Source: Mobula birostris (taxonomy: Eukaryota). Taken from it: a stretch of 64,000 bases of DNA. The position numbers and the translations under genes were made by a program. This document shows, piece by piece, positions 1-64,000 of this stretch. Location of the stretch: the NCBI RefSeq assembly GCF_030028105.1, contig NC_092372.1:173172058-173236057 (forward strand), read 5' to 3'. Position 1 is the stretch's first letter, and every line of letters starts with the position of its first letter. The notes under the pieces were generated by a model, which was given only the letters and a program-made list of their open reading frames with translations, made no database searches and was not told the DNA's origin.

Positions 1-48
1 TAGAGATGCTTCCTGTCCTGCGTTCACCAGCAAATTTTATGTGTGTTA
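1..48 (+). mobile_element. Penelope-like element terminal repeat end (runs off window)
   Basis: tagagatgct..ctgcgttcaccagcaa..ttttatgtgtgtt, the same repeat as 42240-42290. Confidence 0.7.
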
Positions 49-49
49 C

Positions 50-3000
50 CTTAAAACTATGCTCTCTCATGCTAACCATTTCAGCCCTGGGGAAAAGCCT
101 CTGACTATCCACACGATCAATGGCTCTCATTATCTTATACACCTCTATTAGGTCACCTCTCACCCCCCGCTGCTCCAAGGAGAAAAGGCCGAGTTCACTC
201 AACCTATTCTCATAAGGCATGCTCCCCAATCCGGCCCACATCCTTGTAAATCTCCTCTGCACCATTTCTATGGATTCCATGTCCTTCCTATAGTGAGGTG
301 ACCAGAATTGAGCACAGTACTCCAAGTGGGATCTGACTAGGGTCCTATATAGCGGCAACATTACCTCTCGGCTCCTAAACTCAATTCCACGACTGATGAG
401 GGCCAAGGCACCGTATGCCTTCTTAATCACAGAGTCAACCTGTGTAGCAGCTTTGAGTGTCCTATGGACTTGGACCCCAAGAGTCTTACCATTAATACCA
501 TATTCTGCCATCATATTTGACCTACTACAATGAATCACCTCACACTTACCTGGGTTGAACTCCATCTGCCACTTCTCAGCCCAGTTTTGCATCCTATCAA
601 TGTCCCATTTTAACCTCTGATAGCCCTCCACACTATCCACAACACCTCCAACCTTTGTGTCATCAGCAAATTTACTAACCCATCCCTCCACTTCCTCATC
701 TAGGTCAATTATAAAAATCGCAAAGAGTAGGGGTCCCAGAACAGATCTCTGAGGCACACCACTGGTCACCGGCCTCCGTGCAGAATATGACCCGTCTACA
801 ACCACGCTTTGCCTTCTGTGGGCAAGCCAGTTCTGGATCCACAAAGCAATGCCTCCTTGGATCCCATGCCTCCTTACTTTCTCAATAAGCCTTGCATGGG
901 GTACCTTATCAAATGTCTTCCTAAAATCCATATACACTACATCTATGGCTCTACCTTCATCAATGTGCTTAGTCACATCCTCAAAAAATTCAATCAGGCT
1001 CGTGAGGCACGACCTGCCCTTGCCCTATTCCTAATCATATTATGCCTCTCCAAATGTTCATAAATCTTGCCTCTCAGGCTCTCCTCCGTCAACTTACCAA
1101 CCACTGTAGTAAGACTCACTGGTCTATAATTTCCTGGGCTATCCCTACTCCCTTTCTTGAATAAGGGAAAAACATCCGCAACCCTCCAATCCTCCGGAAC
1201 CTCTCCCATCCTTATTGAAGATGCAAAGATCATTGCCAGAGGCTCAGCAATCTCCTCCCTCGCTTCCCACAGTAGCCTGGGGTACATCCCATCCAGTCCC
1301 AGTGACTTTTCCAACTTGATGTTTTCCAAAAGCTCCAGCACATCCTCTTTTTTAATATCTACATTCTCAAGCTTTTCAGTCCGCTGCAAGTCAACCCTAC
1401 AATCGCCAAGATCCTTTTCCATAGTGAATACTGAAGCAAAGTATTCATTAAGTACCTCCGCTATTTCCTCTGGTTCCAAACACACTTTTGCATTGTCACA
1501 CTTGATTGGTCCTATTCTCTCACGTCTTATCCTCTTGCTCTTTACATACTTGTAGAATGCCTTGGGGTTTTCCTTAATCCTGTCCGCCAAGGCCTTCTCA
1601 TGGCTCCTTCTGGCTCTCCCAATTTCATTCTTAAGCTCCTTATTGTTAGCCTTATAATCTTCTAGGTTCATATTATTACCTAGTTTTTTGAATCTTTCGT
1701 ATGCTTTTCTTTTCTTCTTGACTAGATTTACAACAGCCTTTGTGCACCACAGATCTTGTACTGTACCATCCTTTCCATGTCAAATTGGAACGTACCTACT
1801 CAGGACCCCATGCAAATATCCTCTGAACATTTGCCACATTTCTTCCATACATTTCCCTGAGAACATCTGTTTCCAATTTATGCTTCCAAGTTCCTGCCTG
1901 ATAGCCTCATAGTTCCCCTTACTCCAATTAAACGTTTCCCTAACTTGTCTGTTCCTATCCCTCTCCAATGCTATGGTAAGGGAGATAGAATTGTGATCAC
2001 TGTCTCCAAAATGCTCTCCCACTGAGAGATCTGACACCTGACCTGGTTCATTTTCCAATACCAGATCAAGTACAGCCTCTCCTCTTGTAGACTTATCTAC
2101 ATATTGTGCCAAGAAACCTTCCTGAATACACCTGACAAACTCCACTCCATCTAAACCCCTCACTCTAGGGAGATGCCAATCAATATTTGGGAAATTAAAA
2201 TCTCCCACCACAACCACCCTGTTATTATTACTCCTTTCCAGAATCTGTCTCCCTATCTGCTCCTTGATGTCCCTGTTACTATTGAGTGGTCTATAAAAAA
2301 CATGCAGTAGAGTTATTGACCCCTTCCTGTTCCTAACTTCCATCCACAGAGACTCTGTAGACAACCCCTCCATGACTTCCTCCTTTTCTGCAGCCGTGAC
2401 ACTATCTCTGATTAACAGTGCCATGCCCCCACCTCTTTTGCCTCCCTCCCTATCCTTTCTGAAACACCTAAAACCTGGCACCTGAAGTAGCTATTCCTGC
2501 CCCTGCACCATCCAAGTCCCTGTTATGGCCACAACATCACAGCTCCAGGTGCTGATCCACGCTCTAAGCTCATCCGCTTTATTCAAGATGTTCCTTGCAT
2601 TAAAATAGACACAACTCAAACCATCGGACTGAGTGCATCCCTTCTCTTATCACCTGTCTATCCTTCCTCTCGCACTGTCTCCAAACTTTTTCTATTTGTG
2701 AGCCAACCTTCCTTTCCTCCGTCACTTCAGTTCTGTTCCCACCCCCTCAGCAATTCTAGTTTAAACTCTCCCCAATAGCCTTAGCAAACCTTCCCACCAG
2801 CATATTGGTCCCCCTTGGATTCAAGTGCAACCCGTCCTTTTTGTACAGGTCACACATGCCCCAGAAGAGGTCTCAACGATCCAGAAATCTGAATCCCTGC
2901 CCCCTGCTCCAATCCCTCAGCCACACATTTATCCTCCAACCTCATTCTATTCCTATACTCACTGTCACGTGGCACAGGCAGTAATCCTGAGATTACTACC

Positions 3001-4020
3001 TTTGAGGTCCTGTTTCTCAACTTCTTTCCTAACTCCCTGTAGTCTATTTTCAGGACCTCCTCCCTTTTCCTACCTACGTCATTGTTACCAGTATGTACCA
3101 CGACCTCTGGCTGTTCTTCTTCCCACTTCAAGATATCGTGGACATGACCCTGGCACCTGGGAGGCAAACTACCATCCGTGTTTCTTTCCTGCGTCCACAG
3201 AATCACCTATCTGACCCCCTAGCTATAGAGTCCCCTATCACTGCTGCCATCCTCTTCCTTGCTCTACCCATCTGAGCCACAGGGCCAGACTCTGTGCCAG
3301 AGGCGTGACCACTGTTGCTTTCCCCAGGTAGGCCATCCCCCTCCCAACAGTACTCAAGCAGGAATACTTATTGTTAAGGGGGCCAGCCACTGGGGTACTC
3401 TCCAGTACCTGCTTCTTGCCCTTCCCTCTCCTGACTGTTACCTACTTCTCTGTCTCCTGTGATCCCGGGGTGACCACCTACCTTTAGCTCCTCTCTATCA
3501 CCTCCTCACTCTCCCTGATGCAGATGTGGCTGTCCGGGAGGCTGGGAGTCTCTAGGACCTCCCACATCAGACACCGAGCACAGAAAACCGGCCTCACACA
3601 CATACGCAAACAACAGGAATTCTGCAGATGCTGGAAATTCAAGCAACACTCATCAAAGTTGCTGGTGAACGCAGCAGGCCAGGCAGCATCTCTAGGAAGA
3701 GTTGCAGTCGACGTTTCAGGCCGAGACCCTTCGTCCTGACGGGTCTTGGCCTGAAACGTCGACTGCACCTCTTCCTAGAGATGCTGCCTGGTCTGCTGCG
3801 TTCACCAGCAACTTTGATGTGTGTTGCTCACACACATACTCTCTGTCTTTATTTTAAACAGATAACCTCCCTGGCCTCGACCCTTTATCGCCAAAGCCCT
3901 CCTACTCTGTCTCCCTCTATTCCCGCCCTGTAAATCTGTCTTCCTTTTAAACTCTTCCCGCTGTTCTCAATGGCCGACCTCCACGTGCTTGAGCAGTCGT
4001 TCACCGTTCAAACTGCCAAA
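50..4020 (-). mobile_element. CR1 LINE, near full length and decayed (ORF1 Zn-finger/SGNH esterase, ORF2 APE endonuclease-RT)
   Basis: ORF1 MCVRPVFCARCLMWEV and EQPEVVVHTGNNDV..VVISGLLP; endonuclease VFYRP, VVGDFNFPNIDW, GDSDH (1780-2481); RT region VPEDWRVADVFPLFKKG..PGNYRPVSLT (994-1671). Stops, frameshifts and internal deletions near 480 and 1020. Confidence 0.93.
3606..3826. mobile_element. Palindromic PLE-end mini-element inserted at the CR1 ORF1 start codon
   Basis: About 90-bp inverted arms (3641-3735 and 3737-3828); direct repeat ctcacacacatac at 3593-3605 and 3827-3839. Confidence 0.85.
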
Positions 4021-4089
4021 GAAACAATTATGGTGCTCAATTTTCTCATGCCACTTATTAGATAACTGAGAGCTAACAAAGGGACAGAC

Positions 4090-4690
4090 CAATCCTCATT
4101 GAAGGGTCACTGGGGGAAAAGGTAAGCAGCTTCAAATTCCCGGGCGTCATCATGGATGATTTATCCTGGACCCAATCCATTAATGCAATCACCAAAAAGG
4201 CGTGCCAGTGGCTTTACTTCATTAGGAGCTCGAGGAGATTTTTGTTATGCTACTAAAGACTCTTGCACAGTTCTATTGATACGCAGTTGAGAGCATTCTG
4301 ACTGCTTGCATCGCTCCAACGCACAGGATCGGAGAGTTGGAGAGTCAGCCAGATGCATCATGGGTACAATCCCACATCGTCAAAACGTCGTGCCCCAAGA
4401 AGGCACCATCCATCGTTAAGGAGACTCACCTCCTGGGACAAGCACTCTTCTCATTATTCCCATCAGGGAACAGGCACAGGAGTCCAAAGACTCACACTCA
4501 ACATTTTAGGAATAGTTTCTCCCCCTTCACCATCAGATTTCTAAACAGTTCGCTAACTCATGAACACTACCTCATTACTCCTCTTTTGCACGATATTTAT
4601 TTTTGTAACTTATAGTAAGTGTTACGTCTTTGTGCTGAACTGCTGCCACAGTACAACAAATTTCACATCATATGTCAGCGATAATCTCAT
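4090..4690 (+). mobile_element. Rex1/Babar-type LINE 3' fragment, old
   Basis: Decayed SFKFxG..DDLSW..KKAxQ motif, ESILT, and HxLFSLFPSGxRxRS..FRNSFSP, followed by a T-rich 3' UTR. Confidence 0.7.
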
Positions 4691-5247
4691 TCTGAGCATC
4701 TAATGCATTTGGACATGCAAACCCTTGGAACCATCTGGATGGCAAGGAAATTATCGAAATGCAATTCAAACATACAAGTTGCAAGTATAACATTAACTCA
4801 CTGCCTCTGATAATAGGTGGTTAAGTTAGTTGATACTGGATAGGTCATAGTCTGTGACATTTGAACTAGAACAAAAAAACTAATTTCATAACATATGCCA
4901 GTGGTAATAAGCCTGCTTCTGATTCTGGGAGACAAAACAAAACTGAAAACTATAATAAAACAATGAATGTCTAGCTTTCAGTATTAACAACAGATAATGG
5001 AAACCCTAATTTTAAGTGCTTATCTTTAATACAGAAAGCCAGGCATTCATTGTTTTTAAGAGAGTTTTGGAAAAGTGTGCAATTTCAAATTTATTTTCTT
5101 CTTGCTGCAGTACCTTACTCTTCTCACGGTGTGTCAGTGTAACACACCTTATGAAATAGCCTCTGACGCACCCTCTGCCTGCAAGTACAATATACTGCAG
5201 GAATATTAGCCCAGTAAACTCTCCCCGTGAAAACAGCTATCATAACA

Positions 5248-6008
5248 CAGTGAAATCCCATTGGGACAACTCTTAAAAAACAAAGACTACTTGAGAAAAT
5301 AGCTGGGATGCCCTTCATTTATTTGAGACACTATGCCGTTTAATTGAGACAGGAGCTTGTATCTAACTAGTGTCAGTCACCTGCACTTACGTGACTGTTA
5401 GACACTGCATTGTACTTACAGCGAACAGTTTTCTAATAGCATCAACTGCATGTGTTTGTGTTCAAAAAACAGTGATTTTTGTCACTGATAACTGGTGAGA
5501 AATAAGCAATAAGAAATTTGGAACCATTTTGCTCACTGCAGTTTCAAGCATTCAGGCTCGGAGATGCCAGAAATGTCCAGGAGTGAAAATGAAATTATTT
5601 CACTACTTCGACAAGTTAGGAACTACAAAGAACTTGAAGGTAACAATAATCATCTTGAATGTTACAATGAAAATGAAGATTTGGAAGGTGCAATCATCAA
5701 CAGCATTGTGCGTAGGCAGTTCATTATCTGCACCAAGTCTCTGCACTGGTTTGGTTCATTGTGTACACTGGATGAATTCCTCTGTCAATAATTATTAGGA
5801 ATTAATATAGTTTTACAGTACTGTTAGGAGTATTGATACTGTTATAATTTGTTCTGTATCTCATTTAAATACATAATTTGTTACTCAATAAAACAATAGT
5901 TTAGCTTTTTTTTAATACCTTTTTAACTATTTCCATTAACTGGAGCAGCCACATAATTGGGCCAAAATGTACTGGTCCTGATATAACCCAATTAACCAGA
6001 ATCTACTG
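5248..6008. mobile_element. Non-autonomous pogo/Tigger-like DNA transposon
   Basis: Right end cccaattaaccagaatctactg|ta (CAGTAGA-type TIR plus TA); decayed cagtg..ttgggac left end; acidic remnant ORF at 5564-5791. Confidence 0.55.
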
Positions 6009-6399
6009 TACAATGAAAACTACCAGACTATTTTAAATCAAAATATTTCTTGGCAATTTAGTTCATCAACTCCTCTCCTCTTCAGACCACTAGCACTTTG
6101 CAAATCTTGCTGCTGGCTGCATAAGTGGTGACAAACCAGTAGATGAATAGATGTCCCTCAGCCTCCGGGAATGCAACTTTCTATGAATATTATACAGAAA
6201 ATTGATCCCTCTCAGAAAACATCAAACACTTGTACATAGAAGCAGACCATTCTGCTCCTTGGCCCAATTCTGTCTTTCAATTGTAATTATGTCTGTTCTT
6301 TCACCTCAGCACCAGTTTCTTACACTAATCTCATAATTCCCTATTACCATAATATCTAACAATCCATTCCTCTATTTTCACGGCAGATCAAGAGTCATT

Positions 6400-7570
6400 G
6401 CAGTGTACAGACAGAAACTGGCCCATCTTCATGCTAATTCCATTTCTAAGCATTTGACTTGCAGTTTTAAAGTGTTCACCTAAATACTTATAAAAATGTG
6501 AGAATATCAGCCTCTACCAATTCCTTAGGAAACATGTTGCAGATTTCAACTGTTTTATGAATTAAGAAAAAAATTCTTCCCCAAATCTTATCGTAAACCT
6601 CTGCTCTCAGGCCATGGATACCTCTGCTAAGTGGGAGTAGTTTCTCACTATCTACCATATTTACTCTCCTCAATTTTTGTATACCTCAAATCAGATTCCA
6701 AACACACATCCAACCCCCTTTCCAAAGTAAACAACCCCTGCCTATTCAATCTCTCCTCACAGATGATATCTGGTGAATCCATCTGCACTCTGTAAGTGCA
6801 AATCACATCCTTCTTATAGTGTGTTGACCAGAACAACACACAATACTTTAAATGTGTCCTAACAATTTACTCAACTGTGCCATAACCTCCCAATTCTTAA
6901 ATTCTATGTTCCAGTTAATGAAAGTTCACTTTGCATATGCCTTCATAATTTAAGTTGGCAACCACGTTCAGAGATGCTTGGATTTTATAATGAACTCTAT
7001 TTGATTCTTTCATTCACCAGTAGTTCCATTTGATGTATATACTTTTTGCTAGTAAATCTCCCAAAATGCATCACTTTACATTATTCATGTATGTATTACA
7101 TTAAATATATAATTTATGTATTCACTGCATTAAACTCATCATTATCACACTAAAACTGAAGACTACCTTTCTTACTATAAACACCAATCTTTACGGTTAC
7201 TAAACACTGAGGCTCCACACTCTCTTGGATAATGATTTCCAATATTCACAATTCTCTGAGTGAAACTGTTTTTCATCAGTCCTGAATGGCAAGCTCCTTA
7301 TTTTGAAACCATATCCCCTGGTTCTAGACAGTCCAGGCAGGGAAGATATCCACTCAGCATCTTTGGGCCTTCCTGACCTCGTAGGAATATTGATTCTTTC
7401 AATGGTCTCCCATTCTTCCAAACTCTAAAGAGTACCAGGTTTTACTGCTACATTCCTCCTCATACATAAACATCTCACTGGGGAATCGGCCAAACTTCTG
7501 TCCATTGTATCACCAATGTCCACCTTTCTCTGAAGTGAGAAAGCAAATCTATATATTCCAGTTGCAGTCT
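6400..7570 (-). mobile_element. Old CR1-type LINE 3' fragments
   Basis: Minus-strand remnants FWSTHYKKDV, EERLNRQGLFTLE and SRTRGYGFKIRSLPFRT. Confidence 0.65.
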
Positions 7571-7576
7571 CTCTAG

Positions 7577-7809
7577 GGGGAGGGAGGAAACGTCGACTCA
7601 GACCATGAGAGGCCTGCGTCGGGCGTTTTCATGCTTTCAAGGCGCAGATTGGAAGTCTGTGTGGGGCGCCACTCCTCGCACAGACATTAGAGCAATGTGT
7701 GATTAAGTGCCTTGCTCAAGGGCACAAACACACTGCCACAGCTGAGGCTCAAACTAGCGACCTTGAGGTAACTAGACGAACGCCTTAACCACTTGGCCAC
7801 ATGCTCTAG
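7577..7809 (-). mobile_element. tRNA-derived CORE-type SINE
   Basis: Minus strand begins with A box GTGGCCAAGTGGTTAAGGC, followed by CORE-like GTGCCCTTGAGCAAGGCACTTAA. Flanking repeat agtct(ct/cg)ctag at 7566-7576 and 7810-7820. Confidence 0.75.
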
Positions 7810-9152
7810 AGTCTCGCTAGAGTCTCATTTAGAGTCCCATTCAATTATTGCAAAAACATCTATCTCTTACTCAAATACTCTCAAAAATCAGCAATAAAAC
7901 AGAAAATGCTGGGAAACTCAATGGTTCAAGTAGTGAACGTGGAGACACACAGTTAGCTTCAGATCTGGGACCTTCATCAAAAGCTACCATATTATTTGCC
8001 TTCTTAACTGCTTGCTAAACTGGCATATTAACTCAAAGAAAAATCAGTTCTGATGAAGAGTCCTTAAATTGACTTCTTGCAGTTTGGTATATGGAAAAAA
8101 TGTAATATCTACAAATGTAAAAATACATCTAGTTAACAGAGCATGCTAAATGATGCCCTGATTTAGCTGGTACTTCTGGATTATATAAACAACAATACTT
8201 CACATGGCCTTTGCTAACTTCCAACATTCTTCATCAATGAGAGGGATTATGAAAAATTCTTCTCATTTGACTGCTTTCAAAAAAAACTTCTAACAGTTTA
8301 TGTCTGCTACAGAGGAATAGCAAACCTCTATCCTAATCAGTGGGTCCACAACAAATTATGAACTTAGAAACACAGAAGCAAAAAAAACTTATTAAGCTCT
8401 TTGACCTACTCTCTCCTTCAAGATCACAACTTGACCTTCTACTTCAATGCCTTTTTCCTGTACAAGCCCACATCCCTTCAATCCACTTAATATCTGTTTA
8501 TCTCAGTTAAGAATAAATTCAAAGACTGCACCTCCACAGTTGTTCAGGGTCAGGAATTCCAAAAGATTCACCAGTTTGCTGCAATTCCATGATGGCTTCT
8601 AGTAACTTATGCCCAAGGACACCTTTGATTAATATTGGTACTTAATCTCTCATAATTTTAAAAAACTTTTATGTTCTATTATGTTCTTGCCCACTCACTC
8701 ACCTTCTCCACATTCCCTTGAATGTAATTTATACCTTCTCCCTATTCAAAATCCCACTTTGTTCACATCTTGAGCAAACTTGTAAATATGCCCATTGCAC
8801 TCAAGGGAGAAGAAACCACCAGTCATCTTTTCACACTATCCCTCACCGCAATATTGCATCTTCCCTCCAACAGGGACCGGCTGGAGAAGAGTTCATCTAC
8901 AGACAAATGGAAACTGATCCACACTGCCACATTAAACCAAGGTTACTCCATTCTTGGTCACTGAGTTACACTACTCTGATGATACTTTTACATCTGTATA
9001 CTCCGAAGCCAAGGTCTAATTCATTATTAATTCCTCCGTTGAAATATATGACATAATCGGCCTAATGTTAACTACCTGAAAGATAACAACCATTCATTAA
9101 CATGCCCCTACGCACATGGTCTCATTACCATAAATTTCCAAGGAAAATATAG

Positions 9153-9868
9153 ACACGAGGAAATCTGCAGATGCTGGAAATTCAAGCAACACACACAAAA
9201 AATGCTGGTGAACACAGCAGGCCAGGCAGCATCTGTAGGAAGAGGAACAGCTGACATTTCGGGCCGTGACCCTTCGTCAAGACTAACTGAAAGAAGAGAT
9301 AGTAAGAGATTTGAAAGTGGGAGGGAGAGGGGGAGATCCGAAATGATAGGAGAAGACAGGAAGGGGAAGGATGGAGCTAAGAGCTGGGAAGTTGATTAGC
9401 AAAAGGGATATGAGGCTGGAGAAGGGAGAGGATCATGGGATGGGAGGCCTAGGGAGAAAGAAAGGGGGAGGGGAGCCCAGAGGATGGGCAAGGAATATAG
9501 TGTGAGGGACAGAGGGAGAATAAATAAATAAATAAGGGATGGGGTACGAAGGGGAGGTGGCGCATTAACAGAAGTTAGAGAAGTCAATGTTCATGCCATC
9601 AGGTTGGAGGCTACCCAAATGGAATACAAGGTGTTGTTCCTCCAACCTGAGTGTGGCTTCACCTTGACAGTAGAGGAGGCTGTGGATAGACATGTCAGAA
9701 TGGGAATGGGATGTGGAATTAAAATGTGTGGCCACTGGGAGATCCCGCTTTCTCTGGCGGACAGAGCTTGGTGTTCAGCGAAACCCCAGCCTGCGTCGGG
9801 TCTCGCCAATATATAGAAGGCCGCATCGGGAGCACCGGACGCAGTATATCACCCCAGCTGACTCACAG
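9153..9868 (-). mobile_element. Penelope-like element, 5'-truncated (GIY-YIG C-terminus, 3' UTR, mutated hammerhead at 9249-9284)
   Basis: Colinear with the PLE at 43342-44090. Hammerhead core is TTGACGA (C3 mutated). Confidence 0.85.
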
Positions 9869-10204
9869 CTCCTCCCCCACTTGGCACAGAATCCATGCAT
9901 CCCACCACTTCAGAACCTGAGGCAACGGAACCCTCTAAGGAGGAGGAACATGCAAGAGAATTGAGGACAGTTTCAGTGTCTTTCAATTTTCCTTAATTCC
10001 ATTTTGCAATGATCACCACTCAAGAATCCAGCAACTCAATACATCTTAAATAAACTGAGCCATCACACTGGAACCTGGAATCTCTCAGTTTCACAGAAGG
10101 ACAGCACAAACAGAGGATGTGAAAGATGTATAGGGACTGAGTGACAAAGAGAAAGTCAGGAGCAATGGTGGTTGAAATAAACACTGCCATGGCTAACAGC
10201 TAAT

Positions 10205-10305
10205 GCACTTATTCTGGCTTCTTCCCCCTTCCTTTCCAGTCCTGATGAAGGGTCTTGGCCTGAGACGATGACTGTATTTTCCTTTTCGTGGATGCCCTGC
10301 CTGTG
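10205..10305 (+). mobile_element. PLE terminal fragment with decayed hammerhead
   Basis: ccagtcCTGATGAagggtcttggcctGAGAcgatgactg at 10238-10273. Confidence 0.65.
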
Positions 10306-11677
10306 TTAACGCACTTCATTGTTTATTTTCCCCAGTTTAGGGAAACAAATGAATTAGGGAACTGCATATGAAAACAGCTTCACCTTTTAACATCCATTGC
10401 ATTTCCTGTTTTAACTATTCCTAATTTATTTTAATGTAGAAATACAAATCTGTGATGTTTGAAAACACAATAAAATATCCCCTTTAATAAAAAAGCAGTT
10501 GGAGTAAATTTTACAATCACTGACCCAGAAGAATCACTTCTACAATAACATTCAGGCCTTAAAAGAACACTTTGTTCAAAAATCTAAGCTTTAGACAATG
10601 GTCAGCATTTCAGATCAATGATCAGAACTGTTTAAAAAAATAAGTTTATTGAAACGTTCTGAAGGTTCTTTTGAGTTGAAGAGAAGAATTTATTTTGTGG
10701 TTAGCAGTGTGAATGCAAGAATAGTTTGGTCAGTTCCCCAGTTTTAAACTCCTAATCCATGGTTGTTCCAAGGACAAAAAGAAGTCAGTGTGAACAGTGC
10801 CGATTAAATCATCTGCCAGTCAGAGCTCCATGGAGAGAGATGATGTCAGGAACTGCCCATGAATGATTTTTCTCCAGGTACAGTATTTATTACACCATTT
10901 GCAGAGTGCAGAGCTAAAAGTACGAACGATCAGTACAAGGATATATGGCAGTTAATTCATTGCAATTAACATCCACTTGGCTCAGTTGATATAGATTCTC
11001 ATGTGAATCAGCAACGCGAGGCCTCCAGACACATTTCAGAATGGCCAGTCTGGGTTGACAGTTTCCACTATCGAGCAGCAAATGACTAAGGCTATTTTTC
11101 ACTATTTCATACTACTACTAAAAAAAAAAGATAAGTGCACTTATACACATTGCATCTATAGAATAATTAACTTGGGAAAAATACTCGCTTTTAAAATCAT
11201 ACTTTATTTCCTCCTCTGAGGATTTACCCATTGGCTAACTGCTGTTTCATTAACAATAAAGGGCATCCTTCAAAATCATTCTTCTCTGGTTCTTTCTAGT
11301 ACATCAAACTAATAGGAGGACCGGATACAGGGATTTTTTTTTGTAAGGATGCTGCTAAATCATTGTCGCCATTGTAGACAATGGTCACACTCTCCACACT
11401 CCAATTCCTAACAAAATTCACTAGTGACCAGTTGAGAGAACTTAGACGCCACAATTGGGAAGGGGACATAAGGATAGATTGGACAAACTTGGGTTGTTCT
11501 CCCTGGAGTATTGAAGGCTAGGGGGAGACAGGATAGGGGTTTCAAAATTATGAGAAAGATAGAATAGACAGTCAGAATCTTTTCTCCAGTGTAGAAATGT
11601 CAAAGACCAGAGGACATGTATTTTTGATCAGTGGGGTGAAGTTTATAAACTATGTGAGAGGCATTAAAAAAAATTAT

Positions 11678-11679
11678 AT

Positions 11680-11723
<44 letters not shown>
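11678..11723. repeat. (TA)n(CA)n microsatellite at the Tc1 insertion site
   Basis: Directly visible. Confidence 0.9.
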
Positions 11724-13457
11724 GAGTAGCATGCAAAAGTTTGGGCACCCCGGTCAAAATTTCTGTTACTGTGAATAGTTAAGTGAGTAGAAGATGAACT
11801 GATCTCCAGAAGTCGTAAAGTTAAAGATGAAACATTCATTTCAACATTTTAAGCAAGATTAGTGTATTATTTTTGTTTTGTACAATTTTACAGTGAAAAA
11901 AAGGAAAGGAGCACAATTCAAAAGTTTGGGCACCCCAAGAGATTTGAGCTCTCAGATAACTTTTACCAAGGTCTCAGACCTTCATTAGCTTGTTAGGGCT
12001 ATGGCTTGTTCACAGTCATCATTAGGAAAGGCCAGGTGATGCAAATTTCAAAGCTTTATAAATACCCTGACTCCTCAAACCTTGTCCCAAGGGATTTAGA
12101 ATGTATGTCTAGTGCACATTCTGGAGCAGAGGGTGGCGGTAATGCACCATTAAGCTGGATGCCAACCGCCGTAAAACAAGATACAGACAGACAGACAGAC
12201 AAACCTTGTCCCAACAATCAGCAGAGATGGGCTCCTCTAAGCAGCTGCCTAGTACTCTGAAAATTCGAATAAATGATGCCCACAAAGCAGGAGAAGGCTA
12301 TAAGAAGATAGCAAAGCGTTTTCAGGTAGCCGTTTCCACGGTTTGTAATGTAATTAAGAAATGGCAGTTAACAAGAACGGTGGAGGTCAAGTTGAGGTCT
12401 AGAAGACCAAGGAAACTTTCCGAGAGAACTGCTCGTAGGATTGCTAGAAAGGCAAATCAAAACCCCAGTTTGACTGCAAAAGACCTCCAGGAAGATTTAG
12501 CAGACTCTAGAGTGGTGGTGCACTGTTCTACTGTGCAGCGACACCTGCACAAATATGACTTTCGTGGAAGAGTCATCGGAAGAAAATCTTTCCTGCATCC
12601 TCACCACAAAATTCAGTGTCAGAAGTTTGCAACAGAACATCTAAATAAGCTGGATGCATTTTGGAACAAGTCCTGTGGACTGATGAAGTTAAAATAGAAC
12701 TTTTTGGCTGCAATGAGTAAAGGTATGTTTGGAGGAAAAAAGGGTACAGAATTTCATGAAGAGAACACCTCTCCAACTGTTAAGCATGGGGGTGGATCGA
12801 ACATGCTTTGGGCTTGTATTGCAGCCAGTGGCACGGGGAATATTTCACTGGTAGAGGGAAGAATTAAATAGCAGCAAATTCTGGAAGCAAACATCAGACC
12901 ATCTGTAAAAAAGCTGAAGATGAAAAGAGGATGGCTTCTACAATAGGATGATCCTGAACACATCTCAAAATCCACAATGGACTACCTCAAGAGGCACAAG
13001 CTGAAGGTTTTGCCATGGCCCTCACAGTCCCCCGACCAAAACATCATCGAAAATCTGTGGATAGACCTCAAAAGAGCAGTGCATGCAAGACAGCTCAAGA
13101 ATCTCACCGAACTAGAAGCCTTTTGCAAGGAAGAATGGGTGAAAATCCCCCAAACAAGAATTGAAAGACACCTAGCTGGCTACAGAAAGCGTTTACAAGC
13201 TGTGATACTTGCCAAAGGGGGTGTTACTAAGTACTGACCATGCATGGTGACCAAACTTTTGTTTTGGGCCCTTTTCCTTTTTTGTTATTTTGAAACTGTA
13301 AAAGATGGAATTAAAAAAGTAATCTTGCTTAAAATATTAAAGAAATGTGTCATCTTTAACTTTATGCCTTTTGGAAATCAGGTCATTGTTTACTCACTTA
13401 GCTTTTCACAGTAACAGAAATTTTGACCAGGGGTGCCCAAACTTCTGCATGCCACTG
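11724..13457 (+). mobile_element. Tc1-family transposon with long IR/DR ends and a pseudogenised transposase (about 12227-13237)
   Basis: TIR cagtggcatgcaaaagtttgggcacccc with an inner direct repeat at about 11919 and 13246; right end cactg|ta. Protein motifs GEGYKKIAKRF (HTH), VLWTDE, VKHGGGS and WPSQSPDQNIIENLW. Frameshifts and stops. Splits an old CR1 3' remnant (about 11440-11660 and 13470-13680). Confidence 0.93.
12091..12199 (+). mobile_element. Very short 5'-truncated retroposon tail inserted into the Tc1
   Basis: 15-bp TSD caaaccttgtcccaa (12076-12090 and 12200-12214); GGCGGT..ACCGCC stem-loop; (CAGA)n tail. Confidence 0.75.
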
Positions 13458-13744
13458 TATCTATATAAATAAACACCAAGTGTAAGTGCTAGGAATGGGT
13501 TACTTGGTGTAGTAGTGGGAGCAGCAGCTTGGTGGAATTTGAGGCTTATGGATAGAGAATATGTTGGGAATGGAGGGATATGGATGATGCACAGGAAGAG
13601 GATGAGGATATTTAATATAAATTGGCACAATACCTGGAGTGAATGGCCTGTCCAGTGCTGTACTATTCTATTTCTTAATATTCTTCACCAACTCATTTGG
13701 CAAACCCAACTGATTATTGCAGATCAATGAATGAATTCCTGATT

Positions 13745-14085
13745 CTGTCCTGTCCAAGTTGCATGCCGTCTTGGACAATGTCTCCCATCCACTACATAAT
13801 GTACTGGTTGGGCACAGGAGTACATTCAGTCAGAGACTCATTCCACCGAGATACAACACTGAGCGTCATAGGGAGTCATTCCTGCCTGTGGCCATCAAAC
13901 TTTACAACTCCTCCCTTGGAGGGTCAGACACCCTGAGCCAATAGGCTGGTCCTGGACTTATTTCCTGGCATAATTTACATATTACTATTTAATTATTTAT
14001 GGTTTTATCACTATTTAATTATTTATTGTGCAACTGTAACGAAAACCAATTTCCCTCAGGATCAATAAAGTATGACTATGACTAT
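13745..14085 (+). mobile_element. Rex1/Babar LINE 3' end
   Basis: LDNVSHPLH..FSQRLIPPRYNTERHRESFLPVAIKLYN; caataaag followed by a (tatgac)n tail. Confidence 0.8.
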
Positions 14086-14339
14086 TCAATTACAAAATGG
14101 ATTACAAAATGTTTTCAGTAATTTCCAGCTCACCTTGACATATCTTACATGTTCATCAAATCCATTCCTGTACTGCTTCCATGAGTGGGGTTTCTCACAT
14201 CTGGAGAAGACTATAAGGACCACTCCTATCAAACACTTCCTAACAACCACACCCCAGCTAGTCTCCTGCCACTCTTGGTGCACAGCTCCTCTCTTCTGAC
14301 ATACTAAAGATATCTCTAATGCGGACTTCCTCATCCCTT

Positions 14340-15570
14340 TTAAGGGATCTGGGAATCAAATTCCTCCATGGTAGCCACAAGGGAGGAGTTGGCCAAAGTT
14401 AGTTGCAAGGGGACACTAACACAAATGATGACAGAACAGCAATGACTTGAATTTCTGGGGGCAATTTGGAAGGCACAGGAAAGATACATCCCAAAGATGA
14501 AGAAGTATTCTAAAGGGAGGGTGTAGAAACTGTGGGTGACAAGGGAATGCAAAAACCAAAGTAAAAAAAAACATAAGGAGAGAAAAGATGAAGGTAAGCT
14601 AGCCAAAACTATCAAAGGGGGTATCAAGTATTTATTCAGAAATATAAAGTGGGAAAAAAACAGCACGAATGGATATTGGACCACTGAAAAAAAGATGCTG
14701 GAGAGGTAGTAATAGGGGACAAAGAAATGGTAAAGGAACATAGTAAGTATTTTGCATTGATCTTCACTGTGGAAGAGACTGGTAGTATGCCAAAAATTTG
14801 AGTGTGTCAGGGTAGAAGTGAGTGCAGTTGCTATTACTAAGCAGGAGGGGCCTGGTCAGCTCAAAGGTCTGAAGGTAGATACATCACCTGGACCAGATGG
14901 ACTACACCCCAGGGTTCTGAAAGAGGTAGCTGAAGAAACTCTGGAGGCACAAATAATGATGTTTCAAGAATCACTAGATTCTGGAATGGTTCAGAGGACT
15001 GCAAAATTGCAAATGTCACTCCACTCTTTAAGCAGGGAGGGAGGCAGTAGAAAGGAATTTATAGGCCAGTTAGCCTGACTTCAGTGGTTGGGAAGAAGTT
15101 GGAGTCCATCATTAAGGATGATGTTTCAGGGTACTTGGAGGTGCATGACAAAATAACCCAAAGTCAGCATGGTTTCCTTGAGGGAAATCTTGCCTGACAA
15201 ATCTGTTGGTATTCGTTGAGGAAATAACAGGTAGGATAGATAAAGGAGAGTCAGTGGATGTTGTTTACTTTGATTGTCAGAAGACCTTTGACGAAGTGCT
15301 GCAAATGATAAGAGTCCATGGTATTACAGGGAAGATATTAGCATGGATAGACAATTGGCTGATGGGCAGGAGGCAACAAAACCAGAATAAAGGGGACCTT
15401 TTTTTATTGGTTTCTGATGACATGTAGACCTGCAAATATGTCAACACTTGGATAATGGAACCAATGGCTTTGTGGCCAAGCTTGTAGACGAAACAAAGAT
15501 AGATGGAATGGCAGGTCGTGCTGAGGATGCAAGGGGTCTGCAGAAGAACTTGGACAGATTGGAGTATTGT
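14340..15570 (+). mobile_element. CR1 ORF2 fragment, decayed
   Basis: LKVDTSPGPDGLHPRVLKEVAEE and DKGESVDVVYFDCQKTFD. Confidence 0.85.
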
Positions 15571-16434
15571 GTGTAGTTTATATTTTAAAAATTTTGTAAT
15601 ACAACATGCCCTTCGAGCCATGCCACCACTGAGCACAAGACATCCTAATTTTCTACTGTTTAACCAAGCAGAAGATAATAAGTGTTCATATTAATAGGCT
15701 TTATCAACACCAATCATTATAATGCAGTGAGGGTAAAAGTGATTTAATGAATTCTCTGTCTTGTGGCTACATTTCAGCAAAAACAGAAAAAACTTATAAT
15801 TGTATAATAGCTTGTACTAGAACTTTAGTCTACCAAATAACCAGTGTCTTCCAGAAATGTAAAAGACAAAATGAGGTTACGTTGATATAAAGATAAGTCT
15901 TGAATGCAAATTTTTGTCTTCTCAGTGAATGGATTCCATTTTATTTGCAAATTTTATGAAGATTTTGAAAGCAAAGTATTCCTTCATTAGTTGTTGTTAT
16001 ACCAAGAGTTTGAGGAATTTAATGCTAATAAGGAAGGTGTTCTTCCCTCCACAGACACTCACACCCAAGTCGTTTTCATTGTTGTGAAAGGCACTGGCAG
16101 TTATAATTTGTTTTTTTGTAGCTTTGCTGTTATCAATTATGATGTACCAAATTGTATAACAAATACATTCTGATTTGGTTAGGAATGACTCATTTATTTA
16201 AATTAAACTTCTTCGAAGCACAGGTGGTAGAGGCACACCTTGTCCAGATACAGATTTATGATAATAATTGAAGTGAAATCCTGCTCATCCTTCCTATTAA
16301 TTTGGGTTAACGATTAATAGATTATAGGAGTTACACAGCTGTGGTGGAAAAGTACTGCTTAGCAACTGGGTATTAATGGTTCATCTTGAGTGAAATAGTT
16401 CAGTGCCAGGTTCACTTCACAACAACTAATTACT

Positions 16435-16930
16435 CACTCCGAGGTTGGAGGAACAACACCTTACATTTCGTCTAGGTTGCCTCCAACCTGAGGTCATGAA
16501 CATAGTTTTCTCCAACTTCCACACCTCTCCCCCCACCCCCGCTTCTCTCGTCTTCAATTCCCCCTTACCTCTTTTCTTTTCCTCACCTGCCTATCACCTT
16601 CCCCTGGTGCCCCTTCACCTTCACTTTCTTCATGGTCCACTCTCCTCTCAGATTCCTTCTTCTCCAGCCCTTTACTTTTCCGCTTCCCAGCTTCACTTCA
16701 TCAGTCCTGCCCATGTCACTTCACCTATCACCTTCTAGCCTATACTATACCCCTTCCCTTTCCTCCATCTTCTTCCGTCCTCCTTTCCAGTCTTGATGAA
16801 GGGTCTTGGCCTGAAATATCAACCGTTTGATGCCAACATGCTGCCTAACCTGCCGAGTTCCTACAGCATGTATGCTTTCCATACATGCTGCCTAACCTGC
16901 CGAGTTCCTACAGCATTTTGTGTGTGTTGC
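16435..16930 (+). mobile_element. PLE 3' fragment with decayed hammerhead (16789-16824)
   Basis: LEEQHLTFRLGCLQPEVMNIVFSNF (GIY-YIG C-terminus), pyrimidine-rich UTR, terminal repeat. Confidence 0.8.
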
Positions 16931-17919
16931 ACATCTATGCAAATATTTCTAAGTTTTAACATCACATGATCCAGTGCTCTCAACTGTTCTTCATTAACGG
17001 CAAGCACTGGAAAGAATTAGCATTGTAGTCACAATTGCACATTCGTTAGTGCTGACAGTGGAATGTGCACCTTACAAAACTTCTGCAATTGAATAAAAAT
17101 GCACTCTGTAATGTCCAGACAGCTCAGTTTAGCAGTGACAAGTTAACTCATCCAGGACCATGACCAAATCTTAGCAAGTGCCAAATTAACTAATTTTGAG
17201 CAATTTGCATTATCTGCCCAGCCAAGCAGGGGAATGGAGAAAAGGGTTCATTTGGTGTGTTCAAGGAGGCTTATGCACAAATATGGAGCAAATGGAAGAA
17301 GTGTCCAAAGAGCAACCAAGACGCTATATGCCAGAAAACTGTTTGAAACTTAAGGGAAATAAAAAACAGGCACAAAAAAAATAGAACAAAATTACACAGG
17401 ATTTGTCAACTAGGTCCCTCAAGCCTGCCCCACCATTCAATATGGTAATAGCTAATCTACCGCAGGCCTCAAATGTTCTTGTGTCAGTTCCCCACAACTC
17501 TTGATCTTTCAACTATTTATCTGTCTCTACTTTAGATGTATCTAGTAATTCATCACACTATTTTTCTTGCCTTTTTTCTCTCCCTCAAAGTGTCAAACTA
17601 CTTGCTCACTACCCTCTGAGAAAAGAAGGTTGTGTACACCCCAATTTTAGCTGATTGGCCTCTATTTTGCAGCAATATCCCCTTGTTTGTAGTTCTCCCA
17701 CTAGTGTAAATATTTCAAAATATTTCAACCCCCTCCCCCAATCTTTAAAGTTTAAACCTGTTCATCCTCATAGGCATATAAACCTAAACTGTATAGATTC
17801 TTTTGGTTAGGACAACCTCAACCAAGGAATTAACCTGGTGAATCTCCTATGGACCAACAACAGTTAATAAAACTCTATAATGGTTCATAATGCATTACCT
17901 TTGTCAAATAATCATCTTC

Positions 17920-20900
17920 CTCGGCAGTTGATCGGGGCAGGACTGCGCAAGCACGTTTAAGTCGGACTGTGAGGCAGCGGGAGTATTTTAAAAGAGAGCA
18001 GTTTGCCGGAGCGGGCGACGGAGTAGAGGGAGACAGAGTAGGAAGGCTTTGTATCAAGTGGCTTCGGCAAGCAGAGGCTGAGGACGAGCTTCACTCCAAG
18101 TGAGGTAAGGCCGGGTAAGTTCCTTTAAAAGGAGAACGGTCTGCAGCGGTATTTTATTTGAAGCAAGGAAGGTGGCGCGACTGTAGCGTATTGGGTAGGT
18201 CATGACAGCTGAGATCGGCCCCGTGGTTTGTTCATCCTGCAGCATGTGGGAAATCAGGGATACTTCCAGTGTCCCTGACGACTATGTGTGCAGGAAACGT
18301 GTCCATCTGCAGCTTCTGGCAGACCGCACTGAGCGGCTGGAGCTGCGACTGGATTCATACTGGAGCATCCGCGATGCTGAGAAAGTCGTGAATAGCACGT
18401 TCAGTGAGTTGGCCACACCGCAGGTAAAGGCTACACAGGCAGAAAGGGAATGGGTGGCCACTAGACAGCGTAGCAGTAGGCAGGTAGTGCAGGAGTCCCC
18501 TGAGGTCATCTCCCTCCTAAACAGACATACTGTTTTGGATACTGTTGGGGGAGATGTCTCATCAGGGAAGGCAGCAGCAGCCGAGTTCATGGCACCATGG
18601 GTGGCTCTGCGGCACAGGAGAGAAGGAAAAGGAGTGGGAGAGCTATAGTGATAGGAGATTCAATTGTAAGGGGGAATAGATAGGTGTTTCTGTGGCCACA
18701 AACGAGACTCCAGGAGGGTATGTTGCCTCCCTGGTGTAAGGGTCAAGGATGTCCCTGAGCAGCTGCAGGACATTCTGGAGTGGGAGGGTGAGCAGCCAGT
18801 GGTCGTGGTGCACATAGGTACCAACAATATAGGTAAAAAACGGGATGAGGTTCTACAAGGTGAATTTTGAGAGTTAGGAGATAAACTAAAAAGTAGGACC
18901 ACAAAGGTAGTAATCTCTGGATTACTACCAGTGCCACGTGCTAGTCAGAGTAGAAATAGGAGGATATATCAGATGAATACATGGCTTGAAAAATGGTGCA
19001 AGGGGGAGGGATTCAAATTTCTGGGGCATTGGAACCAGTTCTGGAAGAGGTGGGACCGGTACAAACAGCACGGTCTGCACCTGGGCTGGACTGGAACCAA
19101 TGTCCTAGGGGGAGCGTTTGCTACTGTTGTTCAGGAGGATTTAAACTAATGTGGCAGGGGGATGGAAACAAGTGCAGAGAGACAGAGGGGTGTAAAATGA
19201 GGGTAGAAGCAAAAAGTAGTAAGGTGAAAAGTAAAAGTGGCAGGCTGGCAAATCCAGGACAAAAATCAAAAAGGGCCACTTTTCAACATAATTGTATAAG
19301 GGCTAAGAGTGTTGTAAAAGCAAGCCTGAAGGCTTTGTGTGTCAATACAAGGAGCATTCGTAACAAGGTGGATGAATTGAAAGTGCAGATAGTTATTAAT
19401 GAATATGATATAGTTGGGATCACAGAGACATGGCCCCAGGGTGACCAAGGATGGGAGCTCAACATTCAGGGATATTCAATATTCAGGAGGGATAGACATG
19501 AAAGAAAAGGAAGTGGGGTAGCATTGCTGGTTAGAGAGGAGATTAATGCAATAGAAGGGAAGGACATTAGCCGGGAGGATTTGGAATCGATATGGGTAGA
19601 GCTGCATAACACTAAGGGGCAGAAAACGCTGGTGGGAGTTGTGTACAGGCCACCTAACAGTAGTAGTGAGGTTGGGGATGGCATTAAACAGGAAATTAGA
19701 AATGCGTGCAATAAAGGAACAGCAGTTATAATGGGTGACTTCAATCTACATATAGATTGGGTGAACCAAATTGGTAAGGGTGCTGAGGAAGAGGAGTTCT
19801 TGGAATGTATGCAGGATGGTTTTCTGAACCAACGTGTCGAGGAACCAACTAGACAGCAGGCCATTCTAGACTGGGTATTGAGCAATGAGGAAGGGTTAAT
19901 TAGCAATCTTGTCTTTAGAGGCCCCTTGAGTAAGAGTGACCACAATATGGTGGAATTCTTCATTAAGATGGAGAGTGACATAGTTAATTCAGAAACAAAG
20001 GTTCTGAACTTAAAGAAGGGTAATACTGAAGGTATGAGACGTGAATTAGCTAAGATAGACTGGCAAATAATAATTAAAGGGTTGACGGTGGATATGCAAT
20101 TGCAAGCATTTAAAGATCGCATGCATGAACTACAATAATTGTTCATCCCAGTTTGGCAAAAGAATAAACCAGGAAAGATAGTGCACCCTTGGCTGATAAG
20201 GGAAATTAGGGATAGTATCAATTCCAAAGAAGAAACATACAAATTAGCCAGAAAAAGCAGCACACCTGAGGACTGGGAGAAATTCAGAGTCCAGCAGAGG
20301 AGGACAAAAGGCTTAATTAGGAAAGGGAAAAAAGATTATGAGAGAAAATTGGCAGGGAACATAAAAACTGACTGTAAAAGCTTTTATAGATATGTGAAAA
20401 GAAAAAGATTGGTTAAGACAAATGTAGGTCCCTTACAGTCAGAAACAGGTGAATTGATCATGGGGAACAAGGACACGGCAGACCTCTCTTCACTAAGGAG
20501 GACATAAATAATCTTCCGGAAATAGTAGGGGACCGAGGGTCTAGTGAGATGGAGGAACTGAGGGAAATACGTGTTAGTAGGGAAGTGGTCTTAGGTAAAT
20601 TGGAGGGATTAAAGGCAGATGAATTCCCAGGGCCAGATGGTCTGCATCCCAAAGTGTTTAAGGAAGTAGCCCAAGAAATAGTGGATGCATTAGTGATAAT
20701 TTTTCAAAACTCTTTAGGTTCTAGACTAGTTCCTGAGGATTGGAGGGTGGCTAATGTAACCCCACTTTTTAAAAAAGGAGGGAGAGAGAAACCGGGGAAT
20801 TATAGACCGGTTAACCTAACATCGGTGGTGGGGAAGATGCTAGAATCAGTTATCAAAGATTATCAAACAGCACATTTGGAAAGCGGTGAAATCATCGGAC

Positions 20901-22200
20901 CAAGTCAGCATGGATTTGTGAAAGGAAAATCATATCTGACCAATCTCAGAATTTTTTGAGGATGTAACTAGTAGAGTGGATAGGTGAGAACCAGTGGATG
21001 TGGTATATTTGGATTTTTAAAAGGCTTTTGACAAGGTCCCACACAGGAGATTAGTGTGCAAACTTACAGCACACGGTATTGGGGGTAAGGTATTGATGTG
21101 GATAGAGAATTGGTTGGCAGATAGGAAGCAAAGAGTGGGAACAAATGGGACCTTTTCAGAATGGCAGGCAGACTAGTGGGGTACCGCAAGGCTCAGTGCT
21201 GGGACCCCAGTTGTTTACAATATATATTAATGACTTAGACGAGGGAATTAAATACAGCATCTCCAAGTTTGCGGATGACACGAAGCTGGGTGGCAGTGTT
21301 AGCTGTGAGGAGGATGCTAAGAGGATGCAGGGTGACTTGGATAGGTTGGGTGAGTGGGCAAATTCATGGCAGATGCAATTTAATGTGGATAAATGTGAGG
21401 TTATCCACTTTGGTAGCAAAAACAGGAAAACAGATTATTATCTGAATGGTGGCCGATTAGGAAAAGGGGAGGTGCAACGAGACCTGGGTGTCATTGTACA
21501 CCGGTCATTGAAAGTGGGCATGCAGGTACAGCAGGCAGTGAAAAAGGCGAATGGTATGCTGGCATTCATAGCAAGAGGATTCGAGTACAGGAGCAGGGAG
21601 GTACTACTGCAGTTGTACAAGGCCTTGGTGAGACCACACCTGGAGTATTGTGTGCAGTTTTGGTCCCCTAATCTGAGGAGAGACATTCTTGCCATAGAGG
21701 GAGTACAAAGAAGGTTCACCAGATTGATTCCTGGGATGGCAGGACTTTCATACGATGAAAGACTGGATCGACTAGGCTTATACTTGCTGGAATTTAGAAG
21801 ATTGAGGGGGGATCTTATTGAAATGTATAAAATTCTAAAGGAATTGAACAGGCTAGATGCAGGAAGATTGTTCCTGATTTTGGGGAAGTCCAGAACGAGG
21901 GGTCACAGTTTGAGGATAAAGGGGAAGCCTTTTAGGACCGAGTTGAGGAAAATCTTCTTCACACAGAGAGTGGTGAATCTGTGGAATTCTCTGCCACAGG
22001 AAACAGTTGAGGCCAGTTCATTGGCTATATTTAAGAGGGAGTTAGATATGGTCCTTGTAGCTAAAGGGATCGGGGGTATGGAGAGAAGGCAGGTACAGGG
22101 TTCTGAGTTGGATGATCAGCCATGATCATACTGAATGGCGGTGCAGGCTCGAAGAGCCGAATGGCCTACTCCTGCACCTATTTTCTATGTTTTCTATGTC
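17920..22200 (+). mobile_element. Full-length CR1 LINE, mildly decayed
   Basis: ORF1 about 18202-19149: CSSCSMWE..YVCRKR Zn finger, VIGDS, HIGTNN and GLHL (SGNH esterase). ORF2 about 19150-22125: GITETW, VYRPP, MGDFN, SDHN, GVPQGSVLGP, FADD. 3' end ggcctactcctgcacctatt(ttctatgt)n. Several stops and frameshifts. Confidence 0.95.
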
Positions 22201-25200
22201 TATAACTTTCTTCTTTGACTGCCTCTCATTAGTTTAAGGACTTCCCTAGCAAGTACAAAGGTGCTGCTCTTTAGCTCTGTTCATTTCCTACTACTGTGCA
22301 TCATTGAAAAAAGGTCCGGTTCCCAACATTAATTAATACACCATATCAATTACCACATACTTTTAAAAATCTGGTTGCTTAATTGTTTTTAGTGCAGTAA
22401 TGCTTGAGCCTTTGACGGTGCTAGATTGGCAAATTTTCCAGATGATTGGATGTTATTAAATATCACAATACATTTAATTGTCTTCACACAGTACAATGTT
22501 CCAGTGAATCTGGGGAGCTTAAAGGGAGCTTAAAGGGAGCATCATCCTGTGAGCCAGGTATTGAATCATCAGGATTTCAGGAGCAGATTATCAAAATATT
22601 ATTCAGTTTTGGAAATTTCCAAAGGAAACTTTCATGTATTGTGCATCATCCGACCATCTCTCCCTATCTGCGATGGGATGTTTGGATGGAAATGCCTTTA
22701 ATCATCCTTGGGTGATCTGCACCAGGCAAGTGCAATCCGTTTTTGTAGGTTAGTAGTGAAGATGGGTGATTCATTAACAAGATAGATATTGGCAAGATTC
22801 TGCTCTCTGGTTGGAAATTCTAGCAGCAGGGGTCAGGATCTTACAACAAGGGTGTTGCCATTCTTTATTATGATATGGCTAATTTGTTTTTACTCCAAAA
22901 TGTATCTTTGGAATTAACTATCCCAAAATGTACATGAATCGATGCTTACAAGTAAAATAATGCCATGAATACTCAGAAAATCAAGAGCAGCTGTAGGCAG
23001 AAAAATATTACTAGCTGATGACTTTCTGTCAGAACTAGCCAGTTTCTACGTAACCTGAAAAGGCTGGTGACTTAAAATTGTTGAATTCAGCATTGAGGAG
23101 TGGTGCAATATGCCAGGCTGGAAAATGCTGTTCTTCTATGTTGAGCTTTATTGGAAAACTGCAGGAGGCCAAGAGAGGTCAGAGTTGAGAAGGAATGGAG
23201 AATTTAAAAATAATGTATTCCAGCATACCTAGAGAACTAAAGACGGTGGAGATGCTATGGGAAGCAATAAAGGCAACACAAACATACTTTATTGAATGAA
23301 GCAAGCTTGAAGGAGTGAACTGTCAACTCTTACTCCTGTGTTTCATATTCTTTTCAGGAATCTCAATGCTAAACACATAGTCCATGAGGAACCTTGCTAC
23401 AGAATCAGTTATGTGTGCAATAGAAATTAGATATTGTGAACATAATACATTTTTTCCTGAAGCTATAATGAATTAAAATATAATTGTGTGAAAAGTCACC
23501 AGCCCAGAATTTGCTAAATCATAATTCTTCTTAGGCATTCTCTTAAGATGACGTATTTCTACCGTTTTTTTTGGGGGGGAGGGGTCATGGTTCTAAGCTA
23601 GCTACTGTAATAGGGGCTAATGTTGAAAGGCAGGGAGGTAGTTGGTGCACTCTTTTTACCACTTAGGCAGGGCTTCTGTGAACCACTAATTCATACCACA
23701 GGGTTCTCAATACCATCCCAAATGTTCATTCTGCCCTCTGAACAATTATGGGCTAGAGGATACCTTGAGCCACTGGAAATGTTGATTTTTCAAGGAAATT
23801 TTGAAGACGACATCTTTGAATCCTTTTCCCTGATCACCTGGTAATCACCTCCCAACAGAGAAAAGATTGCCTACTTGAATGTGGTATTGGGTGCGTGAAT
23901 GACTTGGCCTGCCAAGTGTAGCCAACTGAGGAAGAACTGGGGATACCTACCTGAAATCAATTTTAGTTCATTTGTTCTTCCAATGAGTTGAGAGTTTTGT
24001 GCTCTGTGATGTTTGCTGTGAGTCTCTGGAGCATAGAGTAGGGCAGGGCTTATACCTGACCCATTTACCACATATTTTGTGCTAGGTTAGAGGTTTCAAT
24101 CTTCAAATACCCTCTGTAATAATATGTTACTGTGACCCAAACAACCAATGCCTTTTGGCCTACTGAAAACCAATTCCAGGCTGACTTTCATTGATTAGCC
24201 ATTGTTCCTATCAACATCTCAAATGTTCTTGGGTAACTATTTAGATATTCATGTTTTGGAATGTATTGTTGAGGTTTTGAATTTTTTGTAGTTGTGTGCT
24301 TTTATTGAGTAAAGGGTTATTTTAAGTTCCGGCTTTATCCTGTCTCCTAGCTTAAGGTCTCATCTGTAGCTATAGTTCAGTGAGCACAACAAATTAGTGC
24401 CAAGGTGCTGTATTATATCAACATGGCAATTTCAGTAGAAGACTTACTCCAATTCTACAACAGCAGCAAGCACAATTTGAGGTGACCTGGCTTAAGTTAC
24501 TCGAAATCTTGACCAGCAGGTTATCAGCAAGTCCAAAGTCAGTGTCAAACACTGAACAAAACTCATGTGAGTCAGTTGTTGCATCCATTACCAACTTCAA
24601 ATTCAATGACTCTTCAGGAGTTACGTTTGAATCATGGTTCAAATGTTACAAAGGTATATTTCGGGTCAAGATGACTCGTGGATGACATGCACTTTGCTCC
24701 GAAAATTAGGTACTGCTGAACATGAGCGTTCAGTTTCATTCTGCCTAAGAACCCACATGACCAATTATTTGGCAAAACTGTCTGACAAATAACAAGCAAT
24801 TTTAGGGAACAGTCATCTCCCTTCAATGTTCAATACATTGCCCAAAACTTGTTAAACACAATGCCGATGACTTAATCAGATTTACCAAAGTCATCAATGG
24901 CGAATGTGAAAAGTTCAAACTGGTTCACGTGACTGAATGACAGTTCTAATGTCTGATTTTTATTTGTGGACTTCAAGCACCTGGTGATGCAGACATTTGA
25001 CAACAGCTCCTGGCCAGACTTGAACAAGACCCTGATATGACTTTGCAAGCTACCACTCAAGAACGTTAGAGTTTGATCAACTTGAAAGATGATTACAACC
25101 TGATCAGACAGAACCACATCAATGCGGTTTCCAATTGCCCACATATCAATCAGCAGGTCTCCAAGTGGCCAAAACACAGCTTGTTGAAACTGTGGTGCAT

Positions 25201-26794
25201 GGCATTATGCAAGAAACTGCCAGTACAAGAAATACATGTGCAGCAAATGCCAACGCCGTGGTCACAAAACAAAAACAAGCTTTTGCCGTCCTTCACTGTC
25301 TTCTAGGCCAGTGAAACACAAGGACAAGAAGTTTCAAAAGCTATCAAGATCTACAAGGAGTTTAATGGCCATGTTCAAAGTTGACTTCACTCCCAGGAGA
25401 TGGTACGTTGGTCAAAATACAGATCATTATGGCATCAGACATCCCCATTATCTCCAAATGCACGTGCCAGGCACTTGAATCACCAGCAGTCAAATCAACT
25501 CATCAATTCACCTGCTGAACACCAAGTCAACGGTAAGTGTTACCTAGCAGACCAGCCAGATCTGAACGTCATCTGGAACATCCCTGATAAGGTCTGTATG
25601 AAGACATTTGCCTTTCAAATCATGTCAGTCAATGCCATAGCATCATCAGTATCTGAGACCACATAACAACAACGGCAACAGCACAATGCAGCAGTGTTTC
25701 TGAAAGGTTTGGTATGCTGCAAGCAGAACTCCATCTCCATCCAGACACAAAGCCAGTCTTCTATCCCAAAAGACCAGTACAATATGGAGCCTAACCAATT
25801 GTTAAGCAAGAGCTAGATCACTTGCAAACGCCGTGTGATTAAAGCCATCAAATTCTCATGTTGGGCAGCTCCAATAATCATCATCAAAAAAACAATGATA
25901 TAGTGAGACTGTTACAAAGTCCTCAGCTCTCTCAATGTGGCTCTGGAGACATACCTGTACCTATTACTGGTACTGGCAGGTCTCTTCACAAACTTGAACA
26001 GTGGTCGCTACTTTGCGAAGTTGGACATGGCTGAAACCTACCTTCAGGTAGAAGTGGTGAAAAATTCACAGGAGCTTCTCACCATTATGGTGCATAAGCG
26101 GTTGTTCTCCTTCCTCCATCTGCCTTTTGGGGTAAAGCCAGTTCCCTCAATTTTCCAACAGCAATTTTTGGCACTGAGTGGTATTGGCGGTGTTACCACT
26201 TACCTCGATGACATCATTGTGATGGGCATGGATCTGGCAGAACTATGCCAATGCCTGGACCACATTTTGTATAAACTACAAGGCTTTGGATTGTGACTTC
26301 AGACAAAAAACTGCAGTTTCCTGATCTCTTCAATCAAGTATCTGGGATTCATCATAGATGAGGATGGTCATCACCCAGATGCTGAAAAACATCAGTGCTA
26401 TCTTAAAGATAGATGTCAGAACTTTACGATAATTCTTGGGCATGATCAGTCATTATTCAGCATTTCGCCCAGCAATGCACCGCCTGAGGGGCCACTCAAA
26501 GCCCTGCTCAACAAGGCTACCATGTGGAAATGGTCAAGTGTTTTGATCAGGTGAAGAGTATGCAGTCATCCGACTTTCTCTTTACGGATTTCAACCCAGA
26601 CTTGCCATTTGGATGCATCCAACTACGAGTTGGGAGGTGTCACATCCACATCTTCTCTGCTGGTTCTCAAAGAGCTGTCATGCAGGCTGCCAGTTCCACA
26701 GCAGAACGGAACTATGGATTAATCAAGAAGGAAGCCTTGGGAATCATCTTTGCTGTGAAGAAATTCCACAAGATGCTTTATGGCAGACTCTTAA

Positions 26795-27295
26795 AGGCTG
26801 ATTTATACTTCTGCGTCAAATTGACTCTGTAGGTACGGCATAGCTGTGAACCCTACGCAGAGCCTACGGGGATTCCTATGCCGTAGCCTGACACGCACCT
26901 CTCCCAAAATGTAACTACGCGTCGTGGCAACGCAGACCGCAACAACTGTGATTGGTCTGCCTGGTAGCATCGCATTGCCTCCTACGCTGCAGTAGCTTCC
27001 TATTGGGCGACTGAAGGGCAGGGAAGGAACTCTGGCTACAATGCTTTCCATAAAGCTTTACTGACCTCCAAAATTATGGAGGACACATTTCGCTTTTATG
27101 AAAAAAGACGCTCACTTTAAACTTGTTTACCCCGAGAAAGACTACCATGACCATGAAGCCTTGCACGGGCAGTTGTGTGCGCATGCGCGACGTGCCCGAA
27201 TTGCAGAGCGATGCAGACACACCAACACACAAGTATAAATGCTCATGACGCGCGTAGGCACGGCGTCTATTTAACACGGAAGTATAAATCAGCCT
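26795..27295. mobile_element. PIF/Harbinger MITE inside the Gypsy RNase H
   Basis: 17-bp perfect TIR AGGCTGATTTATACTTC and TAA TSD (26792-26794, 27296-27298). Removing it restores the frame GRL-LTLLTDHKPL. Confidence 0.9.
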
Positions 27296-28786
27296 TAACT
27301 CTCCTTACTGATCACAAGCCACTGTTGTCGATCTTTGGAACTAAGGAAAGCATCCCAGTGTGTACAACGAACCATCTGCAAAGGTGGGCAATTACGTTAT
27401 TAGCTTATGATTTAGAAATCAAGTACACATCAACCCAGGAACTTGTTAAGACAGGTGCCCTCCCCAGACTTGTGAATCAACAGGTTACCGAAAATGAAGA
27501 GATAGTCCTGGCTGCAACTTCAATTGATTGCAAAGTCCAGAGGGCTGTATTGGATGCTGCTAAAGGTCTTTCTGTCACGGTTGACAAGATCAGAGCAGAA
27601 CCTGTTTCAGCTTATTGCCAGATACCTAGATGACAGATGGCCAGTCAAGGTCGAGGAAAATGTCATACCATTTTACAGACATCATACATTGCTCTAAACT
27701 GTGGACTCCTGCTCAATGCTTGAAGACAGAATAGTGATTCCAAAAGTACTGAAAGAATTCCACTGTGGTCAGTCGAATGAAAGCCCTGGCAAGAAGCTTT
27801 GTGTATTAGCCAGGCACATCTGTATGCAAGCAGTGGACTCAGTGGTCTATGGTAGCAAAAGATCCAAGTGGAGCCAATACACAACTCTGCCACCAGGCTA
27901 CCATATCTTGGAGTCGAGTACATATTGACTTTTGAGTACAAAAGTCAATGAGTACAACTCAATCAGCAGCTGTACCTACCTTGCCCTGGTTGATGCCTAT
28001 TGCGAATGGCCAGAAACATTATCCATGAAGTCAACAAGACAGAAGCTGCCATTCAACAGCTGCTGCAGATTTTTAGCCGCTTTGGGATTGCAGAAACACT
28101 TGTTTCTGACAACGGCCCTCAATTCAGTTCACAGCAGTTTGCTGCTTTCTGCCGGAACAGTGGAATTACCACATCCGAGTCACTCCCATATTATATACAG
28201 TCCAAAGGCCAAGCAGAGACGGTTGTCGATACATTCAAACAGTCACTTCTGAAATCAAGAGGGGAAGGAGCATCGGCCAAGGCTCTCAACATATTTTTGC
28301 TGATAGGTCAAATTATTCCACATCCAGGCCTGGGGGGGCGGGGTGGAAATGTCTCCAGCTGAAGCATTTTTTGAAGAAAACTACACATGTTGGATGCAAT
28401 GCTGCCACAGTGTCCAATATCTGAGACAGCAGATGGTCAGGTGCGCAAACACAGCCACACAGACCTTCGTCAACAGGTGAAGTCATTCAAGCCTAGAACT
28501 GCAGTGTGGGTCAAAAAGTATCCGCGAGAGGGATATACTCCTGGGTACCAGGTCAAATTGTCAAACAAATGGGGAAAGTGCTCTATGAAGTTATCTTAGA
28601 TGGACATTGCTGGTGTCATCACATCAACAAGTTTGTCGTGCAGATCATCAAACCCAGAGCTAAACCTTAATCTCTTCCTGGAAGGGATCAATTTACCCCT
28701 CCAAACCAACCACCAGTGCCAACATAGCCGCAAGCAACATCAGAACAAGGAAGTGACAGGCTGCAACCACTAAGAAGGACTAATCA

Positions 28787-28970
28787 ACACTCACAACACG
28801 CTGGAGAAACTCAGCGGGTCGGGCAGCATCCATGGAAACGAACAGTCAACATTTTGGGCTGGAACAATGACTGTTCATTTCCACGGATGCTGCCCGACCT
28901 GCTGAGTCCTCCAGTGTGTTGTGAGTGTTGCTTTGACCCCAGTACCTACAGATTATTTTGTGTTTAAGAC
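28787..28970. mobile_element. Palindromic PLE-end mini-element
   Basis: Inverted arms caacactcacaacacgctggag.. / ..ctccagtgtgttgtgagtgttg; TSD ggactaatca at 28777-28786 and 28971-28980. Confidence 0.8.
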
Positions 28971-29561
28971 GGACTAATCACCAGCAGAAATCAACCATCA
29001 GTTCAAATCTTACAGGTAATCTTCTTCAAGAGGGAGATATTACGGTGAGCCAATCAATGCCTACTGGTCAACTGACAACCAATCCTGGGATGACTTTCAG
29101 TAATTGATCATTGTTCCTATCAACATCTTGAACATTCTTGGTTTAACTATTTAAGTAGTCGTGCTTTGGGATGTACTATCAAGGTTTTGAGATTCTTGTA
29201 GTTGCATGGTCTTATTGAATAAAGGCGTGTATTGAGTTCCAGCTTTGTCCCATCTCCTGACCTTGAGTCTCATCAGTAGTAATAGGAGACTGAACACAAC
29301 AACATGCATAGATATTGGGCTGGATTGACCAAACCACTTACCAAGTAATTGTTGATATTAACCTTCTTGCCAGGCAGGAGGAGATTTGACTGGTAGAGTC
29401 ACACATATCTCAACTTTCCACTTGCTACACTGCTGAGAGAGCAGGAATCTTCTGGCCTTTCCTTATTGGCAGATGTCCACTGGTTCTGACCTAGATGTTA
29501 CGAATATTTTTTACGAATATCTGAATTGCACAGAATGTTGAAAAGCCCTGCTTTAAGACTG

Positions 29562-29713
29562 AACACACAGGAGACTGCAGATGCTGGAATCTGGAGCAAC
29601 AAACAATATGCTGAAGGAACTCAGTAGGTCAAGAGCATCTGTGGAAGGAAGGGAATTGTCAATGTTTTGTGTCAAAACCTTGCATCAGAACTGAGAGTAA
29701 AGAGAGGAGATGC
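29562..29713 (-). mobile_element. Old PLE terminal fragment
   Basis: ctgcagatgctggaatctggagcaacaaacaat.. with a decayed hammerhead; possible TSD ttaagactg at 29553-29561 and 29714-29722. Confidence 0.6.
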
Positions 29714-30267
29714 TTAAGACTGCTTGACTATAACTCCTATCATTTTATAATATTGCCTTGTAATATTCTATTTCCATTCTACTTCATACAATGCAGTGAT
29801 TTTACTATTGCTAATTGCTGGATCAATGCTAAAATGCTCCTGTGGCTTTGGGACAACTGCAGCGTACAGCTAGCCAAGATTACGAAGGCCTCTTGGTTAG
29901 TCCCAGCACATTAATCATCACTGAACAAACTGTGGCTGCAGCTTGAAATATGGCTTGTATTAATGAAATCATTTGGGAAAATTGCAGCTTAATTTTATTA
30001 TAACTTTGAGCACAAATCTGAAGTGTGCTCTTTTTGTTAACATTGAACAAATGTCCCTTGCCACAACCACACTGTATTCCAAAATATATTTTCAGACACT
30101 ATCAAATTGTTGGTCAAATTATCTGTGTTGCCAACATACGCAGTGAACATTTATATCCTCTGAGTTATTAATCACTTTGATATTTCAGGGGAAAGTTAAA
30201 AATCATACATGTTGCAGGCTGGAAATCCTTAGATAGCAAGAGGGAAGGACAGGAGTCAACCTCATGA

Positions 30268-30776
30268 ACACAAAATGGGTTCAGACTGTAAAAGACATGT
30301 TGAGGTGACTTTAACAGGTGTCATTCATTCATTAGCATAGCTAACGTTATTTAAACTAGCTGGCTAGCTGCTAAGGAGCTACAGTGCAGACATCCCACCT
30401 CTCCCGGAAGTTCCGGGAGTCTCCCGCAAATTGATGGTGCTACCCCGCTGAGATGAGTTTTTGCAGGGTGGGATGTCTGTGAACACTGAGCTGCAGTTGA
30501 TGAACAGCAGCCTAATGTATCCCCCTCTACTACCCTTTGTTTTCCTGCCTATCATCTCCCTGCTTCCCCTCTCCCATCCCTTTGTCTTTCAAATTACTGG
30601 TTTTTCAACTGAACCTACCAGCCTTCTCCTTCCAACCCTCCCCCACCTTCTTCATAGGGCCTCTGCCCCTTCTCTCTTCAGTCCTGACGAAGGGTTCCGG
30701 CCCGAAATGTCGACTCATCGTTTCCACGGATGCTGCCCGACCTGCTGAGTTCCTCCAGCGTGTTGTGAGTGTTGCA
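30268..30776 (+). mobile_element. PLE 3' fragment (hammerhead-bearing) with a nested DNA-element piece at 30272-30479
   Basis: Outer direct repeat tcaacctcatga (30256-30267, 30777-30788); inner direct repeat tgaacac (30265-30271, 30480-30486). Confidence 0.7.
30680..30715 (+). ncRNA. Minimal type I hammerhead ribozyme, second PLE subfamily
   Basis: AGUC CUGACGA A GGGUUCCGGCCC GAAA UG UC GACU. Core and stems I/II intact; stem III CG>TG change consistent with CpG decay. Confidence 0.75.
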
Positions 30777-31399
30777 TCAACCTCATGAGACTTCAGAGAG
30801 ATGAGACAAAATGCCCAACACAGAAATAAGAAGGTTATTTCTATATAAGTAGGTTATTTCGTCCTTTGGATCAGTGCTGCCATTCATCAAGAACTTACAT
30901 GGCTTTACATTTATCTCAGCACTATTCCCACATACCTTAATACCTAGAAATCCATCAACCATTTTAAATGAATTTGATTGACCAGCTCCCATCCTCTAGG
31001 GTAAAAAAAAATTCTAATGATTCTTTGTGTAAAGAAATTTCTTCTCTTCTCAGCGCTAATTGGCCCGTTACATATTCTGAGAGTGACCCCTGGTTCTAAA
31101 CTCATCAGCCAGAGAAATGTTCCTCCTGCATCCTGCTCACTGTGAGAATGAACTGAAACTAACTCCAGGTTTAATCTACTCAACCTCTCTTCATAGGAAA
31201 GCACTACCATTCCTGGAACCAGTACAATGGGACAAAGGTGCAGAATGAAAATGATCATGCTGCCCCAACACACAGATGAGGTCATTTACAGGAGATAACC
31301 ATTCCAGTGCTGACAATTCTGCAAGTACAACGAAGAGACCGTGCTCCTGAAATTATGATTAGGCTGTCAATAGCCTCAACAGAAGCTGGGATTTCTCCT

Positions 31400-32660
31400 G
31401 GCTTCAAACTCTGCTTTAGATGATCTGGACAACAGGCTGCTGTACATCAGCTACAGCTCAGTGTTCAGCACAATCACCCCATCCAAAATCATCACCAGGC
31501 CTCCGTACCTCGTCTAAGCAAATGGATACTCGACTTCCTCACTGCAGACCTCAGTCAATGAGAACAGGTAACATTATCTCCTCACAGCATCAACCCAGGT
31601 GCATCTCAAGGCTGAGACCTTAGCCTCTGCTGTCCCCTCTATACACACAAGACTGTGTGGAGACGAACAGGTCCAATACCACATGCAAAATCACCAGTGA
31701 GACCACTGTTGTTGGACGAGTCATAGGTAGAGAGGAGTCAGCATACAGGAGCAAGATAGGACACCCGTTTGAGTGGCCCTACAACAACCACCTCTCAAAT
31801 GTCAGTAAAATGAACGAGTTTATTGTTGACTCCAGGAAGGGGAAGTAGGGCAAATATGTGCCAGTCTGCATTGGTGGAAAGAGTCAGCAGCTTTAAATTT
31901 GTTAACACATCAAATGATTCGTCCTGGGCCCAGCACATTGATGCAATTACAAGGAAGGCCCATCAGCATCCTTACTTTCTGATAAATTTTGGCTGGTCAA
32001 CAAACATTTCGATAAACTTCTACAGATGTACTGTTAAAAGTATTCTGATTGCATCATGGTCTGGTACGCCAATTTGAATGTGCAGGAATGTAAGAAGCTG
32101 CAGAGAGTAGTGGACTCAGTACAATACATCACAGTCACCATCAGTAGTATCTGCAGGAGGCACTGCCTTCCAGTGTCTATAATTCTGCAAGTACAAACAG
32201 GAGTTTGTGCTCCTGAAATTTTGAACAGACGGTCAATAGCCTCAACAGAAGTTGGGCTCTCTCTACTCCCTGCTTTGGACCCTCTGGACAATAGGGACAG
32301 AAACATTAGGCTGCTGTACATCAGCTACAGCTCAGTGTTCAGCACAATCATCCCATCCAAAATCATCACCAGGCTTCAGGAACCAGGCCTCTGTACCTCG
32401 TCTAAGCAAATAGATACTCGACTTCCTCACTGGCAGAGTCAGTCAGCGAACCCATGCCACCTTTGTGCAGCTGCCATTGGGCAGGGGGCACAAAAGCCCG
32501 AAGTTCCACACCACCAGGTTTTAATTCTGTTCTTTCATGTACACAAACTTGTATAACCTATTATTAATTGGTGCTGTTCTTGTGAATGCTGCTGCAAGGA
32601 AGCTTTACACTGTACCTGAATGTGTTATTGTACATATGACAATATACTCAACTTTGACTA
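31400..32660 (+). mobile_element. Rex1/Babar LINE remnant with internal duplication
   Basis: IRLLYISYSSVFSTIIPSK, VERVSSFKFV..SWAQHIDAITRKAHQ and KKLQRVVDS. Confidence 0.75.
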
Positions 32661-33129
32661 TATTAGCACAGCCTATGAGCTGGAGCTTGGGCAGTACTTA
32701 TTGAGGTATTTCACACAAACAAAATTTATTTAAAGAAAAGATTCCACGAACTATAGAAACGGAACTCAGTGAAACACATATAAAATGCTGGAGGAACTCA
32801 GTCTGATTAAAACAATGAAGCAATGAAAGAACAGTGCCTGCTAACAACTCAGGTAGTCTGGCAATAATTTCCATTCTGTAAGGGAATGTTACATACGTAA
32901 ACTACCTGGGTGGATCATTTAGAATATGCTGTGACTGGAAACAAGCTTTATCACCCGACCCCTGAACTACTCCAATTCACCCAACTATCACATCTGCTCT
33001 TTGTATCTTGACAGGAAACCAGAAGACCACTGTGCTCCCCCTCCCACCCCCCACCCCCCACCCCCCCCCGGCCCCCATGTTGCAATGTAGAGTAAAGCAG
33101 CACCAGACATGTCAGTCCACTCTAGAACT

Positions 33130-35654
33130 TGGAATAACTAAGTAACATTGAGGAACCAGATTATCCATTTCTTCATGAAGTCTCCTCATATCCTCCTCAC
33201 ATTCCCAAATAGATTAGCTTCATCAGCAGACTTGGAAATATGGTTGTAACTTTTCTCAGCCAAATCATTGATATAGACTGTAACTAGCTGGAACAAAAGC
33301 ACTGATCCCTGCAGCACTTCGCCAGTCACAACTTGTCAAACTGCGAAGAATCCGATTAGTCTCACTCTTTGCTTTCTGTCCAACAGCCAATCCTCAATAG
33401 AGATGAATACTTTAATCCTCAATTCCATGTGCTCTAACCTGTTTGCTAATCTCCTATGTAAAACCGTATCTATTCTAATAGTCACATCTTCAAAGAACTC
33501 TAACAGAGTAGTCAAGCACAATCCCTTCATAAATCTATTTTGACTGAGCAATTCTATTATTCTTTTCAAGGTGGAAAACAATAATCCCATTACCAGTCTT
33601 ACCTTTCCCTTACCATACCACAGAATCTGCTCACTGCTGGGAACCTGGAGACTAGAATGTGATGGGAAATGTACAGCTTGATAGAGAAAAAGGAAGCAAA
33701 CCACAGATCCAGAGCACTGAGAATCGGGGAGGCCCTTCAGATATATACAAAGTGTAGGGGCTGCTTGTAAAACTAAAGAGGATAGAGCATCACTGGCATA
33801 AAGAAAGTCCCATGGCATTATATAAGAGCAAGGAAAAAGTGAGCCTCTTGGAGACCAAAGGGGCAATGCATGCATGGAACCACAGCATGCAGGTAAGGTC
33901 TCATAGCAATATTTCTCATCCATAGTCACTAACTAAACCAGACATCCCACCCTGCAAAAACTCATTTCAGGGAGGCAGCACCATCGACTTCCAGGAGAGG
34001 TGGGATGTCTGCAATAGAGTAGCTCCTTAGCAGCTAGCCAGCTAGTTTAAATAATGTTAGCTATACTAATGAACGAATGACACCTGTTAAACTCACCTCA
34101 ACATATCTTTTACAGTCTTAACCCACCATGGGCAATAGAAAAGTCACTGTTGCAAACAGTGCAGCGAGCAACACTGTCATTATTTTGACCCCTATTAGGC
34201 AGGGGTACACTTTAGTGTAGTCTGGGGTGACGTACGTTTTATTGGAACATACGTCTTTTTTTGGAACACTCTGCCATGGCGCGTTCTCGCTCGCGCTCTC
34301 TCTCTCTCGTGGTCGCTCTCGCGCTCTCTCTTGCTTTCTCTCGCTCGCTCGCTCTCAAAAAAATTGATTTCCATGATATTGTGTATAATTTGCGGGCATC
34401 AGGGAGCCACTATTATTATGCGGGAGACTCCCGGAACTTCCGGGAGAGGTGGGATGTCTGCTAATCAGATATTGTAGCTGGAGACATCAGCAAAGAATGC
34501 AATTACAGAGCATGTTAAGATTAAAATGGGAGATATCTGATGTCTTATTGGGCTGGATAAATCCAGGGCCTGATGTATTCCAGACTGCTATGGAAGGCAA
34601 GGGAGAAAATTGCTGGGCCCTGACAGAGATACTTAAATCATCACCAGCTGCAGGTGAAGTACCAAATGACCAGAAATGAGGGATGGCATTTATCTACACT
34701 TAGATTGATCAGATAGCATGACTTTGTTGGTGAAAGATTGAGGGTTTTTTTTTGAGGAAATAGAGTGTACTGTGGGCAGCACAGTTGACAGGATTTACTT
34801 CAAACTTAGTAAAAACTCTGACAAGGTCTCACATGGGAAGCTGATCCAAAAGGCCATTACAAGTGGTAAACTGGATCTAAAACTGGCTTGATAAGATGAG
34901 GCAGAGGATGATGGTGGAGGGTGTTTTTTGAATGACTGTAAGCCTATTGACAGAGGTGTCCCACAGGGATTTTTACTAGGACCATTGTTTATATAGAGAC
35001 AAGGACTCAGGAGTATAATCGGTAAGTTTGATGACTGCACAAAAATTGGCGGCGTTGTTGACAGCAACAAAAGTCATCTTTGGATATCTTGTTGATCACC
35101 TGGTAAATTGGATGGGGCAATGGGTTAATGAATCTGATCTTATTAAGTGTGAGTTGGAGCAGTTTGGAAGATCAGACAATGGTAGTACAAATATCATGAG
35201 CAGTAGGGCTTTACAGAATACTGAAGAACAAAGAGACTTTATATAAAGTGCCAAAGATCCTTGAAAATACATGTAGTTGTAGACAGGGTGGTGCAAGATA
35301 CTTGCCTTCATTACCAAAGTGGAGCATAAGAGAAGAGGAGACTTAGGTTAGGCCACAGCTGGAAAGTTGTGACCGGACAGCAGATAATACAGAGGAGTGT
35401 GCATACAACAGGATGTGGTTTGGAATGGAATGATTCAAGTATAAGGAGAGACTTGTTTTCTCTGGAGCAGAGGATGTTAGTAGGTGAAACCACTTAACTG
35501 AACCTTTCTCTATGGCAGAGGGTATAGGCTTTAAGAAGTAATAAAGAGGATCGGTGGAAGAATTCCACCCAGTGAATGATCATAATCTGGAGCACACCAT
35601 ATAAGGTGATGGAAGCAGTATTCTCACATTTACAAAGCATCTGAATGAGCACTT
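33130..35654. mobile_element. Two decayed CR1 fragments (about 33130-33600 minus, about 33600-35654 plus)
   Basis: CLTTLLEFFEDVT..WLLDRKQRV on minus; PGPD, GVPQG and FDD remnants on plus. Confidence 0.65.
33939..34460. mobile_element. Non-autonomous TIR DNA element (hAT-like, family uncertain)
   Basis: TIR CAGACATCCCACC at both ends plus a third internal copy at 33999-34011; subterminal ctcccggaagttccgggag palindrome; flanks ctaaac/ctaatc; a second copy at 30272-30479. Confidence 0.65.
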
Positions 35655-36234
35655 TGTTAAACCTTACTTCTAATTATTACTTGTTACCCGATTCAAGAAC
35701 ACACAGTACTATGGAGGATAAAGGAACAGTTTTTTTATTAGTAGCTCGCTACTAGAGAGAGAGCCCTCCTTATGCACACACAGGGGGCCCGTACCAAAGG
35801 TCTCTCTGCCAAAGCACACAGATACAGAGTTTTTAATACCCTTTTTGTCACGTATGCAGGAAACAATTTTTTAGCTACCCCCATAGTCACATGCCCAGCA
35901 ACAGTGGTATTTCAAGACAAAGACCCCTTCATCGCCCTAAATGGCAGTCAAACTTAGACAACCGGGACAATGTGCGTGATGAGGTAATTCCTCATTTTTC
36001 AACCGTTGTTCTGCATATTTGGAGACAAAGTATAACTAGATTACCACATCCTGACACCTGCAGGTAATACAAGGATTGCGAGTTCGTATCGAACCTTTGC
36101 CCAACTTAGACGTGTTACAATTTATAGAGCTCGCTTACTCAGAACAGAACAAACAAAAGTCTGCAGCAATCTTAACCCATTATTTACAAGAGTCTGAAAA
36201 TCATTTTCCAACCCTTTAACCCTTTAACATCTCA
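35655..36234 (-). mobile_element. Solo LTR (ERV or Gypsy), 580 bp
   Basis: TG..CA ends (minus TGAGATG..TTTAACA); 4-bp TSD actt (35651-35654, 36235-36238); minus-strand TATA-like TATTAAAAA (35830-35838) followed by AATAAA (35734-35739). Confidence 0.75.
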
Positions 36235-36259
36235 ACTTGATTTGACCAGTTATTTCCTG

Positions 36260-36836
36260 TGGAGCATCAAGAAAGCTCACCTCTGTCCCAGGATACTGAC
36301 GGACTTTTACCGCCGTACCATTAAGAGCTTACTCACCAACTGCATCTCAGTGTGATATGGCAATAGTCCCATATCGGACCACAAAGCACTCCACTGTGTG
36401 GTGAAAACTGCCCAGTGGATTATTGGCACCCAATTGCCCACCATTGAGAACATCTACCATAAACGCTGCCTGTGCAGGGCGAAAAGCATTTTCAAGGATG
36501 CATCTCACCCTAATCATAGACTTTTTACTCTCCTCCCATCCGGTAGGCGCTACAGGAGCCTCCGCTCCTGCACCAGCAGGCACAGGAAGAGCTTCTTCCC
36601 TGAGGTTGTGACCCTACTGAACCTCACATCACAGCACTAGGCAGTATTGCACCCATATTGTACTATCTCAGTACTTTTATATTTGTGTGCTGTAGCACTT
36701 ACTTTTTATTCACAGTTATTTTGTAAATAACACTATTTTTTGCATTTCTGGTCAGATGCTAACTGCATTTCATTGGCTTTGTATCTGTACTCGGCACAAT
36801 GACAATAAAGTTGAATCTAATCTAATCTAATCTAAT
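36260..36836 (+). mobile_element. Rex1/Babar LINE 3' end
   Basis: VVKTAQWIIG..DASHPNHRLFTLLPSGRRYRSLR..SFFPE; aataaa followed by an (aatct)n tail. Confidence 0.85.
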
Positions 36837-36910
36837 GTTACTAAAGATCTAATGCTGGTAAATGGATTACTATTGCTTGGCATATGCTGATAAGCATAGA
36901 TGTCAGCACA

Positions 36911-38131
36911 TAACAGCACATTTGGAAAGCGGTGAAATCATTGGACAAAGTCAGCATGGATTTGTGAAAGGAAAATCATGTCTGACAAATCTCAGAATTT
37001 TTTGAGGATGTAACTAGTAGAGTGGATAGGGGAGAACCAGTGGATGTGGTATATTTGGATTTTCAAAAGGCTTTTGACAAGCTCCCACACAGGAGATTAG
37101 TGTGCAAACTTAAAGCACATGGTATTAGGGGTAAGGTATTGATGTGGATAGAGAATTGGTTGGCAGACAGGAAGCAAAGAGTGGGAATAAACGGGACCTT
37201 TTCAGAATGGCAGGCAGTGACTAGTGGGGTACCACAAGGCTCACTGCTGGGACCCCAGTTGTTTACAATATATATTAATGACTTAGACGAGGGAATTAAA
37301 TGCAGCATCTCCAAGTTTGCGGATGACACGAAGCTGGGTGGCAGTGTTAGCTGTGAGGAGGATGCTAAGAGGATGCAGGGTGACTTGGATAGGTTAGGTG
37401 AGTGGGCAAATTCATAGCAGATGCAATTTAATGTGGATAAATGTGAGGTTATCCACTTTGGTGGCAAAAACAGGAAAACAGATTGTTATCTGAATGGTGG
37501 CCGATTAGGAAAAAGGGGAGGTGCAACGAGACCTGGGTGTCATTATACACCAGTCATTGAAAGTGGGCATGCAGGTACAGCAGGCGGTGAAAAAGGCAAA
37601 TGGTATGCTGACATTCATAGCAAGAGGATTCGAGTACAGGAGCAGGGAGGTACTACTACAGTTGTACAAGGTCTTGGTGAGACCACATCTGGAGTATTGT
37701 GTGCAGTTTTGGTCCCCTAATCTGAGGAAAGACATTCTTGCCATAGAGGGAGTACAAAGAAGGTTCACCAGATTGATTCCTGGGATGGCAGGACTTTCAT
37801 ATGATGAAAGACTGGATCAGCTAGGCTTATACTCGTTGGAATTTAGAAAATTGAGGGGGGATCTTATTGAAACGTATAAAATCCTAAAGGGATTGGACAG
37901 GCTAGATGCAGGAAGATTGTTCCCGATGTTGGGGAAGTCCAGAACGAGGGGTCACAGCTTGAGGATAAAGGGGAAGCCTTTTAGGACCGAGATGAGGAAA
38001 AACTTCTTCACACAGAGAGTGGTGAATCTGAGTTGGATGATCAGCCATGATCATACTGAATGGCGGTGCAGGCTCGAAGGGCCGAATGGCCTACTCCTGC
38101 ACCTATTTTCTATGTTTCTATGTTTCTATGT
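36911..38131 (+). mobile_element. 5'-truncated CR1, same subfamily as 17920-22200
   Basis: Near-identical to about 20866-22200; [14 protein letters not shown] and FADD; (tttctatg)n tail. Confidence 0.93.
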
Positions 38132-38859
38132 CGTAGGTTGAAAAACTTTGATCTCTGTATGTGACAATTTAATATAATGCACTCATCCTTTAAATTGTTG
38201 TTGATATTTATACACAATATCAACCCTGTGGATATTAGCAAGATAATTATATAGTATCAGTTCCACTTCTGCGATGAAGAGTACTCCAATCCTTTTGTCT
38301 AAACCCACCCTGTTCCCCAACTTTAAGGCATCACCAGTTCATTCTCGGTGCACGGTCATTGCTTACATTTCAAATAAGCCCCACAGCTGCAGTGTTCTTT
38401 TCAAACAAGTGACGCACTTTTTATGATTCATTACAACCATAACAATTAGCACACTATAAATAAGACAACTCCCTGGGGATGCATTTTCTGATATAGGTTT
38501 TTGTCAAATCTAACACTAGTAATAAAAGTGAGGAAGTCTGCTTCATTTCTTTGTGCATAGTCATACAAATATTGCCCAGTCTTGAATATCAATGATTAGG
38601 ACTTTAATAAGCTAATTTTCAGCAATAGGTATTTCAAGTATTTTTATTTGGAAAGAAAAATGATAATGAGGTGTGTAAAGAAAGCACTTAAAACACGTGG
38701 ATCCTATTTGCTGAATCGATAAATCTTCACCTACACTATAAATTTCTTAAAAACTCAATCTTTTAGGCAGATTTGGGTAATTTTTTACTTCAATTTGCCT
38801 TCTCTAAGCTGCTTCTTTATTTCTCTCCACCCAAAACCACTGACTCAGCTACATCAGCG

Positions 38860-39170
38860 TCATGGCAGCATTGTAGTTAAAATAGTACTCAAGAGATTTG
38901 GACCATTGCTTGGGAGGCATGTCTTCAATCCCACCACAACAACTGGGGTATTTAAATAGAAAAAGTAATGAATACATGTCAGAATATCAGTAAAGGTGAC
39001 TATAAAACCACTAAAACCCATCTGGTTCATTAATGTCATACATTTGTGATGGAATCCGCCATCCTTACAGGACCTAGCCTATGTGGTAGTGGACAAAACA
39101 GTGAAGATTTGGAGTCTGAACTGCCCTGTTAGGAAGCTCATTATATTATCAGTCAGGGGGAAATTCTGGC
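38860..39170 (+). mobile_element. Old chondrichthyan tRNA-derived SINE
   Basis: ttcaatcccaccac..aaaacccatctggttcattaatgtc..gccatccttac resembles, from memory, a common shark SINE body. Confidence 0.45.
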
Positions 39171-39519
39171 CAATGAAACCCTCATCTGAAAATGATTCCA
39201 TTCCACTAGCATATTTCTTGTGCTTTTTCACTGCACAGTTAGTAAATGAGTATTGATGAATACTTATGGCAAATATTGCAGGCCCAGGTCATCATTTAAT
39301 AAGATTTCTAATTGCACAGTTATGAACAGATGGTGAACATTCCAAAATAGCCCGCTCTCTTTATCACCCAAAATGATATTGAAGAAGCTTTAGCAAGTGC
39401 ATGTGGGTGTACAGCACACTTTCTGCTCTTCAGCTGCAGACCTATGGTGGGCAAAATGTGGATCTGGTATCAAATAAAATCAACTCCTTCGTCCTCAATC
39501 ATAACAAGGCAAGCTTCAA

Positions 39520-40640
39520 CAGGCTTACATGCATCTGGATGAGCCAGGCAGCACCGTGAGAATCATGTTATTTGATTTCTCCAGTGCTTTTAACACCATA
39601 TGACCTGCTAGGGGGATGCAGTTGGATGCTCTAGTGTCCTAGATTACAGACTACCTGTACAGACGGCCACAGTATGTGAGATTACAGAGCTGTGCATCAG
39701 ATACTGTGGTTAGCAGCACAGGGACACCTCAGAGGAATGTCCTGTTCACCGTCTACACCTCAGACTTCAGGTACAACTCTGTGTCCAGCCACCTGCAGAG
39801 GTTTTCGGACGATTCGGCAGTTGTGGGCTGTATCAGCCGGGGTCAAGAGGCTGAGCACACAAGAGTGGTGGACAACCTTGTTGAGTGGTGTGGGCTGAAT
39901 CATCTGCAGCTCAACATCACTAAGACAAAGGGGTTGATGGTGGACTTCAGGAAGGTGAAAACACCCTGCATTCCCATCTCCATCAAGGGAACGGATGTGG
40001 AAGTCGTCTGGACTACAAATTCCTGGGAACTCACCTGGACAATAAACTGGACTGGACTAAAACACAGGGGCCCGGTACAAGAAGGGACAGAGCCGACTGT
40101 TCTTCCGGAGGAGGCTCTGATCATTCAACATCTGCAGTACAATGCTGCAGATATTCTACGACTGGGTGGTGGCCAGCACTCTATTCTACACTGTAGTGTC
40201 TGGGGCAGCAGGGTGCGAGCAGCCGATGACAAAAAGATCGATAAGCCCGTCAGCAAGGCTGGTTCTGTTCTGTGGGTGGAACTGGATTCCCTGAGAGGAG
40301 GATGCTGCAGAAGCTACAGTGCATGGTGGACAATCCCTCTCACCCCTCCATGACAAACAGAGGAGCTCCTTTAGTAACAGACTGATTCCATCGAGGTGCA
40401 CCACTGAACGCCACAGGAGATCCATTCTCCCCGTGGCTATAAGACTCTACAACTCCACCTCTTTAAGTACAGAAGCATATGGCTTCATTGCACACTGGTA
40501 TTTTGCACTATTACTTTTTAATGCACATTTTTGCATTCTTTTTCATACCTCAATGGCTTCATTGAGTGTATATATTTCTGACTCAGCAACCTTGCACAAC
40601 AATTTCCTTTGGAATAAATAAAGATTTATCTTATCTTATT
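39520..40640 (+). mobile_element. Rex1/Babar LINE RT 3' half
   Basis: RIMLFDFSSAFNTI, STGTPQ, LQRFSDDSAVVGCI, LQLNITKTK, HPL..RLIPSRCTTERHRRSILPVAIRLYN; (atctt)n tail. Confidence 0.88.
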
Positions 40641-41787
40641 AAATATTGTACAACTTCACTAATGTAAGCAACTGGAGAGTACCACATCATTGACTTATAT
40701 ATCGTAGATCATGGAAGCCTTTGGAGAGGCAGGATTCCAACAATGAAGGCTTTTTACCCAAGTCACATTCGCTTCAGTAAGAGGCAGCTGAACAAGTATG
40801 GGGGTAGTGTGGTGGTGCTGGAGAGGGAGGGGGAGGGTGGAATGAGAGTCAAGAGTTAGAAGATGTGTAATGATGTTCAGCTCCCTGACAGGGCTGGAAC
40901 CTGCTCAAGGAGCCTCCCTTGCACATATTACTGAACAGGAATACGCAAGAACGACACCCAATTTCACCTGCGATACTCTAGATGAGCATTACTGAATGAA
41001 GAACGTAATTACATATGGATTCTATGTGCCAATCTGCACAAGTGCCATCTACGCCATTGAGTGCCCCGTGGAATTTCCAGAGGGGTGCAATTCAATCCAT
41101 CAACCAGCATAATTACATTCCAGTTCATCACTTTTCATAGACATGGGGCTGAAAATAGCAGGATTTTATAGCACTTCTTCCAAACAGAGGAGCATTTTCA
41201 ATTGCTTTCCCCTTATTTAATGACAGAGCAGTTTTTCTTCACTTTTAACAGCAAGCCATCAGAGAGTGGGATATAATATAATTGTGTCTATTTACAATGG
41301 AGGATCAAAATCTATGCCTGATCCACAGTATGTCAAGCACAAATTATGTCAAAGCTCCAAAGAGAATGAAGAAAAAATGTTGCAGTGACCTTCCTTACAG
41401 CAAAACTGCCTGTTGTACCTGAGGGGGGAAGGAGAGGGGGGAACCAATCATCAGTCCTAGCAAGATTGACCAATGTCTGCACCAAGTCGCTTATAGGCTG
41501 CTGATGGTTATAATAATTATAACAAATAAAAGTAAGATCCAACACCTTCCTTTATTTTCTACTTTCTTACTAGGTCTTTACCAATTTGATCATCCATAAA
41601 GATCACCATCTGCTCATTAACTCTGTCCTTATAAGTATCTGCCTGCCTTCTCTCCTCAGTTTTTTGCCAACATCAATCAAACCAGCAGTATTCTTGGGCA
41701 TTGTCTCTCCTCTCTTCAGGTGAGTAATCATTAATCATTAATCCACCACAATTTAAATTACCCCTGCCTGGCCATGTTAATACTTTT

Positions 41788-42294
41788 AAAAACTCAAACA
41801 CGAGGAAATCTGCAGATGCTGGAATTTCAAGCAACACACATAAAAATTGCTGGTGAACGCAGCAGGCCAGGCAGCATCTCTAGGAAGAGGTACAGTCGAC
41901 GTTTCGGGCCGAGACCCTTCGTCAGGACTAACTGAAAGAAGAGATAGTAAGATTTTTTTTTCTCTCTTTTTCTCCCTCTGTCCCTTTCACTGTAACCCTT
42001 GCCCATCCTCTAGGTTCCCCCCCCCCTTTTCTTTCTCCCTGGGCCTCCTGTCCCATGATCCTCTCATATCCCTTTTACCAATCACCTGTCCAGCTCTTGG
42101 CTCCATCCCTCCCCCTCCTGTCTTCTCCTATCATTTTGGATCTCCCCCTCCCCCTCCCACTTTCAAATCTCTTACTAGCTCTTCTTTCAGTTAGTCCTGA
42201 CGAAAGGTTTCAGCCCGAAACGTTAACTGTACCTCTTCCTAGAGATGCTGCCTGGCCTGCTGCGTTCACCAGCAACTTTTATGTGTGTTGCTTG
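41788..42294. mobile_element. PLE insertion with inverted terminal repeats (two hammerhead copies facing outward)
   Basis: Minus arm 41795-41955 and plus arm about 41960-42294; 14-bp TSD atgttaatactttt at 41774-41787 and 42295-42308. Confidence 0.9.
41894..41929 (-). ncRNA. Minimal type I hammerhead ribozyme (PLE-associated), intact core
   Basis: Minus strand: AGUC CUGACGA A GGGUCUCGGCCC GAAA CG UC GACU. Stem I AGUC/GACU, conserved CUGANGA and GAAA, stem II GGG/CCC, palindromic ACGU stem III, GUC cleavage triplet. Confidence 0.85.
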
Positions 42295-42430
42295 ATGTTA
42301 ATACTTTTGCGTGGTTTGTACATTGAGATCATGTGCAGTGTGCCAGATATCCCTGATACATAAATGCAATTCAGTTCAGTAGGCTGTGTTGCAAAGTATT
42401 ATTTTAAACTCTAGCAACTTTCGATCAAAT

Positions 42431-42679
42431 GGCAAGGAAAGGTAAGTCGCATCCGGAGTTTCTCCGGTTAGCGGACGATTTCCCTCCATGCCTCTCTGAC
42501 GTAGTGGGAAACCTTTACAGCAGTGGTTTGCCATTGCCTTCTGCCAGGTGAGTTTCCAAAGAGATCACCAGTTCGTAACCCAGCACAGATGGAAAGCGTG
42601 CAGGGGAGCCGGCTGGGTTCAAACTTGGGACCTTTTGTCCCGAAGTCCGACGCTGATGCCTCTACGCCACCAGCTGATC
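42431..42679 (-). mobile_element. tRNA-derived SINE with an RTE/BovB-type tail motif
   Basis: Minus-strand head TGGTGGCGTAGAGG..GTTTGAACCC; GAAGGCAATGGCAAACCACT motif; TSD ttcgatcaaat at 42420-42430 and 42680-42690. Confidence 0.8.
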
Positions 42680-43341
42680 TTCGATCAAATAGTTTTTTTT
42701 AAATTAGCAAATACAAGGTTTATTGGTGAGGGGATACACCTATTGTGCTTTTTGAATTCTAACTTCCTACAAGTTAAAGTCCTACAACATCCACCCCCTA
42801 AATGCAGAATTTCAGGCTGGCCAATTATCAGCTGTATCTTCATTGAAGAAAATAGCAAAGCATTGTCATCAGAAGTGTGACACCCATTCTAAATTTCTAG
42901 TGGTTATGAGTGAGTGAAAGAAAGTCAAATACTGAAAGGTAGGCTGATAGGAAGCACAAGTGATTGAGGAAGGGGATAGAGAGGGAGCTACTGAGGGCCA
43001 TTTTTCTCCTGACAATTGAGAGGTAGCCTGCATTTGTAGATGGTACTCTAATGAAACTACTAAAACTCCAGCAACCAAGGTTTGATTCTGACTTTTAGGG
43101 GCTGTCTGTGTGGATATGCATGTCTTTCTGTGACCATGTAGTTGTTGGGAGTTCAATTCACAACTGCAAATTGCCCCTGATGTGAAGGTGTGTGGGAGGG
43201 CAAAAATGGGATAAGTATATATAGTCAGCATGGATTTGTTGGGCTAAAGGGCCAATTTAAATGCTGTACAACTCTATGGCTTCTTTCATTGTTAGAAAGG
43301 GGCAAACAAACCCAATGTCACATCCAAAGAACATTGAATGA

Positions 43342-44497
43342 TGAGAACAACAGGAATTCTGCAGATGCTGGAAATTCAAGCAACACACATCAAAGTTGCT
43401 GGTGAACGCAGCAGGCCAGACAGCATCTCTAGGAAGAGGTACAGTCGACGTTTCAGGCCGAGACCCTTCGTCAGGACTAACTGAAGGAAGAGTTAGTAAG
43501 AGATTTGAAAGTGGGAGGGGGAGGGGGAGATCCAAAATGATAGGAGAAGACAGGAGGGGGATGGATGGAGCCAGGAGCTGGACAGGTGATTGGCAAAAGG
43601 GATATGAGAGGATCATGGGACAGGAGGCCCAGGGAGAAAGACGGAAGGGGGGGGGAAATCCAGAGGATGGGCAAGGGGTATAGTCAGAGGGACAGAGGGA
43701 GAAAAAGGAGAGTGAGAGAAAGAATGTGTGTATGAAAATAAATAACGGATGGGGTACGAGGGGGAGGTGGGGCATTAGCGGAAGTTAGAGAAGTCGATGT
43801 TCATGCCATCAGGTTGGAGGCTACCCAGACTGAATATAAGGTGTTGTTCCTCCAACCTGAGTGTGGATTCATCTTTACAGTAGAGGAGGCCGTGGATAGA
43901 CATGTCAGAATGGGATGTGGAATTAAAATGTGTGGCCACTGGGAGATCCTGCTTTCTCTGGCAGACAAAGCGTAGGTGTTCAGCAAAGCGGTCTCCCAGT
44001 CTGTGTAGGGTCTCGCCAATATATAGAAGGCCACATTGGGAGCACCGGACGCAGTATATCACCCCAGCCGACTCGCAGGTGAAGTGTCGCCTCACCTGGA
44101 AGGACTGTTTGGGGCCTTGAACGGTGGTAAGGGAGGAAGTGTAAAGGGCATGTGTAGCACTCGTTCCGCTTACAAGGATAAGTGCCAGGAGGGAGATCAG
44201 TGGGGAGGGATGGGGGGGTACGAATGGACAAGGGAGTCGCGTAGGGAGCGATCCCTGCGGAAAGCAGAGAGAGGTAGGGAGGGAAAGATGTGCTTCGTGG
44301 TTGGATCCCATTGGAGGTGGCGGAAGTTACGGAGAATAATATGTTGGACCCGGAGGCTGGTGGGGTGGTAGGTGAGGATCTGGGGAACCCTATTCCTAGT
44401 GGGGTGGCGGGAGGATGGAGTGAGAGCAGATGTACGTGAAATGGGGGAGATGCGTTTGAGAGCAGAGTTGATGGTGGAGGAAGGGAAGCCCCTTTCT
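43342..44497 (-). mobile_element. Penelope-like element (Neptune-type), 5'-truncated: RT C-terminus, Cys linker and GIY-YIG endonuclease
   Basis: FKERGFP..LTYHP..AFRRDRSLRDSLV, PCKRNECYTCP, VIYCVRCSQCGLLYIGET..RFAEH..VATHFN..EQHLIFSLGSLQPDGMN; TSD ttgaatga at 43334-43341 and 44498-44505. Confidence 0.93.
43443..43478 (-). ncRNA. Minimal type I hammerhead ribozyme (PLE-associated), intact core
   Basis: Minus strand: AGUC CUGACGA A GGGUCUCGGCCU GAAA CG UC GACU. First stem II pair is G-U. Lies in the 3' terminal repeat of a GIY-YIG PLE. Confidence 0.8.
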
Positions 44498-45229
44498 TTG
44501 AATGACAAGATATAGCTTTAAAGGGGGGGGGGGAGATAAACCAGTGTTCAAATTTGACAATTGGTGAAACAACATTAAAACATCTTTGAAAATGCACGCA
44601 GTCTCTGACCTGATTTGTGATTCTCGGTAATATATTTTAAAAAACCTTAACGCTTGTGTGCATAGTTCTTGGAATCATCCTCATTACAAATTCGTAGGAC
44701 TATTTTTACATGTCCTGGGAATAGGAACTGCTGAGAAAATTGTCATGTTAATTGGCCTCTCCCCTCGGTGTGATGCGGCGCCAAAAAATATCATCACGTA
44801 TTCCAGATTACATTGGGCAAATGAAGGAAGTCACACCAAAACCGTAAAAACAAAGATAATTAGAACAACGTGAAACTGGCATTTAAGAGCCGTGTGACTG
44901 AAGTGTTATCACTGATTCTATTAGAAAGGTAGGAGCGGGTATTATATATACTGTATATAATGGTGTATCTCTCAAAACGGGGGGGGGGGGAGAAAAAAGA
45001 GCTAAAGTGGAGGTTTGGTTATTCTACAAGACTGGTCCAATTATCCCCAGGCACAGTTCAAATCTACATGTCTCTCGATCTCCAATCACCATATGGAATT
45101 GAATAAGATAAATTTACATTTATCACCAACTATAAAGCACGCCAGGTCAAAGGAAACCAAAAGATTTGGTCTTTTTAAATTCTGCCCAGCTGGTTTCAAA
45201 GGGATTTCTCCCAGCCGGAACACAAAGTA

Positions 45230-45620
45230 AACTCTTTGCAGAGCGCCGTCACTTACAATCTCGGCGATCATGAGCAGCCCGGGAAAGGTCTTGAGGAAAG
45301 CCCGGTCGCAGCTCCTGGCCGTCGAGCCGAAAGACGAGGTGTAGGTGCTGCTCGTTGTGCTGATAGTCCGGGGTCGATCTTCCATCTTTGAAAGGACACG
45401 GCGCTAACTTTGGAAACTTTGCCCGTGTATCACTGGGAATCGGAGCCGGGCGCCGAAGTCAAAGCTGCGGGAAATCCATGGTATTGAACCTCGGAGCCCC
45501 AGCGACAATGCGGCAGCGCGGACAGCCGGCGGGCCACACTCCCCCAGGTGGCTGAGATAACGTCAGGTAAACTCAACAGAGCATTCACCGCCGTCTCTAC
45601 ACGCCCCTCTGCAAATGGTA
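45230..45620 (-). promoter_or_regulatory. CpG-rich island, cmtm8 promoter and 5' UTR
   Basis: Non-repeat GC/CpG-rich patch overlapping exon 1; TGACGT (CRE-like) on the minus strand near 45560. Confidence 0.6.
45257..45385 (-). CDS. cmtm8: CKLF-like MARVEL transmembrane domain protein 8, coding exon 1
   Basis: Translates to MEDRPRTISTTSSTYTSSFGSTARSCDRAFLKTFPGLLMIAEI, matching the recalled vertebrate CMTM8 N-terminus (..YDREFLRTLPGFLIVAEI). Ends in phase 0 at a perfect GTAAGT donor (plus-strand acttac 45251-45256). ATG context is aagATGG. The gpd1l 3' end lies upstream on the same strand, as in mammals. Confidence 0.9.
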
Positions 45621-45859
45621 ACATTGCTCATCACTTTTTAAAGATACAGTCTGGCGAATTTCTGTTCAGCTTTCACATTTTATATTTTAACCCCTGCAGC
45701 AGTGATTCTTCTATTGTTCGTTCTATATGCGACTCTATACCATTTTACAAAATCCTCCGGCGTGACCTAGAAATTATGTTCCTGTTTTCTCAGGGAAAAT
45801 CTGCCTTTAGATGCCACAGTAAAAATTATGAAAAACATGACGGACATAGATGAAAGGTC

Positions 45860-46170
45860 TTTCTTTCTCGCGGTATAGGGGAGTCTAAAACTAGAGAACA
45901 CAGATTTGAGAAAGAAAAAATGACGGAAGAGACCTGAGGGGCAACTTTTCCACAGAGAGGACAGTGGGTATGTGAAATGAGCTGCCAGAGGAAGCTGTAG
46001 TGGTAGATACAATCACAGAATTTAAAAGACATTTTGACAGGTACATAGGTGGAAAAGATTTAGTGGGATATGGGTCAAATGCAGGCAAATGGACTAGCTC
46101 AGATATACTCCTTGGTTGGCATGCACGAGAAGGGCTGAAGGGTCTTTTTAAGCTGTATAACTTTTTGACT
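45860..46170 (+). mobile_element. CR1 3' end remnant
   Basis: GESKTREHRFEK-like remnant and a typical CR1 3' UTR (gggctgaagggtct). Confidence 0.7.
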
Positions 46171-47912
46171 ATTATATGATCAGGTGATTGCATATATGAA
46201 GATGAACTTTGCATTTGATGTCATTCACTGAAGGGATTTTTTTTTTCGTCAGTAGTTTGTTAGGACTACCCATTGCATCATCCAAGGGAAGTGACTCTGA
46301 AAGCCAGAAAGTCAAATCTTGTCCACCCTGAATGTATATGTCAATGATACCACAATGGCAACTTTGTGGCATGTAACACCTTTAAAGTAGTGATGTATTA
46401 GTGCAGTACAAATAGAGTTTAATTAAAACCATACTGTTAACCACTGTTGCTTTATAATACTTCTTCAGAATAATTGGGTTAATTTACTAGATCAAAATTA
46501 CTTTAAACAAGAAATCCAATATAAAAACCATTCATTCATTTTTGTTAATCCAAAATGTGGCAGCGATTGTAAGTGTAAAATGTTAATGTTGTTTTCAAAT
46601 AATATACTGTAGGTTAGTTGGAACATCCCAGGTTGCTACTTTATTTGACCAATGCCTGAAGCAACAGGAATTTCCTTGGAATGAAGATGACCCATAAAAT
46701 CTCCTGCAACAAGGAACTGGAACCCATTTTATTCTCTGAGGCAGGTGCAGTCACCTGAATCTGCTGTACTCCAGGACTCCGTTAATAATAGATTCTGTAT
46801 TAGATATACTCAGTGACTGGGATTCTTGAGAGAAGAATTCCAAATATTCATTGCCCTCTGGATGAATAAATTTCTTATTCCAGTCCTTTGTTTGGAGTCT
46901 GTGATTCTGGTTTCCATATATCATCCTTGCATATCCCTGTCATAGCCCATAAAGACATCCTCTTTTTCTTCTAAGCTCAAGAGAGTTTTCTTAATTGCTC
47001 CTCTTTGAACATTTTTTGTATGATTATAATTGTCCCCTATCTCATTACTCAAATATGTTGACCTAGGAAAAGGAATATCTCAAACAAATCATTTATAATG
47101 AAATGCTTCTTTACAGTTACTTCCCTCATCTTAATTCCTCCCCTCTTGTAACAAATAATCTGACTATTGGTAAAGTATCACTATTTGCATCAGTCAGAGT
47201 TACAGAGTCAAACAAAATGGAAACTTTGGTCCAATTCGCCCAGTGTTGCCCAGTGAACTTGTCTTGTCTGCCTATGTTTGGCCCTTAGACTCTCCAACTC
47301 ATGTACTTGTAGAGATAGCTTTCAAATGTTGCTAATCCAGCCACTTCAACCACTATTTCTGGCAGGTCATTCCAAGTATACAGCATCTTTGCATGAAGAA
47401 TTTGCCCCTGATGTCACTTTAAAATTTCTTCCCTCTGTTCTAAAACCGATGCCCCCTTGTTTTTCTCACCCCTTCCCTTGGGAAGAAGACAGCCTGCGCC
47501 CGTCTTGTATACCACCCGTCAATCTCCTGAGTTCCAGTGTATACAGTCTTGGTCTACATAACCTTTCCTTGTAACTCAAGCTCCCAAGTCCAAGCAACAT
47601 CTGGGTAAATATTTTCTACACTCCCTCGAGTTTAACATTATCTTTCCTCTTACAGGGTGACCAGAACTGTATGCAATACACTAAGTGTGGTGCCGTGCAT
47701 CTTGAATATGTCTTGTGTAACTGCAACATAATTTCCATAGATCCCTCAAAGTTGTCGCACAAGTTGGTTGGGTGGTAACGAAAGCATAACCGTCTTGGTG
47801 TTAGCCTTCAATAGTCAGGGGATTAAGTCAAGAATGGTGAGGTAACATTGCGGCCCTAAAAAACTCTGATTAGGCCACACTTGCAATATTGTGTTCAGTT
47901 CTGAATGCCTCA

Positions 47913-48041
47913 NNNNNNNNNNNNNNNNNNNNNNNNNNNNNNNNNNNNNNNNNNNNNNNNNNNNNNNNNNNNNNNNNNNNNNNNNNNNNNNNNNNNNNNN
48001 NNNNNNNNNNNNNNNNNNNNNNNNNNNNNNNNNNNNNNNNN
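47913..48041. other. Assembly gap (129 N) within a CR1 remnant
   Basis: N run. Confidence 0.99.
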
Positions 48042-48307
48042 TTTTCATTATTATGCATTGCAACATACTCTACTACACAGAGGCTTTTTTTTTACACAGA
48101 GTGGTAAATGCATGGAACATGCTGCCAGGGGTAGAGGTAGAGGTAGATACATTAGGACATTTAAGAGACTCGTATAGGCACGTGGATGAAAGAAAAATGG
48201 AGGGTGATGAGCTATGTGGGAGTTGAGCTGTCACAACTTCCTGCTCACAAAGACCATAAGAACTTAAGTGTCATGAGCCCTGTGGGCCTCTGCGGCATGC
48301 TGTAGAG

Positions 48308-48941
48308 CAGTGGTCCCCAACCTCCGGGCCGTGGACCGATACCGGGCTGCGAAGCATGCAGGGGTGCAGCAGTAGCCGGAGCGCACCCAGCACATCTTTT
48401 AAAAAAAAGGCCAAAGTAAACAAGCTAATTAATTAGGTGCTGCCCAGAAGCTAGTATTCATTAGAGGAACTGAAGTGGAGAAGGGCAATAACTTTAAATT
48501 CTTCAGCATTAAGGATCGACGTTTTTCTCTCTGAAAAGTGTCAGAGGATCTGTCCTGGGACCAGCACATAACTGTCATTACAAAGAAAGCACGACAGCGC
48601 CTATACTTTATTAGAAGTTTGTGTAGATTCAACATGTCACCTTGATCCTGACAACCCTGACTTTTCAGCCTGTCTGGGCTGGCGTTTAAATAGACCAAAC
48701 AATGGAACAGCTAAAGGCTCCAGCACTCTGGAAAGAGGAGTGAACATCACGTAGAGCAAGTGAAATCAGCAATCGCCTCTGATCTGGGCCGACATTTACG
48801 TACTGGGCGGCACCTAATTAATTAGCTTGTTTATTTCGGCTTTTTTCTTAAAGATGTGCTGGGTGCGCTCCAGATACTGCTACACCTCTGCATTCTTCGC
48901 AGCCCGGTATCGGTCCACGGCCCGGAGGTTGGGAACTACTG
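48308..48941. mobile_element. hAT (Charlie-like) MITE
   Basis: About 135-bp imperfect TIRs starting CAGTGGTCCCCAACC; perfect 8-bp TSD ctgtagag at 48300-48307 and 48942-48949. Confidence 0.92.
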
Positions 48942-49473
48942 CTGTAGAGCATTGGGCTTCTAGGTTTCTCAAGCATATGTATTTACTAATTGTTGTCCTA
49001 ACAAGAGTCGTTAAGCCCTTGTGCTTTCTGTTTGACCTTTGAGTGGCACGGGTTTTGCACTTTCTATATTTATTTAATGTGGAATCCTGTTAAGTTTTTT
49101 TTGCAGAGTCCCTGTGTTTAGAATGATGTTTTACATTGTCACTCACTCATGCCACCAGTGCTCTGTTGGTGTTCCGATGTATAAGCTCTTGTTTTCTGTC
49201 TCTACATGGGAGTCTGTCGTCCCTCCGCACCTAGGTTCAGTCACGGTCAGCGCTCACTGTGACAGAGTCTGTCATTCCTTCACACTTGGGTTCAGTTGTG
49301 GCCAGCATTCACTATGACAGTAAGGCCTTAAGACACAGGACTGAATTAGGCCATTCAGCCTATCGAGTTTGCTCTGCCATTCAATCATGGCCGATTTATT
49401 ACCCCGCTCAACTGCATTTGCCTGCCTTCTCCACATAACCTTTGACACCCTTACTAATCAAGAACCCATCAAC

Positions 49474-49542
49474 ACACATCAAAGTTGCTGGTGAATGCAG
49501 CAGGCCAGGCAGCATCTGTAGGAAGAGGTGCAGTTGACGTTT
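49474..49542 (-). mobile_element. Tiny PLE terminal fragment inside a CR1 tail
   Basis: acacatcaaagttgctggtga..gacgttt flanked by cccatcaac (49465-49473 and 49543-49551). Confidence 0.7.
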
Positions 49543-50429
49543 CCCATCAACCCATCCACTTTAAATGACTTGGCCTCCACAGCCATCTGTGGCAAAGAAT
49601 TCCAAATATTCGCTACCCTCTGGTGAAAGAAATTCCATACTAATTGTGTTGAATCAGACTCTGTCTCTTCAAATGTTGGTAGATCCTGTATCTCAGAATC
49701 TCCTCCAGCAATTTAGCCACTACTAATGTCAGACTCACTGGCCTGTAGTTTCCTGGCTTGTTTTTTTTTCCTACCCTTTTTTAAAAATCAACCACTTTCC
49801 AGTTGTCTAGAACTTGACCTGTGGCCAGACATAAAGCAAAAATCTCTGCAAGGATTTCCACAATTTCTTCTAGCTTCCCACAATGTCTGAGAATGCACCA
49901 GGACAGGCTCTGGGAATGTATCTAACTTAATGCACTTCAATGCCTTATCCCTGCTAATTATATGTGGTCACAGACAACAACACTCATATTTCTGTAATTC
50001 TCTCCAATAAAAACTGAATGGAAATATTCATTAAAAATCTTTCCTTTGGTTCCACAGTTTTGTCTCTCCTGTTTTTTCTAATCACACAGTTACATGCTAG
50101 ATTGTAGTGGTCCACTACCCTTGTACCTTGCTTAACATGTCAATCTTCACATGTAGGTGCAAGGAGCTCATAGTCTTTCTCCAGGTCCTTTCTTTAAAAG
50201 ATTGTGAAAATTGAAAGGCTATTCCACTCAGGTGGCATCACATCTGCCCTCACCAAATTTGCAACAATGAAATCTTTGTAGCATGTATTATGTGACAGAG
50301 GTGTTTCAGGCACTGTAATAATACAGATATTAATTGGGAATATGAACGCAGAATGAATTCCAGTCAAGTGACACCCCACTTAAACCTCTAACCCAGTATA
50401 TTCTTTTCCCCCTTCTTCCCTCTTGGGGA

Positions 50430-50750
50430 ACAATGCTCTTGAACAGAAAATCCTACAAAATGTAGTGGATATGGCCCAGTCGATCACTGGTAAAGCCCTC
50501 CCCACCATTGAGCACAACTACATGAAACACTGTTGCAGGAAAGCAGCATCTATCATAGGGACCACCCTCCCCCCCCCCCCGGCCCCCACCACCACCTAGG
50601 ACATGCTCTCTTCTCACTGCTGCCATCAGAAAGAAGGACTGGTGCCATCAGGTTCAGGAACAGTTACTACCCCTCAACCATTAGGCTCTTGAACCAAAGG
50701 GGGTAACTTCACCTCACTTTCACTTGCCCCAACATTGTAACGTTCCCACA
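50430..50750 (+). mobile_element. Rex1/Babar LINE 3' remnant
   Basis: LQNVVDMAQSITG..HALFSLLPS..FRNSYYP. Confidence 0.7.
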
Positions 50751-50759
50751 ACCAAAGGC

Positions 50760-51134
50760 AAGAGTAAATCAACAAGAGAATGGCATAAAAAGAAGAAAAT
50801 TCATGCTTTGAAATGGCCGAGTCGGTCTTGAGCTTCATCCTATAAAAATGTTGTGGAAAGACCTGAAGCAAACAGTTCATGCATGGAAGCCCACCAACAT
50901 CCCAGAGTTGAATCAGTTTTGTAAGGAGGAATGACCTAAAAATCCTCCAAGCCGATGTGCAGGACTGATCAACTGTTACCGGAAATGTTTAGTTGAAATT
51001 GTTGCTATACAAGGGAGGTCACACCAGTTACTGGAAGCAAAGGACTTGTATGAAGTTCTGATCACATTTTAGGTCCTACTTGTGCAGAAACAGAGAAAAT
51101 TCTACAGGGTTCACAAACTCTCTAGCACTTTTGT
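50760..51134 (+). mobile_element. Tc1 transposase C-terminal fragment and right TIR (second family)
   Basis: WPS..PIKMLWKDLKQTVHA..ELNQFCKEE..YRKCLVEIV; ends gggttcacaaactc..tgta. Confidence 0.75.
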
Positions 51135-53724
51135 ACACTACCAAAATTTGTATATTATTATCAGCTAGTTGAACTGCATTCTGGACAGTACCAGTCAAAA
51201 ATGGAACAAACCCTGTCAAACATTGGGAAGCTTTCATCCTGGTCTTTTTCTTCAAAATATAAATTCACACAATTAATATCAATCTACTCTACTATGGAAT
51301 TTGATATGATTAATCATTGAAAGGTACCTCTGCAGCGTGCATTTGCTGTGCTCATTACTCCCATGCTGAACAAAAGCCTATTAACTACTCCAGAAGGTTA
51401 AATAACATCTCTATTGCATCTTGCACCACGGTTATTTTACAATTCCTTTTTGTATGACTTATACATACATGCATTTTGTCAATCATCCTAATTCATTAGG
51501 ATTGTTTTTAAGTAGCCATAATAATAAAGAGGTCAAGGAGAGAGAAATGAGGCCAATTTAAAAGAATATGTCCTATTCACTGCAAATCAATTAGACAAGT
51601 CTGTCATTTATTGACAGGTCAGTAGAGGTTGTAATTCAAAACCCTTGGAAATTAAAAATAGTTTTTGTCTTCTTATGCCCTGGTAAAGATGTCACTTGTT
51701 ATATAAATTGTCCACGGATATCCCAGATTTGATCCACAGTCTGTGCTGAACCAGTTTATGTTAACTGGTGTCTGTGAGTGATTTCTGCAATTGCTCTCAC
51801 CATCTTCCATAAAGTCACACTTCAGCGTAGGCTGTAGTCAAAAAGCCCTAGCCTATCGAGTTGCCTCTTATAAACTCAAGCCCTTCAATCCCAGTAACAT
51901 CCCTGAGCATCTTTTCTGCACCCTTTCCAGTTAATGCAATCCTTCCTATAGCTGGGTATAGATCTGCACATGTATGATCTCAGCAATGTCTTGTATAGCT
52001 GTAATACACCACCCCATCTGCTGTACACAGTGCCCTGACCAATGAAGGCCAATGTGCCATTTGCCATCTTCACCACCGTCTACCCATCTCTGCTTTGAGG
52101 AAACATGCACTCGTACCTCTAGGTCCCTCTGTTCTACAGCACTCTCCATATTGATTTGTTCCTTTATGCAATGATTGTAACATTGTCGTGCTGCCCAGTC
52201 ACACAAAGCCTCATCTTCCAGTGACTTTATTTGAGGCTGATTTGTCTTGTACCATTTTAATCCCAGTCTGTTAATGAGTGCCTTCCACTGGGGACACAGG
52301 CTGAGGATGAGCTCAACTGTGAGGACTCCTTGTACGCAAACATCATTCACACTGACAGCTGGGGGGAGCTGGGGAGCGTGGTGCTCAGGGACTTGTGGAA
52401 AAAAAATTTTTGAAACATTCCGTTTGTTCAGTTTACATTTTCTCAGAGTTAAAGTGATTGAAATTACTTGTATAATAATACAGCTGCATCAAACTAAAAA
52501 GGTCATATAAAGAGCCCAAAGCATTCTAAGATTTATTACAATGTCCACAAAATGTAATAATTGGCCCATATTGTGTCTCAAGACACAGCAATTAGTTTGC
52601 TACCTCAAAGCTCGTGTAATACTAACCTTTGGCGCAGTCTGTGTAAAGTTTGCAAGTTCTCTTTGTGACCTTCTAAGTTTTCCCACTGTACTGTGCTTTC
52701 CTCTCACATCCCAAAGTCATGTTGGTTGTTTAGATAGCTACCATAAGTGATCTCCAGTGTTGGTTACAGCACAAAGCATCAATGATAGGAACGGCAGAGG
52801 GTATGGGGATTGTTGTGCTGGGAGCCAATATGGGCTGTTGGGCTGAGTGGCTTCCCAATCAGATATAAGGATAAGGGCTCAGCTAATTACTGCCTGATAG
52901 GTTAGACTTAAAGTTTTTTTGGGGGGGGAATGCAGAAGTACAAATAAAAGGTGAAACATTCCCTTTATCCTATGCCATGAGTAGAAGGAAAAGTGGAAAT
53001 TACAGTCATCTTCAGATATGCAGAACTAGAAGAGGCAAATGAAGTGCAAATATTACATCAGGTTAAAGTGAAAGTGACAAGCGATCATTTCTGGTACAAC
53101 AATCCAAAACAACACAAGTTAGCATTCAGCAGAATAAAGAGTAATAAGTAACAGCTGGCATGTATATTTGGCTGATGACCAAGTTACGGAATGAAGTGGC
53201 ATAAAGTTAATGGGATAATATTAATGCAGTTGGTTTGTAAATGAAGTTCAAAAAGTGTTCAACAAAGTCCACATAGTAGATACGTTAGTATTTTGAAATC
53301 CATGACTCAAAAGGAATAGAGCAGTGTGGATACAAGATCAATCAGAGAACATAAATTTAGTGTATTATGTGTGAACTCTCAGACCGAATGGGGGTACAGT
53401 ATACATGATGTTTTCAAGGGATTGTGTGCAGGGCCATTATTCTCATTGAAGACCAAGGCATTGCAAAACAGGAACTTTTTTCAGAGAGAGTACGTGACCT
53501 GTAATCTCGCCTACCAGTAAGAGAGAGTTGAGGAAGGATTGAGATGTACTTGAAAGTGTGAGGCATTTTAGTAGGAAGAATGAGATTTGGCATATAGTCT
53601 GACAAAAAACTAAGATACTGCAGGTATGAATTCAAATTTTCAAATGCAGCAGAAAAAAAAAGTGAGGCATCCTTTAAAAAGCATGTGCAACCCTTAGCAA
53701 TATTTTAATAGTTTTGGTATAAAT

Positions 53725-53900
53725 GCTATCACTATTTAAAGATGTCACAAAATGCTTTACAATTAATGCAATGCTTCCTTGAAATGTAGTAACTGACTAC
53801 CCTGTAGTATCACGTGGGAAACACACATCCAATTTGCAGATAGGAAAGCCAGTAATGTGATAATAAGCAGAAAGTATGCAATCCTGGCTTATTTCAGATT
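53725..53900 (-). mobile_element. DeuSINE remnant
   Basis: aaaatgctttaca..tgaaatgtagtaactg..ggaaacac..ccaatttgca..aatgtgataat resembles the Deu domain as recalled from AmnSINE1/SacSINE1. Confidence 0.5.
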
Positions 53901-54299
53901 TCTAGCATTCACTTTACTTTCCATTGCTAATTTTGGAGTTATTCTGCACTTCCTGACTAATCCCTTGTACCTTCACATGTTCCACCCCCACATTCTCTTA
54001 TCACCATTGTGTCATTTAATGTCACCTGCCTTCCAATCTGTCACAGACATTCACTTTTGCTCTTCTCTCTCCTCACCAGTCTCCTGCATCTTAAAACTTG
54101 TTTTATCTCTCTCTTTCCCCCGTCTGACCAAGCATCATCAGCCAAAAGCATTAACTGTTTCCTTCTCCTCGGATGCTGTTGGACCTGCATTTGTTTCTCA
54201 AGTTATCGAGCCTTGGAGAGATACAGCATGGAGGCTCATTTTATTACCAAATTATGTATGCAGAGTAGAACTCTGTAATTTTTCTTACAGATAGCCATA

Positions 54300-54540
54300 G
54301 TCAGCTATCCTTTCATACTAATCCTACTTTAACCTCATTCACTATTCTTCCCACGTTATTATCAACTTCCCAAAGATTCTTCCACTGTTGGGACAATGGG
54401 TAATTAATGAACCAGCCTGTAGGTGGGATGTGTGAAGCAACTGGAGCACCCAGTCAAAACCCATGTGGTCACAGGGAGAAAATGCGAACTCCACACAGAC
54501 AGAACCGGAGGTCAGCAGCAAACACTGGACCAGGTGACCC
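54300..54540 (-). mobile_element. V-SINE (HE1-like)
   Basis: Minus strand TCTGTGTGGAGTTCGCATTTTCTCCCTGTGACC V-domain. Similar copies at about 43050-43280, 52590-52860, 55905-56165 and 61770-62100. Confidence 0.65.
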
Positions 54541-54689
54541 ACTGTTAATAATGGCTTTTAGATTGAGAGATAAGTATCGCACAGGTTATTAAAGAGAACT
54601 TTCTTAAGAACTACAGGAAGTGGTTAAAGCAGATGTTACTGATGTATTGAAAGAGGGGCTGGATAAGGTAATGGAGAATTTTTTTTAAA

Positions 54690-54850
54690 AAGGAGGAAAT
54701 CTGCAGATGCTGGAAATCAAATACATACAAAATGCTGGAGGAACACAGCAGGCCAGGTAGTATCTATGGAAAAAAGTAAACAGTTGATGTTTCAAGCCAA
54801 AACTCTTCATCAGTACTGGAAAAAGATGAGAAGTCAAAAGATGAAGAGGA
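54690..54850 (-). mobile_element. PLE terminal fragment with hammerhead core (54782-54817)
   Basis: Minus strand agtaCTGATGAagagttttggcttGAAAcaTCaact; core retained, stems decayed. Confidence 0.65.
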
Positions 54851-55388
54851 GAATAAATACAGGGTTCAGTAATGGATGGGGAAAGACTGGTGTGTAGGCT
54901 CTATGGTTGAGCCAAATAGCCTCTTTCTGTGTCCTACATCCAGTGCACTCCCATCTAACATTAGTGGCATCTTTTCCATTCACTTAAGAGGCAGGGTTTA
55001 ACATTTCATTCAAGATATGGCACAAAGCAGTTACTGCTGAACCTTTAGTGGTTAAACATCAAAAGAATGTGTTCTTTTTTGGAAATCTATCTTTAGGAAA
55101 CATGACAAATACAGAAAATAATAGAATTGTATAGGAATGAGTTCTGGTGAGTTTGTAAAATTAGATGTTGCTCTCCTTAAAGAAGTTTGAGGTTATACTT
55201 GATTTAACGTGTCCAAATCAAGAATTTGTTTTGATAAAATAAATAAAAAAGCAACTTAAGGAATTAATCTGAGGTTGCTGTGAGTATAAGTGTGAAAGTA
55301 CTGGTGACTGATTGTACTTCCTGCTGTGCATCTAGTCCCATCCTTTGAGATACAGTTGCATATATAGTATTGGACTAGTGACCCAGAC

Positions 55389-55560
55389 GCCAGCCAGTGG
55401 TGTCTTGGCATTAGCACTGGACTGAGAGGAGGGTGGTCCTGGGTTCGAATCTGGTTTCCATCCACGCTGGGTTGAGTGTCGAATTAGCAACTCGGCCTCA
55501 TTTTTTAAAAAATGCTTAAGAAATGGCCAAGATGCCGAGAGGTATAACAGCATCTAGTGA
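55389..55560 (+). mobile_element. tRNA-derived SINE
   Basis: A box tggtgtcttgg and B box gggttcgaatc, related to the head of the SINE at 42431-42679. Confidence 0.55.
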
Positions 55561-55904
55561 TCCAGAGGTTTGCATGATGTCCCATAGGCACAGGTTTGAA
55601 AGTGGCACCAAGGCCACGGATGAACTCAAATTCAATTTCCCCTATAAATCTGGAGTAAAAAGATAGTGTTGACGTGGTCTTTAAGTGGTTCTGGGTTCAC
55701 AGCAACATGTTGAAATCCCAAACAAACTATCGACTGCAAAGGCAATTGGGATATGACAAGTAATTTATTAGCAAATCCTTCACTGCGTACATGTACAAAA
55801 CATTACAGTAGGCATCTATAGTAGATTTCAGATGTGCCAAAAGAACAAAATGTGATATGAGTAAGCTGTTTGTATGTAGTAAACATTCCTGGAAAAAAAA
55901 TTAG

Positions 55905-56165
55905 TTTTATTTAGAGATACAGTGTGGAATAAGCCCTTCCAGCCATACTCCTCTGCAACCCCCAATTTAAACCTAGCCTAAAAATGGGACCATTTTCAAT
56001 GACCAATTAACCTACGACCTGGTATATCTTTGGACTGTGGGAGGAAACCAGAGCACCCAGAGAAAATCCACGCATTCCACAGGGAGGACGTACAGAATCC
56101 TTACAGATAATGTCGGAATTGAACTCTGAGCTCCACCCCAAGCTGTCATCGCATTGCACTAAACG
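55905..56165 (-). mobile_element. V-SINE (HE1-like)
   Basis: tctttggactgtgggaggaaaccagagcaccc..gggaggacgtacagaatccttacag. Confidence 0.65.
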
Positions 56166-57868
56166 CCAGATTCAATAACGATGTTCAAAAGAGACCATTT
56201 TAAAGGATTATGAAAATAGGACTGTGGTGCTGGGGGGGGGGGGTGCAAAATTACCTTCTTCTGTGTTTCCATTCATAGAATATTTCATTTTCTCACATAG
56301 AATGGAATTACTTCACTTCATGAATGGGACAGGGTAGTTCAAATGGACTGAAGATAAATTATGGAAAACATATCCACAAAAGCAGCCTGTATTCAAGATT
56401 AAATGAGGCAGTCAGGTTAAAATGAATGAAGATATGTGGAATCATTTTCTCCCCCGATGAAAATCAATTCTGCTCCTCTTGTCCCAGTTCATGTTCCAAC
56501 TTCAGTGTATTTCCATTTTTAAATGAAAAATGAAATGCCTACTTAATCCATTTCCTCAATTGATTCCTTATTAAGTTAGTGGAAACAATACCTGCATATA
56601 TTACAAGTCATATTACTTTAGATGGGAGAAAATGGAATAGTATTCAAAAAAGTTCTTCCATGTCATCACACGTATCATATTGTTACAAAGAGCTCTACAT
56701 GGTTTGAGAGGCCTTGAAAATTTCTTCTTGCTGTGAATTCCATGTTTTCCAAAATAAATCAGCATAATTGAACTTTATTTTGAGATATTAGTTTACAATG
56801 ATCATATCTAGGTGCAATGTTGTACAATGACATTGTCTTTCCCAGCAGTGTTAAAAAGTTAAGAAATTACATTAGTAAAACATCTTAATTCATAATTTAA
56901 ATTTTTTATGTTTATTTTTAGTTCATTTTTAGCAGTATCACAAATTCATTGCACACCTTACTTATTTGGCAGTGTTTTAAAATTCACTTTCTCCAGCAAT
57001 AGTCTTTGCTCTCAGTTGGAGACATTTGTCAGTCCTCTAGAGCTGTGCTTTTACGTAAGCGTAACTGGATTTTGATTATCACAATTCTCAAATATGTTAT
57101 AGAAAAATCTTGTTTGATGAATGAAAAGGTGTTTGAAGCCTAAATAAAATTGTTCTAGAAGTATAAACATAAGCCTCATGCACAAAGAAGTCACCAATTT
57201 ATGCTTTATATTTATTGCTGCACAGATGCTGGTTGTTTCCAGCATTTTCTGTTGCTATTTTAGATTTGTAGCATCTTGGCTGAGAATAGAATGGCTTGTT
57301 TTTGACATTAAAAACTTTCCCTTCCCCCCCACTATCGAAGGCTCAAGAGAAGTGCTCCATTTAATCAGTTCAGTTTTCATATGCTTGGTCAGAGACCTGG
57401 TACCTATATTTACTACCGTTCCCACATACAGCCTTTCTGAAAGAAATTGATGTATGAGACCGAAAGCATGGTTCCTAATTTCATTCCCATTATTACCCTT
57501 GGAATGCCGAAGGAAAGTGATGTTATTCTGATGCACTGCCATGCTCAAAGAGTAGGGAACTGTCATTTGTGATGTTAATTTAACTGAAGAATGTGGGCTC
57601 TTAGTCTAAAAAAATTAGCAGCATAATATCTTTGCACTCAGTAATCAATTAAACCAACACAGGTACCACTTGTATGCAATTTTGTTTCCTAAATATAGAA
57701 TTAGGGTTTTCTGAACAAGACACTGTCCTTCCCTTTCATTATACTTGTGTGTTTAAGTCCTGATTTAATGGGCAGGGTAAACGGAGTTCAGCTAGACTTT
57801 CAGTATCGACAATCTAATGAGTCTACATGAGATCTGATCTATGGGTTCCACAAACAAAAACCTGTACT

Positions 57869-60013
57869 TGCCCTTTGTTATTTAGTTTGGCTTTAGAACC
57901 CCTTGCTATTGCTCTTAGAGATTCTAATACTGTCCAGGGTATTAAGAGAGGGGACAAAATACACAATGTTTCGTTAAATGCAGGTGACCTGTTAATTTAT
58001 ATTTCAGATCCTAGGAAATCTATTCCTTCTATGTTATCTATATTTTCTGAACTTAGTAGTTTTTCTGGGTATAAATTAAATTTACATAAGTGAGTTATTT
58101 CCTATTAATAATTACTTGGATCCAAATTATCAAGTACCTTTTAGTATTGCTAAAAATTACTTTACCTGTCTCGGTATTAAAATTACTAAAAATTTTAACG
58201 ACCTCGATAAATATAGTTTTTTTCTATTAATTGAATACACCAAACACTTTCTAAATGGTCGCCTATGACAGTATCATTAATAGGCTAATTAATGCAATTA
58301 AAATGATAGTTTTACCAAAATTCTTATATTTCAGGCAGTTCCTTCCTTTGTTCCTAAAACATTCTTTGACAGAATAGATTCTATAATCTTATCTTATATT
58401 TAGAACAATAAAAATTCTAGATTGAGTAAACCCTTGTTGCAGAAATTAGAAAAGGATAGTGGTATGGCTTTGCCAAATTTTAGAGTGTATTACTGGGCAA
58501 TTAATATTCAATATATTACTTTTTGGATTCACTCTTCAGATATACATGAATGTATTTCATGGTTGGATTTGGAGGAAAACTCAGTGAAGGGGTTCTCTTT
58601 GGCCTCTTTACTGGGAGCTCCTCTTTCCTTTTTGTTTTCTAAGATTAGTAGACAAGATTTTAATCCCATTATTAAACATACATTAAGAATTTGGTTTCAG
58701 TTTCATAGATTTTTTGAGTTAAATATTTTTATTCTTTCTAGCAATATCCATCTTAATTATTTTTTAAACCATCAATTTTGGATAATGCCTTTTTAGTTTG
58801 GAAAACCAAAGGAATAATAACTTTTTCAGATTTGTTTTTAGGGGATTGTTTAATGTCTTTTTCTCAGTTACTGGATAAGAATGATTTATCTAATGTACAC
58901 TTTTTTAGATATTTAAAAATTAGCAATTTTTAAATGTGGTTTGTTGCCAAATTACCCTTCTGTTTATCCACCTAATTTGATAGATGCTCTCTTTCAGTTT
59001 AAACCATTTCAAAAAGGGTTGATAGCTATAATCTATAAACGGTTATTGAATTCATGAATGATATCTAATGATAAAATTAAACGTGCTTAGGAATTGGAAT
59101 TTCAAGAGTCACTTTCAGATAATCAATGGAGTAATATTTTTCATTTGGTTAATAACTCATCTATTTGTGCCCGTCTTTCCCTGATACAGTTCAAGGTAGT
59201 GCATCCGGCCCATATGTCAAAGGATAAACAAGTGCGTATTTTTTCCAATATTGATCCTATTTGTGACAGATGTAATATTGAGATGGCCACTTTAACTCAT
59301 ATGCTTTGATCTTGTATAAAGCTAGATAATTTTGGAGAGGTGTTTTTAAAATGCTATCAAAAGTCTTGGATTTGGATTTACAACCTAATTTACTTACGGC
59401 AATTTTTGGGATTATCCCATCGGAAGCAGGAAATAATCCTGTTTCCGCTCAACGTATGATAGCCTTTTCGACTTTATTGGCTAGGAGGAGCCATTTTATT
59501 GAAGTGGAAGGATTCGAATCCACCTACTGTCTTTTATTGGCTTTCCTCCATTATGTCCTGTTTAAGTTTAGAGAAAATGAGTCGGACATTTGATATATCC
59601 TCTAAATGTGAGCAAATATGGCGACCTTTTATTTTATATTTTCATTTGATTTATTACTATTCCAATTACTTTATTTTTTTCTGAAGTTTTAGATTTGATC
59701 AGAAAGTCTTTCCTTTTTTTCTTGGTTGTATTCTCTGAATGGACTGCCCAGTCCCATTTTTTTTCTTTTCTTTAGTTCAGTGGGGTTTTTTCCCCTTCAT
59801 TTTAAATTTAAAGTTTATTTTCCTCTCTATGAATTTATAAGAGAACTAGTTGTCCTTTTTTTATTATATATTGCATATTTGCTTATTGCTATGTATGATT
59901 ATGATATTATCTATTTCATCTTTTGTCTACATTGTTGTTGATATATATATTTGAGATAATTCTCCCCTTGTCTGTATTATGTTTTCTCCAAATCAATAAA
60001 AAGATTATTAAAG
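57869..60013 (+). mobile_element. 5'-truncated L1 LINE (ORF2 RT to CCHC, 3' UTR, A-rich tail)
   Basis: PLLFSLALEPLA, SLNAGDLL (decayed YADD), FSGYKLN, GMALPNFRVYYWA, CDRC..THMLxSC; aataaa; 13-bp TSD aaaaacctgtact at 57856-57868 and 60014-60026. Confidence 0.93.
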
Positions 60014-62789
60014 AAAAACCTGTACTGTAAACCTGACAAGTCATGCAAATGTGAGAATAACTAAATCCTCCCACATCTCAGGGTTCATCTTTCAAATCTA
60101 CCACCTTCATTAACTTTAAAGCATCTTCAAATTTAATCTCGTTAGCAACTGGTCAGACAGAAGGGGAAAAAAAACAGCTTTTAGGTTTGATGTTGAATTG
60201 CAATTCAAGCCAGGTTGGCAATGTGGCCTTTAACAAGTTCTCAGTGGTCTGGTGATGTTGCCAGTGATCTGTCTGAAAGTATATGTTACAATCATAGTTT
60301 ATAGCCATGACCATGTTTATTTACAATACTCCTGCAGTGAAGACTATTTTAATAATAGCCTCATACATAAGGCAGGCAAAGGATCTTTAAAGTTCATTTG
60401 CATTTGAACTCACAAAAAAGTATACTTCCTGCAGAGATTTGAATGTGTTTGGTTTTAAAAAAAGTGTTTTGTTTTTGCTTCTCTAAACTTATACAAATTA
60501 TTTTCTCTTAAAAAAAAATCAACTAGTTCTTTTCCTGAGAGGATTTCAGCCCTTGGAGCAGCCAGATAGGGCCAGCCATCCCTGCCCCCAGGAATCTTCA
60601 GTCTGTGTCCTGGTGCAGCAAGCCACTAACAATGCCGCATTTCTTTTCAGAGAATGAGGCCACTTCCCTGAAGACAGGTAACTATTACAGCATGCATTAA
60701 AATTATTGTCCCAGTAGCAATGGTTTTCAAATCAAAACTAGTAAAATGAGTGTTCCTCCAAGTCATACCCAGCACCTCACAAGGCAGCTGTGTAAGATAC
60801 TCTCACCAACTTTTTCTGACCACAAGTTCTAGCAGCCAAAACTCTTATCGCTATTTCTTCTACCGTACCAAATTTGTCTTCATGCTATTAAATGTTTCTC
60901 ACTGTGACTGTAATTAGCATGTCTGTACTCATTTTATCTAGTCACTTATAGATTCTAAAACCTGCCTTTGACCTAGTTCAACAATTTGCTGCGTTATCAG
61001 CATTTTTTAATTTTACATCATGTCTGCTCAGCTTTTTCATTCTATTGTGTGCCGTGAAAACTGACCAGTACATTTTCCAAATTCCATTGCTCCAACAGAC
61101 TGTTACAGATCTGCATCAACTCAAAGCCACTGTGATTTGGTGTTCCTATGCAAACAAGACTCCTGTTAGTTTAATGTGAAGCACCAGACTGCCATCTCAA
61201 ATTAACTGCATTAAGGTGACTGGAAATGTAAGATTCCATAGCAGGGGGCATTTTCATGTCCAGGGAAGCCACCACCTACCTCATAAGGCAAGTTATTTTT
61301 TTAAAAAACACTTCCTCACATAAAGTGGCGAATATCTGGGAAGTGGTGGAGGCAGGTACAATTACAATTACTTGGATAAGAAGGGCCTAGAGGGATAAAG
61401 GCATAATATGGGCAAACGGAATTAGCAAACATAACCATCAAGGCATGGTTCTGGTGGGCTGAGAGGGCCCATTTCTGTGTTCTGCTTTTATATGATACTA
61501 TGATTTGGCCTCTTCTGACTCAGATCGATCTCTCTTTCCCACTCTCGTCCCTTGATAGGAAATCCATTGTGGCTTCCAGTCCAAGCCACAAGAGAAACAT
61601 GAAGTCATGCCTTGGTTTGATCAGTTGGTACCAAACATCAGAAGAAAGGCCCACCAACCTTGGGCGGGCCTTGCGTCACATGCTGCAAGGTAAAACCAGG
61701 AAAGGTAATGTAGCTGCTTTTACCTGCATCTGTCTTAAGGCTTTAAAAAGAGTAAAGTATCAGTCAGGACAGCACCATGGCACAGCTTCAGCTACTGTAC
61801 CTGGATTTGGTCCAGTACTATCTGTGTGGAATTTGCATATTCTCTATGGGTTTCTGCTTGCTGCTCCAGTTTCCTCCAACACCCCAGAAATATTCTGATT
61901 GATAGGATAATAGGTCACTGCAAACTGTCTTTAGTGGACAAGAGCTATACGGCAGGAGAAACAGAAGTTGGGGTGGTACGTATAAGAATTGGCGCATGTG
62001 AGAATATAGGCTGCAAAGAAATAAGTGAGGGAGTGGGATTACTCTGAGCCATAATGGACACAATGGGCCAAACGGCCAGCTATGCTTTAAGAGAATATGT
62101 TATGCATATGCTTGAGCTACAAATTCAGTGGATGCTGCATAGTGGGGGCAGGGAGGGAGAATGGCACTATTTTGCAAATCGGAATCTTGGAAGAATGATT
62201 TTTTCCTTTGCTTCAGGGCAGCATTTTTTTTTGTGTCCATTTTGACGCTGCAGTTTTTCAAATGGAAATGGTAGCTTCTGAGCAGGTCAGAGGTGAGAGA
62301 GGCCACAGATGAGAGAGAAGGGAAAAGGAAATCGAGAGTCAGAGAGCCTTGGGACAGAAAATTCACTTGGGAGAGGGGTATGCTGTGGAGAAAGGAAATC
62401 AGCAGACTGGCTGGTGAGAAACTAAAGTGGTGAAATGTCAGCTAGCTGTTTATAATTTTTACATTATAGATATTGCACAAAAGGATACTTGTTTTAACTG
62501 CTCAAATCTTTGAAGTATTGCTTGAAGCCTCGGTCTTTTGGATCAGAGGTAAGAGAATTATCATTAGGAACTGATACTTTGAAGATTATATGACGCATCA
62601 AAATATAAAGTAACAAAACTGTCCCCATCTGAGAGGGTCTATTTGTATCTCACCAGGGAAAGTGATTTAGCTGCTGGTTCAAACCGACAGTAAGTCAGGT
62701 GTGCAATTAACTATAGTTAACATCAATATGCTTTTAATTACACAACTCTTAAAATTATGGATTTTCACATTATATATTAAAAATAACTA

Positions 62790-63268
62790 ATAAAATTGAC
62801 ATTTTATTGAAAAAAATTTAAGGTTTGACAGTATTCTGTTATCAAGTTACAGAGTTAGTGATACCTGATATTCCATGAGCTATTTGATGCCTGAATTTGT
62901 TGTTTAACAATTCCCAATAACTAAATTTAGTTATGCATAAATGTTTGCTTGAACTTCATGCCAACATACATACAAACCATCAGCTACAGTATTTCCATTA
63001 TAAATAGGCACTCAGATTAATAAAACTTTGTCATTTGTTCACTGTGGCATTTTTGACTGAATATTCATCTCCCTCCACCACAATATTGCAAACATTAACT
63101 GGCAATATAATGGAAACTCCATTAATACTGTATAACCGATTCATGTCACAAAATCTACTTCAGAGCAATCTACTCAAATACAATCTCTTTAGTTGGTGAT
63201 CCACACATCAATACTAGCATTAGCCCCATGCACAAGGAACTCCGTATGTAATCCACCTTAATGCAATT
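62790..63268 (-). other. gpd1l: Putative gpd1l 3' UTR with candidate polyadenylation signal
   Basis: AT-rich, repeat-free sequence follows the stop codon; minus-strand AATAAA at 62803-62808. The true 3' end could be further downstream. Confidence 0.45.
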
Positions 63269-63365
63269 TTACAAGTGTTCTGGATGGTGCTGCAGGCAGG
63301 ATATCAGTTCTCCCACTGGCTTGCCTTCGTAGCAAATTTGATACACTGCTGTGAACAAAGGGAAC
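63269..63365 (-). CDS. gpd1l: Glycerol-3-phosphate dehydrogenase 1-like, last coding exon
   Basis: Minus strand reads ttttttttgtcatag|G TTC CCT TTG..., giving [31 protein letters not shown]. This matches the GPD1L C-terminus ([31 protein letters not shown]). Polypyrimidine tract and AG acceptor are present. Not in the supplied ORF track. Confidence 0.93.
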
Positions 63366-63539
63366 CTATGACAAAAAAAAACAAGATTGAATGGGTTTGT
63401 AACAATTCTTCCGATAAGATGGTGATACGTTCGGTCGCAGCGGCTTCTACGGGATCAACCGAAAGTGTTATTGTCCTTGTTAAACATTTTTTACAATCAC
63501 AAGACTCAGCTGGACATTAAGGACTTGAAGTACTGCAGG

Positions 63540-64000
63540 TCAGAATCAGAATCAGGTTTATTATTACTGGCATGTGACGTGAAATTCGTTAACTTAGGCA
63601 GTAGTTCAATGTAATACATAAAGAGAAAAAATAATAAATTACAGTACTATATGTATATTGAATAGATTTTTAAAAATCGTGCAAAAAACAGAAAAACCCT
63701 ATATTTTTAAAAAGTGAGTTAGTGTCCAAGGGTTCAATGTCCATTTAGCAATCAGATGGCAGGGGGGAAGAAGCTGTTCCTGAATCACTGACTGTGTGCC
63801 TTCAGGCTTCTGTACCTCCTACCTGATGGTAACAGTGAGAAAAGGGCATGCCCTGGGTGCTGGAGGTCCTTAATAATGAATGCTGCCTTTCTGAGACACC
63901 GCTCCCTAAAGATGTCCTGGGTACTTTGTAGGCTAGTACCCAAGATGGAGCCGACTAGATTTACAATCCTAGGCAGTTTCTTTCGGTCCCGTGCAGTAGA
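63540..64000 (-). mobile_element. Rex1/Babar LINE 3' end in the last gpd1l intron
   Basis: (cagaat)n tail and tttatt; minus-strand KDLQHPGHALFSLLPSGRRYRSLK..FRNSFFP. Confidence 0.85.

What the first reader, a model, noticed from the sequence alone, without database searches (positions are those of the whole stretch)
3700..54820. High density of hammerhead ribozyme motifs from several PLE subfamilies
About ten recognisable copies in 64 kb: 3706-3755 (two, broken), 9249-9284, 10238-10273, 16789-16824, about 29655-29690, 30680-30715, 41894-41929, 42193-42228, 43443-43478 and 54782-54817. They share CUGANGA, an extra A, stem II, GAAA, a 2-nt stem III loop and UC. Stem II differs between copies (GGGUCUCGGCCC, GGGUUCCGGCCC, GAGUUUUGGCUU) while remaining pairable, which suggests selection on structure in the master elements. 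If this window is typical, the genome would hold a very large ribozyme complement. PLE hammerheads are known in general; I cannot tell whether this family is described.
Basis: partly seen in the sequence, partly recalled or inferred. Interest (0 to 1): 0.7.

Follow-up and report, generated by a model that had tools for sequence, protein, structure and literature searches.

The report
Penelope retrotransposon hammerheads, mostly decayed
The repeated motif is a published kind of tiny RNA element predicted to cut itself, carried at the end of a very abundant Penelope-type jumping gene; most copies are broken, and their ends suggest the gene is likely copied from uncut RNA.

Summary
The motifs are real (10 matches in the window, 0 in 50 shuffles). 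They are the published minimal type-I hammerhead at the end of a Penelope-like retrotransposon with Neptune-type domains. Only 2 of the 11 listed arms are fully intact. Stem III is a loop-less ACGU palindrome (dimer type), not a 2-nt loop. The genome has 87,164 intact-core matches (control 589), and the window's density is typical. The stem II argument fails: variants are loop changes or transition decay, and a compensated A-U pair occurs in only 111 of 2,681 copies, as independent mutation predicts. The hammerhead is, however, conserved between subfamilies more than its flanks. Extra: 30 of 130 young copies begin at the first bases of stem I (20-fold excess), but only 2 of 130 at the cut site, so templates are likely uncut. 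In rare stutters, 25 of about 86 loci end exactly at the scissile base. Nine sites lie in intron 1 of a CMTM8b-like gene, with no orientation bias. The scan already reported this family, the boundary and the stutters on other DNA of this genome.

The parts
43442..43478 (-). Fully intact minimal hammerhead, G10.1.U11.1 subfamily; predicted cut between 43447 and 43446
43346..44502 (-). 5'-truncated PLE copy: RT C-terminal remnant, Cys linker, GIY-YIG, pyrimidine-rich 3' region, hammerhead, long tail
41893..41929 (-). Fully intact minimal hammerhead, G10.1-C11.1 subfamily; predicted cut between 41898 and 41897
41790..42292 (.). Head-to-head insertion: minus arm 41951-41790 (long tail) and plus arm 41961-42292 (short tail; damaged hammerhead 42193-42229)
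3604..3828 (.). Head-to-head pair joined inside the hammerhead; both ribozymes broken; long tail on the minus arm, short tail on the plus arm
9150..9868 (-). 5'-truncated PLE copy with GIY-YIG remnant; hammerhead 9248-9284 with C3U and broken stem I
10238..10274 (+). Older-family hammerhead relic, core broken (GAGA, AU at the cut site)
16435..16932 (+). Older-family copy: endonuclease C-terminal remnant, hammerhead relic 16789-16825 (C3U), duplicated tail
29560..29709 (-). Old, heavily decayed copy; core lost
30662..30800 (+). Copy of the UCCG-loop subfamily; hammerhead 30680-30716 with intact core and ACGU decayed to AUGU
54682..54829 (-). Older copy; hammerhead 54781-54817 with intact core letters but transitions in stems I-III (source of GAGUUUUGGCUU)
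28781..28970 (.). Missed head-to-head pair joined within stem II; ribozymes incomplete
49470..49543 (-). Missed fragment starting at G12, with short tail
45257..45385 (-). Coding part of exon 1 of a host CMTM8b-like gene; intron 1 (about 47.5 kb) covers window 45256 down to 1

Best explanation
Each motif is a minimal type-I hammerhead sequence lying after the endonuclease gene of a very abundant Penelope-like retrotransposon; it is predicted to cut only as a dimer, and the scattered copies are mostly broken relics that were likely reverse-transcribed from uncut RNA. Shown: the unit is 3,766 nt from hammerhead to hammerhead; the ORF start lies 138 nt past the predicted cut; copies end 3' at two tail sites (about +62 to +75 and +98 to +115) and are often joined head to head. 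Inferred: the element RNA likely starts at the first base of stem I; RT primes internally in the tail and runs through the uncut ribozyme to that 5' end. Inferred, weaker: cleavage happens occasionally, and RT then jumps onto the 3' end of the cut fragment, leaving stutters that end at C17. Dispersed copies decay roughly neutrally.
For: Element identity: RT motifs, CX4CxxC linker and GIY-YIG in one 716-aa frame (Pfam RVT_1 E 3e-4 and GIY-YIG E 9e-4, both under the curated cut-offs); direct hammerhead pairs around the ORF in L267 and L268. The motif fits the published consensus CUGANGAH-G..C-GAAAN-palindrome-NUH. Uncut templates: 30 of 130 tail-selected copies start at -28 to -35 (20-fold over background, p 2e-25), 2 of 130 within 3 nt of the cut (1.2-fold, p 0.69). 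Without inverted flanks: 11 versus 38 events, 9-fold, p 2e-7. The same edge occurs in 4 of 13 copies of the UCCG-loop family and in 2 of 3 full-length 5' ends. The monomer's predicted fold pairs the core into a rod about 4 kcal/mol below the hammerhead fold. Decay: G8 in its CpG mutates at 7%, like other CpGs. Stutters: 25 of about 86 loci end at C17. In Anolis Poseidon, uncut RNA was the dominant substrate and ribozyme mutants still inserted (PMC11167929).
Against: No cleavage, expression or start site was measured. Core non-CpG sites show slightly fewer changes than flanks (12 versus 19.3 expected, p 0.053), so weak selection on copies is not excluded. The boundary sample comes from the first 6.3 Mb of one contig, counts both arms of inverted pairs, and has 22 of 130 copies censored. 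A second stutter peak at +6 (12 loci) has no ribozyme explanation. Joints that restart at the cut site show no clear peak (about 2 of 11 loci). Neptune assignment rests on motifs; no tree was built.
Confidence: 0.8

Rival explanations
1. The pile-up of 5' ends at stem I is not an RNA start but a stop of RT: the new cDNA refolds into the 38-nt hairpin once it is fully copied, or a bound factor (for example at the splice-acceptor-like signal just upstream) blocks RT.
For: The peak coincides with the 5' edge of the predicted rod hairpin. A branch-point-like sequence, pyrimidine tract and AG precede stem I in all three subfamilies (motif meaning recalled). In D. virilis the intron ends at helix I and the start site lies 46 nt before a 75-nt intron.
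Against: The upstream edge is sharp (9 at -32, 3 at -33, 1 at -34), as expected for a template end. The sequence there fits an initiator consensus (recalled). In 5 of 11 non-inverted copies a target duplication abuts the boundary by eye, with no foreign exon.
Confidence: 0.3
2. The ribozyme routinely cuts tandem transcripts into unit-length RNAs that circularise and serve as the main template (model of Cervera and de la Pena 2014).
For: Direct tandems exist (L267, L268). Stutters end at C17. The core is conserved between subfamilies. A re-ligated circle would leave no mark at the cut site.
Against: A circle has no 5' end, so it does not explain the peak at stem I unless RT stalls there. Only 3 of 30 loci reaching the ORF's 5' part extend to a same-strand upstream hammerhead, and 2 of these stop at it.
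Confidence: 0.15
3. Dispersed intact copies act as host regulators, for example the two sense copies 1,549 nt apart dimerise and cut the CMTM8b pre-mRNA.
For: Both fully intact copies in the window are sense in intron 1. A double-hammerhead fold is formally possible (-14.1 kcal/mol).
Against: In the predicted fold of the pre-mRNA the 43474 copy is paired with the antisense arm at 42193-42229 and the 41925 copy forms the rod. Alternative dimers are much more stable (-32.2). Orientation is 5 sense to 5 antisense, and decay is near neutral.
Confidence: 0.04

Closest known systems
Minimal hammerheads (min-HHR) in pLTRs of metazoan PLEs (Cervera and de la Pena 2014, PMC4209133; main text parts 1-2 of 4 and supplement file 2 part 2 read)
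   Same: Type I, extra base after A9, loop-less palindromic helix III (CG), short helix I, mostly single dispersed copies and close opposite-strand pairs. G.U at 10.1-11.1 already appears in its coelacanth and Xenopus rows.
   Different: Helix II is 4 bp here. The count is 87,164 against about 4,000 and 9,000 reported for coelacanth and Xenopus (other descriptor and genome sizes). No cartilaginous fish appears in the alignment rows seen.
Neptune-clade EN+ PLEs (Craig et al. 2021, bioRxiv 2021.04.23.441226 / PMC8557442; passages read)
   Same: RT, CX2-5CxxC linker, C-terminal GIY-YIG, partial tandems, inverted 5'-truncated copies, 30-40 nt tail on one end.
   Different: Clade placement not tested by a tree; long Pro/Ser-rich N-terminal region with internal repeats.
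Poseidon of Anolis carolinensis (Frangieh et al. 2024, PMC11167929; parts 1-2 of 4 read)
   Same: Two internal RT start sites defining the tail; uncut RNA as template; both strands primed.
   Different: There the ORF starts inside the hammerhead; here it starts 138 nt past the cut. That paper reports no 5'-end peak at stem I in the parts read.
Non-LTR retrozymes (Li et al. 2026, bioRxiv 10.64898/2026.07.22.740005; part 1 of 5 and passages read)
   Same: Type-I hammerheads related to PLE pLTRs; reported in one chondrichthyan.
   Different: Defined as tandem repeats; the window's copies are dispersed truncations of the autonomous element, with no tandem array.

Membership tests
PLE minimal hammerhead | Core CUGANGA / GAAA / UH | tested here: met
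   Subfamily majorities and 5 of 11 window arms; 73 of 96 spanning young copies
PLE minimal hammerhead | Extra base between 9 and 10.1 | tested here: met
   A in 111 of 111
PLE minimal hammerhead | Palindromic 15.2-16.2, no helix III loop | tested here: met
   ACGU majority; CG positions 87-91% intact
PLE minimal hammerhead | G10.1-C11.1 pair | tested here: inconclusive
   C in 38 and U in 81 of 121 young copies; U is a subfamily trait; G.U also occurs in published rows
PLE minimal hammerhead | Located in both flanking repeats of a PLE | tested here: met
   L267 and L268
PLE minimal hammerhead | Compensatory changes among families in a genome | tested here: not met
   None in 73 unselected copies, 111 of 2,681 at one pair, none between the two well-sampled majorities; these subfamilies are closely related, so power is low
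PLE minimal hammerhead | Self-cleavage as dimer | not testable with these tools
   Only folding energies and stutter ends
EN+ Penelope-like element | Single ORF with RT and C-terminal GIY-YIG | tested here: met
   716-aa frame in L108 (Pfam scores under cut-off); ORF start to stop seen only across frameshifted copies
EN+ Penelope-like element | Partial tandems, inverted copies, tail on one end | tested here: met
   66 long and 64 short tails of 130
Neptune clade | CX2-5CxxC linker before GIY-YIG (shared with Nematis) | tested here: met
   CX4CxxC
Neptune clade | RT phylogeny | not tested
   no reference proteins in session
Non-LTR retrozyme | Tandem repeat units each with a hammerhead | tested here: not met
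   only 109 short stutters genome-wide for one pattern

The most novel reading that the evidence does not exclude
This Neptune-type element starts its RNA at the first base of the hammerhead, so that cleavage 32 nt in would uncap the transcript and act as an off-switch; the genome holds fossil copies of that 32-nt cleavage product, giving genomic evidence that a metazoan PLE minimal hammerhead cuts in the germ line.
Probability: 0.3. Interest if true: 0.6.

Novelty: new member of a known kind. Interest (0 to 1): 0.3.

Why it matters
The motif class is published, so the density alone is a record-size example rather than a surprise. The role of hammerheads in PLEs is still called unclear in the literature. 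With tens of thousands of young copies, this genome lets insertion ends be read as a record of the RNA templates, and it gives exact positions to test: an RNA start at stem I and cut ends at C17.

Tried and rejected
Rfam scan: no hammerhead family hit. Sequencing runs: no RNA holder listed; the four runs laid were contigs and say nothing on expression or cleavage. Selection on structure from stem II variants: rejected. G10.1.U11.1 as a novelty: a real subfamily trait (0 of 81 versus 6 of 38 G-to-A next door, p 8e-4; tail linkage p 4e-6) but already in published rows. Splicing to host exons as the cause of the boundary: no shared or foreign exon seen. Joints restarting at the cut site: 12 matches, no clear peak. 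The older family majority rests on 3 copies and was not used. The protein atlas gave only a weak MARVEL lead. Lunse et al. 2017 could not be read (not held); it is cited only through the review PMC6765202 (passages). Literature searches for this family in cartilaginous fish and for a 5'-end peak at stem I found no description in the listings or passages seen. Supplement file 1 of PMC4209133 and bioRxiv supplements were not seen and may bear on this.

Full report
Positions are given relative to the predicted cut (0 = first base after C17); hammerhead numbering is standard.

Observation. A pattern with up to 9 substitutions finds 10 matches in the window and none in 50 shuffles. Only 5 of the 11 arms keep all core letters, and only two (C3 at 41925 and 43474, minus strand) are fully intact. 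Rfam has no hit.

What carries it. Upstream of the motif lie a pyrimidine-rich stretch and a GIY-YIG remnant. That protein piece has 241,781 first-look candidates in the 4.01-Gb genome. Longer copies show RT motifs, a CX4CxxC linker and GIY-YIG in one 716-aa frame. The linker marks Neptune and Nematis (passages); no tree was built. Loci L267 and L268 have two same-strand hammerheads around the ORF, 3,766 nt apart in L267, with the ORF start at +138. Copies end 3' in two clusters, about +62 to +75 and +98 to +115 (64 short and 66 long of 130), and head-to-head pairs in the window carry one of each. This is the PLE tail, which in Anolis Poseidon marks two internal RT start sites. The host is a cartilaginous fish by inference: an exon in the window is 88% identical to a skate CMTM8b.

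Abundance. The intact-core pattern with ACGU has 87,164 matches against 589 for the reversed control; one exact variant has 9,134. Unselected stretches gave 97 hammerhead-covering profile hits in 750 kb and 73 pattern hits in 810 kb, 32 with intact core and 8 fully intact. That extrapolates to roughly 0.36-0.53 million recognisable remnants, and the window is typical. Cervera and de la Pena reported about 4,000 in coelacanth and 9,000 in Xenopus with another descriptor.

Selection on structure. The motif fits the published consensus. This suggests constraint in the masters, without compensatory pairs. The third variant is decay: A10.2 goes with a compensating U in 111 cases and with unchanged C in 2,570, matching a 2-5% independent rate; the exact stem appears in 3 of 100 listed rows. 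Among 130 tail-selected young copies (132 found, 2 duplicates dropped), non-CpG core sites changed 12 times against 19.3 expected from flanks (p 0.053), and G8 in its CpG decayed at 7% like other CpGs. U at 11.1 (81 of 121) is a master trait, linked to tail type, but G.U at that pair is in published rows.

Mechanism from copy ends. If cut RNA were the template, copies would start at 0. They do not: 2 of 130 start within 3 nt of it (1.2-fold, p 0.69), while 30 of 130 start at -28 to -35, the 5' strand of stem I, with mode -32 (20-fold, p 2e-25; 22 copies censored). Excluding copies flanked by an inverted arm leaves 11 against 38 background events (9-fold, p 2e-7), and 5 of the 11 show a target duplication at the boundary by eye. 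The same edge occurs in 4 of 13 copies of the UCCG-loop family but only 1 of 17 of a mixed older set, and in 2 of the 3 loci, out of 30, that reach the upstream hammerhead from the ORF. The sample comes from the first 6.3 Mb of one contig and counts both arms of pairs. The simplest reading is an RNA start at the A of AGUC, which fits an initiator consensus (recalled); D. virilis Penelope has an internal promoter in its pLTR, though its start lies further upstream (passages). A hairpin- or protein-induced RT stop is the rival. The monomer is predicted to fold into a rod that pairs the core, and double-hammerhead folds are far less stable than alternative dimers (energy models ignore tertiary contacts). 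This agrees with the low activity and need for factors reported for such motifs.

Traces of cleavage. A pattern for short direct stutters has 109 matches; I tallied the 100 listed rows by eye as about 86 loci. The upstream piece ends exactly at C17 in 25, at +6 in 12, at +2 in 8-9 and at -2 in 7-8, over about 29 possible positions. I fetched those 25 loci and 14 of the 16 ending at +5 or +6; the ends were confirmed, and 24 of the 25 pieces start within 51 nt upstream. Only one of the 25 has the GTC microhomology that would explain it trivially. The +6 peak shows that RT has other preferred landing points, and joints restarting at 0 show no peak among 12 matches. Cleavage is suggested, not shown.

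Host context. Exon 1 of the CMTM8b-like gene lies at 45385-45257 on the minus strand and exon 2 about 2.3 kb before the window start, so 9 of the 10 sites are in its 47.5-kb first intron: 5 arms sense, 5 antisense. Both intact copies are sense and 1,549 nt apart, but in the predicted fold one is paired with the intervening antisense arm and the other forms the rod. A regulatory role is unlikely.

Verdict. A new member of a known kind. The copy-end pattern was not found in my literature searches, but the scan had already noted it in other windows of this genome; my counts were made before I saw those notes. Interest 0.3.

Noticed in passing
window 45257-45385 (-), with G000:C4:173169609-173169785, 173151787-173151981, 173150796-173150882: CMTM8b-like MARVEL gene; first intron about 47.5 kb, GC-rich region upstream of exon 1.
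   Followed up: partly
window 41827-43654: Inverted PLE arms (279 nt, 94% complementary) predicted to form long double-stranded RNA in the CMTM8b pre-mRNA, a possible editing substrate.
   Followed up: partly
window 43479-43500 (-) and other copies: Branch-point-like sequence, pyrimidine tract and AG directly before stem I, like the intron end at helix I in D. virilis Penelope; no donor was sought.
   Followed up: no
window 12143-13234 (+), inverted repeats 11748-11907 / 13274-13432: Tc1/Sleeping Beauty-like transposase remnant with terminal inverted repeats (Pfam PF01498, PF25787).
   Followed up: no
window 2-2490 (-), 18990-22192 (+), 36912-38131 (+): CR1-like LINE remnants (label recalled; RVT_1 hit); two copies are 96-97% identical over about 900 nt.
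   Followed up: no
window 57821-59681 (+): Fragmented remnant resembling an L1/Tx1-type ORF2 (label recalled; no Pfam hit for the one piece tested).
   Followed up: no
L114:6121-6444 and relatives: The element's N-terminal ORF region has a Pro/Ser-rich repeat of about 105-215 nt whose copy number varies among loci.
   Followed up: no
rows: A second stutter end at +6, just past stem I (12 loci), is unexplained.
   Followed up: partly
L134 and L143 (G000:C7, about 230 kb apart): Near-identical flanks around one insertion: a local segmental duplication.
   Followed up: no
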